DNA of 64,000 nucleotides from a virus: IMG/VR virus record IMGVR_UViG_3300032770_000017, positions 16,208 to 80,207 of that record. One strand, 5' to 3'. The position numbers and the translations under genes were made by a program. Below the pieces are notes generated by a model that was not told the DNA's origin, searched no databases, and worked only from the letters and a program-made list of their open reading frames with translations. Shown piece by piece: positions 1 through 64,000 of this stretch. Every line of letters begins with the position of its first letter. Within the stretch, counting starts at the first letter, position 1.

Positions 1-1
1 G

Positions 2-979
2 GCGGTCGACACCTGGCTGCGGATCCAGTCCTGCACCATCGGGGCCGTGACCATCGTCCCCATCCCGGCCTATCCCCAGTGCGTCATCACGCTTGCCGAT
101 CAGGCGCTCCCAGAGGCTCCCATTGCCATTGCGTCGGCACCTCCCGGCTTGCCGGCGGTGACTGCCGCTGGAGGCCCTGTAAGACCCTCTCGCAAGGCTT
201 TCGACAACCCCGGGTTCTATGTGGGCGATCCTCGTCTGGTGCGCCAGAAGTCTGGCGACTACGCGTGCCCAGCCACGGTCAGCGAGGACGGCTCGCGCTG
301 TTGGGGCCATCTTGCTGCCTGGAAGACGGCGCATACGGCCGGCGTGCGTGACGAGTACGGCCAACCACGCAAGCCCCCTCGCTCCAAGACCAACTACGCC
401 TACTTCCTCACAGGCGTTGTCGTCTGCGAGGACGGTAGCGAGGTCCCCGTGGGCAATCTGACCATGGGGACCGGACACGCCAGTGTGTACGCGCCGCTCC
501 CCGACGTGCTCGCCCACTATGACGGCGGTTACGGTGCTGTATGCGTTGCGGACGTGACGGTGGGTGAGGACGATTTCGGCATTTGGTTCGCAGGGGCCAT
601 GCGTTCGGAGCTGACCGATGAGCAACTCAGGGAGTTCAGAGCGACGAACCTGTCGGGGGACTGGCGCAACCTTGGCGGCAACCTCGAACTGGTGGCCGTG
701 CTTGCTGGCGTCCCTTCCCCCGGGTTCCCGATCGCGCGCCGAGCGGTGACGGCCGCTGGGACTCCCGTTTTCGCAGATGGCGAGGCGATGATCGCGGCCA
801 TGAACGGCGATCGCTGCCTCGCTCTTGTGGCGGCAGGGGTGGTGCAGAGGATCGATCCGTTGGAGCGACTGGCGGCTTTGGAGCGGGCCCATGAAATTCT
901 ATGGGCCGATTACCAGTCTCTCGCGGCTCGGGTACGCCCCATCGAACTGGAGCGATTGCGGGCTCAGTCGGGTCTGTGA
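2..979 (+). CDS. Capsid maturation protease-like protein, 5'-truncated by window edge
   Basis: Frame is open from base 2 (IGAVTIVPIPAY, like the HK97-type protease GAxLVxxPAF motif); GHLAAW, HYD and LSGDWR motifs typical of actinophage head-maturation proteins; upstream of major capsid. Confidence 0.7.
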   Translation, partial: AVDTWLRIQSCTIGAVTIVPIPAYPQCVITLADQALPEAPIAIASAPPGLPAVTAAGGPVRPSRKAFDNPGFYVGDPRLVRQKSGDYACPATVSEDGSRCWGHLAAWKTAHTAGVRDEYGQPRKPPRSKTNYAYFLTGVVVCEDGSEVPVGNLTMGTGHASVYAPLPDVLAHYDGGYGAVCVADVTVGEDDFGIWFAGAMRSELTDEQLREFRATNLSGDWRNLGGNLELVAVLAGVPSPGFPIARRAVTAAGTPVFADGEAMIAAMNGDRCLALVAAGVVQRIDPLERLAALERAHEILWADYQSLAARVRPIELERLRAQSGL

Positions 980-1045
980 TATAAATGGACCGGGCGGCGC
1001 CGCGAACGCCCCCGGTCCTGGCCGATCCTCTGTGGAAGGAACGAC

Positions 1046-1720
1046 ATGGTTCACGGTACCTGCTCTGTGCCAGATTGCACCAGACCCGTTTACGTGAGGT
1101 CCTGGTGTGTGGCCCATTACCAGCGTTGGCGCAAATACGGTGATCCTGCCTACCCGGTAAGAAGGACGGTGCAAAACCTCGGTTTGCCATGCAATGTGGC
1201 CGGATGTAGCCGTCCCGCCTTCCTGCGCGGTATGTGCGGACCCCACTACCGCAGGTTCAAGAGCACTGGGACGACCGATCTGAGCCCGAGGCCTCGACGG
1301 TCGAAGGGCCCCTCTATCTGCAAGATCGAAGGATGCGACTCGATCGTTGAAGCCCACGGCTGGTGCCGTGTGCATCACTGGCATTATCAAGCCCACGGTG
1401 ATCCGCTAGCAGGCCGTTTCCATGCAAAGGCTGGCGAGGGTTGGATCAACAAGAAGGGTTATCGAATGGTCCGACGGGGCAAAGGTCGGTCGAGGCCTGA
1501 GCATTGTTGGGTCATGGAGGAAATGCTCGGCCGGCCGCTAATGGTCGGTGAAGAAGTCCACCACATCAATGGCCAGAAAGCCGATAACCGCCCGCAGAAC
1601 TTGGAGTTGTGGTCAAGATCGCATCCGGCTGGTCAGCGGGTAGAGGATCTGGTCGCGTGGGCTCGGGAGATCCTGGCCCGCTACGGCGACGACTTCGTCC
1701 AGCCCAGGTTGTTGCTGTAG
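1046..1720 (+). CDS. Free-standing HNH homing endonuclease with three N-terminal CxxxxC..CxxHY repeats
   Basis: EEVHHINGQKADNRPQNLELW HNH motif; Zn-finger-like repeats. Confidence 0.9.
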   Translation: MVHGTCSVPDCTRPVYVRSWCVAHYQRWRKYGDPAYPVRRTVQNLGLPCNVAGCSRPAFLRGMCGPHYRRFKSTGTTDLSPRPRRSKGPSICKIEGCDSIVEAHGWCRVHHWHYQAHGDPLAGRFHAKAGEGWINKKGYRMVRRGKGRSRPEHCWVMEEMLGRPLMVGEEVHHINGQKADNRPQNLELWSRSHPAGQRVEDLVAWAREILARYGDDFVQPRLLL

Positions 1721-1748
1721 GCGCCTTCACAGTGGTAAGGATGGCCGC

Positions 1749-2204
1749 GTGAACACCGGCGCAGGCGTCGAAGTGGACGTGATCACCACCTGCGACCCAG
1801 AGGGCTACGGTCACGTCGGGCTCATCCTGTTGGAGGACGACGGCAAGCACCGGTGCTCGATCTGCCATGAGGAGGCCGACCCGGGCGTGGACGACGGCAA
1901 CGTGACCATCGAAACGCGGGTGACGGGTAAGGGCGCGTTGATGCCCACCCTGCGCCCACCGTGCGAGCACACCGGCGTCACGCAGCAGGTGTTCTACGCC
2001 GTCACCCGCAATGACGCGGGCGTGGTCATCGACCGGGCGGCCAAGGTCAAGCTGAGGTGCTCGTCTTGCGGGCGACCGATGCGGTGGGTCATCCCCTCGG
2101 CGCATTTCTCCGAGGTCGACGGCGAGCGGGGCCTGGTCTGTTCGGTGGTGGCGATGACCGATACCGAGGCCGAGGATGGCTGGCAGGCGGTGGCCGAGGA
2201 ATGA
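1749..2204 (+). CDS. Hypothetical protein with CxxC pairs
   Basis: High-GC3 ORF; GTAAGGAT motif just upstream of GTG (leaderless-type). Confidence 0.6.
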   Translation: MNTGAGVEVDVITTCDPEGYGHVGLILLEDDGKHRCSICHEEADPGVDDGNVTIETRVTGKGALMPTLRPPCEHTGVTQQVFYAVTRNDAGVVIDRAAKVKLRCSSCGRPMRWVIPSAHFSEVDGERGLVCSVVAMTDTEAEDGWQAVAEE

Positions 2205-2803
2205 GCGATAACGACCGCGTCGATGAGGCAGGGAATCCGCCTATCCCTCACGACGCGGACGACCATCGCATCCCCGCCCGCAAGGCCGAATGCTGCCAGG
2301 CGCACGCCGACGAGCTGGGCCGACTCCCAATAGGTTGGTGTGGGCCGGGGTGCCTGAGAAGCAGGCTGCCTGATCCGTCACCGGGCGACAAGCTGCCGTT
2401 ACCCTTCGCGGCCATGCCCACTCAACCCGTTGAGCACTGGGCCTCGGAGCCCGAAGCCCACGATTATCCGGCCGCTCTCGACTACCTGACCCTGATGATG
2501 CCTGCCAAGCAGGCCAAGGCCGCGGTCAGGGCGCTGAAGAAGGCGCCGCTCAGCCACCGTAAGGCCAAAGACCTACTCAGGGCGTCCGGCTTGGCCGCGT
2601 TGCCCAAGACGAATGTGCACGTCGCCAAAGACCTCGCCAAGGTGGCGGGAGGGACGAAGTTGTCGCCCGTCCTCATTGTGCGCGACGACACATCGGTCGG
2701 GTCATTGCTGCTTATTGCCGACGGCTACCATCGCATTTGCGCCAGTTACATAATCGATGAGAACGCCGAAATCCCCTGTCGCCTTATCTCGTCAAAGGCG
2801 TGA
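2201..2803 (+). CDS. ParB/Sulfiredoxin N-terminal-like domain protein
   Basis: SPVLIV...LLIADGYHR motif; ATG 2201 overlaps upstream stop (ATGA). Confidence 0.55.
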   Translation: MSDNDRVDEAGNPPIPHDADDHRIPARKAECCQAHADELGRLPIGWCGPGCLRSRLPDPSPGDKLPLPFAAMPTQPVEHWASEPEAHDYPAALDYLTLMMPAKQAKAAVRALKKAPLSHRKAKDLLRASGLAALPKTNVHVAKDLAKVAGGTKLSPVLIVRDDTSVGSLLLIADGYHRICASYIIDENAEIPCRLISSKA

Positions 2804-3240
2804 CCTCTAACCGCGATGAAATCGTGTTTGGCGGGCTTGATGGCCTGACCAGTGCCCTCGGCGTGATGGCCGGCGCCTACCTCGCCAACGCCCGGGCCAA
2901 GACGGTGCTGATCACCGGGCTCGGGCTCGCCATCGCCGCGGCGGTGTCCATGGCCGGCGGTGAGGCCCTGAGCGACGAGGAGGCCGATGGGCGGATCGTG
3001 CGGGCGGCATACATGGGCGGCGCTACCTTGGTCGGGTCGTTCCTGCCGATCGCCGGGTTCATCTTCGACCGCCGTGCCGGGCTGGTGTTCTGCATCGTGA
3101 TCACGGTGTGCGTGGGCGCCACTGTTGCCCATCTGCGCCCCGGCGCCTGGTGGCCATCGATCGTCAAGACCTTCGCCGTACTGGCGGTGGCGGCTGGGCT
3201 ATCGGTGGTGGCAGCGGTCGCGATGGGGGCCACGGGTTAG
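2800..3240 (+). CDS. VIT1/CCC1-family membrane protein
   Basis: RDEIVFGGLDGLTSALGVMAG and GLAIAAAVSMAGGEALS are VIT1-type signatures; about 5 hydrophobic segments. Confidence 0.75.
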   Translation: MTSNRDEIVFGGLDGLTSALGVMAGAYLANARAKTVLITGLGLAIAAAVSMAGGEALSDEEADGRIVRAAYMGGATLVGSFLPIAGFIFDRRAGLVFCIVITVCVGATVAHLRPGAWWPSIVKTFAVLAVAAGLSVVAAVAMGATG

Positions 3241-3309
3241 GCCATCACACCCCCTCTCGTGCGCCCCGCATAGCGTTGCGGCGCCCCCTTCGGAGCGAGG
3301 AGCCCTCCC

Positions 3310-4365
3310 TTGCGCAGATTCCTACTGGCCGCCATTGCCGCTGTGCTCGTCCTCTCTGCCTGCTCGGGGGGCACGAAGGGAAAGCCGCCCGTCCCGGCTG
3401 TGTCAGGCACCGTTGTCGGCGTATCTCTTTCCGCAAATGCCGCCAATAGGTACATGGCTGCAGGCGCGGTGTGGAACGTCTTTTGCCCGAACAAGCTGAC
3501 CTCCTCGCAGATCGCCTCCAATGAGGTCCACCTCGTTTGCGCCGTCCCGGCGACGACCACGACGGCGCCCGCGACCACCACAACGGTGGCTCCCACCACG
3601 ACTCGGCCAGCGACAACCACGACGTTGCCCGGCGGCACGACGACCGTGCCCGCGACCACGACGACCACCGTTCCGGCCACCACCACGACGGTCCCGACCA
3701 GTGGCACCTGTACGAGCCCGGTGTGGTCGAGCAGCGACGCTCAGGCCACCGACAACACCGACAGCGCCGGGTACTGGTGGGTGAACAACGACGCCTGGTC
3801 GGGCAGCCACGGCCCGCAGACGATCAACGTGTGCAGCGCGTCGTCTTGGTACGCGGTGTCCAACCAGACCGATCAGCAAGGCGCGGTTGAGACCTATCCC
3901 GACACCGAGTATTTCGTCGGCGGCGGCGGTGGGGGCCACACGACCAAGACCATCTCGCAGTTCGCCAGCATCACTTCGACGTTCTCCGAGGCGTTCCCCA
4001 CCACGACCGGCTTGTCGTGGGACGCGGGCTACGACCTGTGGACGAACAACTGGACGAATGAAACGATGATCTGGAACCAGTGGGTCGGCGACCCGGGCTA
4101 CTGGCCAGGACAGGCGACCATCGCCGTGACGCTCGATGGCGTGCCCTACCACTTCCTCGACAACGGCGGCGAGCTGCTGTTCTTCAGGGACACGCAGGTC
4201 GCCTCGGGCTCCGTGGACATCCTCGCTGCCTACCAGTGGGAGGTCGCCCACGGCTACGCCAAGGCCACCGACATCCCGACCAATCTGGAGTACGGCGTGG
4301 AGGTCGTGGGCACGAACGGTGCGACCACATTCCCGCTGACCGGTCTGACCTTCAGCCTGTCGTGA
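3310..4365 (+). CDS. Lipoprotein with Thr-rich linker and GH12-like glycoside hydrolase domain
   Basis: Lipobox LSAC; poly-TTT linker; YWWVNNDAW, AGYDLW, ETMIW and YGVEV match the GH12 pattern with two Glu. Confidence 0.7.
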   Translation: MRRFLLAAIAAVLVLSACSGGTKGKPPVPAVSGTVVGVSLSANAANRYMAAGAVWNVFCPNKLTSSQIASNEVHLVCAVPATTTTAPATTTTVAPTTTRPATTTTLPGGTTTVPATTTTTVPATTTTVPTSGTCTSPVWSSSDAQATDNTDSAGYWWVNNDAWSGSHGPQTINVCSASSWYAVSNQTDQQGAVETYPDTEYFVGGGGGGHTTKTISQFASITSTFSEAFPTTTGLSWDAGYDLWTNNWTNETMIWNQWVGDPGYWPGQATIAVTLDGVPYHFLDNGGELLFFRDTQVASGSVDILAAYQWEVAHGYAKATDIPTNLEYGVEVVGTNGATTFPLTGLTFSLS

Positions 4366-4682
4366 CCCCCTTGCGCGCCGTCGCCACCCGGGCAGTCAGT
4401 GAGCCCCGTCACTGGCCGCTGCGCAAGGTGGCGGCGATCGGGCTCCCGTTGCTGCTGCTCGGCGCCCTCGGGATCACGCTCGGCCTCCTGGCCCACGCCC
4501 ACCACACCTACCGCACCGTGGTCCAGACGGCCACGGTCGGCGCCCAGCCGGCGACGGTGCACGCGGCCCCCACGGACCCGCAGAACACGATCGCTCTAGT
4601 GACCTGTGTCTGCGGCGTGGTCGCCACCCTGACCGGCGTGGGGACGTTCGTGGTCAGCCTGCGCAAGGCCCCAGCCTCGTGA
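4362..4682 (+). CDS. Small membrane protein (2 TM)
   Basis: GTG overlaps upstream stop; two hydrophobic stretches. Confidence 0.5.
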   Translation: MTPLRAVATRAVSEPRHWPLRKVAAIGLPLLLLGALGITLGLLAHAHHTYRTVVQTATVGAQPATVHAAPTDPQNTIALVTCVCGVVATLTGVGTFVVSLRKAPAS

Positions 4683-5149
4683 AACTGCACCGGCCTCATC
4701 CCCATCCGGCCGTCCGGCGACCCGACCAACTGACCCGGGGCGAGCGGGCGGCCGACGTGATGAAGGGCGCGCTGGCGACCTGGGCCGCGCTCGGGTTCAT
4801 GGCGGCATTCATTGCCGGGTGGATGGTGCTCAATAGCCACCTTGCGGGGCGTAGCCACCACTTCGATCCATATCCCTGGATCCTCCTGAACCTCTGCCTC
4901 TCGACCTTGGCCGGGCTGCAGTGCTTCGTGCTCCTGATCGCCAACCGCCGGGGCGAGCAGATCGCGGCCGAAATCGCCGTGGCCACCAAGAACAACACCG
5001 ACGGGATCGCGGCGGAACTGGCGGTCAATACGACCCTCACCAAGGCCGTGCAGGCCAATACCGACCAGATCGCGGAGGTGCACCGCCACGTCACGGCCCT
5101 CACCCGGCACCTCAATGTGCCCGCCGGGCGGTTCGATCCCGATACCTGA
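4679..5149 (+). CDS. DUF1003-family membrane protein
   Basis: FDPYPWILLNLCLSTLAGLQ signature. Confidence 0.8.
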   Translation: MKLHRPHPHPAVRRPDQLTRGERAADVMKGALATWAALGFMAAFIAGWMVLNSHLAGRSHHFDPYPWILLNLCLSTLAGLQCFVLLIANRRGEQIAAEIAVATKNNTDGIAAELAVNTTLTKAVQANTDQIAEVHRHVTALTRHLNVPAGRFDPDT

Positions 5150-5311
5150 TCACTCCGCGCCATTGACGCGTTGTGGTATCTATCTGAGGGACCGCCCGAC
5201 GTAGTTGGACGGTCGCAGCACCTCCGGTCCATAGGTGCCGGGTGGACGAGCCGACGCCGCCACAGGCAGGCGCATCCCGTTCCGACCGCGCCCAGAACCG
5301 GAGGACAACCC

Positions 5312-7576
5312 GTGGACGCACTGCACATCAACCGATTCGCTGCGTTCGCCGCCGATGGCTCGATGACCAGCCTGGTGGCCGAGGGGCTGCCCGAATGGCC
5401 CACCGACGGCGCCCTCGGAGCGATCGCCGATGCCGACCTGTACGCGATGGAGCAGGCGTACCTCGCCGAGTTCGCCGCCATCGAAGCCGACCCGTCCCGC
5501 CCGGTGGGCGACGCCGTGGCCCTCGCCGAGCACGTTCGTGCCCTGCGCGACGAGGCCGAGCGCCGTATGGCCGCCGAGCCCGTCCCTGAGCCCACGGCCG
5601 AGGAACTGGCCGCCCAGGCCGCAGCCGATGAGGCCGCGGCCGCGCTCGCCGCCGAGCGGGAGGCCCAACTGGCCGCCCTGCGCGCCGAGATCACCCCCGA
5701 GCCCGGTGCGGGCGAGACCATCCCCGAGGGCACGGCGTTCAGCCGCGAAGACCTCGTGGCCGCCGTCACCGCCGGTGCCGAAGCCGCGGCACGGGCCATC
5801 GTGCCCGCCGTCACCGCTGCCATCGCCCAGGCTGCCCCGGTCACCGAGCCGGCCCCTGGCGTCACGATCACCCGCATGCGGGCCCGTGACCTCGGTGGCT
5901 ATCGCCCCGACCACCTCGCCCCGGCGCCAGCCAACGGCGCCGAGCGCAGCCGGTTCACAGCCAAGGTCGTCTCAGCCACCGACTCGTCCGCGGTCGGCCT
6001 CGGCGGCGAGATCCAGACCATGGACCAGCTCGTGGACATCTTCACCGAGAAGGCTCTCGCCATCGGGCGGGCATCCGGTGTGGACAACGAGCAGGTCAAG
6101 TTGGCCTCGATCAAGCTCGACCGGGTGCCGCCGGAGATGGACCTGCGCGGTATCACCGACGGCCGGGAACTGCGCCGCAAGGTGCTGTCGGTCATCGGCC
6201 CCGAGGCCGTTGGCGTCAACCCGTGGACCGGCCGTGAGGCCCCCATCGGGCGCGGCGGTGTCGTGCACGTCGGAGAGGGCCTGGTCGCATCCGGCGGGTT
6301 GGCCGCACCGGTCGAGCCGTACTACAACCAGCTCGTCATCGCCCAGGGCGCACGCCCTGTGCAGGCGGCGTTGCCGACCTTCGTGGCCGAACGAGGCGGG
6401 ATCAAGCTCACGCTGCCTCCCTCCATCGGCACGATCGCGGCGGCCACCACGCCCGGGCAGTACACCGACGGTGTGACCAACACCGATACCTCGCTGGTGT
6501 CAGCCACGGCCACCTTCACCGCCGCCGATGCCGGCTCGTACATCTCCGGCTCGCCGACGATCTTCGCCGAGGGCACGATCATCGCCAGCGTCACCAACTC
6601 GACGACGGTGGTCCTGTCGGCGGCCACGCTCACGACCACCACGGGCGTGACCTTCGTGATCCAGCGGCGCAACCCTTACAACCTCGGGCCTGCCGTTGGT
6701 GTCGTCACCGCCGCCCAGGACGCCGCAGGGCCGCCGAACGTGATCAAGTACACCTACGACGTGCCCGTCGGCACGCAGAACGAGTACGACGTCTATTCGG
6801 TCTACACGTCGCTGCAGTTCGGCAACCTGACCGGGCGCACCTTCCCCGAGCAGGTGGAGGCCAACATCCGCGTCGCCGACGCGCTGGCCGCCCGGACCGC
6901 GGACACGCAGATGCTGAACCTCATCAGCCTCTACTCGACGCTGTTCACCGGGGCCAAGACGTTCGGCACGGCACGCCAACTGCTCGCCCAGTTGGGCCAC
7001 ATGGGAGCGGTGTACCGCAACTCCGAGCGTATGGACCCGAGCGCCGTGCTGCGGGTGCTGCTGCCGGCGTGGGCGATCAACGCCATGCGGGGCGACTACA
7101 TCGCCTCGTTCATCGGTGGCGGCGACGCCTGGGGCCTCTCCGACGACGAGATCGCCGGGTGGCTGGCCGACAACCACTTCATGCTCAGCCTCTACCAGGA
7201 CGGCCCGACGGACATCTCGCAGCTCTTCGTCACCACCGGCTTCTCGGGGGCGACGGGCAACGGGACCACGCTCGGGACGCCGATCGCCATCCCCGACTAC
7301 CCGGGCACTGGCGCGACCACCTCGTTCCGCACGCAGGTGATCTCGTTCATGTGGGCCGAGGGGACGTGGCTCGGGCTGACCACCGGGGAACTGAATTTGG
7401 GCCTAGTTCGGGATAGCATACTCAATTCACAGAACCGATACCGTCAATTCTCTGAAGTGTGGGAGACTCCCGCTTTCGTGGGAACTCGCACGCTGCGGGG
7501 AGAGCACACGGTTGCGGCAGACGGCAGCTACGGCGCCGCCGTGTCGGTCACTCTTGGGGCCGGCAACGGGCTCTAG
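5312..7576 (+). CDS. Major capsid protein with N-terminal Ala/Glu-rich scaffold-like region and inserted S/T-rich domain
   Basis: GGAGGA RBS before GTG 5312; LVASGGLAAP, LPTFVAERGGI, FPEQV and LNLGLVRDSILNSQNRY motifs of actinophage capsids. Confidence 0.85.
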   Translation: MDALHINRFAAFAADGSMTSLVAEGLPEWPTDGALGAIADADLYAMEQAYLAEFAAIEADPSRPVGDAVALAEHVRALRDEAERRMAAEPVPEPTAEELAAQAAADEAAAALAAEREAQLAALRAEITPEPGAGETIPEGTAFSREDLVAAVTAGAEAAARAIVPAVTAAIAQAAPVTEPAPGVTITRMRARDLGGYRPDHLAPAPANGAERSRFTAKVVSATDSSAVGLGGEIQTMDQLVDIFTEKALAIGRASGVDNEQVKLASIKLDRVPPEMDLRGITDGRELRRKVLSVIGPEAVGVNPWTGREAPIGRGGVVHVGEGLVASGGLAAPVEPYYNQLVIAQGARPVQAALPTFVAERGGIKLTLPPSIGTIAAATTPGQYTDGVTNTDTSLVSATATFTAADAGSYISGSPTIFAEGTIIASVTNSTTVVLSAATLTTTTGVTFVIQRRNPYNLGPAVGVVTAAQDAAGPPNVIKYTYDVPVGTQNEYDVYSVYTSLQFGNLTGRTFPEQVEANIRVADALAARTADTQMLNLISLYSTLFTGAKTFGTARQLLAQLGHMGAVYRNSERMDPSAVLRVLLPAWAINAMRGDYIASFIGGGDAWGLSDDEIAGWLADNHFMLSLYQDGPTDISQLFVTTGFSGATGNGTTLGTPIAIPDYPGTGATTSFRTQVISFMWAEGTWLGLTTGELNLGLVRDSILNSQNRYRQFSEVWETPAFVGTRTLRGEHTVAADGSYGAAVSVTLGAGNGL

Positions 7577-8421
7577 GAGTCGTCGCCTTGTCCCTTTCGC
7601 CTCGCTCGGCTCTCTGCGGCCTGCACCCGTCGGTACTCGCGCGCCTCATCGGGCGTCAGGTCACGGCTGCGTTTGCCGAAGAGGCGAAAGGCCAGCGTTC
7701 CTCGGTAGTACTCCTCGGTGGTCTCCCGGCCATCGAGGAGTCGCTGCCGGTCGCGCTGGGCTTGGGACTTGGCTCGGTCGAAGGTTCTTCTTTCCTCCGG
7801 CGTGAGGTCACGAAGCCGCTTGCCGAACATCTGCCAGGCGGGCGTCTCGTGCACCCATCGGGAACTGGAGCCCTGAACGCGCGGGCCATGTTGGAGGAAT
7901 GCAGTGAGCAGTTCGTGCGCCCGTTCCTTGCGCCGGGCGCCAAGCCATGCCCAGAAAAGGCAGACGATGTGCTGGAACTCTTCGTGACTGCCGACCTGCC
8001 AGATCAGGATCGGTTTGCGGCCACCGGGCCGTTCCTTCGGTCCAGTGATGCTGCCGACCTGCACGATGGCAGCGAAGCGCTCGACTACGTCGTAGTCGGT
8101 CATCGCCAGTGTCGCCGTTGGCCCACCGCGGCCAGGGCTCCTAGAGAAACATCCCTCTCCCTCGAAGAGCGCGGCCGCCCAAGCGATTTCGGCCGCGCTC
8201 GGCATCACGAAAGATGCTCGGATCTTTCGCACTGGGACCGGCTCCGGTTTGCGCCCGCGTTGCTTGACCACCAGGGGATCACCCCATCGGTGGTAGCGAC
8301 GGGCATGCTTCCCGCAGAGCGGCTCGCCTTCGGCGCCGGTGCCGTTGGCTGCTCGTCCACAGACGACGCCATCCTCAATGACGGCGCAGGCCTTGCCGAG
8401 AACCTCGTTACGCTGACTCAT
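7573..8421 (-). CDS. Free-standing LAGLIDADG homing endonuclease, antisense
   Basis: AEIAWAAALFEGEGCF motif; N-terminal LCGKHARRYHRWGDP; own TATAAT and GGAGG upstream. Confidence 0.85.
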   Translation of the reverse strand: MSQRNEVLGKACAVIEDGVVCGRAANGTGAEGEPLCGKHARRYHRWGDPLVVKQRGRKPEPVPVRKIRASFVMPSAAEIAWAAALFEGEGCFSRSPGRGGPTATLAMTDYDVVERFAAIVQVGSITGPKERPGGRKPILIWQVGSHEEFQHIVCLFWAWLGARRKERAHELLTAFLQHGPRVQGSSSRWVHETPAWQMFGKRLRDLTPEERRTFDRAKSQAQRDRQRLLDGRETTEEYYRGTLAFRLFGKRSRDLTPDEAREYRRVQAAESRARRKGQGDDS

Positions 8422-8507
8422 GTCGGACCTCCTCACAGGTTCGGCCGGGGCCGGGGGTGCGCAAACACCGCCCGGCCCTCCCATTATAGCAAGTGTAGGA
8501 GACGGCC

Positions 8508-9890
8508 ATGAGCGGGCCGACCATGTCGAGCGTCGTTGGGGTCGATTACACCCTGGACCCGGGACCGCCGCTCAAACTGCCGCCCCTCTCGTTGCTGTCG
8601 TTGGCATCGCCGTTGGTGGACATCGACGACCTGATTGGGCAGCAGCAGCAGGCGGCCGAGATGGTCCTGTCGGCACAAAGCGACCTGAGCGCCCTCGAAG
8701 CGCCCATGGATGCCGACGAGTCGATCGACACGCTGGAGCGCCAGCAGGCCACAGAGGCCGCGCAGAACCGCGTCCAGGAGGGCGAGGCGTGGCTGTCGGC
8801 GGTCAACAAGCGCCTGGCCGAGGTGCAGCGCTGGGAGCACGGGTTCCAGTACCTGCCCGAGTTATCCCAGTCGGCTGGCATGTCGATCTTCGCCCCCGAC
8901 GGCGACCCGGCCATCACCAACCCCACCGTCGGCGCGATCAAGACGGTCGGGCCCAATCAGACGGCGTTCGCGTGGTACGACCCCTTCCAGGTGGTCGCCC
9001 TTGATTCGCGGTCGCTGTTCGGCTGGCCCAACACCGACTTCGCCTCACGGTCGCGCCGTGCCCTGCGGGCGCTGCAGAACCACGAGTCGTGGGACGTGGA
9101 GCAGGAGTTCTGGAGCGGGAGCAGCATCCCGACGAACTACCACCTCTCCGCATCGCCCAGCACGCCGACCACATCACCGCACCGCACGGTCACGGGTTGG
9201 CCCAACCCCACCGCCGCGTCAGGGACCACGCTTGGGACCGCGGTCGGGCTCGGTGCGTCGTTGGCCGCGCTTGACCAGTCAATCGCAGACGCAGACGCGG
9301 GCACCGGTGTCATCCACGCCACGCCGTACCTCGTGCAGCGCTGGGCGTCGGTGTACTCGTACCTGCGGGACTCCGACGGCCACGTCTACACGGTCAACCA
9401 CAACCTGATCCTGGCGGGCTACGGCTACCCGGGCACCGGTCCCGACGTGGCCTCGCGCACGGTCACAGACGGTGTGCTGGCGTCGACCACCACCGTCACG
9501 AGCGCCACCGCCAACTTCACGAACTTCGACATCGGCTCATCCATCTCCGCTGCCGACGGAAAGATCCCGGCTGGCGCCTACATCGTGAGCGTCACCAACT
9601 CCACAACCGTGATCATCTCGGCCGCGGCCACGGCATCGGAGTCCGGGGTCACGATCACCATCGGCGCGTCGCAGGCCCACATCGGCGGCAACCGCTACCA
9701 GTGGGCCTACGCGACCGACTGGCTCTACACCTGCGCAGGCGCGGCCCAGATCTACCCGTGGGACTTCCGCCAGGGCTCACCCGACGTGCCACTCGACAAC
9801 CTCGCCGAGATCCGCGTGGAGCGGAGCTGGGCCGTGCTTACGAACCAGTTGCTCAGAGCCGCCGTCCTCGTCGACACCGGCACGGCATAG
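8508..9890 (+). CDS. Virion structural protein (minor capsid/decoration-like) with inserted S/T-rich domain
   Basis: Between capsid and tail tube; RWEHG, GVIHA, GYGYPGTGP and WAYAT motifs. Confidence 0.6.
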   Translation: MSGPTMSSVVGVDYTLDPGPPLKLPPLSLLSLASPLVDIDDLIGQQQQAAEMVLSAQSDLSALEAPMDADESIDTLERQQATEAAQNRVQEGEAWLSAVNKRLAEVQRWEHGFQYLPELSQSAGMSIFAPDGDPAITNPTVGAIKTVGPNQTAFAWYDPFQVVALDSRSLFGWPNTDFASRSRRALRALQNHESWDVEQEFWSGSSIPTNYHLSASPSTPTTSPHRTVTGWPNPTAASGTTLGTAVGLGASLAALDQSIADADAGTGVIHATPYLVQRWASVYSYLRDSDGHVYTVNHNLILAGYGYPGTGPDVASRTVTDGVLASTTTVTSATANFTNFDIGSSISAADGKIPAGAYIVSVTNSTTVIISAAATASESGVTITIGASQAHIGGNRYQWAYATDWLYTCAGAAQIYPWDFRQGSPDVPLDNLAEIRVERSWAVLTNQLLRAAVLVDTGTA

Positions 9891-9902
9891 AAAGGAACGG
9901 CC

Positions 9903-10850
9903 ATGGCCAACGCTGGCGCAATCCCGATCCAAGGGTGCGCGATCGCCATCACGCAACTGCAGGCCAATGGCACCCCCGTCATCGGCTCGACGAGCTACGT
10001 GCAGGACGACAAGCCGTTCCTGAAGTTCACCGCCAAGCCGGTGATGGAGGAAGGCGTCGAGATCACGCCCAAGAGCGCATGCGGCGTGCCGATCATCTCC
10101 TACAAGGACTTCAACTACTACAAGCGCTGGGATGTCACGCTCGACCTCGCCGACTTCGACCTGGACAAGATGTCCATTCTCGGCAACGGCACGCTGCTCA
10201 CCGCCGGCTCGTCGTCGGGGCGCACCTTCACTGATGGCGTGGTCGTTACCAACTCGACGACCATCACGTCGGCCTCGTCGGCGTCCTTCGTGTCCACCGA
10301 CGTGGGCCGCACGATCACCGGTGCCGATGTGCCAGCGAACACCTACATCACAGAGATCCTCGGCACGACTGGCGCGGTGATGAGCGCGGCGGCGACCGGT
10401 TCGACCGGTCCGGGGTCCTACACACTCGGCACGCTCGCTGCCCGCTCGATCGGCTACCAGTGGCCGCAGCTCATCTGCACGCCCAACACCAACGGCGTCT
10501 CAATCGAAATCTGGATGAAGGCGATCGTGCGCTGCACCGGCTACCAGGGCACCACGCCCTACCCGAGCGCCGGTGGCACCCCGACCGGCCTCCCGTCCTC
10601 GGCATGGATCCGCTTCGGCGCCTTCCGGTGCTTCATGTACCACGCCGATATCGACATCGAGGACAAGGAATTCACCAACATGTTCACGGGGTGGGCGATC
10701 GAGAACCCGCTCTTCGGCACCGGACCGCGCAACGACTGGACGACCTCGGGCGTCTCGGGCGGCACGGCCGTGGACACCACCAAGGTCTTCGACGCGATGT
10801 TCGATTTCCAACTCCCGTCCCCGCTCCAGGCCGGGTTCCAGGTCCCGTAG
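9903..10850 (+). CDS. Major tail (tube) protein with inserted S/T-rich domain
   Basis: EEGVEITPKSACG, GVSIEIW, FTGWAIENPLFGTGP motifs typical of actinophage tail tubes; AAGGA RBS. Confidence 0.8.
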   Translation: MANAGAIPIQGCAIAITQLQANGTPVIGSTSYVQDDKPFLKFTAKPVMEEGVEITPKSACGVPIISYKDFNYYKRWDVTLDLADFDLDKMSILGNGTLLTAGSSSGRTFTDGVVVTNSTTITSASSASFVSTDVGRTITGADVPANTYITEILGTTGAVMSAAATGSTGPGSYTLGTLAARSIGYQWPQLICTPNTNGVSIEIWMKAIVRCTGYQGTTPYPSAGGTPTGLPSSAWIRFGAFRCFMYHADIDIEDKEFTNMFTGWAIENPLFGTGPRNDWTTSGVSGGTAVDTTKVFDAMFDFQLPSPLQAGFQVP

Positions 10851-10859
10851 GAGGATCCC

Positions 10860-11342
<483 letters not shown>

Positions 11343-11367
11343 CCCTTCAGCGGCGTAGCCTGAGGCT

Positions 11368-12033
11368 GTGCGCCTTGTCTACGTCTCCCTCGTCGCTGAC
11401 GCCGAGCGGTACGCGTCGGTGGCGGGGGCGCACATCCCCGAGCACGCCACCGCCGTCACGGTTGAAGGCGCGGCCTCTGCGGCGAGCGGGCTGAACCCGG
11501 TCCTCGAACGCTACGCGGCCGACCCATCGGTGGACGGCCTGGTGGTGCTGCACGAGGACGTGATCATCCGTGATCCCGAGTTCGAGCCGATGATCGGAGC
11601 GCACCTGCGCGAGCAACGGGTGGGCCTGATCGGCGTGATCGGCGCCGTGCGGCCACCCGGGCTCAACTGGTGGGACGCCGCGGTCAAGCGGGGCGCGGTA
11701 GACGAGACACGAGGACGCATTGACTTCGGCTGGGGCGACGCCGATGTGGACGTGTGCGACGGGCTGCTCCACGTCATCGGCCGTCGAGCCCTTGACGCCG
11801 GCATCCGTTACGACGAGTGCTACGACGCCTTCCACGGCTACGACTTGGACCTGTGCCTGCAGGTGAGGGCGGCCGGGCTGCGGGTGGTCGTGGCGCCAGT
11901 GTGGGTGGACCACCGCACCCGTGGCGGCTATGGCGACGTGGACGCCTATCTGCGCGCCGATGCCCGGTTCCGCGCCAAGTGGTCAGGAACGGTGCGCGGC
12001 GACGCCGATGTTGGCGAGCAGGTGCGGCGGTAG
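11368..12033 (+). CDS. GT-A fold glycosyltransferase (GT2-like)
   Basis: VVLHEDV, DVCDGLL and FHGYDLDLCLQ motifs. Confidence 0.8.
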   Translation: MRLVYVSLVADAERYASVAGAHIPEHATAVTVEGAASAASGLNPVLERYAADPSVDGLVVLHEDVIIRDPEFEPMIGAHLREQRVGLIGVIGAVRPPGLNWWDAAVKRGAVDETRGRIDFGWGDADVDVCDGLLHVIGRRALDAGIRYDECYDAFHGYDLDLCLQVRAAGLRVVVAPVWVDHRTRGGYGDVDAYLRADARFRAKWSGTVRGDADVGEQVRR

Positions 12034-12699
12034 CTCCTCGGAGATGGCGCTCAACGCGTCGATCAGCCGCGGGTCCCATTCGAGCATCATCGAATTCGGC
12101 ACGACCTTGAGGAAGTAGCCGAAGCATCGCCCAAGCCGGAACCCCGCGGTCCATAGATCGGCATGTAGCTCGTCGCGCGTGTAGACCCGCCGATGGCCTA
12201 CGAGCCTGTCCCGGTCCGAGAGTGTGTCGAGACGTGGCTGCAAGCCCATCCTCACCGCCAGGCGCCGGTGCAGTGATTCGGCGTTGGGGACAACGACCAC
12301 GATGGTCCCGTATGGCTTCAGCCACGAACGCACGGCCTGCAGCATCGTGATCGGGTGCTCGACGTGCTCCAGCACATGCAGGCAGAGCACGCCGTCATAG
12401 GGCTCGGCCGGGGTGAAGTCCTCGAACAGGGAGTGGTGCACGACGAGCCCGGGATGGCGCTCGGCCGCCTCAGCGCACAGCGCCTCCGACCCTTCGACCA
12501 CCTCCACGCTGAGGCCTCGCTCGATCAACGCGGCAGTGACCGCTCCGGTGCCGTAGCCCATCTCCAGCACCCGCTCTGCTGGCCTGAGGGCGTCGAGCAC
12601 CGTGGGCAGGCTGGCGAGCTGCATGGACTCCTCAATAGCGATGTCCGGCACTGACGTGTTGAGGTAGTACCCACGGGCGAAGTCGTCGAGATCGGTCAT
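11983..12699 (-). CDS. Class I SAM-dependent methyltransferase
   Basis: VLEMGYGTG, HVLEHVEHP, VVVPNAESLHR; start ATG at 12699. Confidence 0.9.
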   Translation of the reverse strand: MTDLDDFARGYYLNTSVPDIAIEESMQLASLPTVLDALRPAERVLEMGYGTGAVTAALIERGLSVEVVEGSEALCAEAAERHPGLVVHHSLFEDFTPAEPYDGVLCLHVLEHVEHPITMLQAVRSWLKPYGTIVVVVPNAESLHRRLAVRMGLQPRLDTLSDRDRLVGHRRVYTRDELHADLWTAGFRLGRCFGYFLKVVPNSMMLEWDPRLIDALSAISEELPPHLLANIGVAAHRS

Positions 12700-14000
12700 A
12701 CCTGCTCCGCTGCCCACAGGCCCTGGGCGACCTGCTCGTTGAGGCTGTCGGCGCCGAACGCCATGGCCCCGCCGATCACGGTCACATCCTCCAGGATCGG
12801 CATGGCTTCGGTGCGGGCGGCGGCGAAGCGGCAGCGGTTGCCGGCTGTGGGCGCGGCGAAACCGGGGGCGTGCATCTCGTGCACCGGCCCCAGGCAGGCC
12901 CGCTCGCGCACGATGCCCAGTCGCTCCAGATCGGCCTGGGCGTGGGCCAGCCGTGCGCCTTCGATGCTGATCAGCCGTTCGTCCTCGTGGGCGCCTCCGT
13001 CGTTGACCCGGAAGGCGGTCACGGAAGGATCGGGCACCATCACGGTTGAGGGCAGCGAGAGGATGTCGCGCTCGGCCACCGACACCCAACAGACCGTCAG
13101 CGGCACCCGCTCCAATCGCATGGGCGTGCCGGCAGCGGTGAACAGCGTCTCCGGGCCGAAGCCGATCACCGAGCCTTCTGGCAGGCGCACCTCTAGACGC
13201 CTCTGCCGGGCTTCCTCGAAGCGGAGAAATCCACGATCGAGCATGACGAGCGGTGGCGTCCTGATGACCTCTGCACGGCTCTGGAGCCGATCCAGCAGGC
13301 GCTTGACCACGCCATCGCCCTTGACGGTGTGGAACGGGCGCCGCGGTCGATAGGTGACGGCGTTGTTCGATGCCGCTTCCCAGACCGTCTCGCTGTGGAA
13401 CAGCGGCATCCACAACTTGCGGCGCATGGTGGCAAGTACGCCCTCGGAACCCCAGCGATAGACCTTCAGACAGAACGGCTCTATGAGCAGCTCGTGGAAC
13501 GTCGGACCATGCTGGCTAAGGGACGCCGCTGCCAGGGACCGACCCCAGAGATCGGCAAGGGTGCGGCCACTGTCGGCTTCTTTGGCGATGAGCCTGGCCT
13601 GCTCATCGGTGAGCGCCCCCCGCAGGCGGGTGAGGTCCACGGTGAGGTAGATGTCGGGCGCGCGCCGGCCGTTGACGAACATCTCCGGGCGTCCGGCTTC
13701 TACAAGGTCATCGCCGAGCAGGGAACGGTAGAAGGCCCGGACGTGGGCGATGTGGGGACGGTGACCGCTCATGCCCGGCACATAGGCCGAGATGGGCGGT
13801 TCGTCGGGTGCCTCCTCGGGCCCGTAGGAGGTCTCCAACAGGCGCAGCCCGAACTGCAGGTCCCACGGCCCGAGGCGCATGGGCTCGAAGCCACCGCCAA
13901 TGCCACGCTCCGGCAGGTAGAGCGTGACGGGCTCGCCCCGTTCTGCGAGCGCGTCGGCTGCCACCAGGGCGGCCACGGTGTCACCGGCGACGATGGTCAT
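12696..14000 (-). CDS. Flavoprotein/oxidoreductase-like protein (degenerate Rossmann N-terminus)
   Basis: IVAGDTVAALVAA...GIGGGF resembles NAD(P)/FAD-binding proteins of sugar clusters; function uncertain. Confidence 0.45.
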   Translation of the reverse strand: MTIVAGDTVAALVAADALAERGEPVTLYLPERGIGGGFEPMRLGPWDLQFGLRLLETSYGPEEAPDEPPISAYVPGMSGHRPHIAHVRAFYRSLLGDDLVEAGRPEMFVNGRRAPDIYLTVDLTRLRGALTDEQARLIAKEADSGRTLADLWGRSLAAASLSQHGPTFHELLIEPFCLKVYRWGSEGVLATMRRKLWMPLFHSETVWEAASNNAVTYRPRRPFHTVKGDGVVKRLLDRLQSRAEVIRTPPLVMLDRGFLRFEEARQRRLEVRLPEGSVIGFGPETLFTAAGTPMRLERVPLTVCWVSVAERDILSLPSTVMVPDPSVTAFRVNDGGAHEDERLISIEGARLAHAQADLERLGIVRERACLGPVHEMHAPGFAAPTAGNRCRFAAARTEAMPILEDVTVIGGAMAFGADSLNEQVAQGLWAAEQV

Positions 14001-14686
14001 GCCCGGAAGGTCAGGTAGTTCACGGCGCAGTTGTCGGGGAAGCGGTGGGCGACCAGGCGGAAGCCTTCGAGCACTTCGACGGGCAGTCTGGCCATCTCGT
14101 CGTTGGGCAACGGCTTGAACACGATGCCCTGGCGTCCGATGAGGCTGAACCCCGCATTCACGGCCAGCGCCTCCAGTTCAAAGGCGGTGTAGAGCCGGAC
14201 CGTTCCCCATTGCCGACCGCGCTCGCTCACCTCAGAGCAGTCGCAGATCAGCCCGAGGTCCAAGGCGACGAGGCGATGCACCGATTCCGGGTTCTGCGAG
14301 GCGAGGTGCAGCATCCCGTCGTGGCGCAGCAGGTGATGGCAGTGGCGCAGGAACTGGCCGGGGTGCTCCAGTTCGTGGATCACGTTGGTCACCACGACGT
14401 GGTCATACGGCACGCCGCTGCGGAAATGGGAGACGTTGTCCTGGACGAACGAGGCACTGATCAGGTGCCGCGCTCGGGCCCGGGCCAGGTAGGCCTCCGA
14501 GCGGTCGACGCCGACCACGGTGGCCCCGGCCGCGACGAACAGCGACGACATGAGCCCCGTGGCGCAGCCCATCTCCAGCACGCGGTCACGCGGCCCGAGG
14601 TGCTCAGCGATGGCCTCACCGGTGGCGATGGTGTAGAAGCGGTCGAAGTCGGTATCGGGGTCGTAGGAGTCCGAATAGTCCGTCAT
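13997..14686 (-). CDS. Class I SAM-dependent methyltransferase, paralog of 11983-12699
   Basis: VLEMGCATG, NVIHELEHP, NPESVHR. Confidence 0.9.
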   Translation of the reverse strand: MTDYSDSYDPDTDFDRFYTIATGEAIAEHLGPRDRVLEMGCATGLMSSLFVAAGATVVGVDRSEAYLARARARHLISASFVQDNVSHFRSGVPYDHVVVTNVIHELEHPGQFLRHCHHLLRHDGMLHLASQNPESVHRLVALDLGLICDCSEVSERGRQWGTVRLYTAFELEALAVNAGFSLIGRQGIVFKPLPNDEMARLPVEVLEGFRLVAHRFPDNCAVNYLTFRA

Positions 14687-15090
14687 GGCCGATCCCCGCT
14701 GGGTAAACCGAGAGCGAACTTCGTCACGCCGTCATACTTCGTCTTGGACCGGCCGCCCAATGGGTTGCGTGTCTCGCCGTCATAACTGTGGAACGCCTCT
14801 TCGCCCTGCATCTGAAAATCAATCGGCAGACCGGTGACATGACGGCCCCACAGGCTGATAGCCACATTCAGCGTATAAACGGCGAATGGCGACATCACGT
14901 CCTCTGCCCAAGGCAAGAGCATGCGCACGTCAACGTCACGCCAATCGCCACCGCGCTCGACGGAACCGACGAGGTAGGGCGTCTGCTCGAAGGCATCACG
15001 AAGCTGGCGACCCCACTGATCGAGCACAAACAACTCCGCAGGACTAAGGGTCGTACCTCGGCGTCTCGCCGTGCTAGCGGGATCCGTCAT
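14683..15090 (-). CDS. Minimal Pol-beta-type nucleotidyltransferase-like protein
   Basis: YLVGS...WRDVDVR (GS...DxD) motif. Confidence 0.6.
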   Translation of the reverse strand: MTDPASTARRRGTTLSPAELFVLDQWGRQLRDAFEQTPYLVGSVERGGDWRDVDVRMLLPWAEDVMSPFAVYTLNVAISLWGRHVTGLPIDFQMQGEEAFHSYDGETRNPLGGRSKTKYDGVTKFALGLPSGDRP

Positions 15091-16013
15091 GGCCGCCACA
15101 CCAGATCAAGGCGTAGGGACTGGCGGGCGCCCACGCTCTGCTTGAACTGCACGAGCCCAGCATCGGCCACGCCGTCCTTGCTGGACCGGCCGAGGTCGAT
15201 CGTGAGGGCGCCCTGTTCGAGGCCCCACTGCACGAGCTTGTAGGCCAGATGGTTCATCGGCGAGCACGGTAGGTCGGTGGCATCGTCGCCCCAGTACACG
15301 ACGAGGAAGCGCTGGGGCAGCACGCGGTAGACCAGCGCCGCCGCGCATCGCTTGAGACCATGCACGACGGTGAACATGTGCACGTCGCCGGGGAACGTGT
15401 CGCGCATGCGCAGCACGTATTCGCGGCTGAGCAGGAGCTGGCGCCCTTTGCGTGCCCGGTTGGTCTCCAGCACGTCGTAGGCCCGTTCCCATTCCTCGTC
15501 ACCGATGGCCTCGAAGAAGGCGAAGGGCTCGCGGTGAGAGCGCAGCAGGGCCTTTCGTGCCTCGCGTTTGAGGGAGACGATGTAGTCGGCGAACGTCTCA
15601 AGGACCGCGAGATCAATGTGGTGGTTCAGATCGCACGTCTCGACCCAGAACCCGGCATTGAGCAGGGCGAACTGCAGCGCCGTCTCGTTGCGGCTGTAGA
15701 ACGCTGGCTTGCACCGGATGCGCACGCTCGGCCACTGGTTGAGCCGCGCCCAGTCCATGAGGTCATCGACCAGGGAGACGACATTGCCCACGGTCTCGGG
15801 CTCGCGGACGAAGTCGGGGCCACCGAAGGGCGCCGACCAGCCCGAATCGAACCCCTCGGCGGTCAGCACCCCGGTCACCGTGCCGATGGGCCGGATGCCG
15901 CTGAGCCGGGCGTGAGGCGCCTCGAATGCCTGGAAGCGGGAGCCGCAGGTGAGGTTGCGGGCGTGATAGGCCTCGCGGTTGAACAGGGCCAGATGATGGT
16001 CACCGCCCGTCAT
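15087..16013 (-). CDS. GNAT/FemAB-like N-acyltransferase
   Basis: APFGGP, CSPMNHL, IDLGRSSKDG..AGLVQFKQSVGA; adjacent to fdtA/B-like genes. Confidence 0.75.
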   Translation of the reverse strand: MTGGDHHLALFNREAYHARNLTCGSRFQAFEAPHARLSGIRPIGTVTGVLTAEGFDSGWSAPFGGPDFVREPETVGNVVSLVDDLMDWARLNQWPSVRIRCKPAFYSRNETALQFALLNAGFWVETCDLNHHIDLAVLETFADYIVSLKREARKALLRSHREPFAFFEAIGDEEWERAYDVLETNRARKGRQLLLSREYVLRMRDTFPGDVHMFTVVHGLKRCAAALVYRVLPQRFLVVYWGDDATDLPCSPMNHLAYKLVQWGLEQGALTIDLGRSSKDGVADAGLVQFKQSVGARQSLRLDLVWRP

Positions 16014-16040
16014 GCTCCGTAATCCTAACCTCTGTTGCCT

Positions 16041-16457
16041 ATGACCACCACGAACAGGCCGACCGTTGACGACTGCCGCCTCGTCAACCTGCCGAAGATC
16101 GCCGACCCGCGGGGCAATCTGTCCTTCGTCGAAGGCGGTAGGCATGTGCCCTTTGAGATACGCCGTGCGTTCTGGTTATATGACGTGCCCGGCGGCGAGA
16201 GCCGGGCTGGGCACGCCAACAAGGAACTGGAGCAGTTGATCGTCGCCGTGAGCGGCAGTTTCGATGTGCAGCTCGACGATGGGCAATCCACGAAGACCGT
16301 CACTCTGCGCCGCTCCTATCGCGGCCTGTACGTGCCCGGGATGATCTGGCGGGATATCTACAACTTCTCGTCGGGCTCGGTGTGCCTAGTGCTGTGCTCG
16401 GGCCTCTACGACCCCGATGACTACTTCCGCGACTACGGCGAATTCGTGAACGCATGA
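16041..16457 (+). CDS. fdtA: dTDP-6-deoxy-4-keto-hexose 3,4-ketoisomerase (FdtA/QdtA cupin)
   Basis: DPRGNLSFVEG, RAGHANKELEQ, GLYVPGMIWR, FSSGSVCLVL. Confidence 0.9.
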   Translation: MTTTNRPTVDDCRLVNLPKIADPRGNLSFVEGGRHVPFEIRRAFWLYDVPGGESRAGHANKELEQLIVAVSGSFDVQLDDGQSTKTVTLRRSYRGLYVPGMIWRDIYNFSSGSVCLVLCSGLYDPDDYFRDYGEFVNA

Positions 16458-17539
16458 CCACGCTGACCGTGCGCGTCCCCTTCCTCGACGTGGGCGCCAC
16501 CTACCGGGCACTGCAGGGCGAGATCGACCGGGCCGTGGCTGATGTGCTGGCCAGCGGCTCCTACATCCTCGGCGAGCAGGTGGCGGCGTTCGAGCAGGAA
16601 TACGCGGCCTTCACCGGCGCCCGGCACTGCGTGGGTGTGGGCAACGGGCTTGACGCCCTGACGCTGTGCCTCCTGGCCCTCGGGATCGGCACGGGCGACG
16701 AGGTGATCGTGCCTTCGAACACCTACATCGCCACTTGGCTGGCCGTGTCGCGCACCGGGGCCGTACCGGTCCCGGTCGAGCCCGACTTGTGGTCGTTCAA
16801 CATCGACCCCGAGCGCATCGAGGCAGCCATCACCCCACAGACGCGGGCGATCATGCCCGTGCACCTCTATGGCCAGCCTGCCGATCTCGCTGCCATCATG
16901 GCCGTTGCCGATGCCTACGGGCTGGCCGTGGTGGACGACGCGGCCCAAGCCCACGGGGCGCGCCTCGGGCCGAGCACGATGACCGGCTGGAGCTTCTACC
17001 CGACCAAATGTCTCGGCTGTTTCGGCGACGGGGGCGCGGTGACCACCGACGAGGGGGCCCTGGCCGACTCGGTAAGGCGACTGGCCAACTATGGGCGCGT
17101 GAGCCGCTACCGCAACGATGACCAGGGCATCAACAGTCGGCTGGACGAGCTGCAGGCCGCCGTCCTGCGGGTCAAACTTCCGCACCTGACCGAGTGGAAC
17201 CGGCGCCGGAAGGAGATCGCGGGCCGCTACACAGCCGCTTTCCAGGGCATCTCGGGGCTGATCGTCCCTGGCGAGGTGGGGCGTTCCGTCTGGCACCTCT
17301 ATGTCGTGCGCTCGTTCCGGCGCGATGCCCTGGCCCTGCATCTGAGCGGATGGGGGGTGGAGACGGCGGTGCACTACCCGGTGCCGCCGCACCGCCAGCG
17401 GGCCTACGCCAAGGCGCGCCCGGCCTACCTGCCCAACGCTGATGAGCTGGGCAAGGAGGTGCTGAGCCTGCCCATCGGCCCGCACATGAGCGACGAGGAC
17501 GTGGACGCCGTGATCGAAGCCGTCCGGTCCTTCCGGTGA
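16454..17539 (+). CDS. fdtB: DegT/DnrJ/EryC1/StrS PLP aminotransferase (FdtB/QdtB-like)
   Basis: GVGNGLDAL, PVHLYGQ, DAAQAHGA, SFYPTK, NSRLDELQAA. Confidence 0.92.
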   Translation: MTTLTVRVPFLDVGATYRALQGEIDRAVADVLASGSYILGEQVAAFEQEYAAFTGARHCVGVGNGLDALTLCLLALGIGTGDEVIVPSNTYIATWLAVSRTGAVPVPVEPDLWSFNIDPERIEAAITPQTRAIMPVHLYGQPADLAAIMAVADAYGLAVVDDAAQAHGARLGPSTMTGWSFYPTKCLGCFGDGGAVTTDEGALADSVRRLANYGRVSRYRNDDQGINSRLDELQAAVLRVKLPHLTEWNRRRKEIAGRYTAAFQGISGLIVPGEVGRSVWHLYVVRSFRRDALALHLSGWGVETAVHYPVPPHRQRAYAKARPAYLPNADELGKEVLSLPIGPHMSDEDVDAVIEAVRSFR

Positions 17540-20500
17540 CCGATCACGCGGCTGCGATCGCCGAATCGGCGGCGGTCCTGGAGCGGCTGGAGGCTGACGC
17601 CGAGCGGCTGGCAGGGGCCAGCCAATCTGAGGCGGCGGCCGCGGTGGCGCAGGTCGCCGCCCACTTCGCATGGTTCAATCACCCGGGCCGCTATGTCAGC
17701 CCGCGCCTAGAGGCTGTTCTGAGGGGCCTGTCGGGCTCGCTGGAGCCCGTTGGCAACGCCGTCGGCTCCCCGCCCCAGCGGGTCCTCCATGTCCTCACAC
17801 AGGCCTACAGCACGGGAGGGCACACCCGCTACGCCAGGCGGTGGGCCGAATGGGACACGGCCCATGCCCATGCCTTCGCCCTTACGAATCAGCGCGGCGG
17901 CGGCATCCCCGAGGGGCTCATGCGTTACGACGTGCGAAGCCTCGAGGGCCCGATGCTCACCCGGGCCGCTCGCCTGCGGCAGTTGGCCTCGCGCGCCGAT
18001 CTGGTCGTCTCCTTCGCCCATCCCTACGACGTGGTGCCGATGCTCGCCTTCGCCGCCTGGGAGGGCAGGCCGTCGGTGATCGTGGCTGACCATGTTGACC
18101 ATGCGTTCTGGCTCGGCGCCTCGATCGCGGACGTGGTGGCCTGCCATCGGGCCGAGGGGCGGCGGGTCGCCACCGAGCGGCGGGGCATCGAAGCCAGGCG
18201 CTGTGTGGACCTACCTATCCCCGCCGACGATTCACGCCCGTTTAGCCCGGCGGCTAAATCTGAGGCCAGGGCTGCCCTCGGGATCGCCGAGGACGCCAAG
18301 GTGCTGCTCACCGTTGGCGATGCCTACAAGTACCTCACCGACGGCCCCGGCATCGTGGAGGTGCTCGCGCCGGTGCTCGACGCGGACCCCGACGCTCTCC
18401 TCATTGCCGTGGGCCCGCAATCGGACGGCATGTGGGCGTCGCACCCGCAGGTGGTAGCCGTCGGGCGGGTGCCGTCGCTGGAGGGGTTCTGGGCGGCCGC
18501 GGACGTCTATCTCGACTCCTGGCCGTGCTCAGGGGCGACCTCGGCCATGGAGATGGCGGTGCGCGGTGTGCCGGTCGTGCAGTTCTGCCCCGACCCCGAA
18601 GCCGAACGGTTCTACTACCCCGACGAGATTGGACCGCCGTCGCGCTGCCACACCGTGGAGACCTACCGGGCCCGCATCGAAGCCCTGCTCGTCAACCCGT
18701 CGCTGCGGGCCGGGCTAGGCCGCCAGCTCGCCATTGCCGCTCGGGCGCGGCACGGCAAGAAGGGATGGCTCAAGGCTCTGGGCAAGGTCTACGCCGCTGC
18801 CATCTCGGTCGGCCCCGCGCCCATGCTGGCGGCCGTCCCCGAACCGTCACCCACAGACACCGCCGATGGGTTCCTCGTCGACCTCGACGCCGCCCTCAGC
18901 CGGTTCTCGGGCCTCGGGGGCGCCATCGCCGAGCACGGCCATCTCATCCCTGCCGGCACCCATTGGAATAGCGTCACGTCGGCCATGAGCGCATCGGTGG
19001 TCATCCCGGCGTGGAACGCCGCCGAGCAGACGCAGGCCTGCCTCGACTCGGTGCTCCCGACCTTGCGCGACGTGGACCGGGTGGTGGTGGTCGACAACGG
19101 CTCGACCGACACCACACCTCAGATGCTGCGCAACTATGGCTGGCCGGTGTCGGTGCTGACCAACCCCGAGAACCGGGGCTTCGCCGCGGCCAACAACCAG
19201 GGCGCCGACTTCACCGACAGCGACGTGGTCGTGTTCCTCAACTCCGACACGATCGTGCACGAGGGCTGGCTGGACGCTCTGTGCCTCCCATTCGCCGACG
19301 AGACGGTGGGTGCGGTGGGACCCCTCGGGACGAACGTGAGCGGCCCACAGGGCATCCTGGCGCCGAATTGGGAGGCCGTGCAGGTGGGAAGGCTGGTCGG
19401 GTTCTGCCTGGCCGTGCGGCGCTCGGCACTCGACGAGGTCAGCGGGTGGGACGAGGAGTTCACCGGCGGCTACGAGGATGACTGGCTCTGCCACCGCCTC
19501 AGCGCCCGCGGCTGGCGCCTGGTCATCACCTCACAGACCATCGTGGAGCACGTCGGGCACGCGTCCTTCGATGCCAACGAGGTGGACTGGTACGCCCGCC
19601 AGGAGTCCAACCGGCCGCTGTGGGAGGCCAGGCGCCACGAGGACATCGCCATGGTCGCCATCGTCCGCGACGAGGCGGCGGTCATCGAGCGCCTCCTGAC
19701 CTCGGCTGCCCAGGTGTGCGGGCGGGCGGTGGTGGTGGACACGGGCTCGGTGGACAAGACGCCAGAGATCGTGGAGAAGGTGTGCGCCGACCTGGGCCTG
19801 GCCCTAACGCTGGAGCACCGGCCGTGGACCGACTTCGCCACCAACCGCACCGAGGCCCTCCGCATCGGCCAGGAATCAGGCGCCGGCTGGTTGCTGTTGC
19901 TCGACGCTGAGCAGACGCTCGAGGTGACCGGGCCGCTGCCGAACCTGTGCGGGGACGCCTATCAGGTGGCGATGAGCGTGGGCGGCCTGTACTACACCAA
20001 CGCCAAGCTGGTCCGGGCCCGGCGCGGCTGGCAGTTCATCGGCGCCGCCCACGAGTACCTCCACACCCTCGACGGCGAGGCCTACCAGGCCCAGCCGCTC
20101 GGGCCGTGCCTGACCGTGGTCGACCATCTCGACTCCGGCGACCGGATGGCCAAGATCGCCCGCAACCGGGTGCTGCTCGAAGCCGACCTCGAACGGGACC
20201 CCGACAACCCGCGCACGGTGTTCTATCTGGGCGAGACCTACCGCGACCTCGGCGACCGGGAGGCGGCCAAGGCGATGTACAAGCGGCGGGCGCTGATGGA
20301 GGGCACGTTCGAGGAGGAGGGCTGGTACGCCCACTGGCAATGGGGCTCGCTTGTCAGCGAGGACGACCTGGACACCGCCTCGGTGATCCTCACCCACGCC
20401 TTCGAGCGCCGTCCGCACCGGGCCGAGCCGCTCTGGGACCTCGGGCGCCACTACCGGTTCGCCAAGCGCTACCAGGCCGCCTACATGGTCCTCTCCCACG

Positions 20501-20709
20501 CCATCACCCTGCCGCTGCCGCCGGACACCCTGTTCGTCCACGCCGCGGTCTACGACCACCTGATCGCCTTCGAGCTGGCCATCGCCGCCTGGTGGACGGG
20601 GCGCTATGCCGAGTCCGACGGCCGGAACCGGGAACTGCTGGCCCGGGACGCGCTGCCCTCCAACATTCGCGAGGCGGTCGAGCGGAACCTCGCCATCCCG
20701 CACCCCTAA
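17536..20709 (+). CDS. Tri-domain glycosyltransferase: GT-B (GT4-like) + GT2 + GT2 with C-terminal TPR-like helices
   Basis: GGHTR...ADVYLDSWP; VVIPAWN/VVVVDNGSTD/FLNSDT; AIVRDEAAVI/VVVDTGSVD/LLLDAE; RTVFYLGETY and PHRAEPLW. Confidence 0.85.
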   Translation: MTDHAAAIAESAAVLERLEADAERLAGASQSEAAAAVAQVAAHFAWFNHPGRYVSPRLEAVLRGLSGSLEPVGNAVGSPPQRVLHVLTQAYSTGGHTRYARRWAEWDTAHAHAFALTNQRGGGIPEGLMRYDVRSLEGPMLTRAARLRQLASRADLVVSFAHPYDVVPMLAFAAWEGRPSVIVADHVDHAFWLGASIADVVACHRAEGRRVATERRGIEARRCVDLPIPADDSRPFSPAAKSEARAALGIAEDAKVLLTVGDAYKYLTDGPGIVEVLAPVLDADPDALLIAVGPQSDGMWASHPQVVAVGRVPSLEGFWAAADVYLDSWPCSGATSAMEMAVRGVPVVQFCPDPEAERFYYPDEIGPPSRCHTVETYRARIEALLVNPSLRAGLGRQLAIAARARHGKKGWLKALGKVYAAAISVGPAPMLAAVPEPSPTDTADGFLVDLDAALSRFSGLGGAIAEHGHLIPAGTHWNSVTSAMSASVVIPAWNAAEQTQACLDSVLPTLRDVDRVVVVDNGSTDTTPQMLRNYGWPVSVLTNPENRGFAAANNQGADFTDSDVVVFLNSDTIVHEGWLDALCLPFADETVGAVGPLGTNVSGPQGILAPNWEAVQVGRLVGFCLAVRRSALDEVSGWDEEFTGGYEDDWLCHRLSARGWRLVITSQTIVEHVGHASFDANEVDWYARQESNRPLWEARRHEDIAMVAIVRDEAAVIERLLTSAAQVCGRAVVVDTGSVDKTPEIVEKVCADLGLALTLEHRPWTDFATNRTEALRIGQESGAGWLLLLDAEQTLEVTGPLPNLCGDAYQVAMSVGGLYYTNAKLVRARRGWQFIGAAHEYLHTLDGEAYQAQPLGPCLTVVDHLDSGDRMAKIARNRVLLEADLERDPDNPRTVFYLGETYRDLGDREAAKAMYKRRALMEGTFEEEGWYAHWQWGSLVSEDDLDTASVILTHAFERRPHRAEPLWDLGRHYRFAKRYQAAYMVLSHAITLPLPPDTLFVHAAVYDHLIAFELAIAAWWTGRYAESDGRNRELLARDALPSNIREAVERNLAIPHP

Positions 20710-20775
20710 CCGTCTCCGGGCGCGTCCCGTGCCCTATCATCCCGACGATGGCCGACGGCGTAGGAGGCTGAACAG

Positions 20776-21435
20776 GTGCCCTCAAGTGCCAACTGGGTAA
20801 CGCACGCCTTCGACCAGGCCTTTTCCGGGAATATCAACTGGGCGTCCGACACGATCAAGATGGCCCTGTTCACCGCGAGCCCGGGCACCATTTCCTCGGT
20901 TACGCACTATTCGGACCTGGCCAACGAGGTGCCGAACGGCTCGGGCTACACCACGGGTGGTGCCACCCTCGGCACCAAGACCCACACGGTGACGGCGGCC
21001 AACTCGTTCGGCGTCTCCAACGGCAACTTCACCTCGGGCATCTGGATCGCTTCCACCGTGGCGGCCGTGGGCAACATCGTGCGCCCGATCACCACCAACG
21101 GGTACCTGTTCCTCTGCGTCGCCGTGACCTCCGACGACCAGACGGGCGGCTCGGAGCCGACGTGGCCGAGCGTGCAGGGCCAGACGGTGGTCGACAACCA
21201 CGTCACATGGTCCTGCCTCGGCGAGTCCATCACGATCTGGTCGAGCGCCTCGCCGACATGGTCCACAGCCACGTTCACGGCGACGAACTACGCGATCTAT
21301 GACGCGCAGAGCGGCACGGGGTCGACTGAGCCCGTGCTGGTCCTCGGCGCGCTGTCGCCCTCGCTCACCCCGGTCTCAGGGACCGCGACGGTGACTGCGC
21401 CGGCTTTGGGTTGGGCGTGGACGACGCCGAGCTGA
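20776..21435 (+). CDS. Virion structural protein with inserted small carbohydrate-binding-like module
   Basis: INWASDTIKMALF and GYTTGG family motifs; insert WIAST...GSEPTWP...DNHVTW. Confidence 0.6.
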   Translation: MPSSANWVTHAFDQAFSGNINWASDTIKMALFTASPGTISSVTHYSDLANEVPNGSGYTTGGATLGTKTHTVTAANSFGVSNGNFTSGIWIASTVAAVGNIVRPITTNGYLFLCVAVTSDDQTGGSEPTWPSVQGQTVVDNHVTWSCLGESITIWSSASPTWSTATFTATNYAIYDAQSGTGSTEPVLVLGALSPSLTPVSGTATVTAPALGWAWTTPS

Positions 21436-21440
21436 GATGA

Positions 21441-23882
<2,442 letters not shown>

Positions 23883-23883
<1 letters not shown>

Positions 23884-24233
23884 TGCCCGCCACCTATGCC
23901 ATCGGCCAAGTGCTGCCTAATGGGGCCCGCGTCACGACCGACGAGGTCACGACTGCGCCCGACGGTTCCACGGTCGAGCACATCGTCGCCCACTACCCGA
24001 ACGGCGCATGGGACGAGGAGACGATCTTCACGCCCGGCCCGGGGACGCCCGAGGCGAACCGGCAGATGACTCATCAGCGCGTCCGTGACGGGCTCATTGA
24101 CCATGCCACCTATCTCGCCGATCCGGCGACGACGTTCGAGGCCCTCGTTGCGCAGGTGGAGGCGTTGACCCGCCAGGTCAACCGACTGGCCCGCATCGTC
24201 CTGAACGAGCACGACACCACCGCAGGTACCTGA
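23883..24233 (+). CDS. Hypothetical protein, possible fibre-associated chaperone
   Basis: Coupled to fibre gene; C-terminal QVEALTRQVNRLAR coil. Confidence 0.55.
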
Positions 24234-24234
24234 G

Positions 24235-25743
24235 ATGGATCCGCGCGGCGTTGTCGGCCACGTCCTCCCGCAGCGCCAGGGTCCCGACCGGTTCGCGCTC
24301 AAGTATGCGCACGAATACCTGAGCACGCCACTGCCGACGCCGACCTATCCAATCGACATCACCAGCGGCCTAACCGCGTGGGGTGGGTTCGGCAACAGCG
24401 GAGAGATGCCACCGCAGTACCCCAACCCTGTCGGGGATTGCGTTGATGCGGCGAAGTACCACCTCTATATGTCAACGGCACTTGGCGCCGGGCAACCGCT
24501 GCCGGCCCTCACGACGCTGCAATGCATCACCGACTACTTCGCTCAGACAGGCGGCAAGGACACGGGCGTGCGGATCTCCGACTCGCTCCTGTGGTCCTAC
24601 AACCGCGGCGACATCCTCGCCTTTGCCCCCGTTGATTACACGAACCTCGCCGTGCGTGACGGGCTGTGCCAAGCGGGCTGGGGGATCATCCTCGGCATGT
24701 GGCTGCCCACGGCCAACAACGGCCAAGGCGGCGGCCATTGCGTGGTGCTCGCCAAGGTCGTCGCGCAAGGGGGCGACGAGTTCTTCATCACCTGGGGCGA
24801 CGTGGAGTCCTTCAAGGACGAGACGTACCTGTACACCATCGACGAGGCGTGGCTCGTCGTGACCCACGAGGAGCAGCTCGCCGCTTTTGAACCGGCGTTG
24901 TTGGCCGATATCACCGCCTTGGGAGGCACTGGCGGGCCGCCTCCACCGCCCCCGGTCTATCCGACCCCTATCGCAGGAGAGACCGTGCTCATTCAGACTG
25001 TCGGGACCCCTTTCGGTGGCACCCCGACCGCGGTTCAACAGGCGATCAATGTGCAGAACACCGGGGCCACCCTGCTCGCCTTCGTCTGCGGCAGCACCGC
25101 CACTTCGCCGATGGCATCGTCGGTCTCTGGAGCTGGGGCAACTTGGACGCGCCGGGGCTCGCGTTTTGACCACCCGGGCACCGTTGAGGTGTGGGAGGGG
25201 ACAGGCGCGGCGGCTGGGGTGCAGACGGTTACGGCTTCGCTCGTCGGTCCGATCGCCAACTGCGCGTTCATCGTGCAGGAATGGACCGGGACCGGGTCGA
25301 CCGCGCCGGACTCTGTTACCTACGGCTCTTCCTCCGCTCCTCCATCGGTGATCGTCAGCCCGCAGGCTGGGGATGGAGTGTCGGCGTTCATCTTCTGCGG
25401 CAATGGCATCATCAATGTTGCCGCACCCTTCACGGGCGAGATCACGCTCCCGATGGTGAACGTCTCATCCTGCGTTGCACCGGTTACTGGCGCACTAGCC
25501 GCGGCATGGGTGACAGGGGGAGGGGCGTGGAACGGGCTCGCGATCGCCCTGCCAGCCGGATCGGCTCCTCCTCCTCCTCCTCCATCACCACTGCCACCGC
25601 CTTCGCCGACCTCGTTCCTGGACCACATCAAGAGCGAACTGCAAGCGCTTGACGCCACATTGCAGGCGATCATCGCTGAGATCACCGCGCAGGACGCCGC
25701 CACGTTCGGTGGATCGTCCTACGGCGGCGGCGCGACGGGATGA
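24235..25743 (+). CDS. Putative papain-like (Cys-His) peptidase domain plus beta-rich domain; paralog of 42277-43392
   Basis: GDCVDA, GGGHCVVL, ITWG; Pro-rich linkers. Confidence 0.55.
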   Translation: MDPRGVVGHVLPQRQGPDRFALKYAHEYLSTPLPTPTYPIDITSGLTAWGGFGNSGEMPPQYPNPVGDCVDAAKYHLYMSTALGAGQPLPALTTLQCITDYFAQTGGKDTGVRISDSLLWSYNRGDILAFAPVDYTNLAVRDGLCQAGWGIILGMWLPTANNGQGGGHCVVLAKVVAQGGDEFFITWGDVESFKDETYLYTIDEAWLVVTHEEQLAAFEPALLADITALGGTGGPPPPPPVYPTPIAGETVLIQTVGTPFGGTPTAVQQAINVQNTGATLLAFVCGSTATSPMASSVSGAGATWTRRGSRFDHPGTVEVWEGTGAAAGVQTVTASLVGPIANCAFIVQEWTGTGSTAPDSVTYGSSSAPPSVIVSPQAGDGVSAFIFCGNGIINVAAPFTGEITLPMVNVSSCVAPVTGALAAAWVTGGGAWNGLAIALPAGSAPPPPPPSPLPPPSPTSFLDHIKSELQALDATLQAIIAEITAQDAATFGGSSYGGGATG

Positions 25744-25744
25744 G

Positions 25745-26266
25745 ATGCGCGTCCTCGTTCCCTTCACTGCGCGCCATATAGAGACGATCGCGGGCGCGCC
25801 CGCCAACGCTGAGTGGGTGGATGTCTCCCGATCCTCCACCGCGTACTGGGAGACGTTGTGCGAGTTCTGGAATAGTGGCGATGACCTGCTGATCATTGAG
25901 CACGATGTGGTCTGTCGTCCTGATGTAATTGAGCAACTGGAGATGTGCCCTGAGCCGTGGTGCGCGTTCGGCTACAGCGATATGTGCCATCCCGAATGCA
26001 TGGAGGCATGGGCCAACGCGTTTGGCTGCACCCGGTTCCGTAAGGAATTGATGGCCGCCGCGCCCGACGCGGTGTCCTCTATCCCCGAGGGCTACGGCCG
26101 GGACTGGCACAACCTGTGCGACTACGTCTCGGGCATGCCTTGGCTGAACCCGGAGATGCGGCCCCAATGCCTGCGGGCGCGCGGCTTCTGGCACCACTGG
26201 CATTACCCGGCGGTCAGGCACCACAAGATGAGCCTTGAAAGCTACAAAGCCCTGATCGGCGGCTAG
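25745..26266 (+). CDS. Small glycosyltransferase-like protein
   Basis: DDLLIIEHDVV (DxD-like) and FGCTRF. Confidence 0.5.
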   Translation: MRVLVPFTARHIETIAGAPANAEWVDVSRSSTAYWETLCEFWNSGDDLLIIEHDVVCRPDVIEQLEMCPEPWCAFGYSDMCHPECMEAWANAFGCTRFRKELMAAAPDAVSSIPEGYGRDWHNLCDYVSGMPWLNPEMRPQCLRARGFWHHWHYPAVRHHKMSLESYKALIGG

Positions 26267-26270
26267 TGCA

Positions 26271-26798
26271 ATGAGCTTCGGCGGTGCGACCTATGGCGGC
26301 CTGGCCTATGCCGGAGGCCCGACCAGTGTCAACACGACGATCAAAGCCGCTGCTGCGGGCGCCATCGCCGCCGCTGTCTCCCCCGCCGTCCATGCCGATG
26401 CCACTGTTCTCGCCGCTTCGGCCGGTTGTCTTGCCGCCGCCCTTCCCGGTACCGCTTCGGTCACCGTCACCAGAGAGGCCGTCCCGGCCCAGGCCCTGGC
26501 TGCCGCTCTTCCCGGGCTCGGGCAGAACGAAAGTCTCTCCGAGGCCGTCCCCGCCGCCGCCCTGGCCGCGGCGTCCGGTGCCCTGCCCGAAGTCCTCCAA
26601 TGCGTCCTCCCGCCCACCCTCGTGCGCCTCGACGCACCCGATCCGACAGGGTTCTCGCCAGATGACATCGCGCCGGCCTTCACGATGCTGGACGCACCGG
26701 GCAAGGCATGTTTCGTTCCCGATCTGGTCGTGCCGACCGGGGTCCTGCTTGACGCCCCCGACCGGTCCTTTGTGGGGGCCAGTTGCGGCAAGGTCTAG
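26271..26798 (+). CDS. Ala-rich structural hypothetical protein
   Basis: ORF in structural operon with internal LDAP repeats. Confidence 0.5.
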   Translation: MSFGGATYGGLAYAGGPTSVNTTIKAAAAGAIAAAVSPAVHADATVLAASAGCLAAALPGTASVTVTREAVPAQALAAALPGLGQNESLSEAVPAAALAAASGALPEVLQCVLPPTLVRLDAPDPTGFSPDDIAPAFTMLDAPGKACFVPDLVVPTGVLLDAPDRSFVGASCGKV

Positions 26799-26808
26799 GC
26801 TGAACGCG

Positions 26809-27156
26809 GTGACCATCGTCGAGACGCCGTTCGCCTGGCCGATGGGCCAGGGCGATACGTTGCCGGCCTTGACGGGCACCCTGATCGGCTCCAACGGCGT
26901 CGCCGTGGACCTGACCTATGCCATCTCGGTCGTCTTCAACATGGCCTCCCGGGACGGCCGCAAGGTGGTCACCGACGGCACCGTCACCGTGCTCGACGCC
27001 ATGGCGGGCCGGGTGGAGTACGCCTGGCAGGCGGGTGACACCGACATCGCGGGCGACTTCACCTACTCGTTCACGGCGACCTTCCCGAGCGGCACGCTGA
27101 CGTTCACCAACGCCGCGCCGAAGGGCATCGTGCGGATTTCGCCGAGGGTGCCATGA
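26809..27156 (+). CDS. BppU N-terminal-like (baseplate upper) protein
   Basis: GDTLPALTGTL...VDLT...GRVEYAWQAGDTDIAG. Confidence 0.7.
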   Translation: MTIVETPFAWPMGQGDTLPALTGTLIGSNGVAVDLTYAISVVFNMASRDGRKVVTDGTVTVLDAMAGRVEYAWQAGDTDIAGDFTYSFTATFPSGTLTFTNAAPKGIVRISPRVP

Positions 27157-28001
27157 GCAACATGCAGGCAGAGGGCGTCATCCCCGCGAGCACTCACACT
27201 TTGCACCCCTATTGCTCGGAGAGCGACCTTCCTGCCGAGCGCATCAAGCGCATTACCGATGTCCCGCTCGGATGGCTGATCGCGGCGGCGACTGATTTGC
27301 TCTATGTGCTGACGCAGAGGAAATACCGCTCGGGCCGGTCCGTCGTGCGCCCCACGGCCCGCTTCCCTGCCAATCAGGGCTGGTGGTACAACTATCCGTG
27401 GTCGTCGATGAGCGGCTACGGCTCGGGCTGGGGCTATGCGGCGGGCTGGGCCTGGTCATCGGTGGGGCTCGGGTTCTGGCAGGGCCAGTCCAGTGACCTG
27501 TCCACCGTCGTACTGCAGGCGCCTGTTTTGGCTATTCACGAGGTGCTGCTGAACGGCCAGCCGCTGGCGCCGACCGATTACACGCTCTACAACCGCCGCG
27601 ACCTCGTTCTCACCATTGCCACCGAAAGCGGCGAAGGAACGGGCAATGCCTGGCCTTGGGAGCAGGTGCTGGCCATCCCGGCCACGCAGCCTGGCACGGC
27701 GCAGATCGATTACTCGTGGGGCATTGACCCGCCAGAGATCGGGCGTATGGCCTGCGCGGAACTGGCGATCCAATTGGGCCTCGCTTTCACGGGCGCGAAC
27801 GACTGCCGACTCCCGACGCGCGTGCTCACCGTTGCCACCGAGGGCGTCTCGGTCGCGGTCGGAGATGCCTTGACGTACATCCGCGAGAAGCTGACGGGCC
27901 TCCCGATTTGTGACATGTGGATCCAGGCTGAGAACCCGCAAAAGGCCCAACGTCGCTCGATGTTTGCTGGCCCCAACACGTACCTGAACCACACGGTATG
28001 A
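27153..28001 (+). CDS. Head-to-tail adaptor
   Basis: AATDLLYVLT, ACAELA, CRLPTRV, TGLPICDMWI typical of actinophage adaptors. Confidence 0.75.
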   Translation: MSNMQAEGVIPASTHTLHPYCSESDLPAERIKRITDVPLGWLIAAATDLLYVLTQRKYRSGRSVVRPTARFPANQGWWYNYPWSSMSGYGSGWGYAAGWAWSSVGLGFWQGQSSDLSTVVLQAPVLAIHEVLLNGQPLAPTDYTLYNRRDLVLTIATESGEGTGNAWPWEQVLAIPATQPGTAQIDYSWGIDPPEIGRMACAELAIQLGLAFTGANDCRLPTRVLTVATEGVSVAVGDALTYIREKLTGLPICDMWIQAENPQKAQRRSMFAGPNTYLNHTV

Positions 28002-28603
28002 CCGTCGTCACACTGACGCCCTACGGGCCGTCGTGGCTCCAGCAGGCAGACCCCGACCAGTTCAACCTCACGGCCGAGGCGATCATGAACACCGCCGTCG
28101 CCGCCTTCCAGGCCTACGGCGCGTCCGACCCCGAGACAGGCGAGCGCATCGTCTACGCCCGCCAGATCATCGGCCATGGCAAGGTGCCGATCATCCCTGC
28201 CACCGACAACGGCGCCGGCTATCAGATCGTGCTCGGGCTCGATGACGTATCCCTCGGTGAGGCAGGCGCGGTGCAGTTCCGCTTTCCCCAGGGCTCGCCG
28301 GGCAAGTTCGGCTACGAGTTCGTCACCTACACCCTGGAGATCGCCCACCCATGGCCGATGGCGGCCGGGCAGGAACGCCTGCTCACCGACCCCGACATCA
28401 TCGACAAGTGGCGCCGTCCCCTTTGGTTTAACGGGAGATTGCTTTGGATGGCCCTCAAGGCCCTGGCCCTCGGCGGCGTCTCGCCTCCTGCCGCGCCCTT
28501 ACCCATCTCCAGCGACCAGTTGCATATCGGGCCGCTCAGCCCCGTCGGCCCCCGCGGTGGTACGGCAGGGTGGTCACTGCAAATCGCCGTGCAGCTCCAA
28601 TGA
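27998..28603 (+). CDS. Tail terminator-like protein
   Basis: Position; C-terminal PVGPRGGTAGW. Confidence 0.55.
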   Translation: MTVVTLTPYGPSWLQQADPDQFNLTAEAIMNTAVAAFQAYGASDPETGERIVYARQIIGHGKVPIIPATDNGAGYQIVLGLDDVSLGEAGAVQFRFPQGSPGKFGYEFVTYTLEIAHPWPMAAGQERLLTDPDIIDKWRRPLWFNGRLLWMALKALALGGVSPPAAPLPISSDQLHIGPLSPVGPRGGTAGWSLQIAVQLQ

Positions 28604-28797
28604 GCGCGCCGCCTCAGGGCTTCGTGCGGGTGTTGCCCCGGGTCGGCCTGCCGGGGATGGTGGCGCTTCGGTGGGCCGACGTGCGTACCACCCACCCGCA
28701 GCTCCAGGACTGGATCGACTCGGGCCTCGTCACCACCACGGGCCTGCGGGGCGAGCCGCCGCCCGACGAGCTGCCCCGGCGCTGCTGCGGGCGATAG
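28600..28797 (+). CDS. Small hypothetical protein
   Basis: ATGA-coupled ORF. Confidence 0.45.
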   Translation: MSAPPQGFVRVLPRVGLPGMVALRWADVRTTHPQLQDWIDSGLVTTTGLRGEPPPDELPRRCCGR

Positions 28798-29232
28798 ATG
28801 GCGAACGTCAACGTCCGGTTCGTCGGTGTCCCGGCGCCGGTCCTGCGGGAGATCGTCAGCCTAGAACCCGGCTGGCGCACCATCGGCATGCGCATGTACG
28901 AGCGTGCGGTGGAGACGTGCCCGGAGTCCAAAGACCTCGAAGGCGACTATCAGGGCCCGCACCTGAAGGACACGCTGGTGGTCCACTTCGTCACTGGCAC
29001 CGATCCCCGAATCCTCATCGGCTCGGAGAAGAAGGGCCAGGTGCTCTCGTGGGTCACGGACGGCACGACGCCGCATGAGATCGTGCCCGTCAACGCCAGG
29101 GCTCTGCGCTGGACGGTCCCGGGTGGCACGGTGGTGTTCGCCCAGCATGTGAACCACCCCGGGACCAAGCCCAATCCGTTCCTGCTCGACGCCGTGCGGG
29201 CAATTGCCCAGGAGACGACAATCGCGGTCTAG
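28798..29232 (+). CDS. HK97 gp10-like tail completion protein
   Basis: GTTPHEI...ALRW...VNHPGTKPNPFL. Confidence 0.75.
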   Translation: MANVNVRFVGVPAPVLREIVSLEPGWRTIGMRMYERAVETCPESKDLEGDYQGPHLKDTLVVHFVTGTDPRILIGSEKKGQVLSWVTDGTTPHEIVPVNARALRWTVPGGTVVFAQHVNHPGTKPNPFLLDAVRAIAQETTIAV

Positions 29233-29750
29233 GCCGCCGGCTTGCCCCTCGTCGTATGCGGTAGCAGCCCAAGATCATGGCGGGCAACCATCACCCATCG
29301 GGCAGCTGTGCTCTTGGATGTCATCCACGTCTCGCGGATCACCGCCAAGGGGTCGGCGCCGATGGCCACGGCTTCCCTGTAGACCGTCGCTACGGCCCCG
29401 TAATGGCCGCGTGGGAACCGATGAGGCCAGGTGGCCCTCAGCGCCTCCACGGCGCCTAGAGCGGCCTCTCGTCGGTCGCCTTCGGCTTCGAGCGCCTCGG
29501 CTTCGAGCGCCTCAGCCATCTGGGCTCGTGCCTGGGCGGCAATGCGGTCGAGCGGGAGATCGCGCAGGGCGCTGGCCGGGAGCGGTTCTGGCGGCAGCAG
29601 TAGACCAGTCAGCGAGCCGGCGGCTTCGGTGCGGATTTCGACTCCGATGAGCGCGGCCGCCCTACCTGCCATGGTCAGACCGACATGGAGGGGACCATCC
29701 TCGGGGTCGGGCCAGCGGAGCCAGACGGTCCATTCCGGGTTCAGCCCCAC
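29229..29750 (-). CDS. Putative HTH DNA-binding protein, antisense in tail operon
   Basis: VATVYREA...SKSTAARWVMVARH; TAGGAT 6 nt before GTG. Confidence 0.6.
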   Translation of the reverse strand: MGLNPEWTVWLRWPDPEDGPLHVGLTMAGRAAALIGVEIRTEAAGSLTGLLLPPEPLPASALRDLPLDRIAAQARAQMAEALEAEALEAEGDRREAALGAVEALRATWPHRFPRGHYGAVATVYREAVAIGADPLAVIRETWMTSKSTAARWVMVARHDLGLLPHTTRGKPAA

Positions 29751-29840
29751 GACCAGATCCTAAGGTTCCGAAAGCGTGGCGGCGAAATGACAACGTTTGG
29801 GCACCCACGGAAGGCGGCCGAGGTGCCACGCTCGGGGCCG

Positions 29841-30152
29841 ATGACCGCACGCACCTACTCCTCGGCCTCCTATGCCGCCAACGACCTCCCGGTTGAGATC
29901 ACCATCGACGAGACGACGTGGAAGGCCTATCCCCAGCGCTGCCCCGCCTCGGTGGTGCTCGACTTCAACCTCTCGGAGCTGAGCGACACGACCAACCCCA
30001 CCCGCGATTTCTTCGCCGCGGTGATCGAGGACTACGACGGCTTTGCGGCCTTCCTGCGCGAGCGCAAGGTGCCCGCGGCCATGCTCACCGACATCGCCCG
30101 GGACCTGCTGGAGGAGACGACCGGGCGCCCTACGCAGCCGTCCAGGCCCTGA
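29841..30152 (+). CDS. Tail assembly chaperone (G)
   Basis: Just upstream of tape measure; ends ETTGRPT. Confidence 0.75.
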   Translation: MTARTYSSASYAANDLPVEITIDETTWKAYPQRCPASVVLDFNLSELSDTTNPTRDFFAAVIEDYDGFAAFLRERKVPAAMLTDIARDLLEETTGRPTQPSRP

Positions 30153-30445
30153 CGGGCTGGGCGGTCGAGAACTGGCTCCTGGTCGACGGCCGATGCGCTC
30201 TCGCCGGCTTCGACCCGTTGGCGCTCCCGGCGCGCCGGCTCATCTCAGTGCTGTACTGCATGCTCGTGGACCAGCCGGTATTCACCGAGGAAGCGGAGAA
30301 GCACCGCCAGGACATCATCATTGCCTTGGAATGGCCCGAGGTCGGCGAACAGATGCAGCTCGAAGCCGACGACAAGCAGGCGCGCGCCGCGCTGGCACAA
30401 TTCGGCATTTCCCTGCCAGTCGGTATCGAGTTCGTACCGGAATGA
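30126..30445 (+). CDS. Tail assembly chaperone -1 frameshift extension (GT)
   Basis: -1 frame open without its own start (PYAAVQALTGWAVENWLLVDGR); candidate slip at CGC CCT ACG. Confidence 0.65.
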
Positions 30446-30454
30446 GCGCCTGAG

Positions 30455-33100
30455 ATGCCTTCGATCATTGGCACGGCCTTTTTGGATGTGCGACCCGAGA
30501 CGACCAACTTCGAGTCCGATCTGAAGAAGAAGATCTCCGGCTTCGGCGGCATCGCCCCCGTCATCGGCACCTTGGCCGCCGCCGGTGTCGCAGTGGGCGG
30601 CGCGCTGTTCGACATCGGCTCCAAGTTCGAGGATGCATTCAACAAGATCAAGGTGGCCACCGGTGCGACCGGCTTGCAACTGGCCGGGCTCGGCGTGTCA
30701 TTCAAGGACGTGTTCTCCAAGAGCGCGTCGTCAATGACAGATGTGGCCACCGCTATCTCCGAGGTCTCGGTCCGCACCCATCTGACCGGTACTGCGCTCG
30801 ACGACCTGTCCAAGAAGTTCGTCGACCTGAGCCGCATCACAGGCACCTCGGTGGCGACGAACGTGCAGACGGTCACGGCGCTGTTCAACAACTTCGGGGT
30901 GGCGACAAAGAACCAGTCGGCTGAGCTGGACGTGCTGTTCAAGGCCGCCCAGCAGTCAGGGGTGGGCATCGACAACCTCGTCTCCTCGGTGCAGGCGGCG
31001 ACGCCCACCGCCCAGACCCTCGGGCTCAACATCAACCAGACGACCGCGCTCGTCGCCCAGTTGACCCAGGCGGGATTACCGGCGACCAAGGTGATGATGG
31101 GCCTGGGCATGGAGTTCGCCAAGGCGGCCAAGGCCGGGCAGGACCCGACCTCAGTGATCGCCAAACTGGTCGCCGAGATCAAGGCGGCACCGAACGCTAC
31201 CGACGCGGCGACGTTGGCGGTCAGAAACTTCGGCGTGAGCGCGCGCCAGGCGGCCACGCTGGTCGATGCTGTGCGGGCGGGGACCCTGAACTTCGGCGCC
31301 ACGCTTGCGTCAATTACGAGCGGTGGCGGGGGGATCGAAGCGGCCACGAATGCCACCTTGACCCTCGGTGACAAGTTCAAGATCCTGCGCAATACCGCGC
31401 TCACCGCGTTGGAGCCGATCGCCATGAAGGTGGTCGACTTCGCCAACTTGCTTGCCGACAGGATCCCGGGCGCCATCCGTACGACTGTCGATGTGATCAA
31501 GGGTGCTATCGGCGGCCTTGTCGGCGGCTTCAGCGGCCAGGCACTCGCCGCCTCTGGGTTCGTGCGGGTATTCGGTGAGATCGGCCGCACGGCCCGCGAC
31601 ATCTTCGACTTCATCCGTGCCCACAAGGCCGAGGTGCTCGGCGCGCTCGCCGGTATCGGTGCGATTGTCCTCAGCGCAGTGATCCCGGCCTTTGTCGGTT
31701 GGGCTGCCGCCGCGGGTGCCGCTGCTGCCGCGACCATTGCCGCCGCTGCGCCCTTCATCGCCGCGAGTGCCGCTGCCGCCGCTGTGGGCTACGGCCTCGT
31801 CTACGCCTACACACACTTCGTGATCTTCCGCGACATCGTGAAGGACGTTGCCAAGGTCATCGTGGACGTGGCGGTGTTCGCGTTCCGTCAGGTGCGGTTG
31901 GAGATCGAGACGGTCGTCGCCGTGTTCACCGACCTGATCAAGTTCTTCTCTGATGTCTTCCAAGGCAAGTGGTCGGCAGCGTTCAAGGCGCTAGAGGACA
32001 TTCCCAAGCGACTCTTCGAGTACGTGCGGGATACGGTGGGCAACATCGTCAAGCTGTTCGAGAGCCTTCCCGCTCAGGTGCTTGGCGGGATCGAATCTCT
32101 CGGCGGCGCGATCGGCCGGTTCTTTGAGGGGTTACCTGCGGATGCGGTGACTGGGCTCAAGACGCTCGGCAGCGCCCTGTTGACCGCGTTCAAGAACGGC
32201 ATCGTGGCACTCGTCACCGGGCTACCGGGCCTGCTCATTGACGTAGCCGTGTTCTTCGAGGTGAAGCTACCGCTGCTCATCCTCGAATGGACCGCCAATG
32301 CTGCTGTGTGGCTTGCCGGTGTCGGGGTGAAGTTGATCGTCGGGTTCGTCTCCGATCTCATCTCGGCGCTGCCCACCGTGGCCAAGTTCTTCCTGGACCT
32401 GCCGGGCGAGATCCTCACCTTCATCGGCAATGCCGCGCTGTGGCTCGTGCACGTCGGCATGGACATCCTCACCGGTCTGTGCAACGGGCTTATCGCCACC
32501 GTGCCCGCGCTGTTCCGGTTCTTCACCGGCCTACCGAGCAAGATCCTCGACCTGCTCAAGGACGCGGGGACATGGCTCGTCAAGGTGGGCCAGGCCATCA
32601 TCGACGGGCTGATCAAGGGCATCGGCAACGAGGCCGGGAAACTGGAGTCGAAAGTCAAAGATTCGATCCTCGGGCCGATCAAGAAGATCCCGATCGTCGG
32701 TGGCCTGATCGGTTCACCGTCGCCCTACTTCACGACCGTCGGCGAGGCCATCGTGCAGGGCCTGGCGCTCGGCATCGCCAACAAGGCGAACCTGCCGCAA
32801 CAGGCGTTGGCCGGCGTGAAGATCGGCGGTCCCACTGTCGCGCCGGTCGGCCTCGGGACGCCATCGGCGATCGCAGCGGCAGGCCCGACGGCCGCGACCA
32901 CCGCGACGACAACGGCGCTGGCGACGCAGACCAAGGCCACGATGACAACCAATGACATTCTCAAGGAGATCCTCGCTTTCATCCGAGAGCAGGCGTTGAC
33001 CGCCAACGCTGCCGTGACCCAGAACACGCAGGCACTGAAGGCTTCGACGACGGAGTCGATCCTGGCCCTGCGCGCCGAGCAGGTCCAGAGAGGCCGCTGA
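30455..33100 (+). CDS. Tape measure protein
   Basis: 881 aa Ala/Gly-rich helical protein with aromatic periodicity; IGSPSPYF motif. Confidence 0.92.
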   Translation: MPSIIGTAFLDVRPETTNFESDLKKKISGFGGIAPVIGTLAAAGVAVGGALFDIGSKFEDAFNKIKVATGATGLQLAGLGVSFKDVFSKSASSMTDVATAISEVSVRTHLTGTALDDLSKKFVDLSRITGTSVATNVQTVTALFNNFGVATKNQSAELDVLFKAAQQSGVGIDNLVSSVQAATPTAQTLGLNINQTTALVAQLTQAGLPATKVMMGLGMEFAKAAKAGQDPTSVIAKLVAEIKAAPNATDAATLAVRNFGVSARQAATLVDAVRAGTLNFGATLASITSGGGGIEAATNATLTLGDKFKILRNTALTALEPIAMKVVDFANLLADRIPGAIRTTVDVIKGAIGGLVGGFSGQALAASGFVRVFGEIGRTARDIFDFIRAHKAEVLGALAGIGAIVLSAVIPAFVGWAAAAGAAAAATIAAAAPFIAASAAAAAVGYGLVYAYTHFVIFRDIVKDVAKVIVDVAVFAFRQVRLEIETVVAVFTDLIKFFSDVFQGKWSAAFKALEDIPKRLFEYVRDTVGNIVKLFESLPAQVLGGIESLGGAIGRFFEGLPADAVTGLKTLGSALLTAFKNGIVALVTGLPGLLIDVAVFFEVKLPLLILEWTANAAVWLAGVGVKLIVGFVSDLISALPTVAKFFLDLPGEILTFIGNAALWLVHVGMDILTGLCNGLIATVPALFRFFTGLPSKILDLLKDAGTWLVKVGQAIIDGLIKGIGNEAGKLESKVKDSILGPIKKIPIVGGLIGSPSPYFTTVGEAIVQGLALGIANKANLPQQALAGVKIGGPTVAPVGLGTPSAIAAAGPTAATTATTTALATQTKATMTTNDILKEILAFIREQALTANAAVTQNTQALKASTTESILALRAEQVQRGR

Positions 33101-33101
33101 C

Positions 33102-33626
33102 ATGGCTGGCCCCACCGGTGCGACCGGCACGACCGGATCGGTCACGCCTTCGAGCGGCCGCCTGTGCCCGGACCTGTCGATGGGCACGCTCACCATCTCG
33201 GGCGTGGAACTGGTCAACACCTATGCCTGGTCGATCACCGACCTGCGGCCCCTGTGGGACTCGGCCGATGTACGTGGCACCGACCGCATCCTGCCCGGCG
33301 TCATTGGCGTGATCCCCTATCAGCGCCGCTGGACGGTGACGAAGATTAACCTGCCCATGGTCATCTCGGGCTACGTCGACCAAGCCGGGTCGATCTATGA
33401 CAACCCCTTCGTCGGGCTGCAGGTCAACCAGGCGTACCTGCTCGACAACGTCGTCGCCCCCGTCGGTTCCAACCCTGGCACGCGCCCGGCCGTGCTCACC
33501 ATGCCTGACACCACCACGCGCTCGGGCGACGTGACGGTGGAGACGCTCAAGTTCGGGCCGATGGCCGGCGCCATCTCCTGGCCCTGCGTGCTCGTGATCA
33601 GCATCCCTGGAGGGATGCTGACGTGA
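33102..33626 (+). CDS. Distal tail (Dit)-like protein with N-terminal GPTGATG tag
   Basis: Directly after tape measure; VRGTDRILPG motif. Confidence 0.65.
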   Translation: MAGPTGATGTTGSVTPSSGRLCPDLSMGTLTISGVELVNTYAWSITDLRPLWDSADVRGTDRILPGVIGVIPYQRRWTVTKINLPMVISGYVDQAGSIYDNPFVGLQVNQAYLLDNVVAPVGSNPGTRPAVLTMPDTTTRSGDVTVETLKFGPMAGAISWPCVLVISIPGGMLT

Positions 33627-33648
33627 GGCGCGGAAGGGGTGACCCGCG

Positions 33649-34056
33649 ATCAACCAAGTAACACCCTTCTGCAGGCAGGAGTTCCTCGCCGCCGCGGCCA
33701 ACTGGCAGTCCGACACATTCCGCATCGTGGCGGTGTCCTCGGGCTACTCGTTCTCCACGAGCGACCACTACCTGTCGGCCATCTCCGGTGGGGACATCAT
33801 CGCCACCTCGGCCGCGCTCACCAGCACCGACCCCACCGACGGCAACGCTTCGGCCGATCCGGTGGTGTTCTCCTCGGTCGGCGCGGGCTCGACCATCGCC
33901 GGGTTGTGGCTCTACCGCGACACGGGATCGAGCAGCACGTCGCAACTGCTGGTGTGGTGGGACCAGGACGCCACCAACTTCCCGTTGGCCATCGTCACCA
34001 ATGGTGGAGATATCACGTTGACGTTCCCAAGTGGGGGGACCTTATTTATACTATGA
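33649..34056 (+). CDS. Virion structural protein (family of 20776-21435); start codon anomalous
   Basis: NWQSDTFRIVAVSSGY...NGGDITLTF; conserved-looking N-terminus has no in-frame ATG/GTG before 33727. Confidence 0.6.
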   Translation: MNQVTPFCRQEFLAAAANWQSDTFRIVAVSSGYSFSTSDHYLSAISGGDIIATSAALTSTDPTDGNASADPVVFSSVGAGSTIAGLWLYRDTGSSSTSQLLVWWDQDATNFPLAIVTNGGDITLTFPSGGTLFIL

Positions 34057-34085
34057 CGTCGCCCTCGTTTGCTATGATGTTGTCC

Positions 34086-34748
34086 ATGCGAACCAAATCT
34101 CCGCTCGTTTACGAGGATGAGCATGGGCAGTGGTGGTACAAGACGGCGACCGGTGCTCGGCAGCGCGCTGTGATACGGAATTGCTCCACCTGTGGTGAGC
34201 AATTCGTGTGCAGGTCAACAAAGGCGAGCCCCTTCTGTTCGGAGGCATGCTGGCGACGTACATGCCTGACCTGCAACACGGTGTTCACCCCATCAACGAC
34301 ACGGCAGCAATATTGCAGCTACAAGTGCCGGCGCGGGACGCGCACCTGTATCGAGTGCGGACGTGTGTTTATTACCGTGGCAAACAGCCATGGGAAATAT
34401 TGCTCGCAGGAGTGCCACTACAACCACAAGGTGCCGGTTGGGTCCGTCCGGTTACTCAAGCGAACCGGTTACACCATAATCAAGCTCCCCTTTGGCCGCT
34501 ATGGCGGGGCAGGTGGCAAATATCGTCGTGAGCATTGGATGCTAGAGCATCGATACGTGATGGAGCAGATAATTGGGCGACCACTTCTCCCGTCCGAGCA
34601 TGTTCACCACAAGAACGGCGATCGCGCGGATAACCGTCCAGAGAATCTAGAGCTCTGGAAGAACAAGAGCGGTAAGGGCGGGCATCCCTACGGCGTTCGT
34701 CTTGACGATTATCACTGTCCCGGTTGCCGATGCGGGGAAGATCGATGA
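34086..34748 (+). CDS. Free-standing HNH homing endonuclease with CxxC repeats
   Basis: EHVHHKNGDRADNRPENLELW; lower GC; TATGAT upstream of ATG. Confidence 0.9.
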   Translation: MRTKSPLVYEDEHGQWWYKTATGARQRAVIRNCSTCGEQFVCRSTKASPFCSEACWRRTCLTCNTVFTPSTTRQQYCSYKCRRGTRTCIECGRVFITVANSHGKYCSQECHYNHKVPVGSVRLLKRTGYTIIKLPFGRYGGAGGKYRREHWMLEHRYVMEQIIGRPLLPSEHVHHKNGDRADNRPENLELWKNKSGKGGHPYGVRLDDYHCPGCRCGEDR

Positions 34749-34785
34749 CGTTCCCGAGCGGCGGGACCTTGTTCGTTCTTTAGCG

Positions 34786-35085
34786 ATGCCGTCCTCCACC
34801 GTCGCCGCAGCGCCCGCTCAGAGCCTCACAGAGGCCCCCATCTCGTCGTCGAGCTACACGGTCAACACCGTCTACCCGCCCGCCTCTGGCGCCCTTGCAG
34901 CGGCCCCTATCGCCCTCGCCGCACTGGACACCGTCACCGGCGCGCCGGCTGTGGCTCTAGCCGCGGCCGGAGTGCCACCGAGCCCCAACTCCACCACAGC
35001 GGCCGTAGCTGCCGGTGCGCTCAGCGCCACGCCTGGGCCGACTGTCGTGACGCCGACCTCCTACGTGATCGGGACGGCGACATGA
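34786..35085 (+). CDS. Ala/Thr-rich hypothetical tail protein
   Basis: ORF coupled to downstream tail gene. Confidence 0.5.
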   Translation: MPSSTVAAAPAQSLTEAPISSSSYTVNTVYPPASGALAAAPIALAALDTVTGAPAVALAAAGVPPSPNSTTAAVAAGALSATPGPTVVTPTSYVIGTAT

Positions 35086-36368
35086 CCGGCGCGGTGGCCT
35101 TCGGGCCCACGATCACCCAAAGCGGCATCACCCCGCCGCCTGTCTACACACCGGCGATCACCTGCGGGGTCTACGACCGCTCGGGGACGTTGCTCAAGGC
35201 GCTCCCCAACTCCTACAACCGCCACTGGCAGGACCAGCTCAATGTGGAGGGCACCGGCTCGGCGGTGGTGCAGATATTCGACCCGACCACGGAATTGATC
35301 GTGTCGTGCGACATCCCATGGCGCTCTATCCTGATCTTCTCGATCGACACCATCCCTCGCTACGCCTCGATCATCGAGCACATGGTGGAGAAGCTCGTCG
35401 CCCAGGGCGAAGAGGTGGACGAGACGCTGGAACTGTCCGGGCGCGGGACGTTGGCGCTGTTCGAGGAGGCGGTCTGCTACCCGGAGAACGGCCTCAGCCG
35501 CCAACCCTTCACCGACACCCGCCTGTTCTCCTACGCGTCGATCGACTTCGATGACTCCATGTGGGCCTCGGCCGTGCAAGTCAAGCTCCAATCGGACCCG
35601 ACCTCGGGCCTGCCGTGGGACGGGGCGCCACAGGACTGGCCGGACCACAACGCCTATTGGATCTGGGACCGCGCGGTCACTTCCGCCACGCCCTGGCCGA
35701 CGGGCAATGTGTACTTCCGAAAGCAGATCACCATTCCCTCCGGTGGCGATGTGGTGCGGTTCTTCATCACCGCCGACGATGGTTTCGAGTTGTACGTGGA
35801 CGGCGGCCTGCTCCAGAGCGACACCGAGGCGTACCTGTGGGGGGTGACCAGACAGGTCGATCTCTTCCTCGACAGTGGGACTCATCTCGTCGCGATCAAG
35901 GGCACGAACCTGTCGCGGGCCTCGTCGAGCACGAACTATGCCGGCATCATCTGCTCGATGTACGTCGCCAATGGCGACGGCTCGCTGGGCGGCCTCATCG
36001 CCCACACCGACTCGTCATGGAAGATGCTTGCCTATCCGCCCAATCCGCCTGGCTACACCGTGGGGCAGATCCTGCGCATCCTCACCGAAGAGGCCCAGGC
36101 GCGGGGGACGCTATCAGGGATCAGTCTTTCGTTCAATGACACCAACGACTCCAACGGCGTTCCCTGGGCGACGCTGGCCGAGGTGCCGATACAGGTGGGC
36201 GACGACATGCTGACCACGATCAAGCAATTGGCTTCGGCCTATTGCGACGTGGCCATGGGCATCGGCACGCCCGTCCTGTTCGCCTACAACACGCGCGGCA
36301 GTTCGGTGAGCACCACCTTCTCCCGCGGCGTGAACCTGGGCGACTGGACGCAGGATGGCGCGGTCTAA
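35082..36368 (+). CDS. Minor tail protein with inserted lectin-like beta-sandwich
   Basis: WQDQLNVEGTGS tail motif; insert VYFRKQI...ITADDGFELYVDG. Confidence 0.7.
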   Translation: MTGAVAFGPTITQSGITPPPVYTPAITCGVYDRSGTLLKALPNSYNRHWQDQLNVEGTGSAVVQIFDPTTELIVSCDIPWRSILIFSIDTIPRYASIIEHMVEKLVAQGEEVDETLELSGRGTLALFEEAVCYPENGLSRQPFTDTRLFSYASIDFDDSMWASAVQVKLQSDPTSGLPWDGAPQDWPDHNAYWIWDRAVTSATPWPTGNVYFRKQITIPSGGDVVRFFITADDGFELYVDGGLLQSDTEAYLWGVTRQVDLFLDSGTHLVAIKGTNLSRASSSTNYAGIICSMYVANGDGSLGGLIAHTDSSWKMLAYPPNPPGYTVGQILRILTEEAQARGTLSGISLSFNDTNDSNGVPWATLAEVPIQVGDDMLTTIKQLASAYCDVAMGIGTPVLFAYNTRGSSVSTTFSRGVNLGDWTQDGAV

Positions 36369-36455
36369 ATGGCCCAGAACGGTATGCTTGAACGACGTTG
36401 TCCCCGCGCTGCTGGCGCAGCCGGGGACGTGCCCGAACCTTGCTGGAGGTCCGAG

Positions 36456-36998
36456 ATGGTCAAGCGTATATGCCTCAAGCCCGATTGTGGTCGTCCGGTG
36501 CTCGCGCGGGGTCTTTGCGGTCGTCACTATCAGCAGTACCGCAATAGTCCCGAATGGCAGCCGATGGAGCCTTTGACTGTAGAGCAACGGTTTTGGATGA
36601 AGGTCACCACGCAGGGCAGTATCCCGCCGTTCCGTCCAGACCTAGGACCATGTTACGAATGGACAGGAGGCAAAGGACATGGCGGTTATGCACTGTTCCA
36701 TCCTGTCGCGGGCGTATCCGCTCCTGCTTACCGATGGATTTATGAGCAGGAGAACGGAGCAGTCCCCAAGGGACTTGAGTTGGATCATCTGTGCCGAAAC
36801 CCTGGTTGTGTGCGTCCATCGCACTTAGAGGCCGTCACTCACCTGGAGAACGTTCGGCGTGGGGTTGATGCCTACGAACTGAAGGACACCTGTCGACGTG
36901 GTCATTCCATGATTGGAGTGACTCCGTCGAGCGATGGCTACCGCCATTGTCTTGCCTGTCGCCGATTGACGTGGCGTGCGAGGAGGGGAAGGACATAG
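36456..36998 (+). CDS. Free-standing HNH homing endonuclease
   Basis: ELDHLCRNPGCVRPSHLEAVTHLEN; CRRGH; GGAGG RBS. Confidence 0.9.
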   Translation: MVKRICLKPDCGRPVLARGLCGRHYQQYRNSPEWQPMEPLTVEQRFWMKVTTQGSIPPFRPDLGPCYEWTGGKGHGGYALFHPVAGVSAPAYRWIYEQENGAVPKGLELDHLCRNPGCVRPSHLEAVTHLENVRRGVDAYELKDTCRRGHSMIGVTPSSDGYRHCLACRRLTWRARRGRT

Positions 36999-37819
36999 CA
37001 CAGAACGTTCTGACGAGCCTCTTGATCCGATGGGCCGGCGGGTTCACCTCGGTCGATGATGCCGATGGGATCGCGTCGTTCGGCGTGATCGAAGGGTTCC
37101 TGTCGCTCGGCAACGTCATCGACGAGGCCACGGCCATCACGTTGGGGAACGCAGTGCTCGCCGATCAGGCATCAGTGCAGCTCACGCAGACGGGCACCAT
37201 TCAGCCCGCAGGGAGTAGCGATACGCCGTATGTCGGTTTCAACGTGGGCGATGTCGTCACTGCGCCCGACCTCTGTCTCGAAGAGGACGTGTTCCGCGTC
37301 CAGACGATCCAGGTGCAGGAGGACCAGGAGGGCAACCCGATCTACCCGGTGCAGGTCGGCACGCAGCAACAGATCCGAGACGTGCGCATCCAATCGTGGC
37401 TGCAGCGGATGAACGCCGGCACGCTGGCGGGTACTGCGCAGTCGGCCGCCCCGGCTTCCGGTTCCACACCGCCTGCGGCCACCACGCAGGGGATCCAGAA
37501 CGTCTGGCATATGCCGGGCTCGCTCACGGTGATGACCTCCGACGATTGGTCGCCGCCGCGCTCGGGGACGATGATCCGCCTCGACCTGCGCCTCACCACG
37601 GCCGGGTCAACGGCGACCACGGTCATCCTGTCGATCAACCACACCACGGTGATCGGGTCGAGCACGATTGCCGCTGGCCAGAACATCCCGACGACGCCCT
37701 TGCTGCTTGACACGCCCGTACTCGGTGTGGGTACGCCGAACGCGACGATCATCAACCTCTACGTGATGACGGCGGGGACTGGCGCGGCCGGGCTGGTGAT
37801 GACGCTCACCATTCTCTAA
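36995..37819 (+). CDS. Minor tail protein, probable ATA start
   Basis: PYVGFNVGDVV motif; AGGAGG 8 nt before ATA 36995. Confidence 0.65.
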   Translation: MAQNVLTSLLIRWAGGFTSVDDADGIASFGVIEGFLSLGNVIDEATAITLGNAVLADQASVQLTQTGTIQPAGSSDTPYVGFNVGDVVTAPDLCLEEDVFRVQTIQVQEDQEGNPIYPVQVGTQQQIRDVRIQSWLQRMNAGTLAGTAQSAAPASGSTPPAATTQGIQNVWHMPGSLTVMTSDDWSPPRSGTMIRLDLRLTTAGSTATTVILSINHTTVIGSSTIAAGQNIPTTPLLLDTPVLGVGTPNATIINLYVMTAGTGAAGLVMTLTIL

Positions 37820-40035
37820 TGACGGCGAACTCGGAAATCTATGCATCACCGGATGGTGTCACTTGGACGTTGATGGCTGGCCCTGGCGATAGCGGAGGAC
37901 TTGCACTTACCTCGATCGCATGGGACCCCTCATCTGGGGTGTTCACCACAAGCGGGTCGAATAACGTTTACTCAACCGATGGTGTGACCTGGACGCTGGT
38001 CAGCAACGTGACCAGCCTCTCAAATGTTACGCAGCGTGTGACCTACTCACCGTTGTTCGGGCTTCTCGTTGCGAACAACAACGGCACCGGTGGCATCACG
38101 CCGATGATCGCCACAACATCGGATGGCCACACGACGACATCGCGTGCCCACTACACGGGCGGATCGACGGGAAGCCACACCTTCCGAGACTCGGTGGACA
38201 ACGGGTCGATCCTCTGCACAGTTGGGCGGAACCAAACCGGCCTCACCGGGCCAGTGCAAATCAGCGGCTTGGGAACGGTCTACACCGTATCGGTGGCCAC
38301 GGGGACGTGGACCGCCAACACGACCAATTCCCCCTTCGGTGCGAACTCCGTCACGAACTCGCCCTTCGGTGACTACACGGCCTCTGCACCGGGCTCGATC
38401 CAGGCGCTCGGTACGGCCATTGGGTGCGACGGGACCACGTTCGCCGCGGCAGGGACCGTCAATGCCAGCAATGGCAGCCGCACCGGTCTCGGGTTCATCT
38501 ATACAACGAGCCCCTCCGGATCATGGTCAGCAGGGACCTCTCCCTGGGACTCAAGCACGGTCGCCGTCGTCAACCGTATCGCCTGGGGATCGGGCGCCGG
38601 ATGGGTAGCTGTCGGGACGAACGGGCTAACGGGCGCGTCATGCAAAGTCTTATTGACCTCATCGGACGGGCACACATGGACGCAGCAGTCGACTCCGATC
38701 GATGGCAGCACCAGCGCCGTGCTGAAGGATGTCGTCTGGTCGTCTGCCCTCAGCCTATGGACAGTCGTTGGCAGCGATGGTGCGGGTGACGCAGTCGTCC
38801 TGACATCGCCTGACGGCGCGACTTGGACACGGCGGGACAACGGCGACTCTGGGGTCTGGAACGGGATTGCCTGGTCATCGTCCCTAGGTTTATTGGTCGC
38901 CGTCGGTCATGTCCTCATTCCTACTGGGCCAGCAATCTGGACGAGCCCTGACGGTTCCACATGGACACAGCGGAGCACGCCCGCCGGTTGGGCCACCACC
39001 GGTGCCGGTGTCACGGTGGAATGGGCGAACTACACCAACGGCAGCGGGACGGTGCAAGAGTTCGTCGCGGCTGCCACGACGACGAGCACGACGACCGGCC
39101 TCCACCTTGCTCGCAGCACTGATGGCATCAACTGGACCGATGTAACAGGACCACCGACCACGGACAACCCCCAGGCCATCGGCGTGCCCTCCCCTGGGCT
39201 CAGCCTTGGCTCGGCCTTAGCACTTATCACAGATTTCAGCCTGTCAGGTCCCCTCACGATTTACGGCAGTAATGATGGGGTGACCCTGACGTTGTATTCG
39301 GCCACTGATGCCCATGGGCTGATAGCAACCGCCGCGGCCGGACTGATCTATTCGACAATTTCGGGCAAGTGGGTGTTCTCCTCTAATGGCAGTAATGTGG
39401 TCGCGACATCACCTGATGGGCTCACCTGGACGAGCGCCAACCTGACCGGGCTCCTCCAGTTCACGCACTTCAACGCGCTGGCAACGGACGGTTCCACCTA
39501 CGTCGTCGGCATGGGCCAGACATCGGGAGGCGGGTCAAACTCGGCGACCGGTTATTCGACCGATGGCGGTGTGACGTGGAATTCGACCAATGACTTCGGC
39601 CTCAGTGACGTGTGGCATGACTGCGCGTATTGCGGTGGGACCATCGGGTTCGTTGGCGTCGGGACAGCGAACCTGTCTGGCGTCGTTGCTGCCACGCTCA
39701 CCGGAGCAGGTGGCGCAACGTGGTCGGCGCACAATCTGAGCGCCACGTTCGGGAACATCATCGCGCTGGACTATGCGCCCTCGCTCGCGAAGATCGTCAT
39801 GTTGGGCAAGGCGCCCCCGGAGTCCTCCGCGGCCGGCAACCGTGTCGGGACGAGCACCAACGGCACAACCGCCTCAGTCACCGGTTTCGAGACAGCCAAC
39901 CCGTATGCCACCGTCTATGACGTTGCCTGGTCGCCTCAGCTCGGTCTGTTCGTCATCGTCGGATCAGGACCGCCAGCCCCGGCGCCCTCTGTTCCTTCTT
40001 TCATCGTCGGTGAGATCCGTATGCAGGCGGCTTAG
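37819..40035 (+). CDS. Asp-box/BNR-repeat beta-propeller receptor-binding protein
   Basis: About ten SxDGxTW repeats; last gene of tail module. Confidence 0.75.
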   Translation: MTANSEIYASPDGVTWTLMAGPGDSGGLALTSIAWDPSSGVFTTSGSNNVYSTDGVTWTLVSNVTSLSNVTQRVTYSPLFGLLVANNNGTGGITPMIATTSDGHTTTSRAHYTGGSTGSHTFRDSVDNGSILCTVGRNQTGLTGPVQISGLGTVYTVSVATGTWTANTTNSPFGANSVTNSPFGDYTASAPGSIQALGTAIGCDGTTFAAAGTVNASNGSRTGLGFIYTTSPSGSWSAGTSPWDSSTVAVVNRIAWGSGAGWVAVGTNGLTGASCKVLLTSSDGHTWTQQSTPIDGSTSAVLKDVVWSSALSLWTVVGSDGAGDAVVLTSPDGATWTRRDNGDSGVWNGIAWSSSLGLLVAVGHVLIPTGPAIWTSPDGSTWTQRSTPAGWATTGAGVTVEWANYTNGSGTVQEFVAAATTTSTTTGLHLARSTDGINWTDVTGPPTTDNPQAIGVPSPGLSLGSALALITDFSLSGPLTIYGSNDGVTLTLYSATDAHGLIATAAAGLIYSTISGKWVFSSNGSNVVATSPDGLTWTSANLTGLLQFTHFNALATDGSTYVVGMGQTSGGGSNSATGYSTDGGVTWNSTNDFGLSDVWHDCAYCGGTIGFVGVGTANLSGVVAATLTGAGGATWSAHNLSATFGNIIALDYAPSLAKIVMLGKAPPESSAAGNRVGTSTNGTTASVTGFETANPYATVYDVAWSPQLGLFVIVGSGPPAPAPSVPSFIVGEIRMQAA

Positions 40036-40046
40036 GATCACTGGAC

Positions 40047-40847
40047 GTGACCGAGACGTGGATGCCCGGGGTGACCATTGAGCGCGGCCCATTCGACAAC
40101 GGCGCCCATGGTGGCCCAGTGACGGCCCACAACGGCATCGTCGAGCACGTCACCACCAACTGGGCCGACCCGGGCCCGTACTTCTCCCAGCCGATCAATC
40201 AGGCCTCGTCGCATTTCTGGCTGCGCCAGAACGGGGAGATCGTGCAGTTCCTGCCGCTCGAAGTGGCCTCATGGGCACAGGCCGCCGGCAATTACTCCTA
40301 CGTGAGCGTGGAGACCGACGGCGTACCTGAGGTGGCGCTATCGGATGCCCAGGTGCTGGCCTTTGCCGCCGTCTACCGGTTCGTGGAAACCGCGGCCGGG
40401 CTCGGTGGGTTCGGTTACCGCGTGGCCGAGGTGCCAGGGCAGCCCGGGCTCGGCTGGCACGGCATGGGCGGCGCAGCGTGGGGTGGCCACCTTCAGTGCC
40501 CTGGGGACGTCAGGAAGGCCCAGCGGGGCGCCATCCTGTATCTCGCCGGCGGTGCGGCCCCCGCCGTGACGGTGCCGCCGGCGATCTACCCGTCGCCCAC
40601 CCTGACGGCGCCGCTGGTGGACTGGCACATGACCGGGTTCTTCCCGGCCGGCGCGTTGCTGCTCACCCAGGACGGCGCGATCTGGACCTTGGGCAATGCC
40701 CAGTACGCCGGAGGCGCCAACACCCTGCCCGCCTTCGCCGGGCGCACAGCGGCCCGGTTCGGCGCGCTCACCGATGCCGAGGTGGCGGCCAAGAAGCTGT
40801 ACGTTGTCCTTGACACGGTCGCGGAACGGTACGCTTTCCCTGCCTGA
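40047..40847 (+). CDS. Endolysin, N-acetylmuramoyl-L-alanine amidase (Amidase_2)
   Basis: IVEH, ASSHF, SWAQAAGN..SVET, WGGHLQCPG. Confidence 0.85.
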   Translation: MTETWMPGVTIERGPFDNGAHGGPVTAHNGIVEHVTTNWADPGPYFSQPINQASSHFWLRQNGEIVQFLPLEVASWAQAAGNYSYVSVETDGVPEVALSDAQVLAFAAVYRFVETAAGLGGFGYRVAEVPGQPGLGWHGMGGAAWGGHLQCPGDVRKAQRGAILYLAGGAAPAVTVPPAIYPSPTLTAPLVDWHMTGFFPAGALLLTQDGAIWTLGNAQYAGGANTLPAFAGRTAARFGALTDAEVAAKKLYVVLDTVAERYAFPA

Positions 40848-40893
40848 CGCCATTCCGCGCGCGGAGAGGGACGGTCAGTAGGGTTAGCCCGCA

Positions 40894-41112
40894 ATGGCCT
40901 ACGTCCCGTCCCTTGAGGAGCGTAGGGCGGATTTCTGCTTCCTCGTCCGTTCCGTCTTGCCGCGATCCATGGCTGACGCCGTCACCGACCGTGATATCGA
41001 CGAGGCGCTCGACGAGGCGCTGTGGGGCGTCCCCTTTGAGCGGGTCGCCACCGATCGGCTGGGCCCGCTCGCCGATGTGATCGCCGTGCGGCTGCGGGTG
41101 AGGTTGGGGTGA
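40894..41112 (+). CDS. Hypothetical protein
   Basis: Short ORF in lysis region. Confidence 0.45.
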   Translation: MAYVPSLEERRADFCFLVRSVLPRSMADAVTDRDIDEALDEALWGVPFERVATDRLGPLADVIAVRLRVRLG

Positions 41113-41408
41113 TCGCGCTCGTCGCCCAGGTGGGCTCGGCGAGTTATGACCCCCTCGGCATCGGGGTCGTGGGCGTGCTGTTCGTCTCGTTCGTCGGGTT
41201 CTGGTTAGGGGGCAAGATCATTTCGGGTAGGGAGTACGAGCGTGTGCTCCAGATCAACGACAAACTGTCAGCCGATAACGACCGCCTGCGGGAACGGTTG
41301 ATCGACTCGGCAGACAGACGCGAGGAGAACGCCACGGCGCTGAGAGAGACAGCGGCTGTGCTCAGGGACGTGCTGGTCGTGCTGGAGGTCAAAAGGCAGG
41401 CGGGATGA
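41109..41408 (+). CDS. Membrane protein (1 TM + coil), lysis cassette
   Basis: N-terminal TM then coiled coil. Confidence 0.6.
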   Translation: MIALVAQVGSASYDPLGIGVVGVLFVSFVGFWLGGKIISGREYERVLQINDKLSADNDRLRERLIDSADRREENATALRETAAVLRDVLVVLEVKRQAG

Positions 41409-41599
41409 GCCTGCGCCGCCACCGGGAACCGCAGCCACCACGGGAGATCGAGCACGTCATCGATCGTGACGAGCGCGCCATCCGCGCCCAGGAGACGGCA
41501 GCCGCGCTGATGCACAACGCGCTCGAAGAGGTGCGCAGGGCGATCGAAGACCTGCAGCAGGAGCAAGGAGAGCGCCGCAATGGCACCACCCCTGAGTGA
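41405..41599 (+). CDS. Small coiled-coil protein
   Basis: Coupled ORF. Confidence 0.5.
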   Translation: MSLRRHREPQPPREIEHVIDRDERAIRAQETAAALMHNALEEVRRAIEDLQQEQGERRNGTTPE

Positions 41600-42014
41600 C
41601 ATCCCCGAACTGATCGAACGGATCAACGCCGCCATCGCAGAGTCAGAACAGGCACGGGCGGCCAGTGACCGGGCCACGGAGGAACTGGCCTCGGAACGCC
41701 GCTGGCGGCGGTGGGCGGCCGTGTTCGCCGTCGTCCTGGCCGTGGTGATCATCGCCGTGGGCGTGGTCGGCGTCGTGATGATGGTGAGCGTGCGGGCCAC
41801 CCAACGCGACAACCACCGGACGCTGATCGCGATCCAACAGGCCACGACGCCCTCATCTGCGCAGGTGAACACCGCGCAGTCACTGATCACGCGGGTCGTC
41901 AACGAGCCCAACTGCGGGCTACGCGAGGACATCGCGCAGGTCGTGCACCTTGCCGTGCCCTCAGTGCCCGCTGCATTGCCCGCTACGGCGTTCTGCCCGG
42001 CATTCACCCCTTGA
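41580..42014 (+). CDS. Membrane protein
   Basis: Single long TM after RRWRRW. Confidence 0.6.
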   Translation: MAPPLSDIPELIERINAAIAESEQARAASDRATEELASERRWRRWAAVFAVVLAVVIIAVGVVGVVMMVSVRATQRDNHRTLIAIQQATTPSSAQVNTAQSLITRVVNEPNCGLREDIAQVVHLAVPSVPAALPATAFCPAFTP

Positions 42015-42051
42015 CGGGTGGGCGCGCCCCGAATGGGGTACAGATGGCTCT

Positions 42052-42237
42052 ATGGCAGCAATCCTGTTCCTGTTGGCGTTCATCCTGGCGGCCATCCACT
42101 GGGGCGGCGGTACCCTGCTCGGCCACCATTACCTTGACGCCTTCTTCACCCTCCTGGCCGCCGGCCTATTCCTGATGGCCATGGGCTGGGGCGCCATCCC
42201 GGTGGCCTTCACCGTGAGACGCCCACCGCCCGGCTAA
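42052..42237 (+). CDS. Small 2-TM membrane protein
   Basis: Hydrophobic 61-aa ORF. Confidence 0.5.
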   Translation: MAAILFLLAFILAAIHWGGGTLLGHHYLDAFFTLLAAGLFLMAMGWGAIPVAFTVRRPPPG

Positions 42238-42276
42238 CCGCCGCGGCGCAGATGGCATGGCGTACCATCCGGTGCC

Positions 42277-43392
42277 ATGCCGACCGCTGGCCTACGGGGC
42301 CGCCTTCCCAAGCGCGAGGGAGCCGACAAGCTCCCCCTGCGCTGGGCCCATGAGTACCTGACCGTTCCCCTTCCGGTGCCGAACTACCCGGTGGACGTGT
42401 CGGGCGGCCTCAAGGATTGGGGCATGCTCGGCAACGACACCTACGGCGACTGCGGGGAGGCTGGGCAACTCCACGTCCAAATGGCCACGGCCATCGGCGC
42501 CGGGGTGCCGACGCCGCAGTTCAGCACCGAGCAGGCGGTGAACGAGTACCTCGCCTACACCGGCGGCCAGGACTCGGGCGTGGTGCTCGCCGACTTCCTG
42601 CTCTGGCTCTACAAGAAGGGCGAGATCCTGGCCTTCGCGCCGGTGGACCACGCCAGCCGCGCCAACTGCGACGGGCTCATGGAGATGGGCCACGGGCTGT
42701 ACTGCGGCGTCAACCTCACCGATCAGGACGAGGCCGATTTCGGCGTCCGCCCGTGGGGATCGGAAGGCGACCCGAAGCCGGACAGTGCATTGGGCCATTG
42801 CATTGTGAAAATTGGCGCCGATGGGGCCGAGCAGGACGCATGGGTGACCTGGGGCGCCGTGCAGCTATCGACCACAGCGTGGACCGCGGCCTGCCTTGAC
42901 GAGTCGTGGCTCATAGTTACGACCCAAGAGCAGCTCGCTAAGTTCGAGCCGTCGCTGCTCGGCGACATTCAAGCGCTCGGCGGCACCGGGGGCGAGACCG
43001 TCCCTCCCGCTCCGGTGCCGCCGGCACCCGAGCCTCCCCCCACGCCTGAGCCTCCTCCGGCTCCCGAACCGCCCCCAGAGCCGGCACCGCCGCCCGACCC
43101 AAGCCTGCTCGAACGCATCGAGGAGGAGATCGACGCGGTCATCGAGGACGTGGAGAAGATCGCCAAGGATGTGGAGCACTACATCGTCGGCGAGCCCGTC
43201 CCCGCCTTCGGGCCCGGCACCGCTCAGCGCCATATCGACTCAGTGACCGAGCCCGGCCACACGGTCGTGCACGAGGTGGCCGGGTCGGTCGAACAGGACA
43301 ACGTCAGCGGCGCCCAGGCCACCGTGCGGCGCGATCTGGACGGCAATGTGGTGAACGAGTCCATCCGTCCCGTCCCGGGCGCCGAGGGCTAG
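42277..43392 (+). CDS. Putative papain-like (Cys-His) peptidase domain protein
   Basis: MLGNDTYGDC, LGHCIV, WVTWG; Pro-rich linker. Confidence 0.6.
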   Translation: MPTAGLRGRLPKREGADKLPLRWAHEYLTVPLPVPNYPVDVSGGLKDWGMLGNDTYGDCGEAGQLHVQMATAIGAGVPTPQFSTEQAVNEYLAYTGGQDSGVVLADFLLWLYKKGEILAFAPVDHASRANCDGLMEMGHGLYCGVNLTDQDEADFGVRPWGSEGDPKPDSALGHCIVKIGADGAEQDAWVTWGAVQLSTTAWTAACLDESWLIVTTQEQLAKFEPSLLGDIQALGGTGGETVPPAPVPPAPEPPPTPEPPPAPEPPPEPAPPPDPSLLERIEEEIDAVIEDVEKIAKDVEHYIVGEPVPAFGPGTAQRHIDSVTEPGHTVVHEVAGSVEQDNVSGAQATVRRDLDGNVVNESIRPVPGAEG

Positions 43393-43395
43393 GCC

Positions 43396-43686
43396 GTGTT
43401 CAGCATCGCCTGGCTGAAGAACGCTGTGCACGTCGTCGTGCTGACCTTCGTTGCCGGTTTCGTCGGCGTGGTGTCGGCAGCGGGCGCCAACGTGCTCTCT
43501 CTGGCCACGGCCAAGGCGGCGGCGACTGCGGGCCTGATCGCAGCGGCGGCGGCCCTACAGGCCCTCCTGGCGCCTCTGATCAGCGTCCCGAGCGACAACC
43601 CGACGGCGTCGATCTTCTCGGCCATGCGGACCCGGATCGGCAACGGCGCGCCGACGGCGGGGCGCCACTTCGCTACGAGCGAGTAG
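43396..43686 (+). CDS. Holin-like membrane protein
   Basis: 2 TM; WLKNAVH..VLTF and PTAS motifs of actinophage holins. Confidence 0.6.
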   Translation: MFSIAWLKNAVHVVVLTFVAGFVGVVSAAGANVLSLATAKAAATAGLIAAAAALQALLAPLISVPSDNPTASIFSAMRTRIGNGAPTAGRHFATSE

Positions 43687-43690
43687 CCCT

Positions 43691-44068
43691 ATGTGGCCGT
43701 TCGATCACCCGTTCAGCGCTTACACCTGGCCGGGGCCGTTCGGGTGGTTCGCCCGGGAGTGCCCGGGCAACATCGTCGCCGGCTTCGCCCAGGGGGCCAT
43801 CGCCGCCGTAGTCGCCATGCTGCTCTGGCCGCCGACACGCCACGCCATCCACCGCTTCGTCGATGAGAAGCTCAAGCCGGTGCACGAGCACTTCGCCCGC
43901 CAGTCCGAGCACAACCGGTGGATGGCCGAGCACATGGCGCGCGTCCACCTGGCGGCGACGGGTGAGCATGCCGCCGATCACCCCGAGCACGGCGCGCTGA
44001 CACACCCCGAGCCGACGCCGCCACGGTCCCACCACAAGAAGCAGGCAGTGGGCGGTGATGCGGCATGA
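43691..44068 (+). CDS. His-rich membrane-anchored hypothetical protein
   Basis: One TM, His-rich tail. Confidence 0.5.
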   Translation: MWPFDHPFSAYTWPGPFGWFARECPGNIVAGFAQGAIAAVVAMLLWPPTRHAIHRFVDEKLKPVHEHFARQSEHNRWMAEHMARVHLAATGEHAADHPEHGALTHPEPTPPRSHHKKQAVGGDAA

Positions 44069-44601
44069 GCTTCACCCCGATCGTGCTCACCGGTCAGTGG
44101 CAGAAGCCCGACGGCTCACCGGCGGCGGGGTCGGTGGTGGCGAGCCTCACTGAGGGTCTGGTGAACACCTCGCAGCCAGCGGCGCAGATCGTCAACTTCG
44201 CCTATCTGGACGCCAACGGCAACCTGGCCATGCCCGTCTACGCGGACAACGACACTGGCACCAATCCCGTCGGTTCGCAGTACTACTGCACCGTCACCAT
44301 CATCGGGTCGCCGCGCACAGCGGGCTACATCGTTGTGCCCGCGGTGCCAGCAGGATCGCGTTCCGTAACTGACGCCGTGATCGCCGAAAGCTCCACCACA
44401 CTCACCAGCGCCACCGCTTCGTTCACTGGCGCGGATGTGGGGAAGTTCGTCTACTCGCCGGATCTGGTCGTCGGCACCGCGATCGCCAGCGTGACGAACT
44501 CGACCACCGTGGTGGTGAGCCTGCCGGCCCTCGCGTCGGGCACGGGCCAGACGCTGCTCATCGGCGCCAGCGCGAGCCTGCCGGCGCTACTCGCGGCCTA
44601 G
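44065..44601 (+). CDS. Structural-type protein carrying the S/T-rich repeat module
   Basis: LTGQWQKPDGSPAAGSV...LDANG...NPVG N-domain plus RSVTDAV module. Confidence 0.6.
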   Translation: MSFTPIVLTGQWQKPDGSPAAGSVVASLTEGLVNTSQPAAQIVNFAYLDANGNLAMPVYADNDTGTNPVGSQYYCTVTIIGSPRTAGYIVVPAVPAGSRSVTDAVIAESSTTLTSATASFTGADVGKFVYSPDLVVGTAIASVTNSTTVVVSLPALASGTGQTLLIGASASLPALLAA

Positions 44602-44820
44602 AACGTCAGAAGCCGCCCCGATAACCTGCTCGATGGGCTGGTCGGTGTTGTCAATGGTGTCCGAACCGGAAGGCGCCCGATCAGCCCAGCGCCATCCGCT
44701 CGCTGTTCCGTGCTTGCCAGGGTGTCCGACCGGGAACTCACACCACCGGGGCGTTCCTGTACCTGCTGGCTTCACGCTCGGACAGTTGGGGGCGTCGTCC
44801 GAGTGTTGCTCACCCATCAC

Positions 44821-45156
44821 TTACCTCCTCCGCTCGGGGTCGACGAGGACCTCGAACGATGATGATGAGGTGAGGTCAGTGTCACAAGCAACGCAACGCC
44901 ACCACCCTTCGTACTCGTACGCCTCGGTGTGCGGGCACCGGAGAAGGGCTTTGAGCGCCTCAGGATTGTGCGGCAGAGGTATGGCCGAATCCCACTCGGC
45001 CCGGACGGCGTTGAGCACGACGTCGACCTTGGCGTAGTCGTAGGCCCCCGGCTCGCAGTCGTCGCGGGTGCAGAGCACACCGTGCTGGCACCACGACAGG
45101 TGGAGGTCTCTTGCTGCCCGCTCACGGGCGGCTTGGGTCAGAACCGCCTCAATCAC
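44821..45156 (-). CDS. Hypothetical protein
   Basis: Coupled to upstream ligase-like gene. Confidence 0.45.
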   Translation of the reverse strand: MIEAVLTQAARERAARDLHLSWCQHGVLCTRDDCEPGAYDYAKVDVVLNAVRAEWDSAIPLPHNPEALKALLRCPHTEAYEYEGWWRCVACDTDLTSSSSFEVLVDPERRR

Positions 45157-45721
45157 GTTCGGTCACGTTCTCCCCAACGGGGAAGTCGCGGCGCTTGAGC
45201 TTTGCCATGCGGCCGTCCGGGTGATGCCAGACGATCCCCTCGAAGTCGCTGTCGGCCAGCCAGTCACGTAGGCCGTCGAAATCGCGCGGCAACTCGGTGA
45301 TCTCAGCGATGCCGTGACGAATCAACGAGTGGACGGTGTAACCCTCGGGGTTGCCGTTGACCCGTGGGCCGCACAGCTCATAGGTGCCAGGCTCGATATC
45401 GCCACGGTCGGTCAGCGCCTCCTCAATCCATATGGCAAACCCGGACTGCTCGGCTGGGAGCCAGCCGACCGTCTTGCCGGTCGTCTCGTCATGCTCGACC
45501 TCGACGAAGTTGGCGGGCGGCATCTTGCCGGGCTTGACCTCGCGACGGGCGTACGCCTTCACGGCGACGCCGTCGCGGCGGATGAGGACGCAGGTGCCGT
45601 CGAACTTGCGGGTCGGGACGCCTTCCCCGGCGAGCACCCACTCGCAGCCGGGGTTGACCTCGGGTATCACGTACTTGCGGTTCTCCGGGTCGCGGACAAA
45701 CAGCGTCGGGATCTTACGCAC
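45149..45721 (-). CDS. RNA ligase-like nucleotidyltransferase (DUF5565/C12orf29-like)
   Basis: MRKIPTLF, TRKFDGTC (KxDG), ELCGP.VNGNP, EGIVW, MAKLKRRDF. Confidence 0.7.
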   Translation of the reverse strand: MRKIPTLFVRDPENRKYVIPEVNPGCEWVLAGEGVPTRKFDGTCVLIRRDGVAVKAYARREVKPGKMPPANFVEVEHDETTGKTVGWLPAEQSGFAIWIEEALTDRGDIEPGTYELCGPRVNGNPEGYTVHSLIRHGIAEITELPRDFDGLRDWLADSDFEGIVWHHPDGRMAKLKRRDFPVGENVTERD

Positions 45722-45995
45722 TCGTCTCCTCTCCTAACCCTCAGCGACCAGACTCGGTGTCATTGGGACCGCCCGGGACGGGAACGCTGGTGGTCATCGC
45801 CCCTCCTTCCAGGCAGGCCGCCGCCGGGTGGCCGTCATCCAGTTCGGTCGGGCCATCTGGACCGGGCGAGAAACTGGACCGAAAACTACCCGGCCCAACG
45901 GACGGCGGCGGCCCGCGCGGCAGATGGTAACGAGCCTGGTCATGCATCTATCCTAACTCAAGTGAAGAACGGGGGCAAGGGGTAAGGTTCGCGGC

Positions 45996-46712
45996 GTGCC
46001 CGTGGCGCCGAGCATCACCGACAGGCTGAAGGAATTGGCCAAAGACCTCGGGCTCGACGACGGCCGCATCGAAGCCATGCTCTCGGTACTCACCACCGAC
46101 GTGGCCTTCGACGCCACGGTGCTCTACCACCAGGCCCAGCAACTGGCCCACGACGTGGTGCGCCTGGCCGAGGACGAAGAGGCCGAGCTGGGCGTGATCA
46201 GCCAGATGCAGGCCGACGTGGCCACCCTTGGCGCCGAGGTGGCCGGGCTCCAATCCGCCCTTACTGACCTCAAAGCCGACGTAGACGCCGGGGTCGCGGC
46301 CATACTGGCCGCACTCGTGGGACCGCCCGCGAGCCCCGCTGTAGCCGCTCAAATCACCTTCACAGGAGGCACCGTGCCCGCATCCATCAGCATCGACGAC
46401 ACGACCGGAGCCGCCAGCCTCGAATGGCTGGACGACCATGGCGACACCGACGCCGCCGCCCCCACCGGCAACGACGGCAACCCGGTCGTGGTCACGTTCT
46501 CCACGGATAACGCGGGCGTGGCCACCATCGACCCGTCCTCGGGCGTGCTCAGCCCGGTCGCCGAGGGCTCGGCCAACGTCCTTGTGACGGTGACCAACAC
46601 CGATGGGTCGCCGGCCGACTTCGCCAACGGCAACCCCATCACTGCCGACCCTGCGCCGTTCTCCATCGTCGCCGGTCCCGCGGACCAGTTGGTGGTCGCG
46701 GTCAATCCCTGA
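45996..46712 (+). CDS. Coiled-coil plus Ig-like (Big_2-type) domain protein
   Basis: VTFSTDNAGVATIDPSSGVLSPVAEGSANVLVT. Confidence 0.65.
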   Translation: MPVAPSITDRLKELAKDLGLDDGRIEAMLSVLTTDVAFDATVLYHQAQQLAHDVVRLAEDEEAELGVISQMQADVATLGAEVAGLQSALTDLKADVDAGVAAILAALVGPPASPAVAAQITFTGGTVPASISIDDTTGAASLEWLDDHGDTDAAAPTGNDGNPVVVTFSTDNAGVATIDPSSGVLSPVAEGSANVLVTVTNTDGSPADFANGNPITADPAPFSIVAGPADQLVVAVNP

Positions 46713-46726
46713 TCCCAGCGGGGGAA

Positions 46727-46781
46727 TGCCGACGGCCCCGGTACCTGCTCACCCCCCCGGGCAGGTAGCCGGGGCCTCGGC
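46727..46781 (+). terminator. Long GC-rich hairpin, probable terminator or processing stem
   Basis: ggccccgg-tacctgc...gcaggta-g-ccggggcc inverted repeat after stop; no U-tract. Confidence 0.5.
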
Positions 46782-46939
46782 GCGTCTGGGCCCTTGCCAT
46801 GGACCTTCACATGGGTTAGGATTGCGGGCAGGCCCGTCCCATTGGGCGCATTCTTCCTGTCTGGGCGCCCACCTCCTCCGTCTGCAAGGGGGAAGGCCGT
46901 CGGAGGAGGACGGGCCCCATCCCCCGAAGGAGGCGACGA

Positions 46940-47569
46940 GTGCAGGACGAGCCATCAGGTCTGATCGGTCAAAGTCTCTGTCGCGTCCCTGGCTGTCCTC
47001 GGCCCGTGCGTGCACGAGGCTGGTGCTTCGCCCACTGGCAGAAATGGCGGAAATACGGCGATCCACTCGTCGGTAAGACACGTCTAGTCGTCTACAGGTC
47101 TGCTGAGGAAGCATTCTGGGCGCGCGTTTGTGTTGCCAGCCCGGATGAATGCTGGCTCTGGACCGGATCCATATCTGATGGCGGCTATGGGCGGCTGACG
47201 TTCGGAGGTCGTCAACGCTACGCGCACCAATGGTGTTATGAACTGAATATCGGACCCATCCCAGACGGGTTGGTCATTGACCACCTCTGCCACAATGCCG
47301 ATCGTGATTGTATTGAGGAGAGGCGTTGCCCTCACCGGCGGTGCTGCAACCCGGCCCATCTTGAAGCGACGACTATGGCCGAGAACCTACGGCGTGGTAA
47401 CGGGCTCATAGGCCAGAATAATCGTAAGACGCATTGCAAGTACGGCCACGAGTTCACGCCCGAGAACACCGCATATAACAAAGGATGGAGACAATGTCGA
47501 CGATGCGCGGCGATCCGGCAGGGACAGATAAGGATGCGGCGACGTATGTCAGCCTTGAGGAGTTCATGA
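46940..47569 (+). CDS. Free-standing HNH homing endonuclease
   Basis: IDHLCHN...CCNPAHLEATTMAEN; KTHCKYGHEF. Confidence 0.9.
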   Translation: MQDEPSGLIGQSLCRVPGCPRPVRARGWCFAHWQKWRKYGDPLVGKTRLVVYRSAEEAFWARVCVASPDECWLWTGSISDGGYGRLTFGGRQRYAHQWCYELNIGPIPDGLVIDHLCHNADRDCIEERRCPHRRCCNPAHLEATTMAENLRRGNGLIGQNNRKTHCKYGHEFTPENTAYNKGWRQCRRCAAIRQGQIRMRRRMSALRSS

Positions 47570-48096
47570 CGGCCGACGAACCACCCCAGCCGTTCCAAAT
47601 AAGAGACCTTCGGAGTGCCGAGTGGGCGATGACGAAACTGGTCATGGCTCATCGGCGGTTGCTCGAATTTGAGCGCCAGGCCGAGGAATGGAAAGCAAAG
47701 GTGGACGCGTGGCTCGTCCAAGTGAGCGCTGCTGATGTGCAATCGTCCGAATACTTTGAGGGTTTGCTCCAGCGCTATGTGCTGGCCCTGCGCGAGGCCA
47801 ACCCGGACGTGAAGACCCTCAACCTGCCGAATGGGACAATCACCACGCGATCGGTCAAACCGCAGGTTGTCGTCACCGATGCGGACGGACTGGCGAAATG
47901 GCTCTTGGACGCAGGACGGTACGAAGCGCTCTCGGTCAAGCCGTTGGTATCCAAGGTGCGGGAATTTGCCGAGGTCGTGCCGTCACCCTTCGGTGAGGGC
48001 GCCATGGCCATCACCTCCGACGGTGAGGCCATCCCCGGCGTCGATGTCGAGCCCGGGCGTGTGACCGCGACGGTCAAGCCCAATCTGCCAAGTTGA
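47566..48096 (+). CDS. Gam-like host-nuclease inhibitor
   Basis: FQIRDLRSAEWAMTKL...KTLNLPNGTI...DGEAIPGV. Confidence 0.8.
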   Translation: MTADEPPQPFQIRDLRSAEWAMTKLVMAHRRLLEFERQAEEWKAKVDAWLVQVSAADVQSSEYFEGLLQRYVLALREANPDVKTLNLPNGTITTRSVKPQVVVTDADGLAKWLLDAGRYEALSVKPLVSKVREFAEVVPSPFGEGAMAITSDGEAIPGVDVEPGRVTATVKPNLPS

Positions 48097-48371
48097 ACGT
48101 CGGGCCGCTTCACCCGACCCACCCGCCTGACATGGCCGACCCGAGAGGGCGGCCGTGGGCCTGCCAGTTGCCCGAGCAGAACAGCCACGGGCACTGGTGC
48201 ACCCGCTGTGATGGCTGCTACATCGCCCTAGTGGCGGCGGCGAGGGCGCGCCCTGACATGCCCGCGAGGTCGAAACAAGGGCGTCGGCTGCCGATCGGCG
48301 AGGTGCTCAAGGAAGCGAACAGCGGTCGGACAGCGCTCGGGCTCTGGACGGCACCTGACGTGCGGATTTGA
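48093..48371 (+). CDS. Hypothetical protein
   Basis: Coupled ORF with Cys/His cluster. Confidence 0.4.
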   Translation: MNVGPLHPTHPPDMADPRGRPWACQLPEQNSHGHWCTRCDGCYIALVAAARARPDMPARSKQGRRLPIGEVLKEANSGRTALGLWTAPDVRI

Positions 48372-48373
48372 TC

Positions 48374-48402
48374 TTGACAAAGGTTAGGAATAGGCGCACA
48401 CT
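48374..48402 (+). promoter_or_regulatory. SigA-like promoter TTGACA-17-CACACT with GTTAGGA in spacer
   Basis: Exact -35, 17-nt spacer, ATG 6 nt after the -10. Confidence 0.6.
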
Positions 48403-48408
48403 GGAGGC

Positions 48409-48609
48409 ATGACCACCTACCGGTGCTATGCCAGCGGATGCCACGATCCAATCGACGGGAAGACCTTCACGAGCGAGACTGCCGCGGCCAAGCACGAGAA
48501 CGCCTACCACGATGGCGCGCAGACGTGCTGGTCGGACGAGGAACGGGACGAGGAGATCGCCCGGTCGTCCATGGGACTGCTTGACCAGGAATGGAGCCGC
48601 GACCGATGA
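48409..48609 (+). CDS. Small C2H2-like hypothetical protein
   Basis: C..C...H...H pattern. Confidence 0.55.
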   Translation: MTTYRCYASGCHDPIDGKTFTSETAAAKHENAYHDGAQTCWSDEERDEEIARSSMGLLDQEWSRDR

Positions 48610-50009
48610 GTGACCCCCAGGCCATCGACCACCCCGGCGCCGAAGTCGTCCACCTGCCCGAACAACCCCGGGAGGCGGCGGCGCTGGCGCCGGTCATGGA
48701 GACCCTCGGGCTCCCGTCGCCCGCCGAGTTCGCCGCCCTCAAGGGCATGAGCGAGCAACTGGCCATGTCCAACCTCGTGCCCCGGACGCTGTGGGGCAAG
48801 CCGGCCGACGTGTTCCTGATCCTGCTCACCGGCCGCGACCTCGGCATCGGCGCCACCATGGCCCTGCAGCGGGTGAACGTGATCGAGGGCAAGCCGTCGA
48901 TCGCCGCCGAGCTGATGGTGGCGCTCATCCTGCGCGCCGGCTACCGGATCTGGCCCGACCCCGCCAACGACGCCACCAAGGCCACCGCCCACGCCATCCG
49001 TGACGGCCAGGAGCTTTCGGCAACCTTCACCTGGGAAGAAGCCACCAAGGCACAACTGGTCAACAAGGACAACTGGAAGAAATACCCCAAAGCAATGTTG
49101 TGGGCCCGGGCCGTCTCGGCGCTAGCCCGCCAGTCCTTCCCCGACGTGCTCATGGGCGTCAGCTACACCCCGGACGAGCTGGGCGCCGACATCGACCCGG
49201 AGACGGGCGAGGTCGTGGGCCAGCCCTACGCCCCGACCTCCATGGACACCCCCGACGACCGTGCCCGCAGCGCCGGATGGGCCGGGCTGGCCGACTATGA
49301 ACGGCACAAGGCCGAGATCGTGGACGGCGTGGCCCTGCTCACCGAGGACGACAAGGCAGCGTTCAAGCTGTGGATGGCCGAGCACGGTATCCCGTCGTCA
49401 GGCTGGTCGAAGGACCAGTGGCGCGCCCTGTCGGCCGAACTGGCCCAGCGCCTGCACCCCGAGGCCGAGGTCGTGGAGGACCCCATCTCCGGTGGGCCTG
49501 TGGGCCAGCCAGTGGTCGTGCTGCCCTCGGAGGACGCGCCGGCCAAGGCCGTTACCGCCGAGGAGGTCGCCCGCCAGGACGAGGCACGCCAGAAGCGCTC
49601 CGACGAGGCCGCCATCCGCCTCGCCCGCCGCACCGGCCAGCCCGTGGCCCCTGAGATCGCTGAGAGGCAGGCCAGGCGCCTTGCTGTGGCCCGGGAGGCC
49701 CTAGCGGCAGCCAAGGAGGCCCTGTCGGCTCCTGCGGCCCCACAGGCGCCTCTGGTGGCGGAACGGGAGGACCACGTGGCTGTGGCACGGGCAAGCGAGT
49801 TCTTGGTTGGCCGCGGGGACCTAGCGCTCCAAGAGATGAGCATGGAGGCCCTGAGCGAGATGGCTGACGCCATGGGGCTTGAACCGCTAGGCACTGGGGA
49901 CCAACTGGTCGTCCGGATCGCCCGGTCTATCTGTGAAGGGCTGGATGACGCGGCCGAGATGAAGGCGGCCAACCCGCTCGACTACCCCGAGGGGGAGGAA
50001 CCTTACTAA
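48606..50009 (+). CDS. RecT-like single-strand annealing protein with long C-terminal extension
   Basis: GKPADV..GRDLGIG..VIEGKP; NWKKYPKAMLWARA; FPDVLMGVSYTPDE. Confidence 0.75.
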   Translation: MSDPQAIDHPGAEVVHLPEQPREAAALAPVMETLGLPSPAEFAALKGMSEQLAMSNLVPRTLWGKPADVFLILLTGRDLGIGATMALQRVNVIEGKPSIAAELMVALILRAGYRIWPDPANDATKATAHAIRDGQELSATFTWEEATKAQLVNKDNWKKYPKAMLWARAVSALARQSFPDVLMGVSYTPDELGADIDPETGEVVGQPYAPTSMDTPDDRARSAGWAGLADYERHKAEIVDGVALLTEDDKAAFKLWMAEHGIPSSGWSKDQWRALSAELAQRLHPEAEVVEDPISGGPVGQPVVVLPSEDAPAKAVTAEEVARQDEARQKRSDEAAIRLARRTGQPVAPEIAERQARRLAVAREALAAAKEALSAPAAPQAPLVAEREDHVAVARASEFLVGRGDLALQEMSMEALSEMADAMGLEPLGTGDQLVVRIARSICEGLDDAAEMKAANPLDYPEGEEPY

Positions 50010-50031
50010 CCGACGTTAGGATTGGCCCCCC

Positions 50032-51723
50032 ATGACCACCACCACCGATCCTGCCCTGCGGTTCGAGCTTCGGCCCTATCAGCGGGAAGCGATCGACCGG
50101 ATGCGGGCGGCCCAGGGCCGGGGCGTGAGCCGGCAGCTCGGCGTGGCTGCCACCGGGCTGGGCAAAACGGTCATGTTCTGCGCCCTGGCACACGAAATGC
50201 GGGCCCGCACGCTGATCCTCGCCCACCGGGACGAGTTGATCGAGCAGGCCGCAGGCAAGGTCCGGGAGGTCTGGCCCGGCGCCGATGTGGGCGTGGTCAA
50301 GGCCGAGCGTGACGAGGTGCACGGCGAGGTGGTCGTGGCCTCGGTGCAGACGCTGGCCCGCTCCCGGCGCCTGGCGCGGCTGGTCGACGCCCAGGCGTCA
50401 CAGTTGCTCGGCGAGCGCCCGTTCCGGCTGGTGATCGTGGACGAGGCCCACCACACGGCGGCCGATTCCTACCGCCGGATCCTCGACGGGCTCGGGGTCG
50501 GGACAGCAGACGGCCCGCTCTGCCTCGGGGTCACGGCCACGCCCGATCGCGGGGACGGCAAGGGCCTCAACGACCTCTTCGACGAGATCGTCTGGAACTA
50601 CGACATCCTGTGGGGCATCCGTTCGGGCTATTTGTCCGATGTCAAGGGCAAGCGCGTCGGCATCGAAGGCTTCGACCTCGGCGGCGTGCGCGTGACCCAC
50701 GGCGACTTCGACCAGGGCCAGGCGGGTGACGGGATGATGCAGGCCGGCGCGCCCGAGCAGATCGTTACGGCATGGCGGTCGTGGGCGACCGGGCGGCGCA
50801 CGCTGGTGTTCACGCCGACGGTGGCCATGGCCCAGGCGGTGGCCGACAAGTTCCGGCTCGCCGGGATCGCCGCCGGGTGGGTATCGGGGGCCACACCCAT
50901 GGACGAGCGCCGGGAGACGCTGGCGGCCTTCCGCGACGGCCGTCTCGACGTCCTCTCGAACTGCGCGGTGCTGACCGAGGGCTACGACGAGCCCAGGGTG
51001 GACTGCATCGTGGTCGCCCGACCGACCCGCTCGCGCGCCCTCTACACGCAGATGATCGGGCGCGGCACGCGACGCCACCCCGATAAGGACCATCTGCTCG
51101 TGCTCGATGTGGTGGGTGCGAGCGCCGAGCATTCACTGATCACCATTCCATCGCTATTCGGTATTGAGCGCAAAGGGCGCGAGGAAGACGATGAGCGCAC
51201 GGTCACCGAGGCAATTGACCAACAGGAACGGGAACAAATCCGCTTGGGCAATATCGTGGCCGCCGACGTGGAGTTGTTCCACCAGATGCGGTCCCAGGGC
51301 CTCGCATGGGTGAAAGTGCACGCCGCCGGGACCATCGGCTGGTACACCATCGGGCTCGGCGGTGAGCAGCGGGAGCGCGTCACTCTGCGCCAGGCGGCGC
51401 TCGGCGAGGACTCCTGGTCGGCGTTCATCGAATGGGAGCAAGAGGACGGTTCGGTCAAACGGCGCCCGCTGATGATGGACGTCACCCTCGAAACGGCCCA
51501 GGGCGTCGGCGAGGACTACGTCCGCAAGATGGGCGGCGGCACCGTGGCCCTTACCTCCGTGGACGCCCCCTGGCGCAAGCGCAAGCCCACGGAGCGCCAG
51601 TTGTGGGCGGCGGCGCGCTGGAAGATGCCGGTGGACCCGTCGTGGAACGCTGGGCAGCTTTCAGAGGCTCTGGACGCCCATATCGCCCGCAAGAAGGCCG
51701 CGCAACGGCCAAAGAGGCACTGA
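50032..51723 (+). CDS. SF2 DEAD/DEAH-box helicase
   Basis: LRPYQ, ATGLGKT, DEAHH, TATP, LTEGYD, QMIGRGTR. Confidence 0.92.
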   Translation: MTTTTDPALRFELRPYQREAIDRMRAAQGRGVSRQLGVAATGLGKTVMFCALAHEMRARTLILAHRDELIEQAAGKVREVWPGADVGVVKAERDEVHGEVVVASVQTLARSRRLARLVDAQASQLLGERPFRLVIVDEAHHTAADSYRRILDGLGVGTADGPLCLGVTATPDRGDGKGLNDLFDEIVWNYDILWGIRSGYLSDVKGKRVGIEGFDLGGVRVTHGDFDQGQAGDGMMQAGAPEQIVTAWRSWATGRRTLVFTPTVAMAQAVADKFRLAGIAAGWVSGATPMDERRETLAAFRDGRLDVLSNCAVLTEGYDEPRVDCIVVARPTRSRALYTQMIGRGTRRHPDKDHLLVLDVVGASAEHSLITIPSLFGIERKGREEDDERTVTEAIDQQEREQIRLGNIVAADVELFHQMRSQGLAWVKVHAAGTIGWYTIGLGGEQRERVTLRQAALGEDSWSAFIEWEQEDGSVKRRPLMMDVTLETAQGVGEDYVRKMGGGTVALTSVDAPWRKRKPTERQLWAAARWKMPVDPSWNAGQLSEALDAHIARKKAAQRPKRH

Positions 51724-52277
51724 CACCGCGGAAGGCCCCAAGTTCCTCCCGGGATAGCCGTGAGAGGAGCCCTCTGGCCTGTAGCCGATCAAGCGTTACG
51801 GGTGGCCTCCCTCTCCCGTTCCAATGGCATCGCCATCATGCCCGCCCATTTCGCTGGGCCAGCGCTCCCGGCCGCTCCTGTCAGCGGGACCTCATCCCTG
51901 GACCAAGGTCAGGCACGGTCGCAGGTTCGGGTCGTCACCCCGGTCTGGTTTTTTGGCATGCCCCACCCTCAACTAGGAGGGAGGCTTTGTGTTGTCATCG
52001 GGCGCTGCCCGGTGCTAACCTCAGTTACGAAACGATCCTGCTTCGCGACTGAGGGGAGGTTGGCTACACAGCCGCCTCCCCTCTTCGCGTCCTCGCCCTG
52101 CGTCGCATGTGGACGGGCACCGTACGCCTCGCGCGCCGGTCCTGGCAAGGATCGACGTGAAGGTGGATGCGGGCGCCCGTCGCGTGTACCGTCAGGCTCC
52201 CATCCGTTAGCGCGCCAGAGGCCGACCCCGAGAAGGCCGGCCCCTGCGACTTCAGATCACAGGAGGTGCTAGCTCCC

Positions 52278-52676
52278 GTGTCAACCGAGATGCTACCCGA
52301 TGCGTGCCTTTTCCCAAACGGCGCGATCGTGACGCAGGCCCGAGCGGCCAAGATGAGGCCCCGGGACCCGGTCTTCGACGCCATCGCCGAGGTGTGCGGG
52401 ATCGATCCCCGTTCGATCGCCGCCAAGTCCGTCGCCTCCCGGCTGGGCAAGTGCAAGCGTGACATCGTCGAGCAATCGACGGCCGCCGGCCTGCCCACCG
52501 AGCCCATGAGGCTCGCCAGGGGGATTGCCGTGCGGGCCCAGCGCTACCGCGACCGTTGGCCGCGCATGACCCTTTCGCCCGAGGCCCTGGCCAAGCACTG
52601 GTCCGAGCTTGGCCCGCAGTCAGCCCCGGTCGCCTTGAGCGCCGACGAGCTGCGACGGATGGCGCTGTATGGCTAG
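52278..52676 (+). CDS. Replication initiator/helicase-loader-like hypothetical protein
   Basis: Directly upstream of DnaB-like gene; SPEALAKHW. Confidence 0.5.
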   Translation: MSTEMLPDACLFPNGAIVTQARAAKMRPRDPVFDAIAEVCGIDPRSIAAKSVASRLGKCKRDIVEQSTAAGLPTEPMRLARGIAVRAQRYRDRWPRMTLSPEALAKHWSELGPQSAPVALSADELRRMALYG

Positions 52677-53949
52677 CGCGCCAGTGCCCTACTCGGCCGA
52701 GGTGGAGGAATGCCTGCTCGGCGCCGCCCTGTTGTCGAGCGCGGCGGCCGACATCCTCGTGGCCAACGTGGCCCCCGCCGACTTCTACGTGCCCGCCCAC
52801 CAGCGCATCGCCGAGGCGATCGAAGACCTGCGCCACCGTGGCGGCTCCAGCGACGCCCTCACGGTGGGCGACTGGCTCAACCGCAACGGCACGCTGGCCC
52901 AGGTCGGCCCGGCCCTGCTGACCCATCTGCAGGCCATCACGCCCTCCACCGCCCACACCGCGACCTACGCCGAGATCGTCTCCGACGACGCCGTGCGGCG
53001 CCGGGTGATGGCCAGAGGCGCCGACCTGATGCGCCAAGCGGCGGATCGGTCGGTGCCCGTCGCCACGCTGGCCGCGACCGCCGATTCCCTTGCTCGCGAC
53101 ATCTCGGCGCCGCTTGCCACCGATGGTGCCGACATGCTCGCCGCGGACTACGTGGGAAGCCGGGTCGAGTCCTACGACTGGCTCGTGCCCGGGCTCATCG
53201 AACGCTGCGACCGCTTCCTATGGACCGGCGCCGAGGGGATGGCGGGCAAGAGCACGCTGTTGCGCCAGTTGGCGATGCAGCTCTCGATCGGCCTGCACCC
53301 GTGGTCGCACGCCCGGATCCGCCCGCTGCATGTGCTGATCATCGACTTGGAGAACGGGCCCGGGCAGGTGGCCCGCAAGCTCGGCGCGCTGTTGGACCTG
53401 GCCCGCAACGAGCGCCAGATTTCGTTCGCCGACACCGACGACGGCTTCGACGCCGGCACCCTGCGCGTCCGCGTCCACCCTCAGGGGCTGGACCTGTTGC
53501 GCCTAGAGGACCGCCGCTGGCTCACGGGCCGCCTGGCCGCCCAGCCCGAGCCAGTCGATGTGCTGGTCACCGGCCCGATCTACAAGATGATCGGCGGCAA
53601 GCCCACCGACGAGGAGCCGGCGGGGATCGTGGCCAAGTTCCTCGACGAGCTGCGCACCGAGTTCGGCTGCAGCCTGATGATCGAAGCCCACTCGCCGCAC
53701 GCCACCGGCGAGGACGGCCAACGGACGCTGCGGCCCTACGGCGCTTCCCTGTGGATGCGCTGGCCCGAGTTCGGGTTCGGGATCCGGCAATCACGCCGTG
53801 AGGACTCCCAGGGGACCTGGGAACTGAAGCCGTGGCGGGGTGCGCGAGACGAGGGCCGCGACTGGCCCTATTTCGTCCGTCGCGGCGGGTACTGGCCGTG
53901 GGAGGTCGCCTACCCCCGGGCCTCGCCCGACCCGGTGCAGGACTTCTAG
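52669..53949 (+). CDS. DnaB-like helicase (DnaB N-terminal + RecA/AAA_25 domain)
   Basis: PYSAEVEECLLGA, DFYVPAHQRI, GAEGMAGKST, IDLEN. Confidence 0.85.
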   Translation: MASAPVPYSAEVEECLLGAALLSSAAADILVANVAPADFYVPAHQRIAEAIEDLRHRGGSSDALTVGDWLNRNGTLAQVGPALLTHLQAITPSTAHTATYAEIVSDDAVRRRVMARGADLMRQAADRSVPVATLAATADSLARDISAPLATDGADMLAADYVGSRVESYDWLVPGLIERCDRFLWTGAEGMAGKSTLLRQLAMQLSIGLHPWSHARIRPLHVLIIDLENGPGQVARKLGALLDLARNERQISFADTDDGFDAGTLRVRVHPQGLDLLRLEDRRWLTGRLAAQPEPVDVLVTGPIYKMIGGKPTDEEPAGIVAKFLDELRTEFGCSLMIEAHSPHATGEDGQRTLRPYGASLWMRWPEFGFGIRQSRREDSQGTWELKPWRGARDEGRDWPYFVRRGGYWPWEVAYPRASPDPVQDF

Positions 53950-54070
53950 TCGTGGACCCCATGGAGACCCTGGCCGATCTGGTGGCGTGGTTCACCTCGC
54001 CCGAGGTGCAACTGGCGCTCGACTTCGACGCGCGCCCTGAGGAGGAGATCGTCGAAGTGGGCGACTTCCT

Positions 54071-54496
54071 GTGAAGCGATCGGCACTCCAACGCCGGACG
54101 CCGCTGCGCACTGTCACCCCCGGGCTCAAACGGTCAAGGCTGAAGGCGTCAGCGCCCGGCAAGACGGCGCGGCTACGGATGCCGCGGCTGTCGGCGCGTA
54201 CGGCGGCCTACAACGCCGAGTTCGCCGCGCTGCGGCCCTTCGTCCTGCGCCGCTCCAGAGGCACCTGCGAGGCCTGTGGAGGCCTTGCGTGCTCCGGGCC
54301 CGTCTCCCACGTCCACCACCGCCTCAGACGGGCGCATGGAGGCGGCAACGACGAGGCCAACCTGCTCGCCGTCTCCGCTGCCTGCCACGATCGGGTCCAC
54401 GCCAACCCGGCCGAGTCTTACCGCCGCGGCCTGTTGGTCAGGTCGTGGGACGATCCGGCCGCGGTGCCGGTCGTGTTGCTTGACCCCCGATCCTGA
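54071..54496 (+). CDS. HNH endonuclease (late/recombination type)
   Basis: MKRSALQRRTPL; CEAC..HVHHR...NLL..CHDRVH. Confidence 0.8.
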   Translation: MKRSALQRRTPLRTVTPGLKRSRLKASAPGKTARLRMPRLSARTAAYNAEFAALRPFVLRRSRGTCEACGGLACSGPVSHVHHRLRRAHGGGNDEANLLAVSAACHDRVHANPAESYRRGLLVRSWDDPAAVPVVLLDPRS

Positions 54497-54516
54497 TTTC
54501 CGTTAGGATTGGAGTC

Positions 54517-54705
54517 ATGCCTGGACTATGCCGAGACACGGTCCGCACCGAGCACGCGCCCGACGTGGTGCGCATCTGCCTGCTCGAAGAGGGCCACGAC
54601 ACCGACCCGGCGCTGATGACGCCCCACCGCGACGGGGAGATCGCGTGGATGCGCACTGATGAGGGCGTCCGGTCCTGGCTGGACGGGGCGCGGGTGTTCT
54701 CGTGA
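54517..54705 (+). CDS. Small hypothetical protein
   Basis: GTTAGGATT motif before ATG. Confidence 0.5.
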   Translation: MPGLCRDTVRTEHAPDVVRICLLEEGHDTDPALMTPHRDGEIAWMRTDEGVRSWLDGARVFS

Positions 54706-54873
54706 TCTTCGTCTGCGCCTTCGTCGTCCTCTTCGTCGCCCTGCTGTTGGGCGCCAATTGGGTCGTCGGGCTCGTGATGAGGGACCCGGACCTGGAGTCG
54801 ATGCGGGCGCGGCGGGAGACGGTGCTGGCCGCTCGCCGCGCCTCCCTGCGCGCCCGGCGCTGGCAGTGACGCC

Positions 54874-55350
54874 TTGGGCACCCTGCTCACCGGAGACGAC
54901 TACCGCTCCAAGCCCGACCCGCGCCCGCCCGCCCGCAGGGCACTCGACAAGGCCCTGAGCGAGCGCAAATGGCAGGAGAAGGTCATGGGCCGCGCCCGGG
55001 AACTGCACTACCGGCTCATGGTGCACTTCTTCCCCGGCCAGTTCTCCAACGGCCGCTGGCTGACCAACGTCAACCGCGAGGGCCTGGGGTTCTGTGACCT
55101 GCTCTGCCTGCGCCCGCCGGTGATGGTGGCGCTGGAGTTGAAGACCGAGGCGAAGAAGCCGACTGAGGAACAGGCGCTGTGGCTTGACGGCTTCGCCGCC
55201 ATGCCCGGGTGCGTGGCCATGTACGCCCGTCCTCGCGACTGGGAGGTCGTGAGCGACGTGCTCGCCCGCCCGTGGGCCTATCTACCCGAACCCGAACGAT
55301 GGGCCCTTGGCCCACGGACCGAAGGAGCCTCACATGGCGCAGGTGTCTAG
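54874..55350 (+). CDS. VRR-NUC domain nuclease
   Basis: SERKWQ, GFCDL, ELKTEAKKPTEEQALWL, RPRDW. Confidence 0.8.
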   Translation: MGTLLTGDDYRSKPDPRPPARRALDKALSERKWQEKVMGRARELHYRLMVHFFPGQFSNGRWLTNVNREGLGFCDLLCLRPPVMVALELKTEAKKPTEEQALWLDGFAAMPGCVAMYARPRDWEVVSDVLARPWAYLPEPERWALGPRTEGASHGAGV

Positions 55351-55852
55351 CCACCCCATCCCCTCGGGGCTGCCGTCGTTCGAAGGCCGGGAGGTCCGGG
55401 AGATGGCGATCATCGTCAACAAGGCCGGCGACGGCCTGTCCGACGCGCTGAAGGTGGACAAGGTGCCCCACCACCACGGCGACGAGGTCTTCCTGGTCCT
55501 GCGCACGCTCGTCACCAAGGTCAACCACGTTGAGGTCAAGCCGGGCTCGGATGACCTGCGCCGGGTGGAGACGCTGACCGCCCAGGACGCATTCGAGGTA
55601 GACGAAAGCGACATCGGCCCGCTGTTCCGCCGGGCCAAGGACACCGTGCGCCGCAAGCTCGACGAGGCGGCCGGGATCGTGCCGCTGTTCGCGGCATCGT
55701 CGGGCGATGATGACGTGGTGCCGTTCGAGGACATGAGCGACGAGCAGCAATCGCTCTACGTCGGCCACGGCCAGGGCGAGCACGCATCGGGCCCGGTGGA
55801 GGAGTGCCCCCTGTGCGATTCGCCGCCGCTACGAGAAGGCGACGACTGGTGA
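55334..55852 (+). CDS. Hypothetical protein
   Basis: GAAGGAG RBS; AGDGLSDALKVD motif. Confidence 0.6.
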   Translation: MAQVSSHPIPSGLPSFEGREVREMAIIVNKAGDGLSDALKVDKVPHHHGDEVFLVLRTLVTKVNHVEVKPGSDDLRRVETLTAQDAFEVDESDIGPLFRRAKDTVRRKLDEAAGIVPLFAASSGDDDVVPFEDMSDEQQSLYVGHGQGEHASGPVEECPLCDSPPLREGDDW

Positions 55853-56220
55853 GCCGCCGCGCATCCCTCGTCCCCGAGGCACCGCCCAGGACCCGACGAG
55901 AGACGGCCAGGGTGGCCCAGGAGGTCGCCGATGCCGTAGACCGGGCCTGTGCTGCCTCAGGTGCCGTCTGTGACCTCCTGAGCGCCGGTAGCGCCTCTGC
56001 ACCGGCTGACGCGTGGGAGACGGCCCTACAGACGGTCGTGGTGGCCCTCGGCGAGGTGGACGCCCTGGCGACGTTGCTCCGCGGCGAACGCGATGCCCTG
56101 ATCCTGTCGCTGTCGTCCGCGGACCCGACCGGGCGCCCGTGGCGCTCCCAGGCCTACATCGCCCGCCTTACGGGCATCGCCGATTCGCTTGTTAACCGCA
56201 TCGTCAAAGGCCACCAGTGA
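55849..56220 (+). CDS. HTH protein
   Basis: SQAYIARLTGIADSLVNRIV. Confidence 0.6.
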   Translation: MSRRASLVPEAPPRTRRETARVAQEVADAVDRACAASGAVCDLLSAGSASAPADAWETALQTVVVALGEVDALATLLRGERDALILSLSSADPTGRPWRSQAYIARLTGIADSLVNRIVKGHQ

Positions 56221-56244
56221 CCGACATGAGCGAGGATTGAGCCA

Positions 56245-56526
56245 GTGAGCGTTGTGCGGGTAGGGGTGAAGCGGATCACCAAGAATGCTGGCTTTGAGGT
56301 CGACAAGATTGGCGATCCCGGAGTTGAGTTGTTCCAGGAATGGGTTGAGATCGATGGCAAACGCATTGGTGATGGCTCGCTTATGGGCGTGCGCTATGGG
56401 ACGCTCCGGGACATTGATCCCCTCGCCACTGGAAGGGAAAGCGGCGAGTACCAGAATGCGGTAGTGATCGTGCTGCTCAGCGACAGTTTTTCATCGGTTG
56501 ATCATCGTGAACCACCCGATGCCTGA
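56245..56526 (+). CDS. Hypothetical protein (lower GC)
   Basis: ORF after GAGGATT motif. Confidence 0.5.
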   Translation: MSVVRVGVKRITKNAGFEVDKIGDPGVELFQEWVEIDGKRIGDGSLMGVRYGTLRDIDPLATGRESGEYQNAVVIVLLSDSFSSVDHREPPDA

Positions 56527-56767
56527 CCTTGGCCGCGACTCCCACGACTGCGCCATGGCTGCCGTCACCGCGGCCGTGCACGGCGACTACACGCGGGCCG
56601 TCGCCATTCTGGAGGAGTCCCCCTGCATCCTGGTGGCCGCCGGTTCCCTCCTCGGCGCCGTCCTTCTGGTGCTTGCCGCGTCCCCCGACCTGCGGTCGAT
56701 GGAGGAACGGTGGGCAGAGATCGCCACGGCCCACGCGGCGGCATTGGAGACTTGGCCCTTGCCCTGA
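56519..56767 (+). CDS. Hypothetical protein
   Basis: Coupled ORF. Confidence 0.4.
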   Translation: MPDLGRDSHDCAMAAVTAAVHGDYTRAVAILEESPCILVAAGSLLGAVLLVLAASPDLRSMEERWAEIATAHAAALETWPLP

Positions 56768-56793
56768 TTCCTACATTCTGTTAGGATTAGGCC

Positions 56794-57261
56794 ATGACCG
56801 AACAGACGGTTCATCTGCCCTGCACCTGGCAGGACTTGGCCGACCTGCGCCACGCCCTCGCCTTGGCTGCACCCCAGGTGGACTACGAGACGCTCCTGCG
56901 CTTCGAGGCGTTGGAGGCCGTGATCGGCGCCATGCACCAGACGCTGCCGAACCCGCTTGGGCTAGCCAAGCGCGACGGGCTCGTCAGGGCCGATGAGGCC
57001 AAGCGTCTGCTCCGCGAGCGAGCGTGGCCCGACGTCAACGCGCTTGATCCGGTGTCCGAGGAGGAAATGCGGATCCACTGCCGTCTCGGTGGAATCGGAG
57101 CCGACTGGTGGCTCACCGACGCGCTTGCCCTCGTCGACACGGCCGAGGAGATCGGCTGGTGTGACCCGCCGTCGATCTTCGGGCACGATCTGGCGGTCAT
57201 CTCGTCAACCCTCGGCCGTCGCGGTGTGTACTGCTTCGATGTCCCCCGGCCCAAGTCGTGA
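56794..57261 (+). CDS. Hypothetical protein
   Basis: GTTAGGATT motif before ATG. Confidence 0.55.
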   Translation: MTEQTVHLPCTWQDLADLRHALALAAPQVDYETLLRFEALEAVIGAMHQTLPNPLGLAKRDGLVRADEAKRLLRERAWPDVNALDPVSEEEMRIHCRLGGIGADWWLTDALALVDTAEEIGWCDPPSIFGHDLAVISSTLGRRGVYCFDVPRPKS

Positions 57262-57842
57262 CCACCGCGGCCGAGGTGCGCTCGGAGTCCACAGCCCAGC
57301 TCAACTCCCTAGTGATGGCGGTCAGCCACGGCCAGGACGCCCTTCCCTTGGCCGCCTTCCTGCGCAACGGCAAGCGCCAACTGGTGCTCGGGGTCTGCCG
57401 CCAGGACGAATGGGGCCAGGGATGGGAATGGCTGGCCGACTACACCCGCCGCGTCGGCGCCGATGCCGTGGTGGTGAGCTTCGATTCGTTCACCCGCACG
57501 GTTGCCGCTGACGAGCCGTTCCCCTACGCGGAGGGCGGCGCACCGAGGGACGACCCCAAAGCGACCGAGGCGGTGCTGTCGTGGGGCCTGGCCCATCGCC
57601 AGGGCAACGTGCACGTCGACTGCGCCGTGTTCTATCCCTACTCGCGGGCAGATGACGGCGCCATTGTGTGGGGGTCCATGGCCAGCGACCCGTCCTCGGT
57701 GATCGGCGAGGTGCCGAACGAGATCGCTCGCGGCCTCACCGCGCCCAGAGGCGATGACCTGGCCGGCGCCGCGTTGGACGCCCGCAAGGCCGGGCACCTC
57801 GTGGTGATGCTCGGCGGCAGGCCGTACCGGGGGCCGCGGTGA
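57258..57842 (+). CDS. Hypothetical protein
   Basis: Coupled ORF. Confidence 0.55.
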   Translation: MTTAAEVRSESTAQLNSLVMAVSHGQDALPLAAFLRNGKRQLVLGVCRQDEWGQGWEWLADYTRRVGADAVVVSFDSFTRTVAADEPFPYAEGGAPRDDPKATEAVLSWGLAHRQGNVHVDCAVFYPYSRADDGAIVWGSMASDPSSVIGEVPNEIARGLTAPRGDDLAGAALDARKAGHLVVMLGGRPYRGPR

Positions 57843-57962
57843 CGGCCGAGGGAGCACCTGAACCGAGGATTTGCCCTGAATGCGGAGACGTTGCAAAGCG
57901 TCGGCTCTTCGTCGCTGTGACCTTGATGGCCGGCGGCGATGTCAAGGAAACGAGGGAGGTGA

Positions 57963-58217
57963 GTGACGATGACGCAACTGAGTGAACTACGTGAGAAGTG
58001 GGCGCGGTACGAACAGCGATTGTCCTCGGACGATGGCGAGGGGTCGTTGCTGGGTGCGGCGTTCATCATCGCCAAGACCGCCATCACGGACATCAACACG
58101 CTGCTAGCCGAGAACGAGCGGCTGCGGGCGGCACTGCGTCAAGCGTGCGACGACGGTTGGGCTGACGGTGAAGGGGCTATGCGGTCGTACCTGCGTGACG
58201 ATCGGGGAGGCAAGTGA
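57963..58217 (+). CDS. Hypothetical protein
   Basis: GGAGG RBS. Confidence 0.5.
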   Translation: MTMTQLSELREKWARYEQRLSSDDGEGSLLGAAFIIAKTAITDINTLLAENERLRAALRQACDDGWADGEGAMRSYLRDDRGGK

Positions 58218-58504
58218 TGCCGGCGACTGAGGCGGCCGACCTCCGTGATGTGTTCGCTGGGAGCGTCGCATGGGGACGCATCCGTCCGGGCGGTCCGTGG
58301 CACGCTTTCCGACCTGCGTGGTGGGACGAGGATCTATGGGTGCCGCAATGCCGTCACGGCGACGCCTACAGCGACCTCCAGCTTGTGTCCCTGGATGCCG
58401 AGCCGGGCGGTCCGGGCATCTGCGCCAACGCCGGCTGCCTTCATGCCTATCACGCTTGCCGACTTCCTCGCCGAGCACGGATTGGGGAGGTAAGTGATGG
58501 CTGA
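58214..58504 (+). CDS. Hypothetical protein
   Basis: Coupled ORF. Confidence 0.45.
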   Translation: MMPATEAADLRDVFAGSVAWGRIRPGGPWHAFRPAWWDEDLWVPQCRHGDAYSDLQLVSLDAEPGGPGICANAGCLHAYHACRLPRRARIGEVSDG

Positions 58505-58940
58505 GCAAGTGACGCGTGAGGCCGAGAAAGACTGGGCGGCGCAAATCGAATACTGGCAGGAGCGGTGCTTCCGCCTGATGGACGAGAATGCCGAACTCAT
58601 CAACCAACTACAGGCGATCGAGGTCATGCTGCGACCTGGGCCGGGACAAGCAACGGTCGAGATCGCCCATGTCGTTGTCGAGGGGTGGCTTGAGCGGAGC
58701 TTGTGCCCGGCTGGGTTCCCGTACGCAGATGGGCACGACTGTCCCGCCGCGCACGACCCAGTCGAGGACGATCTGGTCGGGGACGGTTCGGAACTATGGG
58801 ATGTGACTCCCGTATGTGACGATTCTGGGGAGCGCGTTGTCACATTCGATCCCAGTACTCCACGGTACGACCCGGGTGCCTTCGGGCCTTCGTTCCCGCC
58901 AGTTCAGGACCCGACTTTCTCCACCTGGCGTCGCGAATGA
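58497..58940 (+). CDS. Hypothetical protein
   Basis: GGAGG RBS. Confidence 0.5.
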   Translation: MAEQVTREAEKDWAAQIEYWQERCFRLMDENAELINQLQAIEVMLRPGPGQATVEIAHVVVEGWLERSLCPAGFPYADGHDCPAAHDPVEDDLVGDGSELWDVTPVCDDSGERVVTFDPSTPRYDPGAFGPSFPPVQDPTFSTWRRE

Positions 58941-59185
58941 CCACACAGTCGTGGTTCTTCGGGGACGCCCCCTGGCGCGCCCTGGCCGCCTGCAAGGGCA
59001 AGCCCACCCGCTGGTGGTTCGATGGCACCAACGAGGAACGCGACCGTGCCCAGTCGATCTGCGCCCGCTGCCCCGTACGCGAGCCCTGCGCCGAGTTCGG
59101 CCGCAGCCAGCACCAGGGCCGCTGGGGAGGCGTGGACATGGAGGTGGAGCGGCGCCGGATGCGCCATCGGAGGCTGTCGGCATGA
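58937..59185 (+). CDS. whiB: WhiB-family Fe-S transcription factor
   Basis: W..LAAC...WWF...AQSICARCPVREPC...GRWGG. Confidence 0.9.
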   Translation: MTTQSWFFGDAPWRALAACKGKPTRWWFDGTNEERDRAQSICARCPVREPCAEFGRSQHQGRWGGVDMEVERRRMRHRRLSA

Positions 59186-59478
59186 CCGCCTGCCGTACCT
59201 GTGGCTTCCCGTGGGCCCGCTCGGGCGGTCATGCCCCGTGGTGCATCGGCGGCACGTTCGTGCTCAATGTAAGACCCGAGCCGCCCCCACCGCGACCCCG
59301 TCGTCCGTTGGAGCCGTGTGGCACGTCGGCGGCGTACGAGCGTGGATGTCGGTGCGAGCCGTGCAAGCAGGCGATCCGGGCGTATAACCGCGAGCGCTAC
59401 GCGATCAGGCGAGCGGAGCGCCAGCGCTACTGGACCGCCCGCGACGCGCTTGTGCCCGCTACGCTCCCTCGTCCGTGA
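59182..59478 (+). CDS. Small Zn-binding protein
   Basis: CGTSAAYERGCRCEPC. Confidence 0.55.
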   Translation: MTACRTCGFPWARSGGHAPWCIGGTFVLNVRPEPPPPRPRRPLEPCGTSAAYERGCRCEPCKQAIRAYNRERYAIRRAERQRYWTARDALVPATLPRP

Positions 59479-59632
59479 CGGCCCGCTCCGCGGCCAAGGC
59501 AGGCGCCTAGGGACCAAGCCCTCGGTCGCCCCCGGCAGCTAGCCGAGAGCGTCCACCTGTAAGACCACCTCCGTCCATGGCTCGGAATCAACCCGTCCAA
59601 AAGGGTCGAGCCTGAAGCGAAAGGAGTCGTCC

Positions 59633-60229
59633 ATGTGGCGATCCTTCGGCGCTGTCGGCCTGGCCGCGGCGCTTGTCCTGTCCTACGGGTGTGCCCAATC
59701 ACCCGCGCCCACTCACACCTCAACCGCCCACCGCACCACCCGGGCAGCCCTCGCCATCAATGCCGCCGCCGTGCTCGTCCCCGCCTGCCCAACGGCGCTC
59801 GACCCCGAAGGCCACCCGGTGGACTGCCACGGCTTCGTCACCGATGGCAGTCCTCAGCTGGACGACTTCCACTGTGTGGGTTCGCCCTTCCAGGTGTTCG
59901 TCTGCCTGGCAGCCCGTCACCCGACCTTCGGCGCCTTCCTGCTCGCCAAGACCGGCCCCGACCCTTCCATGGTCCCGTGCGGAGAGATGGTGGCCCGCTG
60001 GTACCCGCAACTTGCTCCCTACCCCTGGCCCATCGCCGAGATGGAGAAGATCATGTGCCGCGAGAGCGGTGGCAACCCATTGGCAGTCAACCGGTTCAGC
60101 GGTGCCTGCGGCCTGTTCCAGTTGCTCTCGTGCCCTCCCGGTGGATTGGATGGCTTTACAAACATCCGCCTCGCCTATCTCGACAAGTACCGTCCGAGCG
60201 GGCTGGCGCCGTGGAGCGAGACGGCTTAG
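59633..60229 (+). CDS. Secreted/lipoprotein lytic transglycosylase (SLT-like)
   Basis: Signal peptide with SYGC; IMCRESGGNPLAVN..SGACGLFQ. Confidence 0.8.
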   Translation: MWRSFGAVGLAAALVLSYGCAQSPAPTHTSTAHRTTRAALAINAAAVLVPACPTALDPEGHPVDCHGFVTDGSPQLDDFHCVGSPFQVFVCLAARHPTFGAFLLAKTGPDPSMVPCGEMVARWYPQLAPYPWPIAEMEKIMCRESGGNPLAVNRFSGACGLFQLLSCPPGGLDGFTNIRLAYLDKYRPSGLAPWSETA

Positions 60230-60578
60230 GCCACCAGCCACCACTCCTCATCTTCGATGCGGTAGGAGACCCACGGGTAGTCCCACTCGACCATCTCGGC
60301 GAAATCCGTGGACTCCTCGCAGGTGTAGTGCACGCCGCGATGGGGCAGCGCGTGGTCGCGTGGGTGGTCGCACCCGAGCGGGGTGCCCCAGGGCTGGCGT
60401 ACCTGCGGGTGATGGGCAGGGCAGCGGGTGAGGCCGTCGGCGTCGCGCAGCATGGCACCTCCTGGCGGGGTCTGGGCCGGGTCCGGCGCGGCTGTACCCA
60501 CTCGGTGGCCGCGATCAAACACCGGGGTTAGGAACCTCGGGCTAGACCTAGAGACTTCACATAGGTTAGGATTGATCC

Positions 60579-61277
60579 ATGACGTTGCTCGATCCGTCGT
60601 CCTGGGAGACGGCGCCCGATGTTGACGGAGCCCTGGCCGCGCTGGTCGCCGCCCTCGCGGGTGTGCAGGACCAGCGCGAGCGCGTGCGGCTGCTGAACAC
60701 CGTGCGCCGGGCCCTCCACGAGGTGTCGCCGCTGGCCCACCATCCGGTGGATTTCGTGGAATGGGTGCCCGTTGAGACGGTCCAAGCCAACGACTACAAC
60801 CCCAACGCCGTGGCACCTCCCGAGATGGAGTTGCTCCGTCTCTCCATCGACCACGACGGCTACACACAGCCTGTCGTGACCTATCTCGACGATTCGGGCA
60901 CTGTTGAGGTGGTCGACGGCTTCCACCGCAACCGTGTCGCCCGTGAGTACCCCGAAGTGGCTGACAGCCTGCTCGGCTTCCTCCCTGCCGTGCGTATCCG
61001 CGCCGAGTCGTCCGACCGCTCCGACCGCATCGCCGCCACGATCCGCCACAACCGGGCGCGCGGGAAGCACCAAGTGGTCAAGATGACCGACATTGTCCTC
61101 GAACTGAAACGGCGCAACTGGTCGGACGCGAAGATCAGTAAAAACCTGGGCATGGACGCCGACGAGGTATTGCGCCTCTCCCAGATCGGTGGCTTGGCTG
61201 ACGTGTTCGCCGATCGGGAGTTCTCACTGGCATGGGAGGTGGAGGAGGATGACCTCGACGACTCGGCCGTGGGCTGA
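60579..61277 (+). CDS. ibrB: IbrB/YbdM-like ParB-domain protein
   Basis: HPVDFVEWV, ANDYNPNAVAPPEMELL, DGYTQP, VVDGFHR, TIRHNRARGKH. Confidence 0.85.
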   Translation: MTLLDPSSWETAPDVDGALAALVAALAGVQDQRERVRLLNTVRRALHEVSPLAHHPVDFVEWVPVETVQANDYNPNAVAPPEMELLRLSIDHDGYTQPVVTYLDDSGTVEVVDGFHRNRVAREYPEVADSLLGFLPAVRIRAESSDRSDRIAATIRHNRARGKHQVVKMTDIVLELKRRNWSDAKISKNLGMDADEVLRLSQIGGLADVFADREFSLAWEVEEDDLDDSAVG

Positions 61278-61632
61278 TTGGGAGGATTGGCACGCTGGCC
61301 TCTATGCCCGCCGCCTAGTCCGCGCTGAGAGCATCGTCGCCTCTCTTGCCCTGCTCGCCGACGCCGACACCTTCCTAGAAGTCGGCCACGAGATGGTGCG
61401 CACCTGGCCCCACGCAGCTCGCCACAACCTTGACCATATGTGGAGCGGCCGCCGAGCTTGGATCGGCCAAGCGTCGTGCTGCTATGCCCACGGTGCCACC
61501 GCGGACGAGACAAAGCAGGCTTGGGGCGGCCTAGCCAATGCGGTACAGGCCAGGGCCAATGCCATTGCCGATGAGATCGCCGACGCTTATCACCGAGGAT
61601 GGCGATATGCCCAAACGCTATTTACCGATTGA
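61249..61632 (+). CDS. Conserved-looking hypothetical protein between ibrB and ibrA
   Basis: WEDWHAGLY...HNL...RAWIGQASCC; overlaps both neighbours. Confidence 0.6.
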   Translation: MTSTTRPWADWEDWHAGLYARRLVRAESIVASLALLADADTFLEVGHEMVRTWPHAARHNLDHMWSGRRAWIGQASCCYAHGATADETKQAWGGLANAVQARANAIADEIADAYHRGWRYAQTLFTD

Positions 61633-62887
61633 CGTTTGCACCGCGGCTGAGGAACGAGTCCGATGGGTATTCGAGATGTTCGGGCGCGTCTATATTTCGT
61701 ACAGCGCCGGCAAGGACAGCACTGTGCTTCTTCACCTTGCGGCTCGGGAGGCCCGCCGTCGTGACCGCCGTCTCGGGGTGTTGCTGATCGACTTGGAAGG
61801 CCAGTACCGGCTCACGATCGACCATGCCCAGCGGCAGATAGCTGCCTATTCGGACGTGATCGACCCCTATTGGGTGTGCCTGCCGATCGCCCTGCGCAAT
61901 GCCGTGTCGGTGTTCCAACCGAAGTGGAAGTGCTGGGACGCCGCCGTTCCTGAGTCGTGGATCAGGGAGCCTCCCGAGGGCGCGATCACCGATCCCGCCT
62001 TCTTCCCGTTCTTCCGCGACGGCATGGAGTTCGAGGAGTTCGTGCCCCTCTTCGGCGAGTGGTACGCCGACGGCCAAGAGACGGCCTGCCTCGTCGGCAT
62101 CCGTTCCGACGAAAGCCTCAACCGGTACCGCACGATCGCGTCCTCGTCAAAGGTGCGCCGCGATGGCAGGCAATGGACCACCGTGGTCACGCCGAATGTG
62201 GTGAATGTCTACCCCATTTACGATTGGCGCACCGAGGACATCTGGACGTGGCACGCGAAGAACCCCGAGGCCGAGCACAATCACCTGTACGACCTGATGC
62301 ACAAAGCCGGGCTCCCGTTGGCCCATCAACGCATCTGCCAGCCGTACGGCGACGACCAACGGCGGGGACTGTGGCTGTTCCACATCATCGAACCGGAGAC
62401 ATGGGCACGCGTAGTCGCCCGAGTCAATGGTGCGAATGGTGGGGCGCTGTACGTGCAGGAATGGGGCAGCATCAACGGGTACCGCCGTATCACCAAGCCC
62501 GAAGGCCACTCCTGGCGGTCCTTTGCCGAATTGCTTCTTTCGTCGATGCCGCCTCCTATGGAACGCCACTACCGCGACAAGATCCTGCTGCACATCAAGT
62601 GGTGGCAGGAACGTGGCTTCGCCACTGGCATCCCCGACGAGGCACCCTATGAACTGGAAGCGGCGAGGAAGGCCCCGAGCTGGCGCCGGGTCTGCAAGTC
62701 CCTTCTGCGCAATGACTACTGGGGCAAGGGGCTCGGTTTCTCCCAGCACAAGAGCGACGCTTACAAGGCGTACCTTGACCTGATGCGCCGCCGCCGGGCC
62801 AAGTGGGGTGTGGACGAGAATGCCCTTGAACTGCCCTTGTCCGAGCTGGAGGACGCGCTGGAGATGGCGGGTGCCACCGATGGGTGA
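61607..62887 (+). CDS. ibrA: IbrA/YbdN-like PAPS-reductase-domain (DUF3440) protein
   Basis: SYSAGKDS PP-loop, GIRSDESLNR, YPIYDW..EDIW, RICQPYG, PSWRRVCK..LRND. Confidence 0.88.
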   Translation: MPKRYLPIDVCTAAEERVRWVFEMFGRVYISYSAGKDSTVLLHLAAREARRRDRRLGVLLIDLEGQYRLTIDHAQRQIAAYSDVIDPYWVCLPIALRNAVSVFQPKWKCWDAAVPESWIREPPEGAITDPAFFPFFRDGMEFEEFVPLFGEWYADGQETACLVGIRSDESLNRYRTIASSSKVRRDGRQWTTVVTPNVVNVYPIYDWRTEDIWTWHAKNPEAEHNHLYDLMHKAGLPLAHQRICQPYGDDQRRGLWLFHIIEPETWARVVARVNGANGGALYVQEWGSINGYRRITKPEGHSWRSFAELLLSSMPPPMERHYRDKILLHIKWWQERGFATGIPDEAPYELEAARKAPSWRRVCKSLLRNDYWGKGLGFSQHKSDAYKAYLDLMRRRRAKWGVDENALELPLSELEDALEMAGATDG

Positions 62888-63048
62888 ACGCCCGAAGCCG
62901 CGGCGCAGCCCGCAGAGCGAGGAAGCCGTCTCTCGCCGTCGCGAGGCCGAACGAGCTGCCGCCGAACGCGAAGCTGCAGAGGACCGGATCGCCGCCCTCT
63001 TGGCCGAGGCCCGTAAGCGCGTCCGGTCCGAGCGTTAGCCTTCCCGGC

Positions 63049-63603
63049 ATGTCGGCCCAACCGGATTACCCGACGTGTGGTGCGAAGCACACCCGCGATG
63101 GAGACCCCTGCATCAAGCCGGCCGGCTGGGGTACCGAGCACGCAGGCATCGGCAGGTGCAAGTTCCACGGCGGCTCGACGCCTTCCCACGTCGCCGCGGC
63201 CCGGAAGGCCATGGCCCAGCAATCCGTCGCCACGTTGGGCCTCCCGCGGGACGTGGACCCGCAACAGGCGCTCTTGGAAGAGGTGCACCGCACCGCCGGG
63301 CATGTCGCCTGGCTGAGCGATCTAGTTGGCGATCTGGACCCGCTGGACCTGTCCGACGGCGAAGGGTTCAGCGTGTGGGTGCGGCTCTACCAAGCCGAGC
63401 GTAAGCACCTCGTGGAGGTCACCAAAGCGGCCATCGCCTGTGGCCTGGCAGCACGGGAGGTCGAGCTGGCCGAGCGTGAGGGCGCGCTGTTGGCCCAGGT
63501 AATCCTTCGCATCCTCAGCGACCTCGAACTGAGCGACATCCAACGGGAGATGGCGCCGGGTGTTGTGCGTAGGCACCTGACCGCGGTCAAGGCTGCCAGT
63601 TGA
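63049..63603 (+). CDS. terS: Terminase small subunit (HGGxST motif)
   Basis: CGAKHT..GDPC..PAGWGT.H.G.GRCKFHGGST; precedes TerL. Confidence 0.75.
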   Translation: MSAQPDYPTCGAKHTRDGDPCIKPAGWGTEHAGIGRCKFHGGSTPSHVAAARKAMAQQSVATLGLPRDVDPQQALLEEVHRTAGHVAWLSDLVGDLDPLDLSDGEGFSVWVRLYQAERKHLVEVTKAAIACGLAAREVELAEREGALLAQVILRILSDLELSDIQREMAPGVVRRHLTAVKAAS

Positions 63604-64000
63604 CCCTTGCCGACCAATCGGTCTGGTCGCGGGCGATCGACCGGGCGCTCGAAGACGTTGACCGTGCCTTCGCCCCTGTGCCGAAGGATGAGGAATGGCG
63701 GCTCACTCCAGCCACCATGGCCCATCACCTCAGTCGTGGCCGGATCCGCCTGTGGCCGTACTTCGCCCTGCTCGGCCAGCGCTTCGCCGACGCAGTGGAA
63801 GGACGCGCGCCCCGCCAGATATGGAACATCCCCGCCCGGTACGGCAAGTCGCTGATCGCCTCCCAGTGGGGGCCGGCGTGGGCCTTCGATCGCACGCCGT
63901 CGCTCAAGATCATCCTGACCAGCTACGGCGACTCCCTGGCCGACAAGAACGCCCTGGCCGTGCGCGACCTGCTCAGGGAGCACAAGGGCGTCCTGCGGTG
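63600..64000 (+). CDS. terL: Terminase large subunit, N-terminal part (runs off window)
   Basis: TTG start overlapping TerS stop; WNIPARYGKS Walker A; IILTSY. Confidence 0.85.
   Translation, partial: MTLADQSVWSRAIDRALEDVDRAFAPVPKDEEWRLTPATMAHHLSRGRIRLWPYFALLGQRFADAVEGRAPRQIWNIPARYGKSLIASQWGPAWAFDRTPSLKIILTSYGDSLADKNALAVRDLLREHKGVLR

Follow-up and report, generated by a model that had tools for sequence, protein, structure and literature searches.

An uncatalogued portable leader cassette at the 5' end of nuclease and integrase genes in uncultured GC-rich phages

Three leaders in one virus genome

The window analysed here comprises 64,000 nucleotides (positions 16,208 to 80,207) of the virus record IMGVR_UViG_3300032770_000017. 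The three nuclease or nuclease-like genes in question start at 1046 (+), 8421 (-) and 36456 (+). As claimed in a first-pass annotation of this DNA, each of them is headed by a leader with a -10-like hexamer, a GC-rich hairpin (P1) and a second stem (P2), and all sequence strings quoted there were found verbatim. The claim that the second stem lies over the Shine-Dalgarno sequence (SD) also holds for all three leaders, since ACCU or UCCU pairs with AGGU or AGGA of the SD.

In the first leader (+), the hexamer TATAAA at 980..985 lies 1 nt past the stop of a portal/MuF-like gene (47-979); it is a near-match only, not TANNNT, and is not part of an E. coli-type -35/-10 pair. P1, a GC-rich stem of covarying sequence, spans 987..1018, while P2 (CCGATCCT..AGGAACGA, 1022..1044) overlaps the SD GGAAGGA and shows a compensated U-A variant in place of an A-U pair. 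The gene behind it (1046..1720, +) encodes an HNH_3 endonuclease with an N-terminal zinc-ribbon-like motif, and its codons 3-5 contain a backward-facing -10 hexamer on the minus strand (1053..1058; sense ACGGTA, antisense TACCGT).

The second leader is located on the minus strand. Its TATAAT (8483..8488), with TGC directly 5' of it as in an extended -10, sits in an 86-bp gap common with the divergent gene 8508-9890 and is followed by P1 at 8449..8477 and by P2 at 8423..8444 (CCGAACCT GTGAGG AGGTCCGA), which overlaps the SD GGAGG. The nuclease-like gene 7573..8421 (-) carries N-terminal zinc-ribbon-like and LFEGEGCF (LAGLIDADG-like) motifs and runs opposite to the flanking head genes. The backward-facing hexamer in its codons 3-5 (8409..8414, +) reads AGCGTA in sense and TACGCT in antisense.

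The third leader (+) comprises the -10-like TATGCT at 36383..36388, 15 nt past the stop of a tail-protein gene (35082-36368), P1 at 36400..36428 (GTCCCCG..CGGGGAC) and P2 at 36433..36454 (CCGAACCT TGCTGG AGGTCCGA), which again overlaps the SD. Here, the HNH_3 endonuclease gene 36456..36998 (+) shows a backward-facing hexamer (sense AGCGTA, antisense TACGCT) at 36463..36468 (-) in codons 3-5. The gene is flanked by two ORFs matching consecutive sections of a single tail-protein family (phrog_31834); with the tail protein as query and by megablast against cultured phages, no relative without the HNH insert was found. A megablast of all three gene regions against cultured phages gave no matches.

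The pattern CCGAWCCT-N3-8-GGARG matched three times in the window compared to 0.05 matches expected from shuffles, and over the full 80,207 bp of the virus record, a longer pattern including ATG is limited to these three sites. Likewise, a covariance model based on copies of the family found only the same three sites significant (64-75 bits), the next-best match in the virus genome reaching 13.6 bits with an E of 0.5.

The three genes had been described as unrelated endonucleases. Since an N-terminal C..C..C..H zinc-ribbon-like motif is common to all of them, they are not wholly unrelated. The LAGLIDADG identity assigned to the gene at 8421 is doubtful: LFEGEGCF is present, but the match to Pfam LAGLIDADG_3 (E 0.0099) is below the cut-off, and the PHROG match 5046 is labelled 'HNH endonuclease'. 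An AlphaFold model of this protein, calculated with no alignment, was unusable (mean pLDDT 38.6), and a sequence search of the PDB returned nothing useful. Since the major capsid protein matched only proteins of about 31% identity from Arthrobacter, Gordonia and Microbacterium phages, the host of the phage is probably an actinobacterium.

A covarying family in front of nuclease and integrase genes

The three leaders belong to an uncatalogued family of portable cassettes, about 115 bases long, which occurs in uncultured GC-rich phages. At least 43 distinct copies with differing hairpin-1 sequences were found in uncultured viral and metagenome contigs, and every member from the exact and degenerate scans shows a common layout. 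In the degenerate scan, the W5/W4' pair was matched in 18 of 18 family members compared to about half of the non-family matches, and the metagenome pattern scan contained at least about 15 true members among the 113 distinct matches in 120 loci listed. A doubtful member preceding a head-tail adaptor gene (L061, 22.5 bits) was omitted from the final alignment. The 120 pattern matches in bacterial genomes were judged to be chance, with covarying positions evenly split and the family layout missing save for one doubtful locus (L137).

Among the genes headed by the cassette (n=44), nucleases account for 19, weak or truncated nuclease-like ORFs for five, tyrosine integrases for four and unknown ORFs for 16. 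The nucleases comprise HNH_3, HNH/HNH_5, GIY-YIG+NUMOD3, DUF559, endonuclease VII, TnpB and one LAGLIDADG-like protein. A portable, structured and covarying module spanning nuclease families, as the first-pass annotation had proposed, is therefore borne out by these copies, whereas a module specific to endonucleases is not, given the integrases, the unknown ORFs and the absence of the leader from three other HNH genes of the same virus genome. The motif is also uncatalogued: Rfam 15, including int-alpA, gave no match at the gathering score for the whole window and none at E up to 1 for five leader-bearing loci. A search of the literature, covering the motif as well as antisense regulation of homing endonucleases, yielded neither a description of the cassette nor an antisense RNA family common to several nuclease types.

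In the alignment of the 43 copies, 95% of the cells are paired. The covariation score was 0.413 compared to 0.093 in shuffles, with none of 500 shuffles reaching the determined value, and two-sided changes were observed in all seven P1 pairs and in three of the six P2 pairs, where the compensatory swaps are A-U/U-A and U-A/C-G. P2 is present in the minimum-energy sense fold of every copy, with 3-5 of the five SD bases paired and a mean probability of 0.32 for an unpaired SD. Together with the compensatory changes in P2, this speaks for a leader acting on the mRNA alone, in line with the first-pass annotation. In such a leader, an mRNA would start from the upstream -10, P1 would stabilise its 5' end and P2 would partly hide the SD in cis and so curb translation.

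A precedent for such a leader are the T-even genes I-TevI, I-TevII, I-TevIII, segB and Aeh1 mobE, which carry RBS-sequestering hairpins with embedded late promoters (PMC2988022). Both systems comprise a promoter-proximal RNA structure over the SD of free-standing or intron-borne nuclease genes, and in both the logic is common to different families. However, the T-even hairpin is strong, and since a late promoter is located within or past it, late transcripts escape the hairpin (PMC2988022). In the cassette, the sense -10 precedes both hairpins, the sequence is GC-rich and unrelated, a backward-facing promoter-like hexamer is added, and neither a late promoter inside or after the hairpin nor a T4 late-promoter motif was found. 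Moreover, P2 is weak on the sense strand, with a mean of about -5.7 kcal/mol and conserved A·C mismatches. As a cover of the SD, the proposed cis hairpin is weak, with three of five SD bases paired at this energy.

The P2 arms show a near-invariant primary sequence across very different contigs. This could be explained by a DNA operator, in which the imperfect repeat CGaACCT-N6-AGGTcCG would bind a dimeric repressor that blocks transcription, with P1 as a separate element; the swaps, as A-T/T-A and T-A/C-G, preserve both the symmetry of the DNA and the pairing of the RNA. We consider such an operator highly improbable, since the half-sites are consistently asymmetric (A versus C at one or two places) and the length of the P2 spacer or loop ranges between 3 and about 16 nt, which would not be tolerable for a dimeric DNA binder. 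In addition, no common regulator gene was seen beside the cassette in these very diverse phages, and the covariation and strand bias of P1 would have no explanation.

At two window copies (1046 and 36456), P1 is separated by 7-31 nt from the preceding stop codon. Very similar GC hairpins lie directly 3' of stop codons in the Mycobacterium phages Phayonce and Butters, and a similar one is intergenic in the Arthrobacter phage Zucker. These blastn matches of the full leader among cultured phages comprise only the P1-like hairpin and no P2 module and were not counted as copies. The positions would fit a P1 that acts as a U-tract-poor terminator of actinobacterial type, shielding the selfish gene from operon transcription or the operon from the selfish gene, with P2 as just a strong RBS. 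This explanation is very unlikely, since a T-run after P1 is absent on the gene strand, an efficient terminator within the head and tail operons would silence essential downstream genes, and the conserved 5' arm of P2 and the backward hexamer would not be accounted for.

Strand asymmetry and the backward-facing hexamer

The antisense fold is more stable than the sense fold for P2 in 42 and for P1 in 36 of the 43 copies. The sense A·C mismatches correspond to G·U pairs on the opposite strand, and P1 comprises 55 G·U pairs in antisense compared to seven in sense (binomial p 2e-10), with a mean ddG between the strands of 2.6 kcal/mol (Wilcoxon p 4e-7). For P1 and P2 together, -35.4 kcal/mol was calculated for the antisense and -27.7 kcal/mol for the sense strand; RNAalifold gave -23.5 and -18.3, respectively. 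Since P2 is partly fixed by the search patterns, its asymmetry amounts to about one observation, and independence across lineages applies to P1 only. In the 5' arm variant CCAGACCT, the A·C mismatch is shifted by one place but never lost.

As a point against an antisense reading, pairing alone does not explain why the P2 arms are nearly invariant and the G·U pairs are never swapped to G-C, which hints at a further sequence-specific partner.

The hexamers were counted in 36 copies gathered regardless of the hexamer. In the coding sequence, ANNNTA (antisense TANNNT) starts at +8 in 21 and at +7 in four copies, i.e. in 25 of 36 compared to none of 59 control matches (Fisher p 1e-14), while elsewhere within +1 to +150 it was found at most once per position. 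The backward hexamer spans unrelated proteins, and despite a GC content of 65-70%, codon 4 ends in T in 24 of the 36 copies. It was also found in a copy recovered by the covariance model alone; 11 of the 36 copies lack it.

On the sense strand, TANNNT lies 7-26 nt 5' of P1 in 21 of the 36 copies, as would be expected for a leader acting only in the mRNA. However, there is no fixed spacing to P1, and 15 copies have no such hexamer. Such a leader would also give no explanation for an ANNNTA kept at a fixed place within codons 3-5 although the genes are unrelated, and the conserved mismatches, all of them A·C, together with the rarity of sense G·U pairs speak against it. Altogether, we regard the sense-only leader as a possible but rather unlikely explanation. 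It is compatible with an antisense model, since the two folds are mirror images.

The 10 nt preceding P1 contain 41% A and 16% T, which results in a moderately U-rich tail on the opposite strand. This antisense tail averages 4.1 T in 10, with poor tails in some copies such as that at 36456. A scan for E. coli-type promoters and terminators on both strands of the three window copies gave no promoters and no canonical terminators. The one public sequencing run listed as containing this DNA is its source metagenome, and no RNA run was listed.

A putative antisense brake

The mirroring of A·C mismatches as G·U pairs, together with a backward -10 at a constant place in codons 3-5, suggests that the leader encodes a small antisense RNA over the ribosome-binding site, instead of or besides a cis hairpin. 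From the sequence patterns, we infer that promoters may fire on either strand, that such an RNA may exist and that it may repress the gene. Limitation of translation by the cassette, as first proposed, is a putative effect under the cis as well as under the antisense reading.

In GC-rich actinophage-like viruses, the cassette travels at the 5' end of selfish genes for DNA enzymes, namely homing endonucleases, TnpB and integrases, with the order on the gene strand being often a -10 hexamer, P1, P2 with the SD as its 3' arm, the start codon and the backward -10 in codons 3-5. According to the antisense model, the backward promoter would fire an antisense RNA of about 75 nt with its 5' end approximately at the start codon. 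Its 5' stem-loop would be the stable mirror of P2 and contain CCUCC, and its 3' end would be formed by the mirror of P1 and the U-rich tail as terminator. Since its complementarity would comprise the whole ribosome-binding site and the start codon, this RNA could anneal to the mRNA of the nuclease and inhibit it or make it less stable, comparable to RNA-OUT of IS10 on transposase mRNA. By means of G·U pairs in antisense and A·C mismatches in sense, a single DNA sequence would provide both a stable antisense RNA and a weak, openable mRNA hairpin. A terminator would be awkward at the inverted 8421 cassette, since the antisense direction there is the main operon direction of the phage.

Among the readings, we favour an antisense brake on nuclease translation in the manner of IS10 RNA-OUT and give it an even chance. 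Somewhat more tentatively, the conserved unit may be an antisense RNA gene in itself, about 95 nt long (backward -10 in codons 3-5, 5' stem-loop with CCUCC and terminator hairpin), that is carried on the leader and first codons of many unrelated selfish genes as a copy-number-sensing brake. The cassettes of one genome might show RNA cross-talk, given their common stems and differing loops.

In IS10/Tn10, antisense control of RNA-IN, the mRNA for the transposase, by RNA-OUT has been demonstrated experimentally (PMC5006887). The cassette resembles this system in its face-to-face promoter-like elements at the 5' end of a selfish gene and in a predicted stem-loop antisense RNA (about 70 nt in IS10) against the initiation region, which could work in trans and sense copy number. 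At the level of sequence, a convergent putative promoter within the 5' coding region is found as in IS10 (25/36 versus 0/59). In contrast to IS10, there is no sequence similarity, the antisense RNA of the phage cassette is only predicted, the host is probably non-enterobacterial, and many gene families are headed by the cassette instead of one transposase. Hfq is not known from actinobacteria.

As a further precedent for the antisense reading, a phage-encoded antisense RNA of cyanophage S-PM2, CfrI, is physically coupled to the gene of a homing endonuclease, linking psbA to F-CphI (Millard et al. 2010, cited in PMC12197685). CfrI concerns a single locus of one cyanophage lineage and not a portable 5'-end cassette. 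Rfam int-alpA and other phage cis-regulatory motifs are likewise structured, located upstream of integrase or mobile-element genes and of putative function; the tested cassette copies differ from them in matching no Rfam family.

The presence of one cassette on at least six nuclease families and on integrases points to regulatory heads being swapped as modules between selfish genes. Because homing endonucleases, TnpB and integrases are DNA-cutting enzymes, the amount present is of consequence to their carrier phage. To our knowledge, the restraint of such genes is known in detail for only a few genes of the T4 family. The finding would add a second solution, unrelated to the first, from another phage group that has received little study, and, if the antisense model is true, a brake resembling the multicopy inhibition of IS10. 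The cassette represents an RNA family of about 115 nt that is a candidate for an Rfam entry, and could serve as a small, transferable regulatory part in hosts of high GC.

Three cassette leaders in one virus genome

The virus record has a length of 80,207 bp, of which the window covers bases 16208-80207 with 66.7% G+C, and a wetland metagenome is the only public sequencing run that contains the DNA of the window. The leaders quoted in the first-pass annotation read exactly as given there, ahead of the gene starts at 1046 (+), 8421 (-) and 36456 (+). Each leader is a cassette of about 115 nt, comprising a sense -10-like hexamer, a first hairpin (P1), a second hairpin (P2) over the Shine-Dalgarno sequence (SD), the start codon and a backward -10 hexamer. 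The core cassette pattern occurs three times in the window against 0.05 expected, and neither the longer pattern with ATG nor the covariance model gave a match beyond the three leaders in the whole 80,207-bp genome.

Two of the three window copies head HNH_3 endonuclease genes. The protein of the 8421 gene belongs to a nuclease family by its PHROGs label and comprises an LFEGEGCF motif and a sub-threshold LAGLIDADG_3 match. Since all three proteins share an N-terminal C..C..C..H motif, the description of the genes as unrelated, as put forward in the first-pass annotation, does not fully hold. This N-terminus is zinc-ribbon-like (C-x4-8-C-x9-14-C-x2-H..GDP; 1046-1195, 8272-8421 on the minus strand and 36456-36605). 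The same start was observed in several cassette-family proteins elsewhere, with differing catalytic domains, and in some lineages this module and the cassette may be transferred together.

The genes flanking the window copies code for virion components: a portal/MuF-like protein, the major head protein and a tail protein. On either side of the HNH gene at 36456 (region 35082-37819), open reading frames match consecutive stretches of a single tail-protein family, namely positions 14-375 of phrog_31834 upstream and 422-569 downstream; this nuclease gene thus may have split a long tail gene.

The cassette leader is absent from three other HNH genes in this genome (about 34086-34748, 46940-47569 and 54071-54496). 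In the fourth HNH_3 gene (region 34040-34748, ATG at about 34086) a TATGAT hexamer ends 7 nt 5' of the ATG with no SD in between, which suggests a leaderless mRNA. The fifth HNH_3 gene (46940-47569) starts with GTG and shows a different leader design (46810-46942), in the order of a TAGGAT hexamer, a long hairpin with the arms CCTCCTCCG (anti-SD-like) and CGGAGGAGG (SD-like), then GAAGGAGG and the GTG. This may represent a second, unrelated anti-SD design in one genome.

Extent of the cassette family and conservation of its folds

An exact scan of IMG/VR with CCGAACCT-N3-6-GGAGGTCCGA returned 12 loci, all of which are built alike: a stretch richer in AT that usually contains a TAnnnT hexamer, a GC hairpin differing in sequence, a spacer of 2-10 nt, the conserved module and, 0-3 nt further on, a start codon. 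After three further scans (a degenerate one with two pairing positions left free, a metagenome scan, and one with only the 3' arm, start codon and downstream hexamer), at least 43 distinct copies could be aligned, in addition to one long-loop copy. With the covariance model, some genomes already known gave a second or third copy of diverged sequence. One contig (locus L043, 2393-2530) contains such a diverged second copy with ATC in the place of the start codon, followed by an open zinc-ribbon-type frame, which points to a rare start codon or else to a gene in decay.

Outside these loci, the 120 pattern matches in bacterial and archaeal genomes lacked the cassette layout, with one doubtful exception, and their free positions were evenly split. 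No Rfam family matched the cassette at its gathering score, nor with E values of up to 1. A search of cultured phages yielded P1-like GC hairpins (GCGGCCCCGCG..CGGGGCC; L070:1196-1235, L072:1196-1235 and L071:1199-1230, three retrieved loci), while the second module was absent. These hairpins lie directly after stop codons in the Mycobacterium phages Phayonce and Butters and are intergenic in Arthrobacter phage Zucker; they probably represent a common actinophage type of intergenic hairpin or terminator.

Both stems were predicted by RNAalifold, and standard pairs were found in 95% of the cells of the 43-sequence alignment. P1 showed two-sided changes at all 7 scored pairs, one of them being G-C in 24 and C-G in 19 copies. 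The covariation score of 0.413, from an alignment fitted to the model and therefore biased in favour of the structure, compares to 0.093 after shuffling, was reached by none of 500 shuffles and collapsed once the partners were slid by one column. A MAFFT-based test of the first 15 sequences agreed with this. For P2, 7 copies carry U-A in place of the A-U pair and no copy has it broken; the loop-closing U-A has changed to C-G in 3 copies and to the unpaired C·A in another 3. In the degenerate scan, matched and mismatched P2 combinations were equally admissible and members were defined by independent criteria; the matched combination was present in 18 of 18 members compared to roughly half of the non-members. 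A copy found by the model only showed a further compensated pair in the P2 arms (CACC/GGUG). In some members (L317:8247-8327, L324:5335-5416 and L326 at about 6650-6743) the P2 loop comprises 13-16 nt instead of the usual 6 nt and contains CCCCTTAG or CCACCTAAG.

Nuclease matches to Pfam or PHROG were determined behind 19 of 44 copies, namely HNH_3 with or without NUMOD4 or AP2, HNH/HNH_5, GIY-YIG+NUMOD3, DUF559/MTES_1575, endonuclease VII, TnpB and the LAGLIDADG-like gene. Weaker or truncated nuclease-like frames follow 5 copies, tyrosine integrases 4 and frames of unknown function 16. Accordingly, the cassette is strongly enriched at genes of selfish DNA enzymes, yet not confined to them. 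The proposal of a module shared across nuclease families is borne out for several families, but does not extend to a restriction to endonucleases. The TnpB (OrfB_IS605 with a Cas12f1-like TNB domain; L038:1501-2655) is located no more than about 1.2 kb from one end of a phage record of 98.9 kb with direct terminal repeats; an RNA-guided nuclease gene thus uses the same head as the homing endonuclease genes.

Strand asymmetry and a backward -10 hexamer

On the mRNA strand P2 is weak, with a mean of -5.7 kcal/mol, 3 of 5 SD bases paired and two A·C mismatches that are conserved. An A·C on one strand reads as G·U on the other. When both strands were folded, the antisense strand gave the more stable P2 in 42 and the more stable P1 in 36 of 43 copies. 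Since the sequence of P1 differs from copy to copy, its copies count as independent observations; G·U pairs in P1 amount to 55 antisense against 7 sense (p 2e-10), and the mean difference in stability is 2.6 kcal/mol in favour of antisense (p 4e-7). The consensus fold energy is -23.5 for antisense and -18.3 for sense. Four aligned copies and one long-loop copy have the 5' arm CCAGACCT; in this variant the mismatch is shifted by one position, but still kept.

The first codons were aligned for 36 copies collected regardless of those codons. In this alignment A predominates at +8 (26/36) and at +13 (24/36), T at +12 (24/36) and C at +14 and +15 (24 and 22 copies), with no preference from +9 to +11. 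The resulting ANNNTA begins at +8 of 21 copies and at +7 of another 4, and no other position up to +150 has more than one occurrence; it was found at that place in none of 59 non-family pattern matches with a start codon behind them (Fisher p 1e-14). Since the proteins carrying it are unrelated (HNH, endonuclease VII, integrases and unknowns) and T is an unusual third base of codon 4 for this G+C-rich DNA, the constraint on codons 3-5 acts on nucleotides and not on protein.

On the antisense strand the motif is TANNNT preceded by GG, and actinobacterial promoters are reportedly determined mainly by TANNNT. For the sense -10 the pattern is looser, with TANNNT in 21 of 36 copies and a variable distance to P1. 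The 5' flank of P1 comprises 41% A and 16% T on the gene strand, giving a U-rich antisense tail. Promoter and terminator scans of the E. coli type called nothing at the three window copies.

Proposed face-to-face promoters and a putative antisense RNA

The simplest account of all cassette features would be a pair of face-to-face promoters producing an antisense RNA of about 75 nt over the SD and the start codon. Transcription from the backward TANNNT would start about 6-7 nt further on, at the start codon, so that the antisense RNA would begin 2-3 nt ahead of the P2 mirror and run into the P1 mirror. By the use of G·U on one strand and A·C on the other, one sequence could combine a stable antisense fold with a weak mRNA fold. 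Both transcription from the cassette and repression by the antisense RNA are predicted here from sequence, with RNA-OUT of IS10 (PMC5006887) as an analogue.

A hairpin brake in cis of the T-even type (cf. PMC2988022) is possible and compatible with the antisense reading; alone, however, it leaves the strand bias and the motif in codons 3-5 unexplained. The arms of P2 are almost invariant in sequence and their G·U is never replaced by G-C, for which neither the antisense nor the cis-hairpin model accounts. A sequence-specific partner of P2 (protein, RNase or rRNA) may be involved.

The kinds of mechanism are already known, namely antisense control of the translation of a selfish gene and hairpins at the ribosome binding sites of homing endonuclease genes. 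One case of a cyanophage antisense RNA adjoining a homing endonuclease gene is cited in PMC12197685. Neither Rfam nor the literature searched contains the sequence and structure family of the cassette, its occurrence ahead of many gene families or its design on two strands.
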